From: Methylococcales bacterium
Lineage (GTDB): Bacteria > Pseudomonadota > Gammaproteobacteria > Methylococcales > DRLZ01
Reading direction: 5' to 3'
NCBI GenBank assembly: GCA_965224565.1
Contig: CBDCZN010000002.1
Location: 2,230,417-2,294,416, forward strand
Length of the DNA stretch: 64,000 nucleotides
Below the pieces are notes generated by a model, which did no database searches, was not told the DNA's origin, and worked only from the letters and a program-made list of their open reading frames with translations. Every line of letters begins with the position of its first letter. The first letter of the stretch is position 1. This document shows, piece by piece, positions 1-64,000 of the stretch. Both the position numbers and the translations under genes were made by a program.

Positions 1-43
1 TAAATTAATATAGACTCCGACTATCACAACAGGCCTTTCACCC

Positions 44-3000
44 ATGTCTATCGTTGAACCACCGAATCGCAAACTCAAACTGTGGATTATTGGCAGTGTT
101 ATTTTTCTGTGTTTATACGCGCTGGCCGGTTTGTTTCTTGTGCCCTGGCTAATTACTTCACAAACGCCTACACAGATAAAAGAAAATCTTGGCCGTGAAG
201 CTTCATTAAAAGAGACAACTTTTAACCCATTTACACTGGAACTGGATATCAAGGGCTTTGAAATGCTTGAGCATAATGGTCAGCCATTCGCCAGTTTTGA
301 ACGCTTGTATGTTAACTATGGGCTATGGAGTTCTATCTCACACCTATCAGTTGCTTTGCAAGACGTATTGCTGGACAAACCCTATGGGCATGTTGATATT
401 CTAAAAGACGGCAGTTTTAATTTTTCCGATTTGTCTAAAAATACTGAGGAGGAACCAGAGACTGAGGAAGAGGAAGATGATGGCCTATTTCCAGTTTGGA
501 TCGGTGATTTAGCACTAAATGATGGATCGGTCAAGCTTGAGGACCATTCTCTGAAAACAGCGTTTACCGAGGAAGTCAAACAACTGAATCTACATATCAA
601 GGGATTAACCACCAAAAAAGACGGTGTAACACCTTACGACATGGCACTGGCACTTGCCTCCGGCGCTAATCTTAAACTGAGTGGCGATACTGTACTCGAC
701 CCATTAACTGCAAAAGGAACTTTAAAACTCTCTAAACTAAGTATGCATAAAGTCTGGGAGTATCTGCGCGACACTGCAGATTTTGAGATGCAACAAGGCG
801 ATCTTGATCTTAGTGCAAAGTACGCTTTTGATGGCAGTGACAAAGAAAAAACAGCAGTTAACATCAGCGATGGTTTGATTACACTCAATGAATTCAAATT
901 CATAACTCTTTCAGGTGATACTACACAACTGGGTTTACCGAAACTCGAACTGAAAGATATTGCAGTCAATGTACAAAGCGCTGCTCAGCAACAAACGATT
1001 GGCATTAAAATTCCTACTGTTAATGCCAATGACACCACTGTCAACATTCAAGGCAGTGATGGTCTGGCTATTGCTATCCCAACACTGGCTTTGACTGATA
1101 CCGGAATTGATATTAACACCGATGAAACACAAAAAACCGCGATTAAAATCAACAATAAACAATTAGCCATTGCTAAGTTTGGACTGGAAACTTCTGGCGT
1201 TCGTGAGTTATTTGTGAAAGTCAGTGATATTGCCTTTGACAATTTCGATATGGATATTGTCAGTAGTGATAACAGTGAACAATCTGTGATGCGCTTGAAC
1301 AATCAAAACCTGTCGGTGAAGAATACAACCATCGGTGGCACTGCGGACAATATTGCTTTAATTGAGGTGCCTACACTCAGTGTCGATAATCTTGGTGTTG
1401 ATCTCGATAAGCAAATAGTGACCATTGCCAAGGTCGGTTCCAGCAAAGCTAAAATCAGCAGCAGGTTGGCAAAAGATGGGGTACTGAATTTACAAGCACT
1501 GTTTGCTGGCACCCCTCAAGAAACTGCGCCCGTAGAAACTCCTGCAGAAAGTGAAGAAAAACCTGCGGATGCTGAATGGACTGTGCAACTGAATACATTG
1601 GCATTAAGCGATTATCAGTTTGATTTTGAAGATAGTAATACACAACCAGCAGCCAAGATAATGCTGAGTCCAATCAATCTAACTATCAATGAGTTCAGCA
1701 CTGATTTCAGCAAACCATTTCAACTGGCGTTTGACACTGACATCAATCAAAAAGGCAGTTTCTCGACCAACGGTTCCGTAGCAATCGATCCTTTATCCAC
1801 ACAGCTGGATATTGCTGCCAACAAGATCGCACTTAATGTATTGCAGCCATATATTAACCAGTTTGCCAAGCTAAAGATGAAAACTGGCAGTTTTTACATG
1901 AAAGGCAAGCTGGATCTTGCTACCAACAAAAGCGATAAACCAGTCGGCAACTTTAAAGGCAATGCCAGTATCTCTAGATTGCGTACTGTTAACACCATCA
2001 ATAAAAAAGATTTTCTGAAATGGAAAGCATTCAACGTCAATGGCATCGCATTTGACCTGGAACCAATGCAACTGGCAATCCGTGAAGTAGCGACCGATGG
2101 GCTCTACAGTCGTGTTGTTATCAATAAAGATAAAACCACAAATTTGGGAGAAATTTTTCCCTCTGATGAGCAACCCGAAGCGAATAAAAACAAAACCAGC
2201 AAGAACAAATCTGATCAGAAAAAATCCACAGAAAAAAAACCGGAAAAAGCAAAACAAGACAGCATGCCCTTGAAAATTGGCACTGTAAAAATCAACAATG
2301 GAGCAGCGCTTTTTTCTGACTTATCGCTGGTCATGCCGTTTGCACTAAATATGACAGATCTTAATGGCACAATCAAAGACATCAGTTCAAGCAAGACACA
2401 AACGGCATCTGTAAATATTGACGGGAAAGTGAACCGCATAGCACCGGTCACGATCGATGGTAGTTTAAAACCATTTGATATTGAAGAGTTTCTGGATATC
2501 AAACTAAACGTACAAGATGTTGATTTAACTGCGATTACCCCTTACATGGCACATTTTGCAGGTTATGCGATCGACAAAGGTAAAATCAGGCTTACACTTA
2601 ACTACAAGATTAAAGAAAAAAAATTACTGGCGGAAAATAATGTCGTCATCGATCAGTTAACTCTGGGCGAGGAAATCGACAGCCCGGATGCTGTGTCATT
2701 ACCAGTTAAACTGGCAATCGGTTTATTACAGGATCAGAATGGTGTGATTGATCTTGATTTGCCAATGGAAGGGAGTCTGGACGAGCCTGAGTTCAGTATC
2801 GCCGGTTTGATTGGAAAAGTATTAGTTAACCTGCTCACCAAAGCTGCCACATCTCCATTCAGCCTGCTGGGTGGATTAGGTGGAGCGGGTGACGATGCAA
2901 GTGGTGTGGTGTTTGCCCGAGGTCTCTCAAAATTAGAGGATGAAGAACTTGAAAAGTTAAAGAAAATCAGTGAAGCACTGAAATCCCGCCCAAAATTAAA

Positions 3001-3484
3001 AGTTGAGGTTAAAGGAATTGCACTTCGTAAAACAGACCGGCTAGGTTTGGCGGAAAATAAACTGCTATCCAGAATGCAGAACGAAAAATGGGACGATATC
3101 GAAGGTGACGACAACGCTCCTGCAAAACCGAATCTGGTTGAGCTGACTCAAAAAGAAGAAAAAGCCATGATCGTCGAATACTACCAGGACGATGTCGAAG
3201 ACGCAAAATCACCCGAAACAACAGAATCAGCCGATGGTGAAGAAATTATTCCAGAAAGTTACTACAAATTGGCAAGAAAAGGCTTGATTGATCAAGTTAA
3301 GATCACTGATCTGGACTTACAACAACTGGCTCAAAAACGTGCAAACAGCATTGCACATCAGCTGATTAAAGTTGGAGGTTTACCTGCTGACCGGATATTT
3401 GTAGTCAAAGAAAATGTCGAAGAGGATAGCGAACCAGAAACGGTAGAAACTGTGACTGTTGAGCTGAAATTAACCACACCCTAG
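44..3484 (+). CDS. Large membrane-anchored envelope protein, AsmA-like/DUF748-type (1146 aa)
   Basis: Single long ORF. N-terminal hydrophobic helix (LWIIGSVIFLCLYALAGLFLVPWLI) is followed by a long low-hydrophobicity region rich in repeats, with acidic and lysine-rich linkers. The family call comes from overall architecture, not a recognised motif. Confidence 0.45.
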   Translation: MSIVEPPNRKLKLWIIGSVIFLCLYALAGLFLVPWLITSQTPTQIKENLGREASLKETTFNPFTLELDIKGFEMLEHNGQPFASFERLYVNYGLWSSISHLSVALQDVLLDKPYGHVDILKDGSFNFSDLSKNTEEEPETEEEEDDGLFPVWIGDLALNDGSVKLEDHSLKTAFTEEVKQLNLHIKGLTTKKDGVTPYDMALALASGANLKLSGDTVLDPLTAKGTLKLSKLSMHKVWEYLRDTADFEMQQGDLDLSAKYAFDGSDKEKTAVNISDGLITLNEFKFITLSGDTTQLGLPKLELKDIAVNVQSAAQQQTIGIKIPTVNANDTTVNIQGSDGLAIAIPTLALTDTGIDINTDETQKTAIKINNKQLAIAKFGLETSGVRELFVKVSDIAFDNFDMDIVSSDNSEQSVMRLNNQNLSVKNTTIGGTADNIALIEVPTLSVDNLGVDLDKQIVTIAKVGSSKAKISSRLAKDGVLNLQALFAGTPQETAPVETPAESEEKPADAEWTVQLNTLALSDYQFDFEDSNTQPAAKIMLSPINLTINEFSTDFSKPFQLAFDTDINQKGSFSTNGSVAIDPLSTQLDIAANKIALNVLQPYINQFAKLKMKTGSFYMKGKLDLATNKSDKPVGNFKGNASISRLRTVNTINKKDFLKWKAFNVNGIAFDLEPMQLAIREVATDGLYSRVVINKDKTTNLGEIFPSDEQPEANKNKTSKNKSDQKKSTEKKPEKAKQDSMPLKIGTVKINNGAALFSDLSLVMPFALNMTDLNGTIKDISSSKTQTASVNIDGKVNRIAPVTIDGSLKPFDIEEFLDIKLNVQDVDLTAITPYMAHFAGYAIDKGKIRLTLNYKIKEKKLLAENNVVIDQLTLGEEIDSPDAVSLPVKLAIGLLQDQNGVIDLDLPMEGSLDEPEFSIAGLIGKVLVNLLTKAATSPFSLLGGLGGAGDDASGVVFARGLSKLEDEELEKLKKISEALKSRPKLKVEVKGIALRKTDRLGLAENKLLSRMQNEKWDDIEGDDNAPAKPNLVELTQKEEKAMIVEYYQDDVEDAKSPETTESADGEEIIPESYYKLARKGLIDQVKITDLDLQQLAQKRANSIAHQLIKVGGLPADRIFVVKENVEEDSEPETVETVTVELKLTTP

Positions 3485-3858
3485 ATCTAAGAACTTGTTC
3501 AAAATCTTGATCAATGGATGCAGCACAAGGCAACAGTGGACGTAAAAGCACAGCATACTGGAGTATGTTAGCATTTTGAGTCCAGTTTTAACGCAGTGAT
3601 GCGCCATTCAGCGAGACCTTGAGTAGGTTCTAAAAAATATTCTAAACGACATCTTGCTGCTTAAATGCGATCTCAAATATCATCGAAATCGGGTCTGTGC
3701 GTAGCAGATTTTAAAACCCCTCGCTTTCTAGCAAAGCATTGATGACTATATGTGATAATAAGCTTTCAATACAATCTCAAACAAAACTGGCAATTAACGA
3801 TTTTTTGATTCACCCAACAAAAGATTGATAGATTGTCATTACCCATCATTAAATTCAT

Positions 3859-4425
3859 ATGAACTGCATTAAAAATGCCCAAAAAGCCGAATACATGATT
3901 AAAAAATCTCGTTTTCTGGGCTTTGCTGCACCTTGTACCAGCGAAAATGATGTCATAGAAATGTTGCGTACTATCCATGCCGAACACAACACTGCAAACC
4001 ACTTAGCGTTTGCCTATCGAGTGCTTGATAACGGACAGATGATTACACGATTTAATGATGCAGGTGAACCGAAAGGAACTGCGGGAAAACCGATACTTGC
4101 ACATATTGAAGGCAAAGACCTGGTCAATACCTTGATTGCAGTGATTCGATATTTCGGTGGCATCAAACTTGGCGCTGGTGGTCTGGTACGCGCATATGGA
4201 ACAACTGCTAAAAACACATTAGAACACTGTACAATAATGCCTTATCGCGCCATGGTATCAGTCAGTTTACAGATAGGCTATGAAAAAATAGATGCATTAC
4301 AGCATGAATTAAAACAATTGGATGGAAGCATTATCTCACAGGATTTTGGTGTTCAGATTCAACTGATTATTCAACTACCTGAAGACAATGTTACGCATCT
4401 ATATCGTTTCAGTAAAACCTATTGA
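3859..4425 (+). CDS. yigZ: IMPACT/YigZ (UPF0029) family protein
   Basis: 188 aa carrying the typical N-terminal KKSRF motif, HLAFAY and GEPxGTAG motifs and the C-terminal DUF1949-like region. Confidence 0.75.
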   Translation: MNCIKNAQKAEYMIKKSRFLGFAAPCTSENDVIEMLRTIHAEHNTANHLAFAYRVLDNGQMITRFNDAGEPKGTAGKPILAHIEGKDLVNTLIAVIRYFGGIKLGAGGLVRAYGTTAKNTLEHCTIMPYRAMVSVSLQIGYEKIDALQHELKQLDGSIISQDFGVQIQLIIQLPEDNVTHLYRFSKTY

Positions 4426-5145
4426 CCATCCATCTATACCTAACAATTTGCAACATCGTTTCCATATAAAATAAAGGGGGTAGTCAGTTAACGCCTCCAC
4501 ACACTATATGTTGTGGTATTTCCGATTAAAGCCATGAGCAATTTCAGTAACTTCTCATTATCTACCGGTACCCTTTAAATCAATGAGTTGTGGCGTATGA
4601 AAAATTGACTTTTATGTATTCAACCGTTGTAAGCCATTGATTAATATGTTGCCTGTAGATAATGAGAAGTTGCCAATTTCAGTCCCATTAATGGAGCCTG
4701 CAACGACTTACTTTCGTTTGATCCTTAAATTCAACCACTATATCTTGTGCCAAGAGGCGCTAGTTGACCACCCCGTTAAAATAAACACTTTGAGGAAGCA
4801 TTGGGTATATTCAGACAGCTATTTTCAATAACCAACAACGACCAAACTCATTTTGCTGCAACAGCATGAATCAAGACTCTTCATCTCAAGCAAAAAAGTT
4901 TTAAATTTTGATTAGCTTACATATGCAAATGCAGACTTACTCAAAAGATCCTTTTGATTTGAAATAGAGATTGGAAAACAACACTCCATCAATACAAAAC
5001 AATCGTATATAACTTTAGATAAGAAGCGAGAATCAAACAACACCTGTAAACGCCTTATTTCCTATTCATTTTCTACGCAGTGTAAATAATCACCTAGTAA
5101 GCAACCATTCATCCTATTGAAATATAATCATATGATACGAATATA

Positions 5146-5310
5146 TATACTCTCCGCACATGAAAATTCAGCATCCTGTGCACGCGCTTTTTTGCGGATA
5201 GTTGCGTTGGAAAACCTTGTTGTAGAACGACTACAGCGAAGGTTTCCCGCCTTACTTTCCACAAAAGATCACGCACACAAAATACTAATTTCTCATGTGA
5301 GAAGAGTATA
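5146..5310. mobile_element. MITE copy 1 (~165 bp, 30-bp TIRs tatactctccgcacatgaaaat..)
   Basis: Terminal inverted repeats tatactctccgcacatgaaaattcagcat / atttctcatgtgagaagagtata; one of at least five near-identical copies in the window; the ORFs inside it are spurious. Confidence 0.8.
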
Positions 5311-5477
5311 GCCACACTGCTTTGACCAGACAACGTTAAAATCAACTACCACGCTTATATAAAACGTAGTGGTTGATTCTGCATGACTAACTACCATTAG
5401 AGTTTGGCACGTTTTATGATAGACTGATTCTATTTTAAATTGTATGAAAAATACAACTGTTTTTGTAGAGAAAATAA

Positions 5478-6698
5478 ATGAAACGATTCGCCATATTATT
5501 TTTCGCCTGGCTGTTTTTTTGCGCTCCCTTTTACTCAGCACACGCTGATGACGCTGAGATTCGTGCATTACGCAAAGAAGTCAGTGAACTCAAGGCTATT
5601 GTTGAGAAATTAACCCAGGGACAAGAAAAATTAACCCATGGACAAGAGCAAAATAAAGTTGAAATCACTCAAATCAAACCCAAGCCACATAGTGATTTCG
5701 ATGTACCTACCTTAAAAATGCAGGGTTTTGGACATTTGCAATACGATTACTCCAATCAATCGTTTAGAGATCGTCCTGACAAAAATACGAACCGCTTTGC
5801 TACCGGAAACCTTGGCTTTACAATCACCTCGCAGATTTCCAAAAAACTCAGTTTTCTCAATGAAACCCTGTTTAAGTTTCAGCAGAGCGGTAATGCGAAT
5901 GTGACTGTCGAGCGAGTTCTCTTGAAATATGAACACGCAAGTTGGCTGAATGTCTCCATAGGTCGAGAACACACCCCCCTTGGCTATTGGAATCAACACT
6001 ACCACCACGCCAGGTGGATGATGACCTCAACTGATCGCCCAGTGATCTATCGAGTTGAGGCCAGCGACGGTATATTACCCATGCATTACGTTGGCCTCGG
6101 ACTGTTTGGCGATTTAGGGTTCGATTTTGGCGATATTGAGTACAGTGTGGCAATTGGTAACGGTCGGGGTCGAAATACCAGAACAGTACAAATGATAGAA
6201 GATAAAAACGACGAAAAACAGATAGCTACAAAATTTACCATTCAGCCAAGCGCGCTGGAAGGGTTTGGTGTCGGCGCCAGTTTCCTTTACGATGTTATTC
6301 CCAACGATCTGGGTACTGTCGGTCGGGAAAATGAGATTGATGAGATCATCGCTGGTGGTCATTTATATTACACGCGCGAACCCTACGAACTCATCGCTGA
6401 ATACAAACATATTCGGCATGACGATTCGAGATCAGTTAAATCGCACCATGGTGGCTATATACAACTAGCTTATAGTATCAATAAGTTTAAGCCCTATTAT
6501 CGTATTGGCTTTCTTGAAATTGATTCCAACGATGTGTTTTTCGCTAACTTAAACGGTGTAGAAGATAGTATCCACCACACTGTTGGGCTGCGCTATGATT
6601 GGTTTCCTTTCGCGGCTATCAAGCTGGAATATCGCAGAATGGATTCTAAAAGCGAAGATTCTAATTCGGTCACGTCACAAGTATCGTTTATTTATTAA
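5478..6698 (+). CDS. Putative outer-membrane beta-barrel porin with N-terminal coiled coil
   Basis: Signal peptide MKRFAILFFAWLFFCAPFYSAHA, a heptad coiled coil, alternating amphipathic strands and a C-terminal ...VSFIY aromatic terminus. Confidence 0.5.
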   Translation: MKRFAILFFAWLFFCAPFYSAHADDAEIRALRKEVSELKAIVEKLTQGQEKLTHGQEQNKVEITQIKPKPHSDFDVPTLKMQGFGHLQYDYSNQSFRDRPDKNTNRFATGNLGFTITSQISKKLSFLNETLFKFQQSGNANVTVERVLLKYEHASWLNVSIGREHTPLGYWNQHYHHARWMMTSTDRPVIYRVEASDGILPMHYVGLGLFGDLGFDFGDIEYSVAIGNGRGRNTRTVQMIEDKNDEKQIATKFTIQPSALEGFGVGASFLYDVIPNDLGTVGRENEIDEIIAGGHLYYTREPYELIAEYKHIRHDDSRSVKSHHGGYIQLAYSINKFKPYYRIGFLEIDSNDVFFANLNGVEDSIHHTVGLRYDWFPFAAIKLEYRRMDSKSEDSNSVTSQVSFIY

Positions 6699-7183
6699 AA
6701 TATAATAGATGCAAGGCTTGCTGACTGTAATTAGTCACTTCAAAAGAAAGCGATCGAGCCAAAATAATTTACTTTGCGTAAAACACCAGTCTTCAACTTC
6801 TACTCAGCAAACACTTACTCTCAACTATAATGGGGCATTGGCATTTAGTGTGTAATTATCATCGAAGGCAAACTGAAAAATGCCGTTGTCACTACTCTAA
6901 ACGAGATCTTTTTTTCGCTCACACCAGAAACAAATCATATACTTTCGGTGTCGAATCGGTGTGTCCACAAATTAGACTGATTACTACAGTACGATACTTT
7001 CCCCAGTGTGATTCTTTAAATAGATTCCAAAAAATACATCGACTACTTTGTGAGTATTGTTACTGGAACGTAATCAGAAGATTCTCCAATAAACTATTTC
7101 ACATGATGAGAATCGACATTACAATATTATTTGCACCTGAGAAATCACTGCGAAGCCTACTTATTAACATTCAGGTTTGATCT

Positions 7184-8260
7184 GTGATGAATTGGTTCAT
7201 ATTTAATCCAGGGTTTGTTCGTAAAAACACAAGAAATTTTCCCTGTAGAACATCCACTGTGCGACTCGTTATGCTTTTTTGCTGCCTTTTTGTCAATGAA
7301 ACTGCATTCGCCGACCTCAGTACAATTCCTCCACTGGTAAAATCGCCACAGCAACAAAAGCAAGCGCAAATAAAAAGTATTATTAAAAAAGCTCGCCAGG
7401 CGATTAATAAAAATCGCTTAACCAAGCCGGTCAACAATAATGCTGTTTACTTTGTTCAGCAGTTATTCACTTTGTCACCAAAGGATAAGCGTGGCTTTAA
7501 AATCCTTTCAGAAGTGCGTAACAGTTATACCGTTTTAGCCTATAAGAAGCTCAGTAACAACCAAATTAGCCAGGCACAAACCTATCACAATAAAGCTAAG
7601 ATGATTGCGCGTCAGTTTAATATCACCTTTGATTCCAAACCCTTGGCAAACTTACAGAGAAACATTAACAAGCGCCAAAGAACACTCACACAGTACAAGC
7701 CTGTACTTACAGCCCAGACTAAACCAAGTAAACCATCTACGAAAACCAAGAAAACAGCCCCAAAAGAACCTTTCACAAGACCCAAAAGAATATACCCTCA
7801 ACGCCAGCCTCAAACTTCACCACGGAAAACCCAGATACCTCTTGAAAAACAGGATACCACGACAGAACCTGTTTTAAGCCTAGCTGAACGAAATCGAATT
7901 GTGGTGATTGTCAACAAACGGAATAAAGTGTCCACTTTAACCCTCCGCGAACTCAAATCTCTGTTTAAAGGCCATCAAAAAACCTGGCCAAATGGAGAAA
8001 TTGTTACTTTGTATTTACCACCGACTGGCGGTGAGACGCTATTATGGTTGGGAAAAAATGTATTTCAGAATAGCTCCCCTGCAGCAGTACCCCAATATTA
8101 TATGGGAGAATTAATCAGAAATGACTTAACAAAAATACCCGAAACCACAACAAACGGAGTATCGGACGTTTCTCGAATCATTGGCGGCATTGCGATCGTT
8201 AAAGTCGGCGAAATTAAAGATAATAATTCTGTAAAGATTGTTCCAATAGATGGTATTTAG
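7184..8260 (+). CDS. Secreted hypothetical protein with a C-terminal periplasmic-binding (PstS-like) fold; real start probably near 7268
   Basis: A hydrophobic signal-like segment (MLFCCLFVNETAFA) is followed by a Lys/Pro/Thr-rich linker. The C-terminal ~130 aa (IVVIVNKRNKVSTLTLRELKSLFKG...WPNGE) resembles the PBP/PstS domain. Confidence 0.35.
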   Translation: MMNWFIFNPGFVRKNTRNFPCRTSTVRLVMLFCCLFVNETAFADLSTIPPLVKSPQQQKQAQIKSIIKKARQAINKNRLTKPVNNNAVYFVQQLFTLSPKDKRGFKILSEVRNSYTVLAYKKLSNNQISQAQTYHNKAKMIARQFNITFDSKPLANLQRNINKRQRTLTQYKPVLTAQTKPSKPSTKTKKTAPKEPFTRPKRIYPQRQPQTSPRKTQIPLEKQDTTTEPVLSLAERNRIVVIVNKRNKVSTLTLRELKSLFKGHQKTWPNGEIVTLYLPPTGGETLLWLGKNVFQNSSPAAVPQYYMGELIRNDLTKIPETTTNGVSDVSRIIGGIAIVKVGEIKDNNSVKIVPIDGI

Positions 8261-8264
8261 CTAT

Positions 8265-8432
8265 ACTATACTCTCCGCACATGAAATTCTAGCATCCTGT
8301 GCACGCACTTTTTGCGGATAACTGCGTTGAAAAACCTTGCTGTAGAAGTGACTACAGCTAAGATTTTCCGCCCTGCTCTCCACAAAATACCACGCACACA
8401 AAATGCTAGATTTTCATGTGCGAAGAGTATAT
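8265..8432. mobile_element. MITE copy 2
   Basis: Same TIRs and palindromic core (aaaaccttgctgtagaagtgactacagctaagatttt) as the other copies. Confidence 0.8.
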
Positions 8433-8504
8433 TACAACTGCCTTTTAAAACTGAGCTTAATTTGGTCTAACGGCAATCGTCTATTTACTAGATAAATTCG
8501 TCAT

Positions 8505-9776
8505 TTGGGTACGCAATTGGAAAGTATAGAATCATCCTTCGAGTTATTCTTGCCAGATATAGAACCCTATCTGGAAAGAATTGACTTATCCTTGCCGGAA
8601 ACTCCGATTGCACCCCTCGATAAATTCACTCTCGTTGTAAACGCCAGTGGCTCCGAATTACCTTGTGATGGCAGTTGGTTTCAAATAACCCTGGCTGGTC
8701 AGAAACTACCGATTGCACCCAAAACAACCATTCTTTCGAAACCGAAAGGTAAAACGTTAAGTGTCGGGCTTAACGGGCAATGGCACGTTCAATTGAAAGC
8801 ACCAGGAGAAGAGGGAGACTACTGGTTACATGTAATCATAGGTTCGGTCGATGCTGACCAAAGAATTGTCAAAATTCCATTTAGTGTAAAACTTATTTCC
8901 CAGCGTGGATTAAATCGGGCATTAATCAATCGGGCATTAACCTCGGTAGCATATTTAGTTACCGCACTAGCTGTGATATGGCTGGCATTTTCTATTAACC
9001 GAGAAACAGCTGATGAAACCTTGAACAGCACAATCAGCATACCTTCGCTAGATCAGACCAAGAACGCACCTTTGACAGAAGGGGCAGAAGTAGAAGCAAC
9101 AAAAGCAGAAAAAGAACAAGCACTAAGATATTTAGAAACAAAAAAATTCATTGATGGGTTACTAGAACAAAGTTTTCATGATCAAAGCGTCCTCGTACGA
9201 CAAGATGCTTGGCGAAAAATTTCTCAATTTATTGAATCACAAGGCAACGCTGACACTCCACTTATCCGGGAAATACTGCGACAAAGATATCAATATAAGC
9301 AACAAGTGGAATCTTGGGTAACATCAAACGATAACCCCCAGGAACTAATCAAACGGCTACAAGTATTAGCCTTTGTCGATGACAATCGGAACGCTCAGCG
9401 CTGGTTAGGAAACTTTTACGCTACTGGAAGAATTGTAATAAAACACTTAGGTAAAGCCTGGCTATGGTATCAACGTGCCGCCAATAAAGGCGATGTCGAG
9501 GCAAATCAGTTGATCGAAGAACTCGAAATCCGCGCAGACCAGATGTTACATTCGTCAAACCTCGATGAACGCTTGCAAGGCTACGAAGTTGCTGAGGAAG
9601 CTGCTTCTGCCGGCGGTGTTAATTCGCAATTATGGATGGGGTATCGTTATGAAACTGGTGATGGTGTCGAACGTGACTTAGTAATAGCCGCTAGCTGGTA
9701 CAGTAAAGCAGCCGAACAAGGAAATACTCTGGCGAATGAAAAACTTACGAAAATATTGGATATGATCCCCAGGTAA
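8505..9776 (+). CDS. Membrane protein with C-terminal Sel1/TPR-like repeats
   Basis: A TM helix (SVAYLVTALAVIWLAFSI) in the middle; the C-terminus carries Sel1-like repeats (WLGNFYATGRIV.., WYQRAANKGDVEA.., WMGYRYETGDGVERD.., WYSKAAEQGN). Confidence 0.5.
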   Translation: MGTQLESIESSFELFLPDIEPYLERIDLSLPETPIAPLDKFTLVVNASGSELPCDGSWFQITLAGQKLPIAPKTTILSKPKGKTLSVGLNGQWHVQLKAPGEEGDYWLHVIIGSVDADQRIVKIPFSVKLISQRGLNRALINRALTSVAYLVTALAVIWLAFSINRETADETLNSTISIPSLDQTKNAPLTEGAEVEATKAEKEQALRYLETKKFIDGLLEQSFHDQSVLVRQDAWRKISQFIESQGNADTPLIREILRQRYQYKQQVESWVTSNDNPQELIKRLQVLAFVDDNRNAQRWLGNFYATGRIVIKHLGKAWLWYQRAANKGDVEANQLIEELEIRADQMLHSSNLDERLQGYEVAEEAASAGGVNSQLWMGYRYETGDGVERDLVIAASWYSKAAEQGNTLANEKLTKILDMIPR

Positions 9777-9784
9777 CATCATGA

Positions 9785-12700
9785 CTATTTCTCCAGCTTC
9801 AAATTTTGACGTAAAATTTGTATCTCACCAGATAGCTCATTCACTTTGCGCACAATGGTCAAATCCAGATCAATTTTTTTGTCCATAGAACTCACAACCG
9901 GCATCAAGCTGGTTTCAACAATATTCGCTAATTGCTGGATTGCACCCTCGACAACTAATGAGGGTTTGTTAACAACACGAATACCGACTTCCTTCCCTTC
10001 AACTGCATCCTGAAGTGCTTGTAATTGCTTGCTGATGTTGAGCATTGGATGCATTAACTCTGTTTCACTATTGATGGCTTGATGAATAGATTCCAGGTGC
10101 TCTGTCACATAACTTAATTGCGAGGCTACTTTGGTGGCTGCATCTGCACCATCGCCGCCCATGCTTTGGCTGCGTTGAAAATCTTCTATAATGGCATCCC
10201 AGCGTTGTTGCTCTTCAGCTGTCATATTGCCGCGTAGTTGTGCGAGTTTAAGCAGATTATGCTCTGCGCCAGTGGTTAGCAGTTGTGCTTCTCCCTGGTA
10301 ATGATCGCTGATCATTTGCATCAGTTCATCATCATTCATCACTGCCGAGACTTTTTCGCAGAGTTTATTCATGTTGCGATAACTGCCTTGCAGTTTGAAG
10401 GCTGGCTCTGTGCGGTATTTGTCGTCTTGTGCTGCGGAACTGATGTAATTTTGATTAACACTTAATACCAGCTCTTGGATGGTAAATAGTTTGCGCAATA
10501 CTGCCATTATTTCGTTGAGTTCTGCGCCGCTGTATTGATGGTTTAAATCGGTGCTGGCGATGTTTGCGCCTTTTGCCATGTCGATGATTTTGTAGACATC
10601 ATCCATTTCACGAGTCGCTAGTGGTGCCAGTACCGGGTTGGAGGTGAGGCTGTTTTCAATATAACTCAGCGCAAACTGCTCATCCATTCCCCCGAGGATA
10701 TCGCCAAGATTATAGATATCTGCACGGTTTGCGAGCATATCCGGTATTTTGAACAGTTCGCCCGATTCGGTATAGGGGTTACCTGCCATCACTACGCAGA
10801 ATTTTTTACCGCGCATGTCGTAAGTCTTGGTATTGCCTTTCCAGACACCTTCGATACGCCGTGTTCCATCGCACAGTGAAATAAATTTTTGCAGAAATTC
10901 GGAATGAGTATGTTGAATATCATCCAGATACAACATGACGTTGTTGCCCATTTCCAGCGCCAGATTAAGCTTGTGTAATTCCTGTCTGGCGGTGGCGTTA
11001 GGTGCTGTGTCAGGATCCAGAGACAGCACATCATGACCCAATGATGGACAATTGATTTTCATGAAAATCAATCCCAGACGATTGGCGACATATTCCATTA
11101 ATGTGGTTTTACCGTAACCCGGTGGTGAAATCATCATCAACAAGCCCATCAGGTCGGAACGCTTATTGGCTCCGATGGTGCCCATTTGTTTTGCCAGGTT
11201 GTCACCTATAATCGGTAAATAGGCTTCATTGATCAGTCGATTGCGCACAAAGGAACTGAGCGGCTTGGCTTTGAATTCTTCCAGACGCAAAACTAATCGC
11301 TGCTGTTCCATGATTGTTTGACGAAGACTGTGATAATCATGATAGCCTTTAATCACCACTTGCTGATGATGTTGCAAGCGCTGCAAAAAGTCATCCACCG
11401 AAAAACCAAGACTGCGTTGCTGAATGACTGGATGATCACCCATCAGTTGATCAATGTTTAACTCAAGGTCTGTCTGCGAACTACGCCGGTCGATGCGTTG
11501 ATCGCCATTCAATAACGCCACGGCTTCCGCAATATAGCCTTGCAACTGAGTTAGTTGTTTATGTTCCACCAGTGCCTGCAACCAGGCATGGGTTAATTGC
11601 CAGCGTTGATCAATTCGATGACTGAGTTTTTCCAAAGCGGTCTGGTAATTACGCCAAGTCGATTCATCCAGGCTACGTTTCAGTTCATCTGCCAATTGTT
11701 GCGCGTACTTGCTACCAATAAATTGCAAGCGTTCCCGACTCAATTCAGCAACCAGATACTGCGCGGCTTGCTCAATTGCCAATGCTGTAAAATCGCCAGC
11801 AGCAATACCTTCTAAGCTTTGATTAAGCGGATAACGCTTTAGAAAGCTGTGTAAGGCTTGCTCAACCTCTTCTGCCAACAAGTGAGTGGCCTGGTGACTG
11901 GTTAAGCTGGACTGCATTTGCGCAGCGGATTGCGCACGTGTTTGCCAGGTAATATAACTGGCTTCCAGCTTGGGCATGGTTTCTTGATTCGCCCAGAAAA
12001 TTTGCGCCAGCGCACGACTGGCTGGAGAATATCGGAGTAGATCTGCGCTTTGTAATGCCGGTATCAGGCTTTTGAGTATCAGTGCGCAATCATGATCATG
12101 AATGCCTTTTTCATAACCTTCGCGGTAACGTGGTGCAGAAAAGTCACGAATCAGTGTTAGCAATGCCGCGTCATCATGTAAAGCAGCTTGCAAAGTGGTC
12201 AGATCGAGATTGTCCTGATTGGCTTCTGCAGCTTGCAAAATAAGATAAGCAAGGTATTCTGCGCGATAGACTTGTGGCGATTCAGATTCTAATGCCATCT
12301 CCCAATACTCGCGCAACGCAAGCAATTCTGGACTATCGAGTGGTTCAAAATAATCGGTTCCAGTGATGTGTAAAGTTAGCACCTCATTGCGTGGAATAAT
12401 GGTTAAATCCAGCTCCTGGGTATTGACGCTAAATTTATGGCGCGGCCCCAGCTTAATGACGTTGCCTCCGTCTTCATAAATATCGGTTTTATCGCGCAGT
12501 GAGCGTAACGCCTGCTCCTGTATCGCTTTGAAACGCCCTGCGATATCATCCGCTTTGACGGCATTATCCAGCCCACGTAATTTTTCGACGAGTTCGCGAA
12601 TTTTCAATACCAGGGCATCAGAAGCAAAATAAGTGTTGAGTTGATCGGCATCGCTAAATCGGTTACAACGCCGTTCGATATTCGTCAACATGCGTTGTGC

Positions 12701-15076
12701 TGCATCACTAATCGATTGTGCCTTGCGTTGTCTGGTATCGAGCAGCTGCTGTTTATGCGCTTCAAAGGATTCATAAATCTCCTCACGCTTACTCATAATG
12801 TCCGCTAAAAACTGGTCGTAATCACTAAACTGACTTTCCAGTTCTTCCAGCTGCACCAGCAAACGCGATAATTGCTCATCGCAACGCTCAGGACTATTCG
12901 CCATTTCCAGTGCGTTATTGATGCTTTGCGAGAACAGTTTAAACTGTGCAGCGAATTGTGCCAGCGCTTCTTCAGAACCGGTTTCTTTTTGCTTATGGCG
13001 TGCAGTGGCTTTGCTTTGATTGAGCTTGGAATAGACTTCTGAAATCGCATCAACAATGCGGGTACGCACAGTTGCATCGCTGATTTTCAACGTAGTCATC
13101 AACTCTGAAAGTAAATCCAGCCCTCTGGCAGTGGTGTCAATCTCCTCTATTACCGGAGTCAGCTCCGCAATGGTTTGCGCTTTTTCTATTTGCTGATTGA
13201 ACTTCTCAATTTTATCCAGATATGGAAGCAGGGCTTTTTCGTCAGCTAGAAAGATTCCGGTTTTTTCACCGAGTTGCTCACTGCTTTGTTCCAACACCTG
13301 ATCCATTTCGCTAATGCGATCCAAATTAATATAGCGATGCTCTTTAATGGTTGCCAAATGTCCACGTTGACGACGCAATTGATCCAGAGCATTCACATAT
13401 TGCTCGGCTGTTTCCCAACTGTCCGGCTGAATTGAATGCAGTAATTCGGACTGTGCTTGCTCAGCTTCGAGCATGGTTTTAGCGGATTGCTGACGAATGC
13501 TTTCCACTTTTTCAAATTCATCAATTACCAATTCAGAAGTATTGGTAATCTCTTTCAGCAACGTGCCAATGCCTTGCGTTTCTGAATCCTCAATCCAGTA
13601 ATGCGCATCAAACATTTTCGCCGCAGTCTTGCTTAGCTCTTCATACAAGCGAGCAGACACTGCTTGCTCATCAATCAACCGACACACACTGTACAAGTCA
13701 GAAATACCGCGCACCAGCTCAGCATTACCAATACGTCCAAAAAACGATTGATTGGCTGGTACACGGCTGGCAAATTCCTGACTGGTATAAGGTGTGCGCC
13801 AGATTTGCATGGGGTGAATACGAGTCGGTTCACCTTCGGCTGTAAAAATCACCACTGCGCCATCATCTGCCAAAGCGTGTCCATGGCCAACAATCGGGTT
13901 TTGCAGCAACTGTTCAATGACGTTATAGGAAAACAAAGCAACCACACCCAGTTCCGGCTGGTAAAACACATAGAGCACATCCTCACCATTCGGTGAATTG
14001 ATGCGGCGTCTGAATTTTAAGCCCTCAGTCCCGGTATCGTAAGTTTTGTTCTGCCCGTTTTGCAGATAATAACCACCGGGGAAAATAATGCCGTGGTCCT
14101 CTGGAAGTTGCACACAGGATTCACCAATCGCATCCATGCGCAACACACTTTCAGTTGCGGTATTAAAAATAAAATAACGCCAGTCCTGTTCACGATAAGG
14201 CAACATTTTCAATAGAATCAACTGGCCTACTTGCGCATACTCAATTTGAGCATCATCCAGCGACTGAGTCTGGTCTTCAACAGCTTCGCTATAAACTCCG
14301 CGACCATCATCAGTATTATTTTCCACCTTAATGGTTAAATCACCATTAATGGTTTCAACAAACAGCGTATCGAGAATATTGACATGTGGATGGCGACCAT
14401 TCACCGAGTCTTCACGACTGGTTTCCTGCCACTCAAAATCAAAAGCAGGTGGAAGCTGAATATCGCGCTCACCACGATTATCGATATAACTGACTTGCTT
14501 GCCATCGGCAGAAATCGCCCAGCGAAACACGCGGATATCTTCCACCCGCTCACCAATCTGAAAACCAGCCAGTAACTTGCCATTCTTGGCAGTCAGCTCG
14601 ACCAGTCTGGTTTGCTTGTAATAACGATACAGCTCAGCAAAATCATTACGAAATGATGTCTCGGCAAGAAAGCTGGTATCGAGCGTTTGCTGCACCATCT
14701 CATACTGAACATCATCATTGTCGGTATTGTTAACATCCGATGCCGAGGTGGTTGTTAGACGATACAGAGAAAACACATCCTCAATACGGGTTTCCTTCTT
14801 CAACCCGATATAAACGTTATAGCCAAACAACAACAAATCACCGACCTGAACAATATCTCGGGCCACGCAATTGTTTTCAGAACGCACCCGCACCCGAGCA
14901 GCCACAGCCATCTCGGAACTACCAAATTCCGCCAACCGCGCTTTATTTAAGGTTTTGGTTTGATTCTTAAGCTTTTGGCCTTGACCAACAAGGCGTTTAC
15001 GAATCACCTCGTAAGCACCACCTTCGGCTACGGCCTGGTCTACGATGTTGTTGGGTTCTGGTTGTTGATCGAGCAT
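9785..15076 (-). CDS. Giant (1763 aa) coiled-coil protein with a single AAA+ ATPase domain (Walker A SPPGYGKTTL, Walker B VMLYLDDIQH); function unknown
   Basis: Uninterrupted 5.3-kb ORF. Its N-terminal ~400 aa is also present as a truncated paralogous fragment at 19.6-21.9 kb. About 700 aa of predicted coiled coil lead into an AAA_5/MoxR-McrB-like P-loop core at aa ~1180-1350. Confidence 0.6.
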   Translation of the reverse strand: MLDQQPEPNNIVDQAVAEGGAYEVIRKRLVGQGQKLKNQTKTLNKARLAEFGSSEMAVAARVRVRSENNCVARDIVQVGDLLLFGYNVYIGLKKETRIEDVFSLYRLTTTSASDVNNTDNDDVQYEMVQQTLDTSFLAETSFRNDFAELYRYYKQTRLVELTAKNGKLLAGFQIGERVEDIRVFRWAISADGKQVSYIDNRGERDIQLPPAFDFEWQETSREDSVNGRHPHVNILDTLFVETINGDLTIKVENNTDDGRGVYSEAVEDQTQSLDDAQIEYAQVGQLILLKMLPYREQDWRYFIFNTATESVLRMDAIGESCVQLPEDHGIIFPGGYYLQNGQNKTYDTGTEGLKFRRRINSPNGEDVLYVFYQPELGVVALFSYNVIEQLLQNPIVGHGHALADDGAVVIFTAEGEPTRIHPMQIWRTPYTSQEFASRVPANQSFFGRIGNAELVRGISDLYSVCRLIDEQAVSARLYEELSKTAAKMFDAHYWIEDSETQGIGTLLKEITNTSELVIDEFEKVESIRQQSAKTMLEAEQAQSELLHSIQPDSWETAEQYVNALDQLRRQRGHLATIKEHRYINLDRISEMDQVLEQSSEQLGEKTGIFLADEKALLPYLDKIEKFNQQIEKAQTIAELTPVIEEIDTTARGLDLLSELMTTLKISDATVRTRIVDAISEVYSKLNQSKATARHKQKETGSEEALAQFAAQFKLFSQSINNALEMANSPERCDEQLSRLLVQLEELESQFSDYDQFLADIMSKREEIYESFEAHKQQLLDTRQRKAQSISDAAQRMLTNIERRCNRFSDADQLNTYFASDALVLKIRELVEKLRGLDNAVKADDIAGRFKAIQEQALRSLRDKTDIYEDGGNVIKLGPRHKFSVNTQELDLTIIPRNEVLTLHITGTDYFEPLDSPELLALREYWEMALESESPQVYRAEYLAYLILQAAEANQDNLDLTTLQAALHDDAALLTLIRDFSAPRYREGYEKGIHDHDCALILKSLIPALQSADLLRYSPASRALAQIFWANQETMPKLEASYITWQTRAQSAAQMQSSLTSHQATHLLAEEVEQALHSFLKRYPLNQSLEGIAAGDFTALAIEQAAQYLVAELSRERLQFIGSKYAQQLADELKRSLDESTWRNYQTALEKLSHRIDQRWQLTHAWLQALVEHKQLTQLQGYIAEAVALLNGDQRIDRRSSQTDLELNIDQLMGDHPVIQQRSLGFSVDDFLQRLQHHQQVVIKGYHDYHSLRQTIMEQQRLVLRLEEFKAKPLSSFVRNRLINEAYLPIIGDNLAKQMGTIGANKRSDLMGLLMMISPPGYGKTTLMEYVANRLGLIFMKINCPSLGHDVLSLDPDTAPNATARQELHKLNLALEMGNNVMLYLDDIQHTHSEFLQKFISLCDGTRRIEGVWKGNTKTYDMRGKKFCVVMAGNPYTESGELFKIPDMLANRADIYNLGDILGGMDEQFALSYIENSLTSNPVLAPLATREMDDVYKIIDMAKGANIASTDLNHQYSGAELNEIMAVLRKLFTIQELVLSVNQNYISSAAQDDKYRTEPAFKLQGSYRNMNKLCEKVSAVMNDDELMQMISDHYQGEAQLLTTGAEHNLLKLAQLRGNMTAEEQQRWDAIIEDFQRSQSMGGDGADAATKVASQLSYVTEHLESIHQAINSETELMHPMLNISKQLQALQDAVEGKEVGIRVVNKPSLVVEGAIQQLANIVETSLMPVVSSMDKKIDLDLTIVRKVNELSGEIQILRQNLKLEK

Positions 15077-15133
15077 GCCTGTTTCCTGGTGCGTTATGTT
15101 TTGTTTAATTGATAGAAATAATGATGAGTTTAT

Positions 15134-15163
15134 GTAGGTTGGGGTGAGTTTACGAACCCCAAC
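15134..15163. repeat. REP hairpin (3' side of RAYT1): gttgggg-N12-ccccaac
   Basis: A 7-bp stem with a 12-nt loop; the same element recurs at six further sites and always flanks RAYT genes. Confidence 0.75.
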
Positions 15164-15166
15164 AAA

Positions 15167-15703
15167 TCACGCCTTTTCTCCAAACATAAATTCATCAACG
15201 CCATCATTGGTATATCCCCAATCATCATTCAATATGCCTTTCGCTATGTACAGATGGATACTCGAATAAGACCAATCCATCGCACATTTTACGTAACCAT
15301 GTTTCACGGGATTGTAATGAATGTAATCAACATGTTTTTCATAATCATCTTCATCACGAATCAAATGCTCCCAATAACGTCTTTGCCAAATTCCTCGCTC
15401 ACCTTTTGATTGTCTGCTTTTGTCTATTCTCTCAAGCTTGGGCATTACACGAGAAAAACCGGTTTTAATTAGCATCCAACGTGTTGCAAAATCATTATCC
15501 TCAAGTGGCAATGTCCATAACGCATGCAAATGGTCGGGTAATACCACCATCGCATCGATTTTAAACGGATGCTGTTTCTTAACCTTATTCATAACGCTTC
15601 GCAAAATATCGATTTCATCAATCAATAATGAATTGTTGCGTTCCGCCAAATTCACCGTGAAAAAATATGTTCCGCCTTTTATGTCAGCTCTTCGATAACG
15701 CAT
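15167..15703 (-). CDS. REP-associated tyrosine transposase (RAYT, IS200/IS605-like TnpA_REP), copy 1
   Basis: 178 aa with the HxH motif (LPDHLHAL) and the catalytic Tyr region (YIHYNPVKHGYV); flanked on both sides by REP hairpins. Confidence 0.8.
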   Translation of the reverse strand: MRYRRADIKGGTYFFTVNLAERNNSLLIDEIDILRSVMNKVKKQHPFKIDAMVVLPDHLHALWTLPLEDNDFATRWMLIKTGFSRVMPKLERIDKSRQSKGERGIWQRRYWEHLIRDEDDYEKHVDYIHYNPVKHGYVKCAMDWSYSSIHLYIAKGILNDDWGYTNDGVDEFMFGEKA

Positions 15704-15752
15704 TTTATATTCCTAGCGTTTTTTTGATTTCTAGCTGTTTTTGTTGGGGTTC

Positions 15753-15782
15753 GTGCCTCACCCCAACCTACGCAGTCTAACA
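15753..15782. repeat. REP hairpin (5' side of RAYT1)
   Basis: gttggggttcgtgcctcaccccaacctacg. Confidence 0.75.
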
Positions 15783-15893
15783 AGTAAAGTGAACCATGAA
15801 GCAAAACCTCATGCACACACAGTTAACTATAGTAAAACTATGCTAAAAAGCGCGGAAACTCGTTATCAAGACAGAAAAGTGTCTGTGATTAAT

Positions 15894-16976
15894 TTATTCA
15901 TAAGGCTCATCATCATGGCCTGGTTTTTCCAAATCATCCAAAAAATCGGATGACATAATAATTTTTCTTTTTTTGCGGAGCTTAATGACATCAGGGTCAA
16001 AGTTTTTCAGAATATCCTGATAACTTTCATCCAAAAATGATTTGGCTTTATCAATTGCCACCTCAAGCTGTTTTTCTATGAAAGAATACTCAGCCATTAA
16101 TGGTTTACAATCAGCTGAAAAAGTTTGCCAGCGAATTTTCTTCAGGGTTGCTTCATTGGTAAAAATAAAACAACGATGCGGGTCATTATCCCAATCAAAA
16201 TCCTTTGTATAAGCAGCAGGTTCAAGCTTCGAATTCAGCTTGCTGATAACCAGCCAGCGTTTCTGTAAATATGGATACCAGCGATGTTGCAATTCCTTGA
16301 GTTGCTTTTCCAATCCACCGGCATCCTGTTGCATATCCCAGCGATAACCACCCTTGTCCCGCTTTCCATGTTCCTTGCCTTCAACAAATTTATGTGGAAT
16401 CAACTGATCAATATAATCTCTGCCAGTCGCTTCAATCTCATCATAAAGATGGGTTGCAACCGATGTGAATGTTGAATAGTAAAAGTTATCATCAATCAAT
16501 AAGCGTACCCACGGTGGCCAACGAAATGCATAGTATTCTGTACCCTTATAATCTTTAGAATCCTTCTTTCTTGCCTGCTCCTGAAACAGATAATCAGCAT
16601 GGTCATAATCGTAAAGTGTGCTGAAATCGAGCAAACTTTTATTATCTGCCATCGGCTCATTGAGACAAATCCAATCATCACCAATGCCCGCTGTTAGCAG
16701 TTTAGCCCAGTTAAGAACATTCAAATTATCAAGAGAAAGCTCTCTCCATACCTCATCAACGTCTTCAAGAGAACATTGAATATTCAGCAAATCATCCAGA
16801 AGCACACGCTTCACTTTTTGACAGGATTGTTCATTCATTGTTGCCCGAAAATGTTCTTGTTGTTTCGCTGACAACGAATAATACTGTGAGTCTGCTGCAA
16901 TTAAGGACTTACGGGCAGCGGCTTTTATTTGTGTTTTATCGAGTGAACTGAGCTTGTATTCGGTCGTATTACTCAT
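15894..16976 (-). CDS. Conserved hypothetical protein (360 aa from MSNTTEYKLSSL), partner of the giant ATPase gene
   Basis: The ORF track gives 401 aa, but the likely start is the ATG at 16976 (MSNTTEYK). A second copy, truncated after 8 codons (MINNTEYK) by a REP, lies at 23181-23206 next to the second Fic gene. Confidence 0.55.
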   Translation of the reverse strand: MSNTTEYKLSSLDKTQIKAAARKSLIAADSQYYSLSAKQQEHFRATMNEQSCQKVKRVLLDDLLNIQCSLEDVDEVWRELSLDNLNVLNWAKLLTAGIGDDWICLNEPMADNKSLLDFSTLYDYDHADYLFQEQARKKDSKDYKGTEYYAFRWPPWVRLLIDDNFYYSTFTSVATHLYDEIEATGRDYIDQLIPHKFVEGKEHGKRDKGGYRWDMQQDAGGLEKQLKELQHRWYPYLQKRWLVISKLNSKLEPAAYTKDFDWDNDPHRCFIFTNEATLKKIRWQTFSADCKPLMAEYSFIEKQLEVAIDKAKSFLDESYQDILKNFDPDVIKLRKKRKIIMSSDFLDDLEKPGHDDEPYE

Positions 16977-17264
16977 TTCAATGATCCTGTACCTGGTATG
17001 GAAAATACTTGGTTGTGTGTGTGTGATGAACCCTGAACTATACAATATCACTATCGCTACAAAACTGATCAATTCAACAAGAGAAAACATACGATACAAG
17101 CTTCAGAAATACCAACTTATCGAAATGATTCCTGAATGCCTGTATTTAAATTACGGTGGCGAATCGATCTAAGGTAATTCTATTTCTGTTACATTATAAA
17201 GGCTTTGCGACAACACCAGGTCTGCTGGTGTGTGATCATCATAGTTAGCGATCTGTTACAATTG

Positions 17265-17432
17265 CATACTCTCCGCACATGAAAATTTAGCATGTAGGGT
17301 GGGTGATTTTTTGTGGAGAGCAAGACGGAAAACCTTGGCTGTAGTTATTCTACAGCAAGGATTTCCAACGCAGCTATCCGAAAAAAAGTGCGCGCCCTAC
17401 ATGCTAAACTTTCATGTGCGGAGAGTATATTT
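17265..17432. mobile_element. MITE copy 3 (inverted orientation)
   Basis: Same TIRs; the core is the reverse complement relative to copies 1, 2 and 4. It overlaps the 5' extension of the Uma2 ORFs and shows that those extensions are spurious. Confidence 0.8.
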
Positions 17433-17453
17433 AGTCCTCTGGAACAAACTGAT

Positions 17454-18023
17454 ATGTCACAACCAGTCAAAAGCACAGCAAGCTATCATGATCTGTTCGA
17501 CCTCCCCGAGAACCTCGTCGGCGAGATTATTAATGGCGAGCTGCATACGCATCCGCGACCAGCGCCCAAACATGCCAGGGCCTATTCGGTTTTGGGTGGA
17601 AGTATTGGAAACCCGTACGATTGGGGTGGAAGCGGCCCGGGTGGCTGGTGGATTCTCGATGAACCAGAATTGCACCTTGACAACGACATCCTCGTGCCCG
17701 ATCTTGCCGGGTGGCGACGCGAGCGTATGCCAGCCCTACCCGAAACAGCCTGGTTCGAACTTGCCCCTGACTGGATTTGTGAAATTCTATCGCCTTCCAC
17801 CGCTCGCGTGGATCGCGTACTGAAAATGCCTATCTACGCTCGCGAAGGCGTACGACACCTGTGGCTAGTCGATCCAGACCTGCAAACCCTCGAGGTTTAT
17901 ATTCTCGACAACAGCCGCGACCAACCTCACTGGCTGCTACTCGATAGCCTTGAGGGTGATGCGCCTGTCAAACAGCCACCTTTCGATGCGATCGAGTTTT
18001 CATTAGGGGTGCTGTGGGGTTAA
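17454..18023 (+). CDS. Uma2 family (DUF820) putative restriction-endonuclease-like protein
   Basis: Starts MSQPVKSTASYHDLFDLPENLVGEIINGEL. Carries the characteristic motifs PDLAGW, PDWICEILSPSTARVDR and EGVRHLWLVDPD...LEVY. Confidence 0.8.
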   Translation: MSQPVKSTASYHDLFDLPENLVGEIINGELHTHPRPAPKHARAYSVLGGSIGNPYDWGGSGPGGWWILDEPELHLDNDILVPDLAGWRRERMPALPETAWFELAPDWICEILSPSTARVDRVLKMPIYAREGVRHLWLVDPDLQTLEVYILDNSRDQPHWLLLDSLEGDAPVKQPPFDAIEFSLGVLWG

Positions 18024-18106
18024 TTGCCCGGTTATGGATTTTTCTTGTGTAAGGGTAATTGATTGGCGTTATGTTCACTCACAAATCTATTTTTGTGTGC
18101 TAATAG

Positions 18107-18237
18107 ACAAAGTCCTGTAAAGGGTGCGTTTTACCTACAAATAGCTCACCATGACAACAACACGGAGAGTAATCAATTAGTGTTTGTATTAATCACCGTA
18201 TACAACGTTGTTTGTGGTGCATAAAATGCACCCTACC
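18107..18237. repeat. Second palindromic intergenic repeat type (tagggtgcgttttac... / ...ggtgcataaaatgcaccctac)
   Basis: Imperfect inverted-repeat arms ~90 bp apart; a related element lies at 32948-33046 between the flotillin and nfeD-like genes. Confidence 0.5.
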
Positions 18238-18250
18238 TGGCTAATGTTAC

Positions 18251-18961
18251 TCAAGACTTCTTCCGAATGTATTTTTGTTTAGGGCTATTAGGACTGTTGG
18301 GGTGGCTCATGCTAATAACGCCTTGTTTTAAAGCGGGTAGAAGATAGTTTTTTCTAAACGTAGGTTTATGTGATAAACCCACTTTAGTCATAATTTGTGC
18401 GCTACTTAAATAGCCATCACCCATGACAGATAACAACTTTCCAACTGGGTCGCTTGCTAGGTCGGTGGCATTCATGCTCGCCAAAATAACCGATAACATA
18501 AATTCAATAAATACGGTGCTATCAGCGTTATTATCTGCAGATGACAATGCCTTATAATAATCCTGCTGATTATCTTTAATGGTATTTTCAATTGGTAAGG
18601 AATAGAAAACTTCTCGCCACTGCCCTAAAATCAAAGTCTGCCAGAGTCTACCCATTCTCCCATTGCCATCACTAAACGGATGAATAAATTCAAATTCATA
18701 GTGAAAAATACAACTGCGAATTACTGGATGGTCTTCTGTGTGTTGCAACCAGTGTAATAAATCCTTCATAAGCAGCGGAACTCTGCCTGCCTGCGGTGCA
18801 ATATGAACCACCTTATCGCCCTTATGAATGCCCACATCGCCGCTACGAAAACGGCCTGCGTCGAGTAAAATTTCTTCAGTCATTTGTTTATGCGCATCCA
18901 GTAAATCTTCTATACTGTGTGCGTGATATTGCGCCAAGGCCTCATCGGTTTCAGGATCAGC
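18251..18961 (-). pseudogene. Fic family protein, N-terminally truncated copy (junction with REP at 18962)
   Basis: Has the HPFSDGNGRMGR Fic motif but lacks the first ~90 aa present in the 327-aa paralogue at 23304-24287. The reading frame runs directly into the REP sequence. Confidence 0.7.
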
Positions 18962-18992
18962 GCGTAGGTTGGGGTGAGTTTACGAACCCCAA
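18962..18992. repeat. REP hairpin
   Basis: cgtaggttggggtgagtttacgaaccccaac. Confidence 0.75.
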
Positions 18993-18996
18993 CAAA

Positions 18997-19533
18997 TCAC
19001 GCCTTTTCTCCAAACTCGACACAATCTACCCCATCACTGTTATATCCCCAATCATCACTCAATATGCCTTTCGATATGTACATATGAATACTCGAATAAG
19101 CCCAATCTGTCGCAGATTTTACGTAACCATGTATCACGGGATTGTAATGAATATAATCAACATGTTTTTCATAATCATCTTCATCACGAATCAAATGTTC
19201 CCAATAACGTCTTTGCCAAATTCCTCGCTCACCTTTTGATTGTCTGCTTTTATTTATCCTATCAAGCTTGGGTATTGCACGAGAAAAACCGGTTTTAATC
19301 AGCATCCAACGTGTTGCAAAATCATTATCCTCAATTGGCAATGTCCATAACGCATGCAAATGGTCGGGTAATACCACCATGGCATCGAGTTTAAACGGAT
19401 GCTGTTTCTTGACCTTATTCATTACATTTCGCAGAATATCGATTTCATCAATCAACAATGAATTGTTGCGTTCTGCCAAATTCACCGTGAAAAAATATGT
19501 TCCGCCTTTTACATCAGCTCTTCGATAACGCAT
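18997..19533 (-). CDS. RAYT copy 2 (subtype B)
   Basis: 178 aa; ~85% identical to copy 1, but the C-terminal variant (SATDWAYSSIHMYISKGILSDDW) is shared with copy 4. Confidence 0.8.
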   Translation of the reverse strand: MRYRRADVKGGTYFFTVNLAERNNSLLIDEIDILRNVMNKVKKQHPFKLDAMVVLPDHLHALWTLPIEDNDFATRWMLIKTGFSRAIPKLDRINKSRQSKGERGIWQRRYWEHLIRDEDDYEKHVDYIHYNPVIHGYVKSATDWAYSSIHMYISKGILSDDWGYNSDGVDCVEFGEKA

Positions 19534-19575
19534 TATTTATATTCACGGCGTTTCTTTAGTTTCTAGCCGTTTTTT

Positions 19576-19605
19576 GTTGGGGTTCGTGCCTCACCCCAAC
19601 CTACG
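19576..19605. repeat. REP hairpin
   Basis: gttggggttcgtgcctcaccccaacctacg. Confidence 0.75.
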
Positions 19606-20442
19606 CGGGCTCAATGACGTTATAGGAAAACAAAGCAACCACACCCAATTCCGGCTGGAAAAACACATAGAGCACGTCCTCACCATTCGGTGAATTGATG
19701 CGCCGTCTGAATTTTAAGCCCTCTGTCTCGGTATCATAAGTTTTGTACTGGCCGTTTTGCAGATAATAACCACCGGGGGAAATAATGCCGTGGTCTTCCG
19801 GAAGTTGCACACAGGATTCACCAATCGCATCCATGTGCAACACACTTTCAGTCGCGATATTAAAAATAAAATAACGCCAGTCCTGTTCACGATAAGGCAA
19901 CATTTTCAATAGAATCAACTGGCCTACTTGCGCATACTCAATTTGAGCATCATCCAGCGACTGAGTCTGGTCTTCAACAGCTTCGCTATAAACTCCGTGA
20001 CCATCATCAGTGTTATTTTCCACCTTAATGGTTAAATCACCATTAATCGTTTCAACAAACACCGTGTCCAGAATATTGACATGAGGATGACGACCATTCA
20101 CCGAATCTTCACGGCTGGTTTCCTGCCACTCAAAATCAAAAGCAGGTGGAAGCTGAATATCGCGCTCACCACGATTATCGATATAACTGACTTGCTTGCC
20201 ATCGGCAGAAATCGCCCAGCGAAACACGCGGATATCTTCCACCCGCTCACCAATCTGAAAACCAGCCAGTAACTTGCCATTCTTGGCAGTCAGCTCGACC
20301 AGTCTGGTTTGCTTGTAATAACGATACAGCTCAGCAAAATCATTACGAAATGATGTCTCGGCAAGAAAGCTGGTATCGAGCGTTTGCTGCACCATCTCAT
20401 ACTGAACATCATCATTGTCGGTATTGTTAACAGGTGAATTCA

Positions 20443-21536
20443 GTTTCAAAGTGCACCACCTAACATAGAGATTAGGACACCAAAGGCAGTTCTGTTATTT
20501 TGAGGTTTACGACAACTTCAAAAACAGGAGCTCCTGATGTCCTATACCCATCTTAACGCGCGAGACCGCATGTGTCTTTTTTATAATCATCAAGCTGGTG
20601 TGCCGCTTCGGGAGATTGGCAGAAAATTGAACCGATCACACACCACGCTTTCACGTGAACTCAGGCGCAATAAACGATTATTTAATTGTTATTGGGATGA
20701 AGCAGCGCAACAATTTGCAGACGCTAGAAAAGCAAAACCCCGCCATACAAAACGAGCGTCCAATGAGAAGCTCAAACAATATGTTTTGGGTAAGCTCAAA
20801 ATTGGCTGGTCACCGGAAATTATCAGTAATCGATTAAAACGCGACTATCCACACAGCAAAAAGACCATGAGGCTGAGTCCGGAGGCAATTTATCAGTGGA
20901 TATTCAACGATGCTGAACAACAAGGCACGCTCTACACGTATTTGGTTCGCAGCCACAAGAAGCGGCGGAAACAAAGACGATACGGCTCATTGAGGGGGAA
21001 CATACCAGGTCGTGTTGATATCGATGAGCGCCCATGTGCGGTTGAAAAAAGGCTGCGCTATGGCGATTGGGAAGGTGACACCATGGTTGGCCATAGGCAT
21101 CAGGGCAGATTCGTTACGCATATTGAACGTAAGTCCCGATTTCTACTGTGCGGCAAAGCACAAGATGGTACAGCCAGTAATTTTAACCAAGTAAGTTTAA
21201 AGCTATTCAAATGCATTCCTCAAAGGTATCGCAAAACGATGACGTTAGATAATGGCAGTGAAAATAGCTTGTTCAGAGAGTTACAAGAAAAGCTCAAATT
21301 CAAGGTCTATTTTGCCAAGCCTTATGCAAGCTGGGAACGCGGTAGCAATGAAAACACCAATGGTTTAATTCGGCGATATTTTCCCAAAGGAACCAACTTC
21401 TTGAAGGTGACAGAATTTGAGCTTGAAAAAGCAGTCAATTTGCTTAATCATAGGCCTAGAAAATGCCTCAAATACAGAACACCTTTCGAGGTCTTTGATT
21501 CGATATCAGGTGGTGCTCTTGCAACTTGAATTCACC
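20443..21536 (+). mobile_element. IS30 family insertion sequence (1094 bp), IRs ggtgaattcag.../...ctgaattcacc, 3-bp TSD aca
   Basis: IRL 20443-20467 and IRR 21512-21536. The flanking aca is duplicated, and the uninterrupted paralogue has gttaacatccgatgc at the same site (14735-14749). Confidence 0.85.
20537..21529 (+). CDS. IS30 family transposase (330 aa)
   Basis: N-terminal HTH (GVPLREIGRKLNRSHTTLSRELRRN) and a DDE core; the ORF runs into the IRR, as is typical of IS30. Confidence 0.85.
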   Translation: MSYTHLNARDRMCLFYNHQAGVPLREIGRKLNRSHTTLSRELRRNKRLFNCYWDEAAQQFADARKAKPRHTKRASNEKLKQYVLGKLKIGWSPEIISNRLKRDYPHSKKTMRLSPEAIYQWIFNDAEQQGTLYTYLVRSHKKRRKQRRYGSLRGNIPGRVDIDERPCAVEKRLRYGDWEGDTMVGHRHQGRFVTHIERKSRFLLCGKAQDGTASNFNQVSLKLFKCIPQRYRKTMTLDNGSENSLFRELQEKLKFKVYFAKPYASWERGSNENTNGLIRRYFPKGTNFLKVTEFELEKAVNLLNHRPRKCLKYRTPFEVFDSISGGALAT

Positions 21537-21937
21537 ACATCAGATGCAGAGGTGGTTGTCAGACGATACAGAGAAAACACATCCTCAATACGGGTTTCCT
21601 TCTTCAATCCGATATAAACGTTATAACCAAACAACAACAAATCGCCGACTTGGACAATATCCCGCGCCACACAATTGTTTTCAGTCCGCACCCGCACCCG
21701 CGCAGCCACAGCCATCTCGGAACTACCAAATTCCGCTAAGCGTGCTTCATTTAAGGACTTGGTATGATTTTTGAGCTTTTGGCCTTGGTCAACAAGGCGT
21801 TTACGAATCACCTCGTAAGCACCGCCTTCGGCTACGGCCTGGCCTACGATGGTATTGGATTCTGGTTGTTGATCAGGCATACCTGTTTCCTGGTGCGTTA
21901 TGTTTTGTTTAATTAATAGAAATAATGATGAGTTTAT

Positions 21938-21967
21938 GTAGGTTGGGGTGAGTTTACGAACCCCAAC
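21938..21967. repeat. REP hairpin
   Basis: gtaggttggggtgagtttacgaaccccaac. Confidence 0.75.
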
Positions 21968-21970
21968 AAA

Positions 21971-22507
21971 TCACGCCTTTTCTCCAAACATAAATTCATC
22001 AACGCTATCATTGGTATATCCCCAATCATCATTCAATATGCCTTTCGCTATGTACAGATGGATACTCGAATAAGTCCAATCCATCGGAGATGTTACGTAA
22101 CCATGTTTCACGGGATTGTGATGAATGTAATCAACATGTTTTTCATAATCATCTTCATCACGAATCAAATGCTCCCAATAACGCCTTTGCCAAATTCTTC
22201 GCTCACCTTTTGATTGTCTGCTTTTATTTATTCTCTCAAGCTTGGGTATTGCACGAGAAAAACCGGTTTTAATTAGCATCCAACGTGTTGCAAAATCATT
22301 ATCCTCAATTGGCAATGTCCATAACGCATGCAAATGGTCGGGTAATACCACCATGGCATCGAGTTTAAACGGATGCTGTTTCTTGACCTTATTCATTACA
22401 TTTCGCAGAATATCGATTTCATCAATCAACAATGAATTGTTGCGTTCTGCCAAATTCAACGTGAAAAAATATGTTCCGCCTTTTACATCAGCTCTTCGAT
22501 AACGCAT
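21971..22507 (-). CDS. RAYT copy 3 (subtype A)
   Basis: 178 aa; nearly identical to copy 1. Confidence 0.8.
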   Translation of the reverse strand: MRYRRADVKGGTYFFTLNLAERNNSLLIDEIDILRNVMNKVKKQHPFKLDAMVVLPDHLHALWTLPIEDNDFATRWMLIKTGFSRAIPKLERINKSRQSKGERRIWQRRYWEHLIRDEDDYEKHVDYIHHNPVKHGYVTSPMDWTYSSIHLYIAKGILNDDWGYTNDSVDEFMFGEKA

Positions 22508-22548
22508 TCATTATATTCCTGGCGTTTCTTTAGTTTCTAGCTGTTTTT

Positions 22549-22578
22549 GTTGGGGTTCGTTCTTCACTCCAACCTACG
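22549..22578. repeat. REP hairpin (degenerate: gttggggttcgttcttcactccaac)
   Basis: Point substitutions in the loop and 3' stem. Confidence 0.6.
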
Positions 22579-22583
22579 CGGGC

Positions 22584-23092
22584 TACTCCATCACTGTTAT
22601 ATCCCCAATCATCACTCAATATGCCTTTCGATATGTACATATGAATACTCGAATAAGCCCAATCTGTCGCAGATTTTACGTAACCATGTTTCACGGGATT
22701 GTAATGAATATAATCAACATGTTTTTCATAATCATTTTCATCACGAATCAAATGTTCCCAATAACGCCTTTGCCAAATTCCTCGCTCACCTTTTGATTGT
22801 CTGCTTTTATTTATTCTCTCAAGCTTGGGTATTGCACGAGAAAAACCGGTTTTAATTAGCATCCAACGTGTTGCAAAATCATTATCCTCAATTGGCAATG
22901 TCCATAACGCATGCAAATGGTCGGGTAATACCACCATCGCATCGAGTTTAAACGGATGCTGTTTTTTTGACCTTATTAATAACACTTCGCAAAATATCGA
23001 TTTCATCAATCAATAATGAATTATTGCGTTCTGCCAAATTCACCGTGAAAAAATATGTTCCGCCTTTTACATCAGCTCTTCGATAACGCATT
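22584..23092 (-). pseudogene. RAYT copy 4 (subtype B): frameshifted 5' part, lacks 3' REP and last ~8 codons
   Basis: ORF 22530..23009 matches RAYT2 at aa 20-170. Upstream RAYT-homologous sequence continues to 23092 in other frames, and the C-terminus reads through into REP f. Confidence 0.7.
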
Positions 23093-23132
23093 ATTTATGT
23101 TCCTGGCGTTTCTTTAATTTCTAGCTGTTTTT

Positions 23133-23162
23133 GTTGGGGTTCGTGCCTCACCCCAACCTACG
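23133..23162. repeat. REP hairpin
   Basis: gttggggttcgtgcctcaccccaacctacg; immediately followed by the 8-codon remnant of the 360-aa hypothetical gene. Confidence 0.75.
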
Positions 23163-23303
23163 CGGGCTTGTATTCGGTATTGTTAATCATTTCAACCGTC
23201 CTGAGTTGGCTGCATTCAACTGTATTTATGTAACGAATGCGTAGCCTTTATAAAAATGAGATCCTTTGCTTGGCAAGAAATTACCCTCACAGGCTAATGT
23301 TGC

Positions 23304-24287
23304 TCATTGCTGTTTCCGGATGTATTTTTGTTTAGGACTATTAGGGCTATTGGGATTGCTCATGCTAATAACGCCTTGTTTTAAAGCAGGTAGAAGATAG
23401 TTTTTTCTAAACGTAGGTTTGTGTGATAAACCCACTTTAGCCATAATTTGAGCGCTGCTTAAATAGCCATCACCCATTACCGATAACAACTTTTCAACTG
23501 GGTCGCTTACTGGGTCGCTTACTGGGTCGCTTACTGGGTCGGTAGCATTAATGCTCGCCAAAATAACCGACAGCATAAATTCAATAAACACGGTGCTATC
23601 AGCGTTATTATCTGCAGATGACAATGCATTATAATAATCCTGCTGGTTACTTTTAATTGTATTTTCAATTGGTAAGGAATAGAAAGCTTCTCGCCACTGC
23701 CCTAAGATCAAAGTCTGCCAGAGTCTACCCATTCTCCCATTGCCATCACTAAACGGATGAATAAATTCAAATTCATAGTGAAAAATACAACTGCGAATTA
23801 ACGGATGGTCTTCTGTGTGTTGCAACCAGTGTAATAAATCCTTCATAAGCAGCGGAACTCTGCCTGCCTGCGGGGCAATATGAACCACCTTATCGCCCTT
23901 ATGAATGCCCACATCGCCGCTACGAAAACGGCCTGCGTCGAGTAAAATTTCTTCAGTCATGCGTTTATGCGCATCCAGCAAACCATCCAAACTGTGTGCC
24001 TGATATTGTGCCAAGGCTTCATACGCCTTAATAGCCCCTCGTACCTCAGCAATTTCTCTTTGCGAACCCCTGACTGGCTTACCGTCGACAATAGCAGACA
24101 CCTGCTCCAAGCCTAAAGTATTCCCCTCAATTGCCAACGTACCCGTGATGGTTTTTATCCTGTTTTGTTTGCGAAGCTGTGGTGAGTTTTGAATTTCAAT
24201 GATAGCCGCACCCGCTACAGCCTCACTGATCTGTACAACCAGTGAAAGAATTTTCGGGGTTATTGTGTAGGGTGGCTGGTAGATCAT
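23304..24287 (-). CDS. fic: Fic family protein (327 aa), full-length copy with an in-frame (VSDP)n repeat
   Basis: Fic motif HPFSDGNGRMGR. The C-terminal ~70 aa looks like a winged-helix domain. A 12-bp unit tgggtcgcttac is repeated ~3.6 times at 23499-23541. Confidence 0.8.
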   Translation of the reverse strand: MIYQPPYTITPKILSLVVQISEAVAGAAIIEIQNSPQLRKQNRIKTITGTLAIEGNTLGLEQVSAIVDGKPVRGSQREIAEVRGAIKAYEALAQYQAHSLDGLLDAHKRMTEEILLDAGRFRSGDVGIHKGDKVVHIAPQAGRVPLLMKDLLHWLQHTEDHPLIRSCIFHYEFEFIHPFSDGNGRMGRLWQTLILGQWREAFYSLPIENTIKSNQQDYYNALSSADNNADSTVFIEFMLSVILASINATDPVSDPVSDPVSDPVEKLLSVMGDGYLSSAQIMAKVGLSHKPTFRKNYLLPALKQGVISMSNPNSPNSPKQKYIRKQQ

Positions 24288-24415
24288 TAGTTTAGTTGCA
24301 TAAATTTCGTGCTGTTTTTATGATTTCGCGAATACAGTTCCTGTTAAAACCGGGCTATTATTCATCACTTTTGACAACAACACGGTAGTGTTTCAGATTT
24401 GTAGTTTATGTCATT

Positions 24416-24874
24416 CTAGATAGATCGTCCAAACTCATATCGATTGATAAATAATCCAATCACAATATCATGCATCATCTCAAGCTTGGAGAAACAAATT
24501 GTCTTCCTCGCTAGTCGTTTGATCCGTGTCCTCAATGTCAGGTGCTTGCGCTCAATTTTCTGAGTATTTTGTTTGCCGATATGATGGGACTCCTCATCCA
24601 AAATACGCTCATAGGCTCCCCAGTCATCCGTATAGAAATGCTGGATTCCGAAGGGCTCCAATAATAACGTGAGCTGCTTGAAAACATGATCTTTGCGTCG
24701 CCCCAGGACATAGGCGAGTATCTCCCCAGTGTGATGGTCAATCGCATGCCAAAGCCAGCGTTGATTGGATTTGTTTGTTACAAAACTCCACATTTCATCC
24801 ATCTCTGCTTCGTCACATCTCTGAATAAGCACCTGTCTTTCATCAGGATTATCCAAGCGATTGAGTACGGCCAT
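24416..24874 (-). CDS. insB: IS1 InsB-like transposase ORF
   Basis: AEMDEMWSFV motif comparable to E. coli InsB CAEMDEQWGYV; DDE region. Confidence 0.8.
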   Translation of the reverse strand: MAVLNRLDNPDERQVLIQRCDEAEMDEMWSFVTNKSNQRWLWHAIDHHTGEILAYVLGRRKDHVFKQLTLLLEPFGIQHFYTDDWGAYERILDEESHHIGKQNTQKIERKHLTLRTRIKRLARKTICFSKLEMMHDIVIGLFINRYEFGRSI

Positions 24875-24885
24875 GTTGATTGATT

Positions 24886-25164
24886 CTAGTTGAGCCTCTT
24901 TTTTTTTAACGTGTCAATGACAGTGGTTGGACTAATGGACAGCACGCGAGCAATATCACGCACACCACTTCCGTTCATGGTCATGTCAATAATGGTTTCT
25001 TTGATGCCGGGTTGGCAGGCTTGATAGCTATAGTCGCACATAAAAGTTGTTCGCGAGCACTCATTGTTATGACAAACATAGCGTTTTCTTCCGTCCTTGG
25101 TTTGGCCATGTCTGCCGACAGAATGACTTCCACAATATGGACAACAGACAGGTTCGACGACCAT
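24886..25164 (-). CDS. insA: IS1 InsA-like zinc-finger/HTH protein
   Basis: CCPYCGSHSVGRHG...YVCHNNEC zinc finger and a C-terminal HTH; the likely start is the second Met (MVVEPVCCPYCG). Confidence 0.75.
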   Translation of the reverse strand: MVVEPVCCPYCGSHSVGRHGQTKDGRKRYVCHNNECSRTTFMCDYSYQACQPGIKETIIDMTMNGSGVRDIARVLSISPTTVIDTLKKKRLN

Positions 25165-27350
25165 AAAATAAACTCCTATTATTGACTGTAAAAGCAATAT
25201 ATAAGAGTCGAATATTAAAGTAAACTATCCGGTGTACCCTACAAGTCTGAAACACTACCAACAACACCTTGCTTGGTATGGAAGACACCTTACATAACTA
25301 TCTCAAGACTCACATGCTCAGCAATGATACGTTTAGCTTCATTTTCATAACTAGAGGCCAGTTCTCTCAGTGTTATCGCTAACCTATGAAATCCGGCATT
25401 TTCTACATCTTCTGCTTTCTGACTATATTGTTCAGCAAGTTCTCGCTCTGGCTTTCCAGTTGGATCAACCGTGTGAACTCCGCGTGAATGGTATATCCCA
25501 GCTCTAAAACTCTTGCGCATCATATCTGCATCGCTAACATTCAATGCTTCAGCTACCTTGCGGTTAATCCACAAACCATTAGAGTCTGCTGAGCAATGAA
25601 TTAGCCCTTCTCCAACATGGCGAAGGGCTATATCTAAATGTCCAGATTTAGAACATATATCCTTCACACTCTGTAGCCAGCTTGTGAATTGGTTATCATC
25701 AAAACTGCCATCGTCCTGAGTTCCTGGGGGAGTTTTCCATTCACGAAGCAACAGCGAGGCATTCTTTGCAATCTTCTTTTTTTCTTCAGATAGCTCGTAT
25801 GTGTTTTCTTCTGCATTTTTTGAACGATAAACCAATTGGATAACTTCACTGAAAAAATCAGGATTATTTGCAAGTCGATTTTCAAGTATTTTAGGCGAAG
25901 TTCCTGAATAGGTATCGAGAAGTGGAAGATATGCCCATTCAATCTGAAAAAGATCATCTTGAGACACATCTGAACTGTTCTGAAGAAACTTAATCAGCTT
26001 GACAATGTTATGTCTATTCATTGAAGAAGTTGATTCATTTGAAGTCAAAGCAGAAAGCAAAGCATTAATACATTGAGAATAATCAATTGTTTGGTTAGTG
26101 AGGAGCAAACTACTTAAACAGTTAATTGCAGCATTTGGTCGCCCATATTGAATCAGTTTCTCAATTGCTACATAACTACCCTCATCTAATCGAATAGGAT
26201 TTACATAGACTACTGACCAATACTCACTCTCTGAACCACCAAGCCATTGTTCTGCACGCTCCCAAGTTTCTTTGGTAAAAGGCAGAAAGCCCAGAAACTT
26301 CCCGATCTGTACTTTACTCCAGTCTGATTTATCCAGCTTATCAGCCCATGACCAATCATTTATGTAGCGGCGACTCCAAATATATCCACCTATAAAGTTC
26401 GAAAGCTTAAGATCTTCACACCCTAGATACTCAGGAAGTAAAGCTAAATCAATATCCGTATCAGCAATACAACCAAGAGCCTCTCCAACCAGCTTTGGTG
26501 ATTCTACAGTCTTAGCAAACTGGATAACTTCTTTGATACCTTCTGTATCCAAAATCTCTTTTATAGCCACCTGGCGTCGTTTTTCGAGTTTTTTGTGCTG
26601 AATATCCCAATTGCCTTTATCTTCATAAAGATCCCAGCTATTATCTGAAAACAAGTATTGATAAATATTTACAGGATTCGATGGAGAAAGTTTATCGGCA
26701 ACAGTCTCAATGGCTGTAAACAACTCATCATTCAAAGCCCATTTTTCATCGGTATATCGGCGATGTTCACGAGTAAATTTAGTAAGATGATTCCAAAGGA
26801 TTAAGCGCTGATCTTCTGGACTTTCTGTAATAACATCCGAAGATAAAACTCCAAGCAATTTATCAAATGAAGGCTTGGGTAAATTATTAAGATGACCAAT
26901 AAGCTCGACAAGCTTTGATATATCCTGACCAGCCATAGAAACAGCCATCTCAGAGTAAAACGACACCTGATCCCAATGTTCTTGTTTCGTTACATCCTTT
27001 GTCCAGTCATTTGGTATTGTGTTGCGCCATGAAGGTTTATGAGTACCAAATGATGTCTGGTGTTGATTTGGCAATAGCTCGATAAGTAGCTTCCAGCCGA
27101 CTTCGGGCCACTCGTTGCAGAGAGTTTTAACTGCCACTTTGCGTTTCTTAAATGAGGCGGTCGTGTGAGGCAACCATGGTAGTAAAATAGTTGCAAGAGA
27201 GCTGTCAGGACGGTTAGTCCAGTTTCCACCTGGATCGTGACTAGCTAGCTCTCCAAAAACAACACAAACCCGAACCAGATTATTCTCATCCCAAGCGAGG
27301 CCTTCCAATGCCCTAAGCAAACCAGTGATATAAATACCCCCCGTGTTGCC

Positions 27351-28777
27351 CAATGTCACTAACTTAAGCTCAACTCATTGTAATCACAGCATTCTTTTAT
27401 AGCACGGATGAAATTTCCGACGGGCACCACTGCGTTTTTTGCGTTCAAAGCGTCTGTCTGGCCGTATAATCGTCAGACTTTGCCTGATTGTTTCCACTAA
27501 TTGTTCGTATCCCTGCATTGATATCAAACCGTACAAGCATTTTACGATGGTATCTTTCATCGTTGACAAGGCCTGTGCAAAATTAATCTGGTAACGGCAT
27601 TTTCGGTGCGGTAGCGTCTGATCTGGATGTCGCTGTGCGGCAAACACCGCAATGGCTGTAAGATTCAAACTCAGGATACGCGCATGATAATCTTGTTGCA
27701 CACTTAACACTGATTTGCCGGTAAAATTCTCGATCTCCAACCAGGATTTCTGGCGCTTATAGCCTTCTTCGATTTGCCAGCGCAGATGATATAACGCTTT
27801 AAACGCATGGACTGGATAACGTTGTGTGTTCAACAGATTGGTCATTAAAAAGTACACTTTCTTTTTCACTGTGATGTGGATTAGTCGCACTGTCTGTGAT
27901 TCAACTGGCAAGCCTCTGCCGAGGCATTTGTGTCTTGCCTCATCGCTGGCCGTCAAGGTGACGATCTGCTGCTTGGCTCCAGAGGCAACGAATTGACTGA
28001 CTTCGGTATTAAAGTCGGCTTTGACACGCATACACCAGTCACGTTGATAAAACTGATGTGCAGCCATCAACCAGAATGCTGGATAGCCTCTGTCGTACAG
28101 GATTAAATCACCGGCTTGCGTGGCTTCCAGGTGTTTGAAGGCAACCTCGCGTTCATCACTACGATAAGGAAACAGCTGTGCATCAATAATGATTTTCTGA
28201 TGGATATCGTAGAGTGCTGAACCGAGCGCCATTGGCACTTCATCGGTATGCTGGTTCGATTGCCCACCAAATTCAGTATGAATCGCCTCCTCATTCGGCA
28301 AATGGTATTTCACTCCATCCACAGCCAGCACACGATGTCCATTCCAGGTCTGTGCTGTGACTGCTGGATAAAAGTGGTTGATCACATGCCTGTTCAGATC
28401 AACAAAGGCAGTTGCTGAGAATTTCAGGCGTGCTTTGAAAAAAGCGGCGGCTGTGACTTTAGGTGTCGGAACATCCAACTGGTCACGGATCTGAAAGAAG
28501 CGATTGAGCTCTGATTGAGTGTTGCCTTTGAGCATGTTTAAGCAATAACTGATCAAAACAGGGAGTGTCAGGCATCGATTACGTGTGAAGTCCTTGTCAT
28601 CAATACGGTGAGTTTCGATGAAAGCGGCGCTGTTAGTTATTTTGGTTATAAGCTTATAGGTATTAGGAAATAAGAGTTGGGTCGATCATTGGGTGCCTCA
28701 TGCGGGTTGTTTTGTGAGTTAATTATACGATATTTCAATCAGTTATAGGGGGTGGATTGCTTAAGTTAGTGACATTG
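27351..28777 (-). mobile_element. IS4 family insertion sequence (1427 bp), 19-bp IRs caatgtcactaacttaagc, 11-bp TSD cccgtgttgcc
   Basis: Perfect terminal IRs at 27351-27369 and 28759-28777, with direct repeats at 27340-27350 and 28778-28788. Confidence 0.9.
27384..28556 (-). CDS. IS4 family DDE transposase (390 aa)
   Basis: DDE_Tnp_1 pattern (..LAVDG..., YHLRWQIEEGYKRQK). Confidence 0.85.
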   Translation of the reverse strand: MISYCLNMLKGNTQSELNRFFQIRDQLDVPTPKVTAAAFFKARLKFSATAFVDLNRHVINHFYPAVTAQTWNGHRVLAVDGVKYHLPNEEAIHTEFGGQSNQHTDEVPMALGSALYDIHQKIIIDAQLFPYRSDEREVAFKHLEATQAGDLILYDRGYPAFWLMAAHQFYQRDWCMRVKADFNTEVSQFVASGAKQQIVTLTASDEARHKCLGRGLPVESQTVRLIHITVKKKVYFLMTNLLNTQRYPVHAFKALYHLRWQIEEGYKRQKSWLEIENFTGKSVLSVQQDYHARILSLNLTAIAVFAAQRHPDQTLPHRKCRYQINFAQALSTMKDTIVKCLYGLISMQGYEQLVETIRQSLTIIRPDRRFERKKRSGARRKFHPCYKRML

Positions 28778-30348
28778 CCCGTGTTGCCGTCACCTTCTTG
28801 AGAAAAAAGTTCATCGAAAGGACAAGGGGTTGCCTTTAATGCCGTCTCTACTTGTTTCAAGAACTCATTAGGAGCGGCTTCAGCCAAGTCGGGCAATAGG
28901 TTATCGAGGCTACCCCACAGCACCCAATCGGCATTAGTGAAAATGTCTCGAATAGTAAGAAATGCTATTGTTTCGGCTTTACCCTGTGAACAGTGGGTCA
29001 AGGCTTGGGGCAAGCTGCCAAGTATAGCCAATCCTTCGGCCAACCCCTTCCTGAGTATGGGGGAATGAGTTAATACCTTGCCATAAATGTTTGCTGCCCA
29101 GCGATCTTCCCCTGGCAAATCAAAAGAAGGGTCGTGTTCTGTCAACACAGCAACAGCTACGTCTTTAAATGCATCCAGGTTTTGATCAAAAATACGTGAA
29201 CCTAGAGCATCCCACATATCTGCACGTTTGTTTATCTTCCAAATGCTATCCCTAAAAGACAGTGGTGTTTGTGATAGGTGTAAAATCTCTCTTGCTTGTA
29301 TCACCCATGAGGAATAGTCCTCGCCAATTATTTTCTGCACAACCGCAATATCTGCTTCATTTTCTTCATTCCATAAACCAATCAAATTTGCCAAAGAAAG
29401 ATGTGTGGCGTATTGATGCTGGTTCCAGTCGACTTTCTCCATTTTCGGCTGGGTGATTGTTAATTCGCTTGGAATTTTAGTTACTACTGGTTGTTTGAAT
29501 AACTCAACTAAATCTTCTGGGAGTGTATCTGGAATAATTGTTCCTGCATTTTTATTAACTGATTGCACCTCATCAACTAATCGAGTCCATAATGCCTGTA
29601 TTCTCGTTTGAGAATACTGGCCAATTAGCGAGTGTAACAAAGATAACGTGACTCCAGCTTTGATATCCAGATCATAACCAAGAAGATGAAAATGTTTTAA
29701 AAATTCAAAGAATATTTCGTCTGAAACGGGGGCGTTATTATTCGCTTTTGCCAGGTTTGTTCTGAATGCCTTTAGCTTCTTTCGTTTTGCAATGCTACTG
29801 AAATTAGCCAGTTCTACTTTTTGTAAAAATTCCTCGGCATTTTCAGCATGTCTAGCCCACTCAAGAATTGTGCGCGTATCATTTATTTCAGTATTGCTTA
29901 ATGGGCCTGTGATAAGAGCAATGATATCCTTTCCTCTTGAAAAAAGGTCATCATTGTTGAAGTCATTCCATGCGGCTTGGATGACTTCGCAAAATATGTT
30001 GTTCTTTTCAGTAATACTGATGGAATGTTTGATCTGTGCCAGAATTTTTCTGTGTTGATTAGTCCCAGGTTTGGTAGCAAAAATAATAAGGTCGTCTGTT
30101 TCGTAGCCAGCAAATCTTCCCTGTAGTTTAATTTTTTGAATAGGCCAGCTTGGTAAACATGGCGCGTAGCCGCCCACCGTCATTAGGAGAACAAAAGAAG
30201 CTTGTACATGTGCTTCGAAATGAACACCCCCACCTCCAGCTGAAAAAGGATTACTGAGTTGCTTACTGTTTACACTCAAAAGCTTACACTCTTCATGCTT
30301 TATCGAATATCTGCGTCATTGGCATTATGTGCAACGTAACTTCCCGTA

Positions 30349-30552
30349 TTACTTATGTCTTTTATTTCTTAATGACATTGCGCTACGACTTATTTCCTCA
30401 ACACTCATTTCATTATCAAGTTGTTGATGCCATTTGGTATAGTCGAATGGTTCTCGTTGAATCAGTGCAATAAACCGTTCCATCTCAACATCACCTAGAT
30501 ATTCAGCCAGGATTTGCACTCCCTTTACCTTTATTTCTGTATCAGAAATCAT
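30349..30552 (-). CDS. Small acidic protein (67 aa) translationally coupled to the PIN gene; possible cognate antitoxin
   Basis: 4-bp ATGA overlap with the upstream PIN ORF; no recognisable family. Confidence 0.4.
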   Translation of the reverse strand: MISDTEIKVKGVQILAEYLGDVEMERFIALIQREPFDYTKWHQQLDNEMSVEEISRSAMSLRNKRHK

Positions 30553-30983
30553 ATTGATGCCTCTTTTACAAACCCAACTGGATCAGTGATTTGAATATTG
30601 TCGATTTCTCCAGCTTTCTTGAGTATGCCATCATCTGTGGTTAAAAAGAAATCAGCGTTCGCTTGGATGGCACACGCCAAGTGGAGTGCATCTAATTTTC
30701 TGATTCCATGCAACTGCATAATGGCTGCTATCTTTAGGATATGCTCGTCTTCTTCGATATCATCTTCGGAATAACTCTGCCATTTCAAAATTTGTTCTCT
30801 TCGTTCAAGAAATGGATTTTTACTATTTTCGTAATCCAGCATATATGACCAAACCAGCTTGTATACACCTGATCGAATGTTTTCTTGGATTTTTAATTTA
30901 GCCTCAGATTCCAGCAATATTCTGGGTTGAGACTGATCATCAAATGGCCTGTTGAAACAACAATTGTCTAGATAGATTTTCAT
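30549..30983 (-). CDS. PIN-domain protein (VapC-like putative ribonuclease toxin)
   Basis: 144 aa; conserved acidic residues at D6, E26?, D99, D117-D118 (..DALHLACAIQANADFFLTTDDGILKK). Confidence 0.6.
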   Translation of the reverse strand: MKIYLDNCCFNRPFDDQSQPRILLESEAKLKIQENIRSGVYKLVWSYMLDYENSKNPFLERREQILKWQSYSEDDIEEDEHILKIAAIMQLHGIRKLDALHLACAIQANADFFLTTDDGILKKAGEIDNIQITDPVGFVKEASI

Positions 30984-31066
30984 AAAAACCTGAAATTCAA
31001 ATACTCATCGCTACTTCTCACACCTTACCTAACATACCTACCATTTCGCATATGAATATTGATGGA

Positions 31067-32935
31067 TTACGAATCATCTTTCCCATCAGACTTATCCAAC
31101 ACCTTCTCCAACAACTCAGCCACAACATTACTCTTAGTAGACACCCCATCAATCGCTTTACCCAGCGATAATGACTTGGCAAAGGTATCGAAGAAATGCT
31201 CTTCTCCACCAACAATATCAATTTTGGCTTCTTTCAATGCGGTTGCTAAGACTTCGGCATTTTCACGCGCGATTTCTTTTCCGGCTTCGAGTGATGCGAT
31301 GGCTTCTTTAAATGCTGTTTCCAGGCTCATGCGGAATTCTTCGTGGTCTCTGGCCTGGTCACTCATGGTTCCCATTGCTGAGAATTTCTCTACCAGTCCA
31401 TCTGCTTCTGCTTTGAATTGTTCGCGGGTGACTTCTGCTGTGACCATGCCCACTTCTTTTTGGGCTTTGGCTTGTGCTTCGCCTTTGGCGGCAATGATTC
31501 TGGCTTCTGCCAGTCCTTCTTTTTCCAGCGAATCGGCTTTGGCTTCTTGAATTTTCGCTTCTGCTAATCCAGGTGCGGCTTGTTCTGCCTGGGTGCCTTC
31601 TGCGAGTTTTTTCTTGGCATCGGCTTCGCGTGCAGCTGCATCCAGATCGGCTTGGGCGATGGTAGTTATTTCTGTTGCCTTGTGATGTGCTGCTTGTTCG
31701 TCTGCTTCTGCGGCTTTGACGTGTTTGATTTTCTGTTCTTCAGCTTCGGCTTCGGCAGCTAAGACTTGTACTTGCTTGAGTCGGTCTGCTTCTGAGACTT
31801 CTCGTACTTCGTTGATTTTCTCTTCTTCGATGGCGACGGCTTTATCAACCACGACACGTTCCTGAATAACGCGGGCGATTTCTTTTTTCTCGACTTCGAT
31901 GGCTTTATCAGCTTCTATGGTTTGCAGGTCTACTTCGCGTTTGCGTGCCACAATTTCCAGGTCTCTGGCACGAACGACTTTTTCTTCTTCAATGGCAACT
32001 GCACGTTGACGATTTTGTTCTGCCACTTCGACTTCACGTTTCTGGTTTTCGGTTTGAACAGCCAGATCCTGCTCAACCTGGATTGTGGTTGAATCTGCTT
32101 TTTTGCGTTCTTCTTCCTGAATTTTTTTGGTTTCAGCTTCTTCACGCGCTTGAATCGACAGCACTTCACGCTGTTGCTTGGCTTCGGCATCGGCTTGTTG
32201 ACGCTTTAACTCAAGCATGGCCTCAACTGTTTCTACATTTTTTTTCTTGATCGCCAATTCTTCATCGCGCTCAAAGTTATTGGTGCTGACATTTTGAATG
32301 GCTGTTAATTCTGTGATTTTCCTGATGCCTTCTGCATCGAGAATATTGGTTGGATCCAGTGATGCTTTCGGGGTTTGTTCCAGATAATCAATGGCGACAT
32401 CTTCCAGTACATAACCATTTAGATCATCACCAATCACTTCAATGATTTTTTCGCGAAATTCCTGTCTGTTTTCAAACAACTGGATAAACTGGAATTTTTT
32501 ACCAACCGTTTTCAAAGCTTCGGAAAACTTGGCTGAAAACAATTGATCCACAGCATCACGATCTGAGGCGCGATCAGCTCCAATCGATTTTGCGACTTTC
32601 AACACATCCTCTGTTGTTTCATTGACGCGTAAATAAAACGCAACACTGATATCTGCGCGCATATTGTCCTCGCAAATCAGGCCATCTTTCCCACGTCGAT
32701 CCACTTCCAGCGTGATCAGCGAGATACGCATGAATTCTTTTTTGTAGATGATCGGGTAAACCAGAGCACCGGTAAAATGCACTTTTGGTTTAGAGCTCAT
32801 ATCATTCACAATCAGTGCAGTACCCTGCTCTACTTTGATATAGAACGCTTTGAATAAAACGGCAATGCCCATTAGCACTACAAAAAAGATGCCTATGCCG
32901 GTAATAATCGGCATTAATACGGATAAGTCAGCCAT
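31067..32935 (-). CDS. yqiK: Flotillin family (SPFH/band-7) protein, YqiK-like
   Basis: N-terminal TM helix, an SPFH domain, then a long Glu/Ala/Lys-rich coiled coil (EA-repeat) typical of bacterial flotillins. Confidence 0.85.
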   Translation of the reverse strand: MADLSVLMPIITGIGIFFVVLMGIAVLFKAFYIKVEQGTALIVNDMSSKPKVHFTGALVYPIIYKKEFMRISLITLEVDRRGKDGLICEDNMRADISVAFYLRVNETTEDVLKVAKSIGADRASDRDAVDQLFSAKFSEALKTVGKKFQFIQLFENRQEFREKIIEVIGDDLNGYVLEDVAIDYLEQTPKASLDPTNILDAEGIRKITELTAIQNVSTNNFERDEELAIKKKNVETVEAMLELKRQQADAEAKQQREVLSIQAREEAETKKIQEEERKKADSTTIQVEQDLAVQTENQKREVEVAEQNRQRAVAIEEEKVVRARDLEIVARKREVDLQTIEADKAIEVEKKEIARVIQERVVVDKAVAIEEEKINEVREVSEADRLKQVQVLAAEAEAEEQKIKHVKAAEADEQAAHHKATEITTIAQADLDAAAREADAKKKLAEGTQAEQAAPGLAEAKIQEAKADSLEKEGLAEARIIAAKGEAQAKAQKEVGMVTAEVTREQFKAEADGLVEKFSAMGTMSDQARDHEEFRMSLETAFKEAIASLEAGKEIARENAEVLATALKEAKIDIVGGEEHFFDTFAKSLSLGKAIDGVSTKSNVVAELLEKVLDKSDGKDDS

Positions 32936-32947
32936 GGCTGTTGCTCC

Positions 32948-33046
32948 AGTGTGTAATCAATTAAGAACTGTAGGGTGCGTTTTACGCACCAATCAGCGTT
33001 GTTTTGTCCCAATGGTGCGTAGAACACACCCTACAGAGTCATTAGT
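32948..33046. repeat. Palindromic intergenic element (type 2): ctgtagggtgcgttttacgcacc ... ggtgcgtagaacacaccctacag
   Basis: Two 23-bp inverted arms separated by ~50 bp; related to the element at 18107-18237. Confidence 0.55.
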
Positions 33047-33082
33047 AGAATTAAGGTTAAATTAAATATAGTTGCTTTTGGA

Positions 33083-33775
33083 TTAAGCATTGAATTCTTG
33101 TTCTGAAATAACTCTGTAAACGTTAGTCGCTTCCAGGTATTCCAGTAACACGACCTTATCGCCTTTAGCAAAAACCTGGTCATTGCTGGTTCTTACCTTT
33201 AAGATTAAACCAGCTCCACCATCGTTGAGAATGGCTTCACCAAAGGATTCTGTGACTTTTGAAGTTCGTACTACGGCAGTTTGGCCAAGTACACGCTTAA
33301 TGGTTTGTTGCTCTACTTTCTGGAACAGCGGTCTAAGTAATTTAATGATAATGGCAGTCATTAATACGGCTATCCAGAATGCACCAATCAATATCAACAA
33401 TCCGAAAAGGAAACGAAACATGCCTGATGGAATAAGAGTAGAGAGAAAATGTACACCGTAATAACTGACTAACCAGCCAAACAACGACAAGAATGAAATA
33501 ATAATGGTGACAGGGACACCATGTAATCCAAATTTAAGCATCACACCTGCCAGTGCGTTAGCAGTACTTGCTTCGCTGCCAGTGCCTAAATCTGCATCAG
33601 CACCATCGATATCTAAACCATCAATGTCCAACACGTCGATATCAACAACTCCGAGAACGGCAAACAACCAATACAGGACACAGACTGCCAGTACAAAGGT
33701 AAATACAGCCGTTGGGAAGGAGGCGATATTCTGATAAAAAGGATCCATGCCTTTGCTGAGTAGAATGGCAAACAT
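33083..33775 (-). CDS. yqiJ: NfeD-like membrane protein (YqiJ-like) partner of flotillin
   Basis: Multi-pass hydrophobic N-terminal part and a C-terminal OB-fold-like soluble domain; located directly upstream of the flotillin gene, as in E. coli yqiJK. Confidence 0.7.
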   Translation of the reverse strand: MFAILLSKGMDPFYQNIASFPTAVFTFVLAVCVLYWLFAVLGVVDIDVLDIDGLDIDGADADLGTGSEASTANALAGVMLKFGLHGVPVTIIISFLSLFGWLVSYYGVHFLSTLIPSGMFRFLFGLLILIGAFWIAVLMTAIIIKLLRPLFQKVEQQTIKRVLGQTAVVRTSKVTESFGEAILNDGGAGLILKVRTSNDQVFAKGDKVVLLEYLEATNVYRVISEQEFNA

Positions 33776-33933
33776 TGTGTGTTCTCCGGTAATGTAATTA
33801 ATCGCTGCTATTTGATATGCAATAACAGAGCACGATTATTAGTTTCTGTCGTTTCCCTTCTTTCCTTTTTGGCAAATTTTCAAATGATCATGTCCAAGTA
33901 CCACCAATACATGCGTTATTGATATAAGCCTAA

Positions 33934-34650
33934 TTACCCATCCTTATCGATACCTAACTGTGGCGTTATCTTACTTTTAATGCGAGCTAATACAGCATCA
34001 CTGCGTTGTCCATTGGGAATAATCCCCGCTTCTTCAAGTCGACTATGCAACGAGCTTTCCGAGGTATCATCGGCCAATTCCTGTGCAGCAGTAAATTGTG
34101 CTGCTTTTAACTCTTGTTTTTCCTTGATACGCTCTAACGAATCCATCGCTGTTCTTAACTTTGAATCAGAACCACTATGGCGTTGCGCAACCGCAGCCTG
34201 AGCACGTTGTACATTTTCAGTAGCTCGTACTGTATCCACCTGATGTTTCAGACGTTTGATGTTACTTTCAGCCTGTTTAATTGAATTGCGTAATTTGCCA
34301 GCACTAGCGGCATAACCTTCCTGCGCTTCCTGCTCTGTTTTGTGCTGATTTTCCAGATCTGCAATTTTTTCAGCCAGCTCCTGAGCAAGTACTTCATCGT
34401 TACTTTGTAAAGCCTGAACGGTATAGTCTTCGTATTCAGCAATCTTATTGTTAAGCGTAGTACATTTTTGCTCAGCAACTTTTTGTCTCGCCATTAGCTC
34501 TGCCAGGCTGTCCTTGGAGTTTTTTAACTCCTCAGCAGAATCACGTACTTCCTGATCGAGAATACGCAAGGCCTGTGTGTCAATAATCGACTCACCAAAT
34601 TCATTAGCACCACCGCGTAACGCTGTCATTAGTTTTGACCATACATTCAT
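33934..34650 (-). CDS. PspA/IM30 family protein (YjfJ-like)
   Basis: The N-terminus TQALRILDQEVRDSAEEL matches the conserved PspA/YjfJ helix; coiled coil throughout. Confidence 0.8.
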   Translation of the reverse strand: MNVWSKLMTALRGGANEFGESIIDTQALRILDQEVRDSAEELKNSKDSLAELMARQKVAEQKCTTLNNKIAEYEDYTVQALQSNDEVLAQELAEKIADLENQHKTEQEAQEGYAASAGKLRNSIKQAESNIKRLKHQVDTVRATENVQRAQAAVAQRHSGSDSKLRTAMDSLERIKEKQELKAAQFTAAQELADDTSESSLHSRLEEAGIIPNGQRSDAVLARIKSKITPQLGIDKDG

Positions 34651-34651
34651 T

Positions 34652-35287
34652 TTATCTCTCCTGTTTCTTATTGGTTGTTGTCAGATAGTCGCTATACGCT
34701 TCTGTCACTTTAATTACGTTACTGGCTAACACTTCGATTTCAAACACAATATTTGACAAATTTGACGCTGAGCTAAGCGCACCAAACATGTGGTAATAGT
34801 CAACACCATCGCCCCGCTTATCCAGGCTGATGGTTGAAAGTGGAAAATACTTGTGAGTGCGTAAAATTGCTTCATTGAATTCAGCCAGATTTTTTACATC
34901 TGAGGTTGACCACAATACGGCCTCCACAATAATTTGCTCGCCATACACCGATAAAAATATCGGCAAATCGCCATACTCATGCATAACGATATGTAAAACT
35001 GGATCAATGCCGTCAATCAACTCAATCGTTGCCTGTTGACTGCTGAATAATGCAGCTTCCTGCAACTGGACAAACAAGGTTCTGGTTATCCAGAGAGTGC
35101 TTGAATCTGTCATTGTATTGATGAGTTCTGCATCAACAGTCGAGTCAACTTCACGCAAAGCCTGCTCAATTGTATTGAGTTTTAAAGCATGCTCCGGTTG
35201 AATCCATATTTCCTTTTTGACCAAGCCCTGTTCGCGTAAACGTTGTCTGAATTCACGCTGGTAATGTGCTGATGTTTTTTTATTCAT
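34652..35287 (-). CDS. YjfI-like (DUF2170) protein, co-operonic with the PspA homologue
   Basis: Stop and start are 1 bp apart from the PspA-like gene, the same order as E. coli yjfI-yjfJ. Carries the C-terminal ...MFGALSSASNLSNIVFEIEVLA motif. Confidence 0.45.
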   Translation of the reverse strand: MNKKTSAHYQREFRQRLREQGLVKKEIWIQPEHALKLNTIEQALREVDSTVDAELINTMTDSSTLWITRTLFVQLQEAALFSSQQATIELIDGIDPVLHIVMHEYGDLPIFLSVYGEQIIVEAVLWSTSDVKNLAEFNEAILRTHKYFPLSTISLDKRGDGVDYYHMFGALSSASNLSNIVFEIEVLASNVIKVTEAYSDYLTTTNKKQER

Positions 35288-35492
35288 GTACCTACTGTAC
35301 GCTCTTACATGTGATCTGTAAATATATTACATGTGATGTAATTCACAAATACAAATATTACATGTAATATTTTGAATGACGCGTTATGATCGATAGCTTT
35401 TTACTAACAAGCTAGAACTTATTCTAAAGGCGTATAATTTATACTCCTGATTATTGAAATCTGATTTCACCTGAGAAATACCGGACAAAACG

Positions 35493-36692
35493 ATGTTAAC
35501 GCTTGATGATGATTCACACCCAATACCATTTTCCTTATTCAACCTTGGGTTTCGCCCATTCTTCCTTTTAGCAGGGTTATTTGCTGTCGTTTCCATGCTG
35601 ATCTGGATGGCTTTATATTTGCTGAATGCCGATTTACTGCCGGCTAAATTGCCTTCAAACCTGTGGCATGCACATGAAATGGTGTTTGGTTTCAGTATGG
35701 CGGTTATCAGTGGATTTTTACTCACAGCGGTTGGAAATTGGACCAACACACAAACCTTACACGGAAACGGTTTATTGATCCTGAGTTTGCTCTGGTTAAT
35801 CGCACGCCTGCTACCGTTTTCCAACCTGGATTCAGCGCTGTTATTAATGACATGTATTGACTTGCTGTTTATGACAGGATTATTGATAGCCATCCTCATC
35901 CCCATAATCAAAACACAGCAATGGAAACAGCTTCCTGTCATTCTGAAGGTCGCTTTAATGACAGGAAGCAATCTGCTTTTCTACCTGGGATTGCTGGAGA
36001 TTCTACCCGCAGATGCTATCTATTGGGGCTTGTATAGCGGATTCTATTTTGTTATCGCACTAATCATGTTGTTGGGTAGACGGGTTATACCGTTCTTTAT
36101 TGAAAAAGGTATCAATGAACAAGCGGCCATCCACAACTGGAAATGGCTGGATATTAGTAGCTTTTTTGCCTTTTTTATATTTGTAATTGCTGATGTATTT
36201 CTAAAACAGGCGATGTTGGCGAGTGCTCTTGCGGCAATACTTTTCGTGCTGCACTCTATGCGGCTTTGGGGCTGGCATGCAAAAGGTATCTGGCAAAAAC
36301 CGCTACTCTGGGTACTATATATTGGTTACAGTTTTATAGTGTTAGGTTTTGGCTTAAAAGCCATCACTCACTGGCTCGGATTATCACCCTGGCTATCCAT
36401 ACATGCTTATGCTTCTGGCGGAATCGGCATCATCACAGCAGGAATGATGTGTAGAGTCACTCTGGGACACACAGGAAGAAATGTCTATGAACCACCAGCA
36501 ATTTTAACCACTGTTTTTAGCTTATTGATTGCAGGAGCCGTTATTCGAGTGATTTTACCCCTTGTTTTTCCCGGCTATTACTTATGGTTGATTGCCGCAG
36601 CACAAATCTGCTGGATAAGCAGCTTTGCATTATTTGTTTTTACTTATGCACCGATGTTGATCAAACCCCGAGTTGACAGCCGGTTCGGGTAA
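35493..36692 (+). CDS. nnrS: NnrS family heme-copper membrane protein
   Basis: 12-TM profile with conserved His residues (WHAHEM.., ..LGHTGR); the N-terminus FRPFFLLAGLFAVVSMLIW is typical of NnrS. Confidence 0.75.
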   Translation: MLTLDDDSHPIPFSLFNLGFRPFFLLAGLFAVVSMLIWMALYLLNADLLPAKLPSNLWHAHEMVFGFSMAVISGFLLTAVGNWTNTQTLHGNGLLILSLLWLIARLLPFSNLDSALLLMTCIDLLFMTGLLIAILIPIIKTQQWKQLPVILKVALMTGSNLLFYLGLLEILPADAIYWGLYSGFYFVIALIMLLGRRVIPFFIEKGINEQAAIHNWKWLDISSFFAFFIFVIADVFLKQAMLASALAAILFVLHSMRLWGWHAKGIWQKPLLWVLYIGYSFIVLGFGLKAITHWLGLSPWLSIHAYASGGIGIITAGMMCRVTLGHTGRNVYEPPAILTTVFSLLIAGAVIRVILPLVFPGYYLWLIAAAQICWISSFALFVFTYAPMLIKPRVDSRFG

Positions 36693-36773
36693 ACCAAGTG
36701 CAAAATACAGTTGTTGTTTGATTGAGAATTATCTTCCTTTGACTGAGGATTGTATTGAATCCTCAGTCCCTAC

Positions 36774-37991
36774 CAGGGCCACCGCATTAAAAAGCATTTG
36801 AAAACATGATTTTGGCGCGATAAGCATCGTTCCAAGCGGCTTTTCTCTTTTTCTTTGCAAGGCTGAGAGAAGAAGCTTCCTGTTGAAACAAATTCAGGCA
36901 GAGATGACGAATACTCGTCATGATCGTAGCAGCATTTCCTTTGATTCGGCTCGCGTCGTCACCAAAGATGACATCCAGTCGCCAATGAAGCGGATTTTCA
37001 ACGCCCCAGTGCCCACGTACAGCATTTGCGAAGGGCTTGGCAACCGCAGGAATCGAGTTGATGAAGTAACGACGCTCGAGAGATTTAGTCTTCCCTTGAA
37101 GGCATTCGCGCTCGACCATGCCAATGCTTTTTAATCCCTTCCATTGGTGGGTATTAGGAAGACTCAGCAAATCATCACTCACCCAGTATCGTCGTGTCTC
37201 CAACCTGCCATGCGCCTTATCGAGTTCTTCCTCATAGTCGTAATTGATACCTCTGAAGTGGTTGGCTTGCGCGGTGACAAAGAAATCTTCAACCGCTTCA
37301 TGAAGCTTGCTCTGATTACCTTTCAATCCCAGTACATAATCCCCATTTTGTTCAATCACTTGTTTAGCAATCGCTCGTTGACAACCCATCGCATCAATCG
37401 TGATGATACAGCCCTTGAGTTCGAGCAATTTAAGTAGTTTCGGAATGGCTGTAATCTCATTAGATTTATCATCCGTTGCTTGTTGACCCAAAACCATGCG
37501 GTTGCTGCACGCCCATGCACTCACCATATGCAGTGGATTTCGGTCGTTCTTGCGGTCACGTGAACCGCGAGCTGTTTTGCCATCGATGGCAATGACTTCT
37601 CCACCTGTTACGGTCAATACCGATTGTGTCCAACTCATAAAACACTCGCGAAAACCGGTAGGTGATAGTCTTGAGAGAACATAGGCTATACAGTCGTGCG
37701 ACGGGACTCCGTTCTCAAGTGCAATATATTGACGGAGCCAACTTAATTTTTCTTGACCAAAGTCTTCTATCGCTTCCCATCCATCTGCGCCGCTGGCAAC
37801 CGCAGATAGAGTAAGGACAATGATGTCTATTAACTTATGTTGCTTGTGGCGTTCTATCCTCGGGTCTTTTAGGGTGGAAAAATGATCTATTATGCTGGCT
37901 GTCATGAGAAATCCTTATGTAAGTTCTCATAATGATCTCCTAATCAATTGCATTCAATCAAGTTTTAATGCGGTGACCCTGCAGTCCCTAC
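36774..37991 (-). mobile_element. ISAs1 family insertion sequence (1218 bp), IRs cagggccaccgcattaaaa, 10-bp TSD cagtccctac
   Basis: IRL 36774-36792 and IRR 37973-37991; direct repeats 36764-36773 and 37992-38001. Confidence 0.85.
36787..37905 (-). CDS. ISAs1 family transposase (372 aa)
   Basis: The N-terminus MTASIIDHFSTLKDPRIERHKQHKL is diagnostic of ISAs1/H-repeat transposases. Confidence 0.85.
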   Translation of the reverse strand: MTASIIDHFSTLKDPRIERHKQHKLIDIIVLTLSAVASGADGWEAIEDFGQEKLSWLRQYIALENGVPSHDCIAYVLSRLSPTGFRECFMSWTQSVLTVTGGEVIAIDGKTARGSRDRKNDRNPLHMVSAWACSNRMVLGQQATDDKSNEITAIPKLLKLLELKGCIITIDAMGCQRAIAKQVIEQNGDYVLGLKGNQSKLHEAVEDFFVTAQANHFRGINYDYEEELDKAHGRLETRRYWVSDDLLSLPNTHQWKGLKSIGMVERECLQGKTKSLERRYFINSIPAVAKPFANAVRGHWGVENPLHWRLDVIFGDDASRIKGNAATIMTSIRHLCLNLFQQEASSLSLAKKKRKAAWNDAYRAKIMFSNAF

Positions 37992-38758
37992 CAGTGTTGC
38001 TCTGTTTTTATGACTATTGATTTATACTGATGGCTTAAATTCAGGTCATATCAATTCCAATATATTTTTATATTCTAAATAGCGGACTGTTTTAAAGGAG
38101 GAATGTCGTAAAGCATCCCCTTATCTCAATTTTGAGTTAATCCTCAAGTTCAACTACTTTAAAAACTGTCATCATACCTGCATTCAGATGATCATTTACA
38201 TGGCAATGATACATCCAGGTACCAGTGTTATCAGGTCTCATTTTATATACTTTTGATGCTGCTGGTAAAACTTCAGCTACATCAAGACGGTTGCCGTTAT
38301 GAAGAAGCGTACTGCCATGCCAGTGTGGTGTATGCAAATCAACTTCAGTACCCATGCCAATAATATACCAGCGAGACTTTTTACCCTTCTGCATGATATA
38401 TCCAGTATTATTGCCCCATACTCGACCATTAATGCCGTGCATTAGATTGCTTTCCTCAAAATCTTCTTCAGAAAGCCCGCAGGTATCGCTCCCGTCGCAC
38501 TGTGGTTTTGCAATATTTTTATCAACAAGCGTACTGGCATTTTCATCAAGCACGGTATAAAGGGATACAAATTCATGGTCAGCATTCTTCGGTGATCCAT
38601 CAGGTTTAGCCTGACCGCTTCTGGTAATAATAATCGCTCCAATTAATCCTGCATTGGTATCGCCTGTTTCATTTGCGTGACCATGGTATACCCAGCCAAT
38701 TGAGCTTGGATCATTTGGACCGGGTCCAGATCGTTTTGGTACTGGCCATATATATGTA

Positions 38759-39786
38759 CCTGATTACCCATAAGCTTCCGCAACTTTACTCGGAATTTTC
38801 ACTCTAATGGATATGTAATCACGGAGTCAAAGCCATGAGCAAAAATAAAGTGCAGTTCCAGGCAGGCTATAGCTTAATACAGCTATTTCAAGACTACGGA
38901 ACAGAAAGCCAATGCCGCGAAGCTTTATTCAAATTACGCTGGCCGACAGGGTTTAATTGCCCTGAGTGTGGTGGTTATCAGTATTGCTTTTTAAAAGCAA
39001 GAAAGCTCTATCAGTGTAATCAATGCCATCATCAAACGTCATTGATAAGCAGAACCATTTTTGAGCAAACCAAACTTCCTCTAACGAAGTGGTTTTTAGC
39101 CATCTACTTAATCACACAATCAAAACAGGTCTGTCAGCGTTGGCGCTTAAACGTGAAATCGGTGTGTCTTACAAGACAGCATGGAGTATGAAACACAAGA
39201 TCATGCAGGTCATGAAGGAACGAGATGATTGCAAGCGACTCAGTGGAACAATCCAGTTAGATGACGTCTATTGGGGTGGCGAACGCCACGGTGGAAAAAG
39301 AGGCAGAGGCTCAGCCAATAAGGTCCCGTTTGTTGCCGCTGTTTCACTCGATAAAGAAGGTCACCCGATTGCAATGAATATGAATGTCGTTAAAGGGTTT
39401 CGGCAGACAGAAATATCACGCTGGGCAAAACAGCATCTACAGCCTGATAGCACGGTTATTTCGGATGGATTGCCTTGTTTTTCAGCAGTGACTGATGCTG
39501 ATTGTCATCACATCAGCATTGTAACAGGCGGTGGATACCAAAGTGTCACAAAAAAAGAATTTGCTTGGGTGAATACCATGATAGGCAATGTTAAAAATGC
39601 CATCACTGGCACTTACCATGCAATCAACCCAAAGCATTTGCCACGCTATCTTGCTGAATTCTGCTATCGCCATAACAGACGGTTCCAGCTAGAAGATATG
39701 ATCCCTCGTTTTGCCTATGTTGCAGTCAGGACGACTCCTATGCCAGACAGACTTTTAAAATTGGCGGAAGCTTATGGGTAATCAGG
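38759..39786 (+). mobile_element. IS1595 family insertion sequence copy 1 (1028 bp), 23-bp IRs cctgattacccataagcttccgc, 8-bp TSD tatatgta
   Basis: Perfect IRs; direct repeats at 38751-38758 and 39787-39794. The transposase is split into ORFs 38835..39191 and 39089..39781 by a -1 shift at an A4 run. Confidence 0.85.
38835..39781 (+). CDS. IS1595 family transposase (zinc-finger CPECGG + DDE), frameshifted at caatcaaaacagg
   Basis: ORF1 ends ..LPLTKWFLAIYLITQSK and ORF2 continues ..GLSALALKREIGVSYKTAW. One extra A would give a single ~330-aa protein. Confidence 0.75.
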
Positions 39787-40971
39787 TATATGTATGCTGA
39801 TCACCAGGTGATACACTATCATCGGCTTTGTTCGCACCGCTTGTACCATCAGCATACGGCGAGCCTTCAGAATCCTTATCATAAAAGACTCCGTGTGGAT
39901 GGACAGTGGTCGGGAAAGAGGTATTGTTGCGAAAATGGACGAAAATTGTATCGTTTACTTCAGCTCGGATAATTGGACCGAGCATCCCTAAATGTTCCCT
40001 GTCCGTTCCAATGCGTGTGTCAACCTCTCCAACACCTGCACCGCCATCAATGATTGTATCCCAATCACACTTTGAGCCTTTATTTGCATAACGACGGTAG
40101 AGTGCTTTTGTGTAAACTCTGCCTATACCTTCATCGACAAAGATCAATTGTGAGTGAACAACCTTTTCTGCAAACTGTTGAGCACAAAAACCACCTTGTT
40201 GCGTCCGGCATCCAAAATAGCCAGTGCCTACTTGCCAGATTAAATCGCCACCCGGTTTTAAATGATACGAACTCAATCCTCCTTCCCCAGTGTTATGCGC
40301 AAAGCCACCAATGCGAGCGCCATGATTCAACGCCAATACGGCTGTTTGACTGAGCGCACCAAAACTCATCGCAGAAATATTGAAAATACTTGCAGAATAA
40401 GGCTGGCTACAGACACAACCACCGACCAAGACGCGTGGATCGGTATCCAGTGTTTCCATCTTGTGGGCTGCAAGAGAATGTCCCATCCACTCGTAGCCAA
40501 CTCGGTAGATATCGACGCGAGTGCCGAACGGTACACTATCCATGGCGCCAGTCGAGCGTTGATAAACCACCGAGCGATACATGCGATTGATTGGCACACC
40601 ATCTGTGTCCGATTCCATGTAATATTGACGCACCATCGGTCGCAGCCATTCGGCAATCCAGCGTGCGTGACCGACCACTGGAAAATTCCTGAGAATAGTA
40701 TGCCGTGACTGGTTTATATCGTAAACACCAAGCATACTCAAACACCCGATTGGCAACAACAACCAAAAAGCTGGCTGCCATATCAGACCTAGCAAACCAG
40801 AGAACAGAATGGCACTGATAGAAACCAGATAAAAACGTTGCGACGCATGACGACTACATTACACTAAGTCGGTACAGAAGTTTATCACCAAGAAGCCTGG
40901 TGATCACATTGCCTGCTATTGACAACACACGTCAACATAATCATACTTATATGGAATTCCATATATGTTAA

Positions 40972-41328
40972 TTGATGATGACACCTGCTAATTGTTTTAA
41001 ATGCTTGTCTGATGAAACCCGTCTGCGCTGCATGATGCTTGTGTATAAACAAAGCGAACTTTGTGTTTGTGAGCTGACTCATGCGCTGAATTTATCGCAA
41101 CCGAAAATATCCCGGCATCTTGCTCAATTGCGTCAATGTGGATTGTTACTGGACAAGCGTCGTGGTCAATGGGTGTATTACCAAGTTAATCCCGATCTCC
41201 CTAAGTGGGCTCTGGATATTCTAGTTATCTCTGCTTCAGCGCTAGAAGAGCATGAACTCTATCAAATAGATCATCACCGCCTCAATACGATGTCTGACAG
41301 ACCAGCTGAATCTGCCTGTTGTGAATGA
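40972..41328 (+). CDS. arsR: ArsR/SmtB family metalloregulator
   Basis: ELCVCEL metal-binding motif in the HTH (LSQPKISRHLAQLRQCGLL). Confidence 0.8.
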   Translation: MMMTPANCFKCLSDETRLRCMMLVYKQSELCVCELTHALNLSQPKISRHLAQLRQCGLLLDKRRGQWVYYQVNPDLPKWALDILVISASALEEHELYQIDHHRLNTMSDRPAESACCE

Positions 41329-41352
41329 TTTTTGAATAACAATAATTGCACT

Positions 41353-41518
41353 TATACTCTCCGCACATGAAAATCTAGCATCCTGTGCACGCACTTTTTT
41401 GCGGATAACTGCGTTGAAAAACCTTGCTGTAGAGTGACTACAGCTAAGATTTTCCGCCTTGCTCTCCACAAAATATCACGCACACAAAATGCTAGATTTT
41501 CATGTACGAAGAGTATAC
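41353..41518. mobile_element. MITE copy 4, inserted between arsR and arsI/cadI
   Basis: Full TIRs; flanked by TA dinucleotides. Confidence 0.8.
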
Positions 41519-41544
41519 ATTTGAAACTATAAAGGAAGTTTAAT

Positions 41545-41994
41545 ATGAAAAGATTACATGTCCATATGTCAGTTGAAAATCTTGAAGACAATATTCGCTT
41601 TTACAGCACCTTATTCGCCTCTGAACCAACCGTGCAACATGACGATTACGCTAAATGGATGCTGGATAACCCACTTGTCAACTTTGCCATCTCAAATCGT
41701 GGCGCAAAACCTGGTATTGACCACCTGGGTATGCAAACTGACGATGACGAAGAGCTGGTGGATTTAAAACAACGTTTGGATGTAACACAGCAACCCATTA
41801 AAACCCAGGAAAATTCAGCTTGCTGTTATGCTAAATCAGATAAACACTGGGTAACTGATCCACAGGGAATTGCCTGGGAATCATTTCATTCATTATCCGA
41901 GATTCCAACTTTCAACGAGCCAGTAGACACTGAAACCAATGAAAGCGCATGCTGCGCACCAGTGGCAAAAGAAGCATCGCCATGTTGTGGCTAA
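41545..41994 (+). CDS. ArsI/CadI-type glyoxalase-family metalloenzyme with C-terminal Cys pairs
   Basis: VOC fold (MKRLHVHMSVENLEDNIRFYSTLF...IDHLGMQ) with CC motifs near the C-terminus; the genomic context lies between arsR and arsC. Confidence 0.6.
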   Translation: MKRLHVHMSVENLEDNIRFYSTLFASEPTVQHDDYAKWMLDNPLVNFAISNRGAKPGIDHLGMQTDDDEELVDLKQRLDVTQQPIKTQENSACCYAKSDKHWVTDPQGIAWESFHSLSEIPTFNEPVDTETNESACCAPVAKEASPCCG

Positions 41995-42026
41995 CCCTTT
42001 GAAATTAAAGCTGGAGAAAATAAACC

Positions 42027-42503
42027 ATGAAAAATGTTCTGGTGTTATGCACTGGTAATTCCTGTCGCAGTGTTCTTGGTGAAGCACTCTTCAATCATCT
42101 GGGTACTGGTCGAATCAAAGCCTTCTCCGCAGGTAGTAACCCAGTTGGCAAAGTCAATTCAAATGCACTAGCAACTCTAGCCGATCACGGTTTACCAACT
42201 GATGGTTATAGCAGTCAGCCCTGGGATGAATTTGCTGATTACAAAATAGATATTGTCATCACCGTTTGTGATAACGCGGCAGAGGAAACCTGTCCGGTCT
42301 ATCTCAACGATGCGATTAGAGTACATTGGGGTCTTGCCGATCCGGCACATGTCACAGGGACAAAGGAACAAATTAATTTCGCGTTTGAAAATACTTATAC
42401 TGCTCTGGAAGCGCGTATCAAAAAAATGCTCGAGTTGCCACTGGATGATTTAACCAATCAACAATTACTTAATCAGTTAAATGAAATTGGTACGACGACA
42501 TGA
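42027..42503 (+). CDS. arsC: Arsenate reductase, LMW-PTP/thioredoxin-coupled type
   Basis: CTGNSCRS P-loop at the N-terminus, and Cys82/Cys89-like residues (VITVCDNAAEETCP). Confidence 0.85.
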   Translation: MKNVLVLCTGNSCRSVLGEALFNHLGTGRIKAFSAGSNPVGKVNSNALATLADHGLPTDGYSSQPWDEFADYKIDIVITVCDNAAEETCPVYLNDAIRVHWGLADPAHVTGTKEQINFAFENTYTALEARIKKMLELPLDDLTNQQLLNQLNEIGTTT

Positions 42504-42830
42504 AATTTTAGCATTTAGTGTGCGTAATTTTTGTAGAGAATCAGGCAGAAAACCTTAGCTAAGTCATTCTACAGCTAAGGTTTTCCTACGTAATCATTCG
42601 CCTTGAACTCGAACAAAAATCCTAATTATACTCTTCGCACATGAAAATCTAGCATTTTGTGTGCGTGATATTTTGTGGAAAGCAAGGCGGAAAATCTTAG
42701 CTGTAATCACTCTACAGCAAGGTTTTTCAACGCAGTTATCCGCAAAAAAGTGCGTGCACAGGATGCTAGATTTTCATGTGCGGAGAGTATATTAGAGGCA
42801 CCTTTAAATCTTCATGTGCGGAGACTATCT
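42499..42830. mobile_element. Cluster of MITE copies: partial (42499-42600), full inverted copy 5 (42627-42793), TIR remnant (42795-42830)
   Basis: Core palindrome and TIR sequences are recognisable in each piece. Confidence 0.7.
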
Positions 42831-42831
42831 A

Positions 42832-45800
42832 TTATTGCTGAAACTCCAAATGTAGAACAGGTGCAGCGGATGCGTTTGCCTCAAACGAAGTCGCCTCACG
42901 CTTGCCACTCCCTGTAACAATAATTGCCAACGAATGATTGTTAGTCCAATTAGTTCGGTTGACAATTTCTTGAACTATGGAGGTGAGATTTGGCGTACGT
43001 TGATCAACACCGGCGTCACCACTAGCCGTCCATGGAACTGGAGCCCAAGACACACTCGCGTTTGTGGTTGGTCTGGTCGACAAATTATTACTGACCTTAA
43101 GAAAAGTCGTCGCATTGTCAGCAGCTTCCCCTTTTAGCGTCAAAGAAGTTGTCGTTGAACGAGCTTTTGCGGCAGTAAATTGAATATAAGCGCTAACAAT
43201 TGTGCTGCCTTGTGGAATGTTTACAGTATTAAAGCGCATGCCGATGGTTTGATTACCTCCTGAAGCAACCAAATCGAGATCTGTACTTCCTACAATAACG
43301 TTGCCATCAGCTTTTTCTTCGATATCATCACTGCCTGAACTAATCGGGATGGAAAGTCTTGTTGTCCCTCCTCCTGCAGCAAGAACATTGACAGTGATGC
43401 TATCAGAACTGGTTAAACTGTCACCATCAGTTGCTGTTGCAGTAATCGTATGTGTTCCCTCCGACAACACGCTTATTGAGAAGGAAGCACCTGATCCAAT
43501 GGTTCCATCAAGATTGGAAGTCCAGCTCAAGCTTGCACTCACATCACCATCTTCCGTATCCAATGCACTTCCAGTAAAAGTAATGCTATCGCCAAAGGTG
43601 GCATTCGTTCCATCCGTAGGCGCAGTAATCGATGCTGTGGGCGGTTGATTCCCAGTTCCAGCCATGCCAGAAAACTCAACATGAAGTACTGGTGCAGTGG
43701 CTGAATTACCCTCAAACGCAATCCCTTCGCGTTTGCCCGTTCCAGCAATGATGATCGCCAACGAATGACTACTGATCCAATTTGATCGATTAACAATTTC
43801 TTGAATAATTGGAGTGAGATTTGGTGTTCGTTGATCAATACCCGCGCCACCAGCTACTGTCCACGGAACTGGCGACCATGACACACTCGCCGTCGTTACT
43901 GGCCTGGAGGATACATTGTTATTGACCCTGAGAAAGGTTGCCGCATTGTCCGCTGCCTCTCCTTTTAGTGTCAAAGAGGTCGTCGAAGATCGAGTATTTG
44001 CGGCAGTAAATTGAATATAAGCGTTGACAATTGTCGCACCTCTTGGAATCGTTAGACCATTAAAGCGTATACCAACCGTTTGACTGCCTCCAGAAGCCAC
44101 CAAATCAAGATCTGAACTACCAGTAATAACCCGACCATCAGGCTTTTCTTCGGCATCATCACTGCCTGTTGATACTCTGACCTCTTGAATAGTGGTAGAG
44201 TCCCCGGTGTCATCTCCCCGATTGACAGTCACAGTAATTTCATCAAAAGCGGTGAGGTTGCCTTTATTTACAGTCAACCGCAGTACGTAGGTTCCTGAGA
44301 CATCGAAATTGACACTCGTATCTTCGTCATTGGAGTCAACGAAGGATGCTGTACCCGGGCCGCTGATCTGACTCCAGATATTGGTACTCCCCGAAGGTAC
44401 AGTTCCATTCAAGCGTAACTCTGCAGGTAGCACAATCGTTTGATCTGAGCCTGCAGATACCTGCAACGCTTCGTCGATATCATCGACTCTAAGCATCTTT
44501 GATACACTTGGCACGCCCGCATTATCAATGATAAAAAGCATATAATGCCCAGGTGGTGCAATGTTAGCACTATCAGGCGTTGTTACCTCCAATGCTCCAT
44601 TTCTCGGAATAAAACTGAGAGGAATATATCGTTGTTCCATATTCTGCGAATGCGTGACAGAACCGGTTCGTACTAACCCGACCTTAAGGATCTCGCTAGC
44701 TTGGGGTGTCTCCACTATTATTTGCCAAGAGTATCCTATTTCATCAGGTGTATTCTCGATGACAGGACGAGATGCCAATTGCCCCGACCCATCCGCCCGA
44801 AAAAGATATGGCGGTGAAAAAATCTCTGCATTTTTCTGGAGATATCCGACTTGTTGACAGGTTCCACAGATCCCGCCACCAGCCGAGAGCACACGTGCGT
44901 CAGGCAGCAATAATGCTATCGAGTGATATTGTCTGGCTCGCGACTCGCTAGCTAGACTCACCCAGGTTTCGGTATCTGGATTCCACAGCTCTGGTGTATA
45001 AACTGCATTAGTCAAATCAACCAACCCAGCATTCGAGCTGTAACCACCCGTAGCCAGTACTGAGCCATCAGCCAATATCGTTAAATTGTGTTGACGGCGG
45101 CGGAAAGCCATCGAATCTGTCGATGAAACAGTGTTGTTATGCAAATCGATGACGACTGATGACTGTTGACTATGAACCGAACTCTGATGACCACCACCAG
45201 CAATCAAGACTTTACCAATGTCGTACATTGCATAACTGCCATAGGATCGCTTTGCATTGTCACGCCTTATCGTATTTTGCCATGCTCCACTACCGCTCGT
45301 TGTGACATAGCCAAGTTGAGTATCCGGTCCAAAAAAGGCTACTCGACCATCTGGAGCTGTTTGCAACCACGGATACTCTCTATGTGCCCAATAGTTTTGT
45401 GCTGCACTTGAGAGTAGGCGGATCTGACCATTGGTTTGGCGAACTTCAGATGTTGCTGGTCCACCTCCGGTAATGAGCATTTCGCCATTTGCCAGCGGCG
45501 TTACGGATGGATACCAGCGTGTAAAACTCATATCGACCCCGACACTCCAGTTTGGTGCTGAAGACGAAAACAAGTGGGTTTCTCTTAAACCATTTAAACC
45601 AGCGTCAGCATTCCCTCCAGCGATAAACAATTGTCCATCTGGTAGCGAAGCAAAACCACTGCAGAAAAGATTATAACCAGTGTCTACACGGACATCAGTA
45701 AACTGACTTGTAACGGGGTCCCAAATAGTCGCCCTGGTGAAAGTGTGGTTTGGAAACGATTCAGTCGGTGCGTCACCAACTGAATCAAAAGCAAGTATAC

Positions 45801-46155
45801 GTCCGTCATGTAACAGCGATACAAAAACAGGAACAAGTGGCCATCCCTCTACGCCTCCCCATTGCCCTTCGTTCTGCGCACTCGCACTAAGTGCTGTGAT
45901 TCGCGTTGCGGTGCTTAATTCAGGGTTATAGCCGATCCGCTCTCTTTCTGCGCGCTCAATAATCTGCGCCTCTTCTTCGATTGTAGGAGCCCGATCATCA
46001 TGAAAGCTGTCTTCTGTTATTTCCTGAGACACGCTTGATTCCAACTCGTGTGCCGATAGTACACTACCCAAGGAAAACACTATACATACCAGTAACAAAA
46101 CAGGCGATCTGAAAGCTGTGAATATCAAACAGCTGTATTGCATTAGATTTCTCAT
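42832..46155 (-). CDS. Secreted galactose-oxidase/glyoxal-oxidase-like protein with two Ig-like domains and a duplicated ~190-aa C-terminal module (1107 aa)
   Basis: Signal peptide, a Kelch-type propeller region and a DUF1929/E-set-like region (...GHYMLFIIDNAGVPS), then Ig - module X - Ig - module X. The module X copies are ~75% identical (SGSDD.EEK.DG.V..GS.DLDLVASGG.QT.G.RFN). Confidence 0.7.
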   Translation of the reverse strand: MRNLMQYSCLIFTAFRSPVLLLVCIVFSLGSVLSAHELESSVSQEITEDSFHDDRAPTIEEEAQIIERAERERIGYNPELSTATRITALSASAQNEGQWGGVEGWPLVPVFVSLLHDGRILAFDSVGDAPTESFPNHTFTRATIWDPVTSQFTDVRVDTGYNLFCSGFASLPDGQLFIAGGNADAGLNGLRETHLFSSSAPNWSVGVDMSFTRWYPSVTPLANGEMLITGGGPATSEVRQTNGQIRLLSSAAQNYWAHREYPWLQTAPDGRVAFFGPDTQLGYVTTSGSGAWQNTIRRDNAKRSYGSYAMYDIGKVLIAGGGHQSSVHSQQSSVVIDLHNNTVSSTDSMAFRRRQHNLTILADGSVLATGGYSSNAGLVDLTNAVYTPELWNPDTETWVSLASESRARQYHSIALLLPDARVLSAGGGICGTCQQVGYLQKNAEIFSPPYLFRADGSGQLASRPVIENTPDEIGYSWQIIVETPQASEILKVGLVRTGSVTHSQNMEQRYIPLSFIPRNGALEVTTPDSANIAPPGHYMLFIIDNAGVPSVSKMLRVDDIDEALQVSAGSDQTIVLPAELRLNGTVPSGSTNIWSQISGPGTASFVDSNDEDTSVNFDVSGTYVLRLTVNKGNLTAFDEITVTVNRGDDTGDSTTIQEVRVSTGSDDAEEKPDGRVITGSSDLDLVASGGSQTVGIRFNGLTIPRGATIVNAYIQFTAANTRSSTTSLTLKGEAADNAATFLRVNNNVSSRPVTTASVSWSPVPWTVAGGAGIDQRTPNLTPIIQEIVNRSNWISSHSLAIIIAGTGKREGIAFEGNSATAPVLHVEFSGMAGTGNQPPTASITAPTDGTNATFGDSITFTGSALDTEDGDVSASLSWTSNLDGTIGSGASFSISVLSEGTHTITATATDGDSLTSSDSITVNVLAAGGGTTRLSIPISSGSDDIEEKADGNVIVGSTDLDLVASGGNQTIGMRFNTVNIPQGSTIVSAYIQFTAAKARSTTTSLTLKGEAADNATTFLKVSNNLSTRPTTNASVSWAPVPWTASGDAGVDQRTPNLTSIVQEIVNRTNWTNNHSLAIIVTGSGKREATSFEANASAAPVLHLEFQQ

Positions 46156-46577
46156 TTTAACCTCTGTGTTTTTCAGTTTTTGTTATAGCAATCAGTCTGA
46201 GTAAGAACGAGATTAACTGCTTATTTAAGTTGTTAATTTTACCGCTATTTTGAAAGGGAGAACAAAACAATTCTACTAATATTTAAATGTCTGCATGAAA
46301 TTGTTATCCACATCGAGTGCAATGATATTGTAAACAATTGCTTTTAGAGTCTGTTAGGTCAAAAAACTTGAAAAAAACACCTTCTATTCAAATACTTTGC
46401 AATCGGCAAATTCGATATACTAAACCAATAATATTCTGATGATGCATATCAAGATTGCAGTATTTCAACACTCCATAAAATATCACGTACACTAGATACA
46501 AAATTGTCAAATAATATTGAACCCTTGTAATTTTTTATAAATCCTTAAAAAACCTAGATAACACAAAGGAAACACGA

Positions 46578-47423
46578 GTGAAAACCATCAACAACATTTT
46601 ATCACTCCTGGTCTCAACACTGTTGCTAATGCATATGCCAATTCAGGCTGAAACTTCACTACGCATGGCAACCACAACCAGTACTGATAATTCAGGATTA
46701 CTGGCGATTCTCAACCCACCATTTGAGAAGCAGAATGGAATCCGCCTTGATGTCATTGTTGTTGGCACTGGGAAAGCGTTGAAACTAGCCGAGAATGGTG
46801 ATGTTGACTTGGTCTTTGTGCATGCACCTGCGGCAGAAAAGGCATTTGTCCAAGCGGGTCATGGTGTCGATCGGCAAGCTGTTATGCATAATGATTTTGT
46901 GCTGCTTGGTCCGGCTACCGATCCAGCAAAGGTCAAAACAGCAAAAACAGTCACCCAGGCACTCAAACTACTCAGCACTCAACGAACAGAGTTTATCTCC
47001 CGTGGCGACGATTCTGGCACCCATAAAAAAGAAAACAGCTTGTGGAAAGCTGCCGCAATCAAGCCTAATGGAAAATGGTACATTTCAACTGGGCTGGGAA
47101 TGGGCGCAGCTCTGCAAATTGCTGATGAAAAACAAGCCTATATTTTATCGGATCGTGGTACTTATCTGTCTTTTCAAGACAAGATAGACTTGCAAATCGT
47201 TATTGCCAACCACCCTCCCCTACACAATCCATACCATGTAATTGCAGTGAATCCCGAACGTTACCCGTTTATCAAATATGATCTGGCTAATAAATACATC
47301 GACTACCTCACCTCAAAACAGGGACAATCGATCATTGCTGACTTCAAAATGAAAGGTCAGCAAGTGTTCTTTCCAGATGTGATACCAATCACTATCCCGA
47401 CAATCCTCCCTACCTCGAAATAG
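46578..47423 (+). CDS. tupA: Tungstate/molybdate ABC transporter substrate-binding protein TupA-like (orphan)
   Basis: LRMATTTSTDNSGLL...GTGKALKLAENGDVD...FISRGDDSGTHKKE matches the TupA signature; no permease or ATPase gene follows. Confidence 0.7.
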   Translation: MKTINNILSLLVSTLLLMHMPIQAETSLRMATTTSTDNSGLLAILNPPFEKQNGIRLDVIVVGTGKALKLAENGDVDLVFVHAPAAEKAFVQAGHGVDRQAVMHNDFVLLGPATDPAKVKTAKTVTQALKLLSTQRTEFISRGDDSGTHKKENSLWKAAAIKPNGKWYISTGLGMGAALQIADEKQAYILSDRGTYLSFQDKIDLQIVIANHPPLHNPYHVIAVNPERYPFIKYDLANKYIDYLTSKQGQSIIADFKMKGQQVFFPDVIPITIPTILPTSK

Positions 47424-47490
47424 TCATTGATATTCCTGATTTATTGATTTTAAGGGTTAAACTTTCAAGCGACAACACAGGTTAAATTCT

Positions 47491-48654
47491 TTGAAAGACC
47501 AATTTAGAGAGCGAGTTTTCCGAATCATCGAGGTCGCCGAGTTGGGGGATCTTCCTAGCCATCGTTTTGATGTCTTCATCATCATAATGATTGCAATCAA
47601 TATTGCCGCTGTCATCATTGGTAGCATCGCTAAATTTCACATTCAATATGGTGTATGGCTAAATATGCTGGCATACATCTCTGTCGCTCTTTTCAGCGTC
47701 GAATACTTATGCCGCATCTGGACTTGCGTCGATCATCCATCAGGAACCTACCGTCACCCGATTACAGGAAGACTAAAATACTTGTTCTCACCATTGATGC
47801 TTGCTGACCTGTTTGCATTGTTCCCTTTTTATATCTCTCTATTCCCAGTGCTCGATTTAAGAATTCTGCGCTTATTACGTTTATTAGTAATGCTGCGACT
47901 AACTCATTACTCCGATGCATTACATGTGTTAGCAACGATCGTACGGCGAGAAAGCAAAACATTTGCCGCCATTTTCCTAGTCATCGTTAGCCTACTGTTG
48001 CTGGTTTCCTATTTCATTTACGTCATCGAACGTCATGTCCAACCCGATGCGTTTGCCAGTATTCCCGAGGCGATGTGGTGGAGTATTTCGACCCTGACCA
48101 CTGTAGGATATGGTGATGTTGTACCAGTGACCACAATGGGTAAAGTGTTTGGCATGATTGTCATGTTAATCGGAATTGGCATGTTCGCAATCCCTACCGG
48201 AATATTGGTATCCGCTTTTTCTCAAGAAATGAAAAGGAAAGATTTTGTAGCAACCTGGAACCTGGTCGCTAAAGTTCCCCTGTTTTCTGATCTCGATGCT
48301 GCCGAAATCGCAAATATCACTGAACTACTACACTTACGCAGCGTGATGCCCGGTGAAATAATCATTCGTAAGGGTGAAGTTGCTCATAGAATGTATTTTA
48401 TTGTAGCGGGTGAAGTCGAAGTCGATCTGGCTAACCATCCGGCTAGATTGAAGGAAGGCGATTTTTTTGGAGAACTCGGTGTGCTTTACAAAATACGGCG
48501 CACTGCCAACGTCACCGCTAATACATTTGTGGAACTATTACAATTGGAAAATAGAGACCTGGAAGCCTTGCTGGAAGCCAACCCGAAACTTGGAGAACGC
48601 ATTACTCAAAAAGCCAGTATGCGTCGCGATAGTATCAATAAGCTAAATCAGTAA
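47491..48654 (+). CDS. Cyclic-nucleotide-gated K+ channel (MloK1-like): ion-transport domain with TTVGYGD filter plus a C-terminal cNMP-binding domain
   Basis: TM segments, the selectivity filter TTVGYGDVVP, and a CAP-type cNMP domain (FGELGVL...RRTANV). Confidence 0.8.
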   Translation: MKDQFRERVFRIIEVAELGDLPSHRFDVFIIIMIAINIAAVIIGSIAKFHIQYGVWLNMLAYISVALFSVEYLCRIWTCVDHPSGTYRHPITGRLKYLFSPLMLADLFALFPFYISLFPVLDLRILRLLRLLVMLRLTHYSDALHVLATIVRRESKTFAAIFLVIVSLLLLVSYFIYVIERHVQPDAFASIPEAMWWSISTLTTVGYGDVVPVTTMGKVFGMIVMLIGIGMFAIPTGILVSAFSQEMKRKDFVATWNLVAKVPLFSDLDAAEIANITELLHLRSVMPGEIIIRKGEVAHRMYFIVAGEVEVDLANHPARLKEGDFFGELGVLYKIRRTANVTANTFVELLQLENRDLEALLEANPKLGERITQKASMRRDSINKLNQ

Positions 48655-48954
48655 TGATCTGTTAATCGATAATAATCGGTACATTATAAAAGAAATGTTG
48701 TAAAAATACTGACTGTGATCGTCAATATACAAACTTAATTATTGTAAATATTGCCAGCTCTAGTCAGAACCAAGCTAACCTTCTGTTCCAATCAAACAAT
48801 TCTGCACTCACTCCATATATTTCTGATATATCTTTGATTATGTAGATTTTATATGAATGTTGACACTCGTATAAATATTGACACTAGCATACCCACAGAA
48901 AACATGGTCTAATCTGTGCCCATTTACTCATAAATATTATTTTGAGGTGTTATA

Positions 48955-50094
48955 TTGGAAGTTCCATTTTTTCGACACAAATTAAGTTCTGCAAATGCTG
49001 ACAGCATTGCAAATGTGTTAGATACGCCTTTTTTGACATCTGGCTCTGTCGGTCGCGCAGTTGAACAACAGCTTTGTGAATATTTCAATGTCAGCGCCGC
49101 TCTCTTAACCAATAGTTGGACCAACGGTGCTGTAGCAACACTCCTTGCTTTGGGCCTTAAACCAGGAGATGAAGTGATTGTGCCAGCAATGACTTTTATC
49201 GCTACTGCTAATGTGGTTGAATTATTAGGTGGCAAGGTGATTTTTGTTGATGTAGATCCTGTTACCTTATTGATCACGCCTGAACGTATTGAAGCAGCAA
49301 TTACCAACAAAACCCGAGTTGTTATCCCTGTTCATTTGTATGGCCAAATGTGTGATATGAAGGCTATTCAAGCTGTTGTTGCTAAACATGCCAATATTGC
49401 AATCATTGAAGATTGTGCACATTGTTTTGAAGGCCAGCGCAAAAACTATCGTCCTGGTGCTTACTCAGATGCTGCCATTTTTTCATTTTACGCCACAAAG
49501 AATATAACCTGTGGTGAGGGCGGTGCCATTATTACCCGCAATCAAGAGCTAGCAAAAAATTTGGCTAAAACGCGTCTGCATGGCATGTCTGCTGGTGCTG
49601 TCGATCGCTTTAAAAAAGGCGCTTACCGCCATTGGGATATGGACTGTCTTGGTGTAAAAGCCAATTTACCAGATTTATTAGCAGCTTTATTACCCGATCA
49701 AATTACCACCATTGAAGCCACATTAGCAGACCGCACACGTTTAGCGAATAACTATAGAAAAGCCTTTGCAGATTTACCGATTCGAGTTCAGGGGCTTGCA
49801 GAAGATGTTGTCAGTGCCGAACATATTTTTCCAATCCATGTAAAACCGGATGTGCGTGATGAAACCATCAATGTGTTAAATAGTAATGGTGTTCAAGTGG
49901 CAGTCAATTATCGGTCTGTGCCAACATTAACTTACTATCAGGAACGATACAATCATCAAGATAGTGATTTTCCAGTTAGTAGTGATTGGGGACATGGGAC
50001 ACTTAGCTTACCTTTTTATCCGGATATGCCTGATAATGAACAGCAGTATGTTATTGAAACAGTGAAGCGAGTCGTGGTCCCAATTTGCGAGTAG
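48955..50094 (+). CDS. DegT/DnrJ/EryC1/StrS family PLP-dependent sugar aminotransferase
   Basis: Family-typical motifs around the PLP lysine (FSFYATKNITCGEGG). Confidence 0.85.
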   Translation: MEVPFFRHKLSSANADSIANVLDTPFLTSGSVGRAVEQQLCEYFNVSAALLTNSWTNGAVATLLALGLKPGDEVIVPAMTFIATANVVELLGGKVIFVDVDPVTLLITPERIEAAITNKTRVVIPVHLYGQMCDMKAIQAVVAKHANIAIIEDCAHCFEGQRKNYRPGAYSDAAIFSFYATKNITCGEGGAIITRNQELAKNLAKTRLHGMSAGAVDRFKKGAYRHWDMDCLGVKANLPDLLAALLPDQITTIEATLADRTRLANNYRKAFADLPIRVQGLAEDVVSAEHIFPIHVKPDVRDETINVLNSNGVQVAVNYRSVPTLTYYQERYNHQDSDFPVSSDWGHGTLSLPFYPDMPDNEQQYVIETVKRVVVPICE

Positions 50095-51053
50095 TTTCTT
50101 TCCATCGATTTAGTTTCAGTATGCTTCCTTACCAATCTGTCTCGAGTTAACAACAATCGTTAAATAAACAATCCGTAATTATATAGCGATAATAAGTCAT
50201 TTTTCATTGAACAAGAACATTGGTAAATTCACCTAGTTTCATAGCTTGGAGAGTTTTATCTTACCTTTTTCTTCATATTACCAATCAGCAAATTGAATCA
50301 GCATCTTGATTCATAAGGATCTGGAACTGATCTTAAGGGTCAGTCCTGGATAGTCATTGCTCATTAAATGTGATTTATTTATATCAATAAATCACACATA
50401 ACCATATAAGACCTGTCATCGCATCCTTTAATTTTTCCCTATTCTGTATCACTGAACAAAACTCTGATACCGAAACACTTCTTTAACCTGTTGAATAATT
50501 ATTGTTTTTCAATCTACAAAGCATCATACGACTCAATGCCAGAATTCATTACTCAATACATCACAACTATATAATAGTCACAAATTTATGACGTTTTTAT
50601 TACAATATATTTTACACTAAGCACAACTCAATGGCAGCGAGCACAAACAATAGACAATACGAAATTGATTAAATGAATACAAACAAGGAGATATCTCTTT
50701 CGTCTCATATTAGGCACGTTTATTGCTCATATTAATTAAGGTGTAACTAAAAATAAAAGAAACTTTAGTAACCCCACACAAGATACGATGGGTTAGTCAT
50801 TATCTTTCTTGCTAGCAAGATTTCTACACTAAGCACGTCTCATATCAAGACAGCTTGCAGAATGAAACGAGTACTTGATAGAAATTTTCTGACTCTTAAT
50901 AACTGAAAAAGGATAACCGCTAGAGCAAGAAGAAGGAAATGCTTCAGTTCCTACATAAGATACTTTGATGCTGAAGTGGAATACCAAACCGAAGAACTAT
51001 ACATCATAAAATTCATAAAGGAGATTGTTACCTGCAGGTAACATAAAACAAAA

Positions 51054-52055
51054 ATGACCAGAATTTTAATTACCGGGGCCGGCGGTTATATCGGCACAAC
51101 GTTAGCTGCTCAATGTCTTGAAAAAGGTTGGGATGTAACTGCACTCGATCTGTTTTTCTTTGGCAAAGAAAGATTAGGTGATTCCTTAAAGCACCCGGGA
51201 CTAACCATTCTTAGAAAAGATATTCGTGATGTTAATACTGAAGATTTTGAAGGAATCGATGTCGTGCTGGATTTAGCTGCAATTTCTAATGATCCCGCAG
51301 GCGATCTAGTTCCTGAGCTAACTGACTCCATCAATCACCTCGGTCGAGTTCACGTTGCAAGATGCGCAAAGCAGGCCGGTGTTAAACGTTATGTTTTGGC
51401 CAGTAGTTGCTCTGTTTATGGTCAGGGCGGTGATCAAGAACTAAGTGAAACCGCACAGACAAATCCCTTAACCATCTATGCCCAAGCCAATCTTTCAGCA
51501 GAAAATAATACACTGGCTCTGGCAGATAGTGATTTTAGTGTTAGCGTTGTCCGGCAATCCACAGTTTTCGGACTATCTGGTCGTATGCGCTTTGACTTAG
51601 TCATTAACATTATGACTTTGAACGCTGTCCAGAACGGCAAGTTATTCGTAAATGGCGGTCAACAGTGGCGTCCTTTGGTGCACGTTGCCGATACTGCTCG
51701 TGCAATCGGGATGATTGCGCAGTCACCTGTCGAAAAAGTAAATGGTGAAATCTTTAATGTTGGATGCAGCAACATGCAAATAATAGACATCGCTCATCTG
51801 ATTCAAGAAGCTATGCCGATGGATATTGATTTGCAAGTATCTCCAAACGATATGGATCAACGAGATTACCGAGTATCTTTTGACAAAATCAACAGTGTTC
51901 TGGGTTTTCAAGCAAACCATACCATCGAAGATGGCGTAAAAGAAATTTGCAAAAACTTGCAATCTGGTGATTTAAAAGCGGAACCATGGACTTATACTGT
52001 TAGCTGGTATAAAAGCCTGATAGAAGAAAAAAAATATGAAGCAATCTGCGCCTAA
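51054..52055 (+). CDS. NAD-dependent epimerase/dehydratase (SDR superfamily)
   Basis: ILITGAGGYIG Rossmann motif and a YxxxK catalytic region. Confidence 0.85.
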   Translation: MTRILITGAGGYIGTTLAAQCLEKGWDVTALDLFFFGKERLGDSLKHPGLTILRKDIRDVNTEDFEGIDVVLDLAAISNDPAGDLVPELTDSINHLGRVHVARCAKQAGVKRYVLASSCSVYGQGGDQELSETAQTNPLTIYAQANLSAENNTLALADSDFSVSVVRQSTVFGLSGRMRFDLVINIMTLNAVQNGKLFVNGGQQWRPLVHVADTARAIGMIAQSPVEKVNGEIFNVGCSNMQIIDIAHLIQEAMPMDIDLQVSPNDMDQRDYRVSFDKINSVLGFQANHTIEDGVKEICKNLQSGDLKAEPWTYTVSWYKSLIEEKKYEAICA

Positions 52056-52132
52056 AGTGCTTAATCTTACTCAGAATAGTGTTGACTTATGAACCCAGAT
52101 TTAATTATAAAATCTAAGGCTTAACGGGTCAT

Positions 52133-52780
52133 ATGTTCAAAAGATTTCTCGATATAGCCTTAGCGGGGATAGCCTTATTACTGTTATCTCCTCTTCTATT
52201 GCTAGTTGCATTAGGTATTAAAGCATCCAGTCCTGGCCCCATCTTTTATATGGCAAACCGTGTCGGGCTGAATCGAAAAGTGTTCAGGATGTACAAATTC
52301 CGCAGCATGCATATTGAGAGTGATTATCATAGTGCGGTGACTGCACCTGGCGATCCTCGAATTTTCTCGCTGGGAAAGTGGCTGCGAGATTTAAAAATTG
52401 ATGAACTGCCTCAACTGGCAAATATTCTTCAAGGTGATATGTCGATTATTGGTCCAAGGCCGGAAGATCCAGATATTGTTGAGCGTGCTTATACGGAAGA
52501 CTGGCTGCGAACCTTAGACGTCAAGCCTGGCTTATCCAGTCCAGGGACACTTTATTATTTCACTCAATCGGAGCAACAATTATCTCCCGGCGCAGATGTT
52601 GATGAACATTATATCAATCAATTGCTGCCCTCGCGAATGCGCCAGGATTTACATTATATTGACCACCACACGCTATTGGATGATTTTAAAATTATCTTGC
52701 AAACTATCTGGGTGATTGTTTATTTTGGCTTGGGAAAAAAGTTATTAGCACTGTCAACTGAATCGACATCCACAAAGTAA
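52133..52780 (+). CDS. Polyprenyl-phosphate sugar-1-phosphate transferase (PglC/WbaP C-terminal-type small sugar transferase)
   Basis: A single N-terminal TM helix, then KFRSM...DELPQL..GDMSIIGPRP. Confidence 0.8.
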   Translation: MFKRFLDIALAGIALLLLSPLLLLVALGIKASSPGPIFYMANRVGLNRKVFRMYKFRSMHIESDYHSAVTAPGDPRIFSLGKWLRDLKIDELPQLANILQGDMSIIGPRPEDPDIVERAYTEDWLRTLDVKPGLSSPGTLYYFTQSEQQLSPGADVDEHYINQLLPSRMRQDLHYIDHHTLLDDFKIILQTIWVIVYFGLGKKLLALSTESTSTK

Positions 52781-53337
52781 GAAGCTGTTTGGTTAAAAAA
52801 TGTCCAAGCGAAAAGTTCTTGAATCGATTGGATTTTTTCGATGGTTCGAGGCGAATAGTTGCGCTATTTAACGAGGAGCAGCGGAAAAATACAACGATTT
52901 CAAGGGCTTTGCAGCGGACATTTTCAACCCAACAGCTTCTAAAATATCTAGTAGCTAAACAGCGTAATCGGCAATCTGTGTTGTTACTAATTAAACATCT
53001 GTAGATTTCTTATATCATTCAGAATTGTTCGCAATCGATGTAGGGGAACTATTTTCCCCATAAATCCAATCCCATTGATAATCACCACGGCAATCGATAG
53101 ACAAAAAATTCATCTTTAAATATCGACGGGTTCAAATCGTCGAATAAACCGAAATGTTCGCAAACAACTCTTAGAAATAGTCTGATCATAAACAAGTCGA
53201 CTGAAAAGCCCGTGACATGATCAATAGCTATTTCTGATACATTTCACTAATCCAATGGGCTACACAAACATTGGTCTGTTTCATATCGAATAATACCAAT
53301 CCCAATAAGTTCTTGAATAAATTTACTCATATATGGT

Positions 53338-54736
53338 CTCCTCCATTTTTGCAAGTAACACTGTTAACAAAGTGACAGGGATAGATTTGCTCTCATATAT
53401 CCGGCTTCCTGTTGGAATTGTTTGGATTCCGAGCCTTGATGAAATCTGCGCATGCCGTCCTCATCATCCTATCGGACTGGTTATCGTCCTATGTGCTAAA
53501 CAGGTTTTCAGCATGCCGGTCTTACCTATAATGTCATCATGTCATTCATGTCTTTCGCAAAATCGTGGATTACTCGGTTGAGACGTTTACTCTGATGATG
53601 AGTCGCCGTCCGTTGTTCTATTAAAGCGCATAATTCTCCGTGTAGGGTTTGCCGCTGGTGGTCACCGCCCAGGCAATTCTTGCCAGCTTATTTGCAAGTG
53701 CCACTGTTGCCTTGTTTTTGCCACGTCGCTCGACTAATCGCGTCACCCAGCGACTCAATGCGTCGTCTTTCTTGTGCGCATGGATCACTACGGATCGCGC
53801 ACCATGCACTAATAAGCTGCGTAGATATTTATCACCGCGCTTGCTAATCCCAAGCAATGTGTTCTTTCCGCCGCTGCTGTGTTGGCGTGGAACCAGCCCA
53901 AGGGATGCAGCAACATCTCGACCATTGACAAACGCACGTCCATCACCAATGACGCTAAAATAAGTGCTGGATACAATGACTCCAAAGCCTGGTATGCTTT
54001 GCAGACGTTTGATTTCAGCATGTTGCTTCGCATCCGTTTCAATGACGCTGGTTAAGTCTTTCACCAGCTGATCCAGCTCACAGAGTTGCTGGTATTTCAG
54101 TGCCAATGCGTTGCGAAACAGCGGGTGCAAATGGTTCTCCCCATCTTCCAGTATCTCTGGCAGGCGTTTGCGTAAGGTGGCAATGCCTTGATTCAATACA
54201 ATGCCAAATTCACTCAGCAGTCCACGCACTTGATTACTTAGCCCAGTTCTGTCGGCAACAGCGCGTTGGCGTAAACGATGCAGCGCCTGGATGCTTTGTT
54301 GCTCGATGGTTTTCACTGCCACATCGCGCATTTCCGGGACACGACTTGCTTCTGCAATGGCAAGCGCATCATTGTAGTCATTTTTGTTACCCCGCACATA
54401 AGGTTTAACATGCTGTGCTGGGAGTAATCTGACCTGATGGCCGAATTTGCTCAGTTCTCGTGCCCAATAATGCGCGCCTGCACAGCCTTCCATGCTGATT
54501 TTACAGGGTGTGAGGTTCGCAAAGTAAGCAAGTAGTTTACTGCGGCTTAGTTTTTTCTTAAGTACTTGCTTTCCGGTGTGATCCAGGCCAACAAGATGAA
54601 AGGTTTGTTTTGCTATATCCAGTCCGATTACGTTAATATTCATGGTGGTCTCCTGCTTCGTTTAATTGAGATATTTTGATCGTCAATTATGGCACTTTGA
54701 TGCCGAATTAGGGGGAGGAGACCATCTCATCATCCT
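53338..54736 (-). mobile_element. IS110 family insertion sequence copy A (~1.4 kb) with intact transposase (53621..54643)
   Basis: The transposase begins MNINVIGLDIAKQTFHLVG (DEDD family). The ends ggtctcctcc / ggaggagacc are shared with copy B; flanking DNA diverges at 53337/54737. Confidence 0.8.
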
Positions 54737-54908
54737 AAGCCCTTCTTTATCAAATAAGCATTGTATGAGAACTTATTGGGATTGGTATAATAACATTGAA
54801 TAACTACAATTTACTTTATAATACATCACCTCCAGTTTTTATTAATAACGACTGTGACACATGCTGGATAATAGAATAAAAAGTAGTAACTATAAAAAAA
54901 CATGAAAG

Positions 54909-56102
54909 ATGAAAACAAGTGACTTTTTAATTATCGGTGCTGGAATCATAGGCTTTGCAGTTGCACGATCACTGTTAAAACGTCATCCAGGATGTTCTAT
55001 TCAAATACTGGAAAAAGAATCTTCTGCAGGATTTCATGCCAGTGGACGTAACAGTGGTGTTTTACACGCTGGTTTTTATTATTCTGAAGACAGCCTAAAG
55101 GCCCGTTTCACACGAGACGGCAATCAGAGTATGCGAGAGTTCTGTAGTGAACAAAAGCTGCCTATCAATAATTGTGGCAAGCTAGTAGTCGCTATTAATG
55201 AAGATGAAGTTGCTGGACTTGAGGAATTATTTCGCCGTGCGAATGTTAATAATATTGATACCAGCCTAATCACAGTAGATGAAGCCAGAGAACTAGAACC
55301 AAGGATTCGTACTGTCGAAAAAGCATTATGGTCGCCTACGACTTCGTCGGTAAATCCTCGAGACATCATGCAAGCACTTGAACAAGAGTTGATAGCAGCG
55401 GGCGTAAAAATTGATAAAGGTGTTTCCTATCATTCCTGCAATGGAGCGTCAGTGGAAACCAGCAATGGAAGCTATTCGATAGGACATTTAATTAACGCTG
55501 CAGGCCTCTACGCGGATCGTATTGCACACGGCATGGACTTCGGCGAACAATATCGTGTCGCTCCGTTTAAAGGTTTGTATCTCTATGCCAACGACAAAAT
55601 CGGCACTTTCAAACGCCACATTTACCCGGTACCAAATTTGAACAATCCTTTTCTCGGGGTGCATTACACATTAACTGTGGATTTTGGAATGAAAATCGGT
55701 CCGACAGCAATCCCAGCGTTTTGGCGCGAACAGTATAGTGGAATGGACGGCTTTAACCTACAAGAACTAAGCGAATCGGTTCTCAATAATGCTGCATTGT
55801 TTATCCAGGATCCGAATGGTTATCGCAAGTTAGCTACCCAGGAAGTGAGAAAATATTTCAAAACAACGATGGTCGCTGATGCTGCCCAAATGGCAACCAA
55901 TGTTGATGCCTCAATGTTTTCCGAATGGGGCTCGCCGGGTATTCGAGCGCAGTTGTTGAATATAAAGGAACGGACACTCGTCAATGATTTTCTTGTTGAA
56001 GGCGATGTAAAGTCTACGCATATTCTCAATGCTGTTTCTCCGGCATTCACCTGCGCCTTTCCATTTGCTGATTATGTCGTAGACAACATTCCTGGCAGCT
56101 AG
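54909..56102 (+). CDS. lhgO: L-2-hydroxyglutarate oxidase LhgO-like FAD oxidoreductase
   Basis: FAD motif IIGAGIIG and ..GRNSGVLHAGFYY. Confidence 0.75.
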   Translation: MKTSDFLIIGAGIIGFAVARSLLKRHPGCSIQILEKESSAGFHASGRNSGVLHAGFYYSEDSLKARFTRDGNQSMREFCSEQKLPINNCGKLVVAINEDEVAGLEELFRRANVNNIDTSLITVDEARELEPRIRTVEKALWSPTTSSVNPRDIMQALEQELIAAGVKIDKGVSYHSCNGASVETSNGSYSIGHLINAAGLYADRIAHGMDFGEQYRVAPFKGLYLYANDKIGTFKRHIYPVPNLNNPFLGVHYTLTVDFGMKIGPTAIPAFWREQYSGMDGFNLQELSESVLNNAALFIQDPNGYRKLATQEVRKYFKTTMVADAAQMATNVDASMFSEWGSPGIRAQLLNIKERTLVNDFLVEGDVKSTHILNAVSPAFTCAFPFADYVVDNIPGS

Positions 56103-56146
56103 ATAGCATTGCTTACCAGTTGATGAGACTGCGAGCCAGACAACAA

Positions 56147-56701
56147 TCATAAGCAGCTAGCAAGTGCTTCTACCAGTTGCTTTACTCCGAGCTTTCTCGC
56201 GTTCTCGATATTTCTCTGTGGAATATTATGAGCATCTGGATAATCTGCGATTGCTTGTTCTAAACTGGTCTCTCTCAACAAATGCAGCATTGGGTATGGT
56301 GAGCGATTTGTGTAATTGGCGGGATCATCCATATCTGTATCTGTAAATTGGTATTGCGGATGAAAACTCGCTAATTGATAAACACCTTCATAACCTTGGG
56401 CAACCAGTAAATCTTCGGCTAGTGCCAACAATTCAAGAAAATACTCAAAATCAGTATAGCCTTGTGGATAGATAATTAATGTTGTTTCAATCCTGTTTGA
56501 GTTATCGAGTTTTTGGCATTCAGCAATCAACGCTTGCAGACATGCTTCTAATTGGTGATCAGTTACTACTTGATAGTAAATAGTCTGCGCTTCAAACACT
56601 TTGTTTGCAAACGGACAAAACTGATAACCGATAACCACTGTTTTCACCCATTCTCGTGTTTGGGCAATCATGCGTTCAGCTGATAGTGTTGAGTGTTGCA
56701 T
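56147..56701 (-). CDS. DUF1415-like conserved protein
   Basis: 184 aa with a CPF motif near the N-terminus; family assignment is by similarity of overall pattern. Confidence 0.45.
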   Translation of the reverse strand: MQHSTLSAERMIAQTREWVKTVVIGYQFCPFANKVFEAQTIYYQVVTDHQLEACLQALIAECQKLDNSNRIETTLIIYPQGYTDFEYFLELLALAEDLLVAQGYEGVYQLASFHPQYQFTDTDMDDPANYTNRSPYPMLHLLRETSLEQAIADYPDAHNIPQRNIENARKLGVKQLVEALASCL

Positions 56702-56709
56702 ATCAGCGA

Positions 56710-58068
56710 TTACAGCAATTCAAGTGCATCGCTGAGCGTTTTGACTTGATGAATATCCAATCCAGGAATACCTTTTTTTGGAGCATTACTGGCAGGAACG
56801 ATGGCCTGTTTATAACCGTGTTTAACCGCTTCTCGCAAACGTTCTTCACCATTGGGAACTGGACGCACCTCCCCTGCCAGACCAATTTCCCCAAACAATA
56901 TCCAGTCATTAGGCACTGGTCTATCTCGAAAACTGGATAATAATGATGCCAGCACTGGCAGGTCGCCTGCGGTTTCTGTCAGTCGCATGCCGCCAACGAT
57001 ATTAACGAACACATCTTGATCGGCAATTGAAATACCACCGTGACGGTGTAATACAGCCAGTAACATCGACAATCGATTTTGCTCGATACCCAGCGTTACT
57101 CGTTTGGATTGACCTCCATAACTGGTATCCACCAAAGTTTGTACTTCGACTAGCAATGGGCGACTGCCTTCTCTGGTCACCATCACTACACTACCTGAAA
57201 CAGCTTTATCGTGTCGTGACAGAAAAATAGCCGATGGATTGTGAACTTCTTTGAGTCCCAATTCAGTCATCACGAATACTCCCAGCTCGTTGACTGCACC
57301 AAAGCGATTTTTGATGGCACGCACAACCCGAAAACGGCTACCTGCGTCGCCTTCAAAATACAACACTGTATCGACCATGTGCTCTAATACACGTGGGCCA
57401 GCAATCGCTCCTTCTTTGGTGACATGACCGACCAGAAACACAGATGTCTGGCTGAGTTTTGCAAAACGTACTAATTGCGCAGCACACTCGCGTACTTGCG
57501 ACACTGAACCGGATGCCGATTGCATGGTTTCGCTATATACAGTTTGGATGGAGTCAATCACCAACACAGAGGGTTGATGTTTGGCTGCTTGTTGCAATAT
57601 TTTTTCCAGAGAAGTTTCTGCAAGTATGTCGATATGGTCAACTTTGAGTTTAAGACGCTGGGCACGCATACTGACTTGCTCAATTGACTCTTCGCCAGTG
57701 ACGTACAACGGCCTTGCGCCTGACCCAAGCATTGCCATGCCTTGTAATAACAGTGTGGATTTACCAATTCCAGGATCACCACCAATCAGAATTGCAGAAC
57801 CAGAGACCAGACCGCCCCCCAGCACCCGATCAAATTCACTCAGTCCGGTCGGGCTGCGTTCAATATGTTCTGCACTGACTGCTGCCAAGGAAACAATTGG
57901 TGAATCAACAGCAACACCTGCAAAGCCGCTATAACGGCCTTTACCCTGGGATATCTGAGCAACTTCTTGTAATGTATTCCATACTCCACAACCTGCGCAC
58001 TGCCCTGCCCACTTGGTTTGACCGTGACCACAGTCAGTGCATTGATAGTTGATTTTTTGTTTACTCAT
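56710..58068 (-). CDS. radA: DNA repair protein RadA (Sms)
   Basis: N-terminal C4 zinc finger (CTDCGHGQTKWAGQCAGCGVW), RecA-like Walker A GDPGIGKSTL, a KNRFG motif and a Lon-like C-terminal domain. Confidence 0.9.
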   Translation of the reverse strand: MSKQKINYQCTDCGHGQTKWAGQCAGCGVWNTLQEVAQISQGKGRYSGFAGVAVDSPIVSLAAVSAEHIERSPTGLSEFDRVLGGGLVSGSAILIGGDPGIGKSTLLLQGMAMLGSGARPLYVTGEESIEQVSMRAQRLKLKVDHIDILAETSLEKILQQAAKHQPSVLVIDSIQTVYSETMQSASGSVSQVRECAAQLVRFAKLSQTSVFLVGHVTKEGAIAGPRVLEHMVDTVLYFEGDAGSRFRVVRAIKNRFGAVNELGVFVMTELGLKEVHNPSAIFLSRHDKAVSGSVVMVTREGSRPLLVEVQTLVDTSYGGQSKRVTLGIEQNRLSMLLAVLHRHGGISIADQDVFVNIVGGMRLTETAGDLPVLASLLSSFRDRPVPNDWILFGEIGLAGEVRPVPNGEERLREAVKHGYKQAIVPASNAPKKGIPGLDIHQVKTLSDALELL

Positions 58069-58360
58069 GCATATTCGAGATAAGTGTTGTGATTATCCAG
58101 GAGGCTGTCCGAAAATAGAGAACCTACTGAGGGAAAGCCCTTTTTGGCCAGATTTTCCAATCATTTTCGTTAACATAGACCCACTATTCGCCTCGAACGA
58201 TCGAAAAATCCGACTCAAAATAGGTTTCCCTCGCTACGGCTTCTATTCTCGGATAGCCTCCTAGCATCAGTTCGTTTGTAACCGTTCAGGCTCCCTAATA
58301 AATACTCTGGTTCCTACAAAGACCGTCACTACCATTAAGTTTAAGTTAAGGGGAAAATAT

Positions 58361-59769
58361 AGGATGATGAGATGGTCTCCTCCCCCTAATTCGGCATCAA
58401 AGTGCCATAATTGACGATCAAAATATCTCAATTAAACGAAGCAGGAGACCACCATGAATATTAACGTAATCGGACTGGATATAGCAAAACAAACCTTTCA
58501 TCTTGTTGGCCTGGATCACACCGGAAAGCAAGTACTTAAGAAAAAACTAAGCCGCAGTAAACTACTTGCTTACTTTGCGAACCTCACACCCTGTAAAATC
58601 AGCATGGAAGGCTGTGCAGGCGCGCATTATTGGGCACGAGAACTGAGCAAATTCGGCCATCAGGTCAGATTACTCCCAGCACAGCATGTTAAACCTTATG
58701 TGCGGGGTAACAAAAATGACTACAATGATGCGCTTGCCATTGCAGAAGCAAGTCGTGTCCCGGAAATGCGCGATGTGGCAGTGAAAACCATCGAGCAACA
58801 AGCATCCAGGCGCTGCATCGTTTACGCCAACGCGCTGTTGCCGACAGAACTGGGCTAAGTAATCAAGTGCGTGGACTGCTGAGTGAATTTGGCATTGTAT
58901 TGAATCAAGGCATTGCCACCTTACGCAAACGCCTGCCAGAGATACTGGACAGATGGGGAGAACCATTTGCACCCGCTGTTTCGCAACGCATTGGCACTGA
59001 AATACCAGCAACTCTGTGAGCTGGATCAGCTGGTGAAAGACTTAACCAGCGTCATTGAAACGGATGCGAAGCAACATGCTGAAATCAAACGTCTGCAAAG
59101 CATACCAGGCTTTGGAGTCATTGTATCCAGCACTTATTTTAGCGTCATTGGTGATGGACGTGCGTTTGTCAATGGTCGAGATGTTGCTGCATCCCTTGGG
59201 CTGGTTCCACGCCAACACAGCAGCGGCGGAAAGAACACATTGCTTGGGATTAGCAAGCGCGGTGATAAATATCTACGCAGCTTATTAGTGCATGGTGCGC
59301 GATCCGTAGTGATCCATGCGCACAAGAAAGACGACGCATTGAGTCGCTGGGTGACGCGATTAGTCGAGCGACGTGGCAAAAACAAGGCAACAGTGGCACT
59401 TGCAAATAAGCTGGCAAGAATTGCCTGGGCGGTGACCACCAGCGGCAAACCCTACACGGAGAATTATGCGCTTTAATAGAACAACGGACGGCGACTCATC
59501 ATCAGAGTAAACGTCTCAACCGAGTAATCCACGATTTTGCGAAAGACATGAATGACATGATGACATTATAGGTAAGACCGGCATGCTGAAAACCTGTTTA
59601 GCACATAGGACGATAACCAGTCCGATAGGATGATGAGGACGGCATGCGCAGATTTCATCAAGGCTCGGAATCCAAACAATTCCAACAGGAAGCCGGATAT
59701 ATGAGAGCAAATCTATCCCTGTCACTTTGTTAACAGTGTTACTTGCAAAAATGGAGGAGACCATATATG
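58361..59769 (+). pseudogene. IS110 family element copy B, inverted relative to copy A; transposase frameshifted (ORFs 58454..58858 + 58913..59476)
   Basis: About 99% identical to copy A, with a 1-bp deletion (caacaagcatcc vs caacaaagcatcc) and a small indel near 58940. Confidence 0.8.
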
Positions 59770-60268
59770 CGCTAAGGCACGAAGTGCATCTTTCGCGATT
59801 GATGCGCTTCCTATGGTCACACATCCTATATCTGATCTACGTGAGGGTACCGAAAAAGGTGAGTTTGTTGGGACTGAGCTTTTTCAAGAAAAAAGTGCAA
59901 GAATGACAAAACTGCGTGTTAAGAAATTGGCACATGGTGACCACAGAAAATACGAAATCTATAAGGAAGATAGGTGACATGTTAGATCAAGCACTCTGAC
60001 TCCTAGATCGATGAAGACAATCGATTGAGGTGGAAAGAGATGGAGACGCTACGCGTATTGAGATTGAAGCGCTCAAACGGTGCGCGCCTAGCAGCGACTG
60101 ACAAGGAAACAATATCTTATCCCGGTTGTTTTGGCAACAATGCTGATATACACGGCAGAATAGAGTAATAATTATTGACACCGACCAGCTGATGGGTGAC
60201 CCCTAGATCCTTTATTTGTTTTACTTCAATTTTTGTAGTCCCGTGCCTCTGTTCTTTATTTAAAATAG

Positions 60269-60931
60269 CTATCCTGGAGGTTCAGTTTTATCTTTGTTCA
60301 AAGAATGCACTTTGAATCTACAACTATGTCCACCTCTTGCCAAACAAAATGTATGTTCAATTTTACTATCAAGGAGGGTAGAGAGTAATGACAAGTCCAT
60401 TTCACAAACTTCTGGATTGTTATAAGCCAGATCATAAAAGACACAATTATAAGCATCGATTATTAAATTCTCTCCTGGCTCGCCTTCCACTATCTCAGTT
60501 TCATAACCCAGTTCCTTCATAATGGCGGCAGTCATTTTGATTCTTTCTTCTATAGGTTTATTTTTCAGCACATCTTTTCTAGATTCTGCAAGCGAAACAC
60601 CTAATTCTCTGAGATACTCAACCATCTCCTCAGAACCTAATTTCTGTTTGATCAAAGTAATTAGCATTTTTGCAAAAAGGCTATAGTGTTTGGGGAAAAC
60701 ATGCTCCCCTTTTTCCGTTAATACAAAAATAGTTCCGGGTCTTCCGCCTGTTTGCATAGAGGTGGATTTTCTAACAAAGCCATCTCTTTCTAACACGGTT
60801 AAATGCCGGTGAATTGCACTTCTTGAAATCCCCAGAAGTTTGGAAAACTGATCAACAGTCATTCCCTTTTTTTCTTTCACCAAAAATTGCAGTATCTTCT
60901 GCTGTTTTTCACTGAATCCAACAATGTCCAT
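60269..60931 (-). CDS. HTH-type transcriptional regulator with C-terminal Cys-rich sensor-like domain (possible metal/copper-responsive regulator)
   Basis: N-terminal winged HTH (MTVDQFSKLLGISRSAIHRHLTVLERDGFV) and C-terminal cysteines (CEMD...FCLARGGHSC). It is divergent from the MCO pseudogene and lies in AT-rich DNA. Confidence 0.45.
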   Translation of the reverse strand: MDIVGFSEKQQKILQFLVKEKKGMTVDQFSKLLGISRSAIHRHLTVLERDGFVRKSTSMQTGGRPGTIFVLTEKGEHVFPKHYSLFAKMLITLIKQKLGSEEMVEYLRELGVSLAESRKDVLKNKPIEERIKMTAAIMKELGYETEIVEGEPGENLIIDAYNCVFYDLAYNNPEVCEMDLSLLSTLLDSKIEHTFCLARGGHSCRFKVHSLNKDKTEPPG

Positions 60932-61330
60932 GCAGCCTCTTGTTTTTTCTGGATTAATTTAATCTCATGCGAAGCATCAAAAAGCTCTTACTCTATATGT
61001 TTATAAGAGAATTATAACATTTTCAGAAACAAAGCGGTATGCAACAGGAAGAGCATATCAGGGCAATCGGGTTTAAAAGTTCTTGACTTTTCAATGTCTA
61101 ATAAAATCAATAGATTGAAAGTATAGCTTTATTAAAACCCTTGCTCCTTAGAATTCATGAATTTTTAACTAGTTGATTTTAATAGCTATAATTCTAGACC
61201 CGATTGCCCTGAAGAGCATATAATTATGTTATAGAACTTTATTATGTTTATAGTTGACAAAGACTGCAATTAGGGCTAATCTAGATTACGCATTAATAAC
61301 AATCGTAATGAATTAACTAGGGAGATTTGG

Positions 61331-63330
61331 ATGAAATTTAGACAATCTACAAATAACAAAATTAAGAAAAGAATTAACAAAATAGCCTGTCTATTGATGA
61401 TTTTTTTTGGGATAACTTTGGCTGAGGCAAAACAGCATAAATTTGAAATGACGATTAATGAAGTTACGATTAAAGTTGCACCCAAATTAGATTAAAAAGT
61501 ATTCACCTTTAATGGTCAGGTTCCTGCTCCACTACTCATGTGAAGGAAGGTGATGATGTCGAAGTATTTGTAACTAATAATACTTCTACCTGATTACCCA
61601 TAAGCTTCCGCAACTTTACTCGGAATTTTCACTCTAATGGATATGTAACCACGGAGTCAAAGCCATGAGCAAAAATAAAGTGCAGTTCCAGGCAGGTTAT
61701 AGCTTAATACAGCTATTTCAAGACTACGGAACAGAAAGCCAATGCCGCGAAGCTTTATTCAAATTACGCTGGCCGACAGGGTTTAATTGCCCTGAGTGTG
61801 GTGGTTATCAGTATTGCTTTTTAAAAGCAAGAAAGCTCTATCAATGTAATCAATGCCATCATCAAACGTCATTGATAAGCAGAACCATTTTTGAGCAAAC
61901 CAAACTTCCTCTAACGAAGTGGTTTTTAGCCATCTACTTAATCACACAATCAAAACAGGTCTGTCAGCGTTGGCGCTTAAACGTGAAATCGGTGTGTCTT
62001 ACAAGACAGCATGGAGTATGAAACACAAGATCATGCAGGTCATGAAGGAACGAGATGATTGCAAGCGACTCAGTGGAACAATCCAGTTAGATGACGTCTA
62101 TTGGGGTGGCGAACGCCACGGTGGAAAAAGAGGCAGAGGCTCAGCCAATAAGGTCCCGTTTGTTGCCGCTGTTTCACTCGATAAAGAAGGTCACCCGATT
62201 GCAATGAATATGAATGTCGTTAAAGGGTTTCGGCAGACAGAAATATCACGCTGGGCAAAACAGCATCTACAGCCTGATAGCACGGTTATTTCGGATGGAT
62301 TGCCTTGTTTTTCAGCAGTGACTGATGCTGATTGTCATCACATCAGCATTGTAACAGGCGGTGGATACCAAAGTGTCACAAAAAAAGAATTTGCTTGGGT
62401 GAATACCATGATAGGCAATGTTAAAAATGCCATCACTGGCACTTACCATGCAATCAACCCAAAGCATTTGCCACGCTATCTTGCTGAATTCTGCTATCGC
62501 CATAACAGACGGTTCCAGCTAGAAGATATGATCCCTCGTTTTGCCTATGTTGCAGTCAGGACGACTCCTATGCCAGACAGACTTTTAAAATTGGCGGAAG
62601 CTTATGGGTAATCAGGTACTTCTATGCCTCATACCATTCATTGGTATGGCTTTTATATGACTAACAATTGGAAAAATGATGGAGTACCAGGCGTTACACA
62701 AGAAGTCATAGAAGCCAGTGAAAATTATACGTATTGATGGAAAGCCGAGAAAACGGGGGAGTCTTTCGTATCACTGTCATTCCAATGTTAATTAACATGT
62801 GGGAGTCCGAGGTATGTGGGGACCTATTATTGTTGATCCCATTGAACCTACTGAGTTGGAAAAAACAGTGACTAAAGACGTTATCGTCATGTTTAGCACG
62901 TGGTCATCAAGCCACGCTGATAAATTTGGAGAGGGAGGAACGCCGTCAGATTTAGTGGATTACTTTTCTATCAATGGCCACTCTTTTCCTACAACCCAGC
63001 CTGTACGCATTAAAAAAGGAGATGTAGTGCGTTATCGCCTGTATGGAGCGGGGGAAGGTCTGCATTCTTTTCATCCTCATGGACATGACCTGTTAATTAC
63101 ACATAAGGACGGTTTGCCATTGGCACAACCTTATAAAATCGATACTTTACTGATTGCATCATGGGAACGTTATGACGCTATCGTGACAATGAACAATCCT
63201 GGACGCTGGATTGCACACGATTAATTTGATACGCATGTGATCAATGCGGGTAAATATCCTGGTGGAGCTCTTCTTATTACTGAATATGAGGATATTCCAA
63301 TGGATGATTGGTACGACTGGAAAAGTAAAG
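61331..63330 (+). pseudogene. Two-domain laccase-like multicopper oxidase gene destroyed by nonsense and frameshift mutations and an IS1595 insertion
   Basis: Signal peptide MKFRQSTNNK..LAEA; FTFNGQVPAPLL then -1 frame HVKEGDDVEVFVTNNTS; IS at 61589; after the IS, MPHTIHWYG...YHCH...(taa)...GMWGPIIVDP...HSFHPHGH. Confidence 0.7.
61589..62616 (+). mobile_element. IS1595 family insertion sequence copy 2 (identical to copy 1, including the A4 frameshift), 8-bp TSD tacttcta
   Basis: Same IRs; direct repeats 61581-61588 and 62617-62624. Confidence 0.85.
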
Positions 63331-64000
63331 TTTATAACGATGATTTTTACTTTAGTGAATCAATTAAAAAAGGATATGGCATGCACGAATAATCAGATTT
63401 TAAAGGTGCTCCAATCGAATGACGTCGTAGACGAAGGAGTGAGTAACATGGTTATTAACATTGATAAAAAATTAGAAATTATCTTGGACTGACATATTTC
63501 ATTGTTATTAGTAGTAATACCCCAGCTATAGCGAATAGTGCGGGAAAGGATATTTTTGATAGCCAATGCCAGTCTTGTCATCAGCTACCAGTACTTTAAA
63601 ACTATGGGAAAGAAAGGGCTCTAATCTTTCATCAGCAAGGCAGAAATGCCGATTCATAAAAATCACGATCATACCATTAAGCTGACAAAGACTGGAATTG
63701 CCTCAGCTTCTAATACGGTATGTGACGACAGCAACATGGTGGAAGATCTGTTGGAACGCAATGTTGTTATTCAATATGATTATTATGATACCGATGGTGT
63801 CTTTATGTGCTCATTTGATATCAAAGATGGAAGGTCAAACCGAATATACCCTGAATTATAATATTACTTTAGTGGAATTGATTATATTGAAAAAAGCGGC
63901 TTAACTAAGGTGTCACAAAAAGCTTGACCAGGTCAAGGACTAGCAACTGACCGAAATAAAATATTATCTAATTATAAGGACAAACTATGACCAATCCAAT

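What the first reader, a model, noticed from the sequence alone, without database searches (positions are those of the whole stretch)
38759..62616. Two independent IS1595 insertions, each into a different multicopper-oxidase gene, both carrying the same A4 frameshift in the transposase
The two copies have different TSDs, so they were separate insertion events, yet both sit in MCO genes: a ceruloplasmin-like one on the minus strand at 38-40 kb, and a laccase-like two-domain one on the plus strand at 61-63 kb. Both copies have the transposase split at caatcaaaacagg, where an A5 run would give one ORF. Either the element transposes by transcriptional or translational slippage at the A-run, or a defective copy is being mobilised in trans. 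MCO genes being hit twice might reflect target preference, or relaxed selection on copper oxidases.
Basis: seen in the sequence. Interest (0 to 1): 0.5.

Follow-up and report, generated by a model that had tools for sequence, protein, structure and literature searches.

The report
Two dead IS1595 copies in decayed copper-oxidase genes
Two copies of a small jumping gene sit in two already-decaying copper-oxidase genes and share a one-base deletion that breaks their transposase; an intact copy exists in the same genome, so this is ordinary mobile-element decay, not a special decoding trick.

Summary
Two 1028-bp IS1595-family elements (38759-39786 and 61589-62616, both + strand) have 23-bp perfect inverted repeats. 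Each has its own 8-bp target duplication (TATATGTA, TACTTCTA). Each splits a different two-domain multicopper-oxidase gene, and both carry A4 where A5 would give one 315-aa transposase.

The slippage idea is not supported:
- All close relatives are single 315-aa ORFs.
- The run varies synonymously among relatives.
- Broken relatives are broken at other sites.
- There is no slippery heptamer and no downstream RNA structure.
- The exact "repaired" protein is recorded on the same 3.3-Mb Methylococcales contig.
- A short-read contig holds a copy identical to copy 1 except for A5.

So A4 is a plain inactivating deletion. It was shared by descent, most likely through mobilisation in trans, possibly through gene conversion.

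The double hit on copper oxidases has no sequence-level cause. The element prefers a generic AT-rich palindrome, A-W-A-N4-T-W-T, found about once per 390 bp. None of 73 related loci lies near an MCO. Both MCO genes carry independent lesions: one has a 5' truncation and fusion, the other has two frameshifts and four stops. This fits tolerated insertions in dispensable, decaying genes of an IS-rich genome. Interest is low.

The parts
38759..39786 (+). IS1595-family insertion sequence, copy 1 (1028 bp, A4 allele)
   Evidence: The copies were defined by repeat family D4 and a base-by-base comparison. Copy 1 is identical to the intact copy L004 except for one missing A.
38759..38781 (+). Left terminal inverted repeat, CCTGATTACCCATAAGCTTCCGC
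   Evidence: It is a 23/23 match to the reverse complement of 39764-39786.
39764..39786 (+). Right terminal inverted repeat; it contains the transposase stop codon
38751..38758 (.). Target-site duplication of copy 1 (TATATGTA), left copy
   Evidence: It is identical to the octamer at 39787-39794.
39787..39794 (.). Target-site duplication of copy 1 (TATATGTA), right copy
38835..39191 (+). ORF A: the Zn-ribbon N-terminal part of the transposase (residues 1-97 authentic) followed by a 21-residue out-of-frame tail
   Evidence: Translation. The Pfam Zn_ribbon_IS1595 match covers residues 22-67. This exact product is P0136.
39122..39125 (+). A4 run, the site of the 1-bp deletion. Functional relatives read TCA AAA ACA (A5) here.
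39089..39781 (+). ORF B: the -1 frame, carrying the helix-turn-helix and DDE_Tnp_IS1595 catalytic part. The homologous sequence starts at 39125.
38137..38758 (-). MCO1, 3' part: ceruloplasmin-like two-domain multicopper oxidase, second half of domain 1 plus domain 2
   Evidence: tblastn gives 100% identity to the restored ORF and 65% to homologues P0168 and P0209. The Pfam match is Cu-oxidase_2.
39787..40153 (-). MCO1, 5' part. Homology to full-length relatives begins only at their residue ~58-64, so the start codon and signal peptide are missing.
40154..40850 (-). N-terminal fragment of an FMN-binding glutamate-synthase-family gene, fused in frame to the truncated MCO1
   Evidence: The Pfam Glu_synthase match covers only profile positions 67-130 of 369. 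The frame is open across the junction.
61589..62616 (+). IS1595-family insertion sequence, copy 2 (1028 bp, A4 allele, 3 transitions relative to copy 1)
61581..61588 (.). Target-site duplication of copy 2 (TACTTCTA), left copy
62617..62624 (.). Target-site duplication of copy 2 (TACTTCTA), right copy
61952..61955 (+). A4 run of copy 2
61331..61588 (+). MCO2, 5' part: two-domain laccase-type MCO pseudogene. The signal-peptide-like start is present. It has one in-frame TAA (61493-61495) and one frameshift near 61537.
62617..63392 (+). MCO2, 3' part. It has in-frame stops at 62735-62737 (TGA), 62793-62795 (TAA) and 63222-63224 (TAA), and a frameshift between 62742 and 62788. Copper-ligand motifs are altered (HWHG to HWYG, HCH to HD*).

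Best explanation
The element is an uncatalogued IS1595-family insertion sequence of an IS-rich Methylococcales genome. Its functional form encodes one 315-aa transposase through the codons TCA AAA ACA (A5).

The two copies in the window carry a plain loss-of-function deletion of one A (A4). This truncates the protein after the zinc ribbon and before the helix-turn-helix and DDE domains. They are therefore non-autonomous copies, not elements expressed by slippage.

Intact A5 copies in the same chromosome supply transposase. The A4 allele most likely arose once and then reached a second site. Mobilisation of the defective copy in trans is my preferred route, at roughly half of the weight within this explanation. 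Gene conversion between resident copies comes next, and an independent repeat of the deletion is least likely.

Each copy inserted by ordinary cut or copy and paste with an 8-bp duplication, at a generic AT-rich palindromic target (A-W-A-N4-T-W-T). That both landed in multicopper-oxidase genes reflects retention of insertions in dispensable, decaying genes, not targeting.

Shown: the anatomy, the independence of the insertions, the existence of the A5 sibling, the single-ORF norm, the target consensus and the extra lesions in both MCO genes. Inferred: the route by which A4 came to be shared, and the order of the lesions.
For: 1. Family norm. The 120 best homologues, up to 91% identical, are single proteins of 310-327 aa, nearly all 315 aa. 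Of the related loci found in other genomes, 59 cover the site; 56 of them encode (S/A/E..)K(T/N)G there in one frame and the other three are themselves broken copies. The nucleotide spellings vary synonymously (TCA AAA ACA, TCT AAA ACA, GCC AAA ACG, GCC AAG ACA and others).

2. Broken relatives are broken at other positions, near residues 30, 57, 113, 150, 165, 197, 209, 217 and 251. One exception, L056, has a deletion of about 26 codons that starts at residue 97; it was not examined further.

3. Intact sibling. The exact 'repaired' 315-aa protein (P0147) is recorded on the same 3,319,017-bp contig that carries this window's RadA, ORF A and ISAs1 proteins. Its DNA in a short-read contig (L004) is identical to copy 1 over 1028 positions apart from the extra A.

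4. A third allele on the same contig (P0144) reads through the site and is broken by a different frameshift near residue 177. So copies in this genome decay at scattered sites.

5. No frameshift signal. There is only an A_AAA tetramer. RNA downstream folds no better than shuffles (z = +0.28). [quoted passage not shown]

6. Independent insertions. The two copies have different perfect 8-bp duplications and different flanks.

7. Target. Thirteen insertions of this clade with perfect duplications give A at -1 (11/13), A at +2 (13/13), T at +7 (13/13) and T just after the duplication (12/13). Both window sites fit. The consensus occurs 158 times in the restored window.

8. Decay of the targets. 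MCO1 lacks its first ~60 codons and is fused to a glutamate-synthase fragment. MCO2 has 2 frameshifts and 4 stops.

9. Assembly quality. Two independent short-read assemblies match the window 100% over 3.7-3.8 kb with no gaps. The nine other homopolymer runs of 5 or more bases in the IS, including an A7, are unchanged in both copies.
Against: I could not read the 3.3-Mb source contig. The number, positions and haplotypes of the A4 and A5 copies are therefore unknown, and the A5 copy on that contig is known only from a protein record.

L004 has no matching 8-bp duplication. It is probably a collapsed or chimeric short-read contig, so it shows that the allele exists but not where it sits.

Many transposases act preferentially in cis (general knowledge, not tested here), which would make trans-mobilisation inefficient.

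All three differences between the copies lie in the left 256 bp. This hints at a conversion tract rather than simple descent.

Two of two copies in MCO genes is an unlikely coincidence if insertions were random over the genome. I can offer only survivorship in dispensable genes, not a test.
Confidence: 0.78

Rival explanations
1. Recoding. The A4 copies are functional and make full-length transposase by -1 ribosomal slippage of tRNA-Lys on A_AAA, or by insertion of an extra A during transcription. This would resemble IS1, whose InsAB' is made by frameshifting on an A-run.
For: A -1 shift on A_AAA would give exactly the family-consensus peptide QSKTGL. The IS1595 family is considered related to IS1 (the title of Siguier et al. 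2009, as cited in PMC8101967). A_AA.A tetramers do occur in some IS1 and IS3 members (PMC4066793). Two copies at different sites carry the allele.
Against: There is no X_XXZ_ZZN heptamer. There is no downstream structure (z +0.28) and no upstream Shine-Dalgarno-like element in the sequence. Tetramers alone give about background frameshifting, and A_AA.A is the weakest of the responsive ones even with a strong pseudoknot. A run of four is far below the lengths I recall being associated with transcriptional slippage. All close relatives are single ORFs with A5 or a synonymous spelling, and none of the relatives I recovered shares the simple one-base shift here. An A5 sibling exists in the same genome. 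ORF A ends before the helix-turn-helix, so it is not an InsA-like regulator.
Confidence: 0.03
2. Artefact. Both loci are really A5, and the missing A is a consensus or basecalling error of the long-read assembly.
For: The site is a homopolymer. The source is a single 3.3-Mb MAG contig, probably from long reads (inference). The short-read contig L004 shows A5. The exact ORF A product is recorded only from that one contig.
Against: The same call was made at two loci with unique flanks, while at least one other copy in the same assembly, in identical sequence context, was called A5. That argues against a context-dependent systematic error. The nine other runs of 5 or more bases in the element, including an A7, are correct in both copies. 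The window agrees 100%, with no gaps, with two short-read assemblies over 3.7-3.8 kb.
Confidence: 0.07
3. Same dead allele, but not spread by transposition. Both copies inserted while intact. The A4 deletion then either arose twice or was copied from one resident copy to the other by gene conversion.
For: The three differences between the copies are all silent (one non-coding, two synonymous). All three lie in the left 256 bp, and the right 772 bp, including A4, are identical. This is the pattern expected for a conversion tract, or for divergence while still under selection. Cis-preference of transposases (general knowledge) disfavours trans-mobilisation.
Against: With only three differences, the clustering (p about 0.02-0.03) and the silence (p about 0.05) are weak evidence. 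For independent recurrence, the same run would have to be hit twice out of about ten runs of 5 or more bases, when an A7 run is available. Copy 2's states at positions 109 and 256 are derived relative to six outgroup elements. This fits simple descent from a copy-1-like A4 progenitor equally well.
Confidence: 0.3
4. The IS has a real preference for multicopper-oxidase genes, through sequence, structure or transcription, and this explains the double hit.
For: Both copies in the window lie in the first cupredoxin domain of an MCO gene. Both sites fit A-TA-N4-TA-T and are followed by TGC.
Against: The two MCO genes share only 24-32% protein identity. The insertion points are about 50 codons apart in homologous coordinates, at HTY|IW and NNTS|MPH. 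The orientation relative to the gene differs: antisense at one site, sense at the other. The shared bases are simply the clade-wide consensus seen at 13 unrelated sites, which occurs once per ~390 bp. None of the related loci with 2-kb flanks contains MCO-like sequence.
Confidence: 0.03

Closest known systems
IS1595 family insertion sequences (Siguier, Gagnevin & Chandler 2009). The nearest annotated relatives are plasmid-borne IS1595-family elements of Marinobacter and Shewanella and the ISKpn3 / ISEc70 / ISPma1-like elements.
   Same: [quoted passage not shown] It is about 1 kb long, has terminal inverted repeats, and makes an 8-bp AT-rich target duplication. The intact sibling has a single transposase gene.
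   Different: It is only 64-68% identical in DNA to the closest annotated plasmid copies, so it is probably an unnamed member. The two copies here carry a 1-bp deletion. I could not assign it to a subgroup (ISPna2 or other), because ISfinder is not available here.
IS1 (InsA / InsAB' made by programmed -1 frameshifting on A_AAA_AAC)
   Same: A short N-terminal zinc-finger ORF is followed by an overlapping -1 frame ORF with the catalytic domain, and the two are joined at an A-run. The family is regarded as related to IS1595.
   Different: There is no heptamer. The two-ORF layout is not conserved in relatives. The break lies upstream of the helix-turn-helix, so ORF A is not an InsA-like DNA-binding regulator. 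An A5 single-ORF sibling is present.
Non-autonomous, frameshift-inactivated IS copies in IS-expanded, pseudogene-rich bacterial genomes
   Same: Several IS families lie within 64 kb: ISAs1, IS110 (two copies), a DDE_Tnp_1 element, IS1595 (two copies) and a MITE (five copies). Defective copies occur alongside intact ones, and insertions sit in decaying genes. Frameshifted IS1595-family copies are reported elsewhere (PMC12561309).
   Different: Nothing is known to differ. What remains undetermined is whether the shared defect spread by trans-mobilisation or by gene conversion.
Two-domain multicopper oxidases: ceruloplasmin-type A-domain pairs for MCO1; metagenomic mgLAC (PDB 2zwn) and Nitrosomonas europaea MCO (PDB 3g5w) for MCO2
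   Same: Both have Cu-oxidase_3 plus Cu-oxidase_2 domains. MCO1 is 55-66% identical to bacterial 350-390-aa homologues and matches ceruloplasmin at E 3e-171. MCO2 is colinear with 2zwn over 306 residues.
   Different: Both are pseudogenes here. MCO1 lacks its N-terminus and signal peptide and is interrupted by the IS. MCO2 has stops, frameshifts, altered copper ligands and the IS.

Membership tests
IS1595 family insertion sequence | Transposase with the DDE_Tnp_IS1595 catalytic domain | tested here: met
   PF12762 matches at E 6.6e-36 over the full profile (1-153). NCBIfam NF033547 scores 226 bits against a cut-off of 75.
IS1595 family insertion sequence | N-terminal zinc-ribbon domain (all groups except IS1016) | tested here: met
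   PF12760 matches at E 3.2e-16, residues 22-67. The feature is as stated in PMC8101967.
IS1595 family insertion sequence | Single transposase gene | tested here: not met
   In the two window copies the gene is split at A4. It is met in the otherwise identical A5 sibling L004/P0147 and in all 120 best homologues. The failure is therefore a mutation of these copies, not a property of the element.
IS1595 family insertion sequence | 8-bp target-site duplication and terminal inverted repeats | tested here: met
   Both copies have perfect 8-bp duplications and 23-bp perfect inverted repeats. Eleven related insertions also have perfect 8-bp duplications.
IS1-type programmed -1 frameshifting element | Slippery motif: an X_XXZ_ZZN heptamer, or an efficient tetramer with a stimulator | tested here: not met
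   The sequence in frame 0 is CAA TCA AAA CAG, so only the tetramer A_AAA is present. There is no downstream structure. Efficiency data are in PMC4066793.
IS1-type programmed -1 frameshifting element | The two-ORF arrangement and the shift site are conserved among related elements | tested here: not met
   Relatives are single ORFs. The run is spelled synonymously in many ways. Frameshifted relatives break elsewhere, apart from one (L056) with a larger deletion that begins at this residue.
IS1-type programmed -1 frameshifting element | A trans-frame fusion protein is detected | not testable with these tools
   This needs a reporter assay, proteomics or ribosome profiling.
Composite (compound) transposon bounded by the two IS copies | A single target duplication at the outer ends of the pair, and none at the inner ends | tested here: not met
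   Each copy has its own matching duplication, and the outer flanks differ (TATATGTA against TACTTCTA).
Functional two-domain multicopper oxidase genes (the targets) | Cu-oxidase cupredoxin domains | tested here: met
   PF07732 and PF07731 match in both restored genes.
Functional two-domain multicopper oxidase genes (the targets) | An uninterrupted ORF with its own start and signal peptide and a complete set of copper ligands, once the IS is removed | tested here: not met
   MCO1's homology starts at residue ~58-64 of full-length relatives. MCO2 has 4 stops, 2 frameshifts, HWYG in place of HWHG and HD* in place of HCH.

The most novel reading that the evidence does not exclude
The A4 allele might be a selected, self-attenuated form of the element. 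ORF A would be the main product, and a trace of full-length transposase would be made by -1 slippage on the bare A_AAA tetramer. That would be an IS1-like regulatory layout arising anew inside the IS1595 family, and it would explain why a 'broken' copy sits at two sites.
Probability: 0.03. Interest if true: 0.45.

Novelty: new member of a known kind. Interest (0 to 1): 0.12.

Why it matters
It matters little beyond annotation. The element is probably an unnamed IS1595-family member from uncultured Methylococcales. Three points are useful for annotating such MAGs:
- The target consensus A-W-A-N4-T-W-T.
- The coexistence of intact and differently broken copies.
- The fact that the two 'MCO genes', and an apparent Glu-synthase-MCO fusion, are pseudogenes.

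The case also shows why an A-run split in a transposase should not be read as programmed frameshifting until relatives and sibling copies have been checked.

Tried and rejected
- **Exact-pattern scans.** I scanned for the 29 bases around the run, allowing A4 or A4 plus one base. Nothing was found in genome contigs or metagenome contigs, so the source genome is not in those collections.
- **Looking up ORF A.** A look-up by window coordinates found no gene record. The cluster look-up later showed it on the 3.3-Mb contig. DNA of that contig was never returned, so a census of copies was impossible.
- **Plasmid collection.** The IS has no close relative there (best 68%). The surrounding 25 kb matches nothing meaningful, and one call failed on a length limit.
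- **Composite transposon or segmental duplication.** Rejected, because each copy has its own duplication and unique flanks.
- **Alternative genetic code for the MCO2 stops.** Rejected, because the stops are a mix of TAA and TGA and long standard ORFs surround the gene.
- **Outgroup polarity of the SNP at IS position 61.** Ambiguous, because that non-coding stretch varies among relatives.
- **L004's flanks.** They show no target duplication and do not match the window. I did not use it for target analysis.
- **RNA structure downstream of the run.** None beyond shuffles.

Full report
**Observation**

A repeat search found one 98%-identical direct pair at an offset of 22830 bp (family D4). Base-by-base comparison shows the copies are colinear from 38757 to 39788. 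They differ at only three positions: 38819, 38867 and 39014.

Reading both loci and extracting the ends gives two 1028-bp elements, 38759-39786 and 61589-62616, both on the + strand.
- Both have the 23-bp perfect terminal inverted repeat CCTGATTACCCATAAGCTTCCGC.
- Each has its own perfect 8-bp direct repeat: TATATGTA for copy 1 and TACTTCTA for copy 2.
- The motif CAATCAAAACAGG occurs exactly once in each copy. About 0.2 matches are expected by chance at one mismatch.

ORF A (38835-39191, 118 aa) and ORF B (39089-39781) overlap, with ORF B in the -1 frame. Adding one A to the run yields a 315-aa protein, identical for both copies. It has Zn_ribbon_IS1595 and a full-length DDE_Tnp_IS1595 domain, and it matches NCBIfam's IS1595 model.

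**Is the A4 split a decoding device or a mutation?**

Six lines of evidence say mutation.

1. The 120 best database homologues, up to 91% identical, are single proteins of 310-327 aa, almost all exactly 315 aa. The DNA of the best one (L001) reads TCA AAA ACA, with A5, at the aligned position.

2. A scan of species-representative genomes returned 73 related loci. Of the 59 loci that cover the site (these 73 plus L001 and L004), 56 encode Q-(S/A/E)-K-(T/N)-G there in one frame; the other three are themselves broken copies. The spelling drifts synonymously: TCT AAA ACA, GCC AAA ACG, GCC AAG ACA, GAA AAA AAT and others. The run length is therefore not conserved as a signal.

3. Relatives that are frameshifted are broken at scattered other positions. 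The one exception is L056, which has a deletion of about 26 codons that starts at residue 97.

4. The exact 'repaired' protein is in the protein collection (P0147). The only retrievable DNA for P0147 is a 1.7-kb short-read contig (L004).

5. Another product on the same big contig (P0144, 186 aa) reads through QSKTGLSAL and is broken near residue 177 by a different frameshift. Copies in this genome therefore decay at different places.

6. There is no frameshift signal.
   - In frame 0 the sequence is CAA TCA AAA CAG, a bare A_AAA tetramer with no X_XXZ_ZZN heptamer.
   - The 90 nt downstream fold no better than shuffled sequence (z = +0.28).
[quoted passage not shown] A_AA.A is the weakest of the six tetramers that respond even to a strong pseudoknot (PMC4066793).
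   - The family is described as having a single transposase gene, an N-terminal zinc finger and 8-bp duplications (PMC8101967, citing Siguier et al. 2009).

**Could A4 be an assembly error?**

This is unlikely but not excluded.
- The same call was made at two loci with unique flanks, while another copy in the same assembly, in identical context, was called A5.
- The nine other homopolymer runs of 5 or more bases in the element, including an A7, agree with L004 in both copies.
- Two independent short-read assemblies match the window with 0 mismatches and 0 gaps over 3.7-3.8 kb.

**How did two copies come to share the defect?**

Different duplications and flanks show two separate insertion events. 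They rule out a segmental duplication or a compound transposon.

Against six outgroup elements, copy 2 carries derived states at IS positions 109 and 256, both synonymous. Position 61 is non-coding and ambiguous. Copy 1 equals the intact L004 apart from the run.

The simplest history is a deletion in a copy-1-like element, followed by transposition of the dead copy using transposase from an intact sibling, followed by three transitions in copy 2.

Two features keep gene conversion alive as an alternative. All three differences are silent, and all lie in the left 256 bp, while the right 772 bp, including the run, are identical. The statistics are weak (p about 0.02-0.05). An independent second deletion would need the same run to be hit twice out of about ten, with an A7 available. 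I give trans-mobilisation about half of the weight within the main explanation.

**The targets**

Restoring site 1 gives one open frame on the minus strand. Its last 323 residues are a ceruloplasmin-like pair of cupredoxin domains (Pfam; PDB 1kcw at E 3e-171). They are 55-66% identical to bacterial two-domain MCOs of 350-390 aa. Homology begins only at residue ~58-64 of those proteins. Upstream, the frame continues into the first ~245 codons of an FMN-binding glutamate-synthase-family gene, matching Pfam profile positions 67-130 of 369. MCO1 has therefore lost its start and signal peptide through a separate deletion and fusion.

Restoring site 2 gives a gene colinear with the two-domain laccase 2zwn over 306 residues (E 2e-142) and with the Nitrosomonas MCO 3g5w. 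That colinearity holds only after splicing across two frameshifts and reading through four stops (TAA, TGA, TAA, TAA). Copper-ligand motifs are also damaged.

Both genes are thus dead for reasons beyond the IS. The more diverged IS copy sits in the more decayed gene.

**Is there targeting?**

The two MCOs share only 24-32% protein identity. The insertion points are about 50 codons apart in homologous coordinates, and the IS is antisense to one gene and sense to the other.

Thirteen insertions of this clade with perfect duplications define a palindromic AT-rich preference:
- A at -1 (11/13)
- T/A at +1
- A at +2 (13/13)
- T at +7 (13/13)
- A/T at +8
- T just after the duplication (12/13)

Both window sites fit. 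This consensus occurs 158 times in the restored window, about once per 390 bp. An A/T-rich preference is also reported for another IS1595-family element (PMC12561309). None of the related loci, each with 2-kb flanks, contains MCO-like sequence.

The window is dense in mobile DNA: ISAs1, two IS110 copies, a DDE_Tnp_1 element and five copies of a 165-nt MITE-like repeat. The double hit is best read as retention of insertions in dispensable, decaying genes. I could not quantify the coincidence, because the full chromosome is not readable with these tools.

**Comparison, novelty and verdict**

The element passes the IS1595-family tests: domains, inverted repeats and an 8-bp duplication. It fails 'single ORF' only through this mutation. 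It fails the tested criteria for an IS1-type programmed frameshift, and it fails the compound-transposon test.

It is at most 68% identical in DNA to annotated plasmid relatives, so it is probably an unnamed family member. The phenomenon itself, defective IS copies beside intact ones and inserted in pseudogenes, is well known.

Interest is low. The residual novel reading, an attenuated IS1-like tetramer frameshift, has about 3% probability.

Noticed in passing
window 5146-5310, 8267-8431, 17265-17429, 41353-41517, 42627-42791: There are five copies of a ~165-nt MITE-like element with ~30-nt terminal inverted repeats (TATACTCTCCGCACATGAAAATCTAGCAT...). The copies are 66-98% identical. Two copies in inverted orientation bracket an ArsI/CadI-like gene and an ArsC-like gene (41545-42503). 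Two direct copies bracket ORFs 5478-6698 and 7184-8260.
   Followed up: partly
window 53328-54737 and 58360-59769: Two IS110-family copies in inverted orientation bracket radA, a DUF1415 gene and an L-2-hydroxyglutarate oxidase gene, making a potentially invertible 3.6-kb segment. The right copy differs by one inserted G and one deleted T, 150 nt apart, which split its transposase. Short-read assemblies of the same population break exactly at these ISs.
   Followed up: partly
window 40154-40850 (minus strand): The N-terminal ~245 codons of an FMN-binding glutamate-synthase-family gene run in frame into the 5'-truncated MCO1. This is a deletion-generated chimeric ORF that an annotator could mistake for a real fusion protein.
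   Followed up: partly
window 13914-23820: This is a block of paralogous repeats (families D1, D2 and D5-D9, 83-95% identical). It contains a 1763-aa DUF3686/AAA ATPase (9785-15076) and a 282-aa fragment of the same family (19601-20449). It also contains two Fic/DOC proteins (18251-18937, 23304-24287) and three or four ~178-aa ORFs with no Pfam match. It looks like a duplicated, partly decayed cassette, possibly defence- or toxin-related.
   Followed up: no
window 42832-46155 (minus strand); 35493-36692 (plus strand): An apparently intact 1107-aa galactose-oxidase/GlxA-like radical copper oxidase lies between the two dead MCOs. An NnrS gene and an ISAs1 element (36787-37905) lie just beyond MCO1's 3' end. 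The neighbourhood is therefore rich in copper and NO-related genes.
   Followed up: no
window ~63500-63900 (plus strand): Downstream of MCO2, a cytochrome-c-like frame with a CQSCH haem motif also contains stop codons. The whole operon, reminiscent of the MCO-cytochrome c cluster next to nirK in nitrifiers (from memory), may be decaying and not only the MCO gene.
   Followed up: no
L056, L044, L026, L055 (related loci): Several related IS1595 copies in other Methylococcaceae MAGs are internally deleted, interrupted or frameshifted. Three of them (L056, L044, L026) still have perfect 8-bp duplications; L055 does not. L056 lacks about 26 codons, and the deletion starts exactly at the residue-97 site.
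   Followed up: partly
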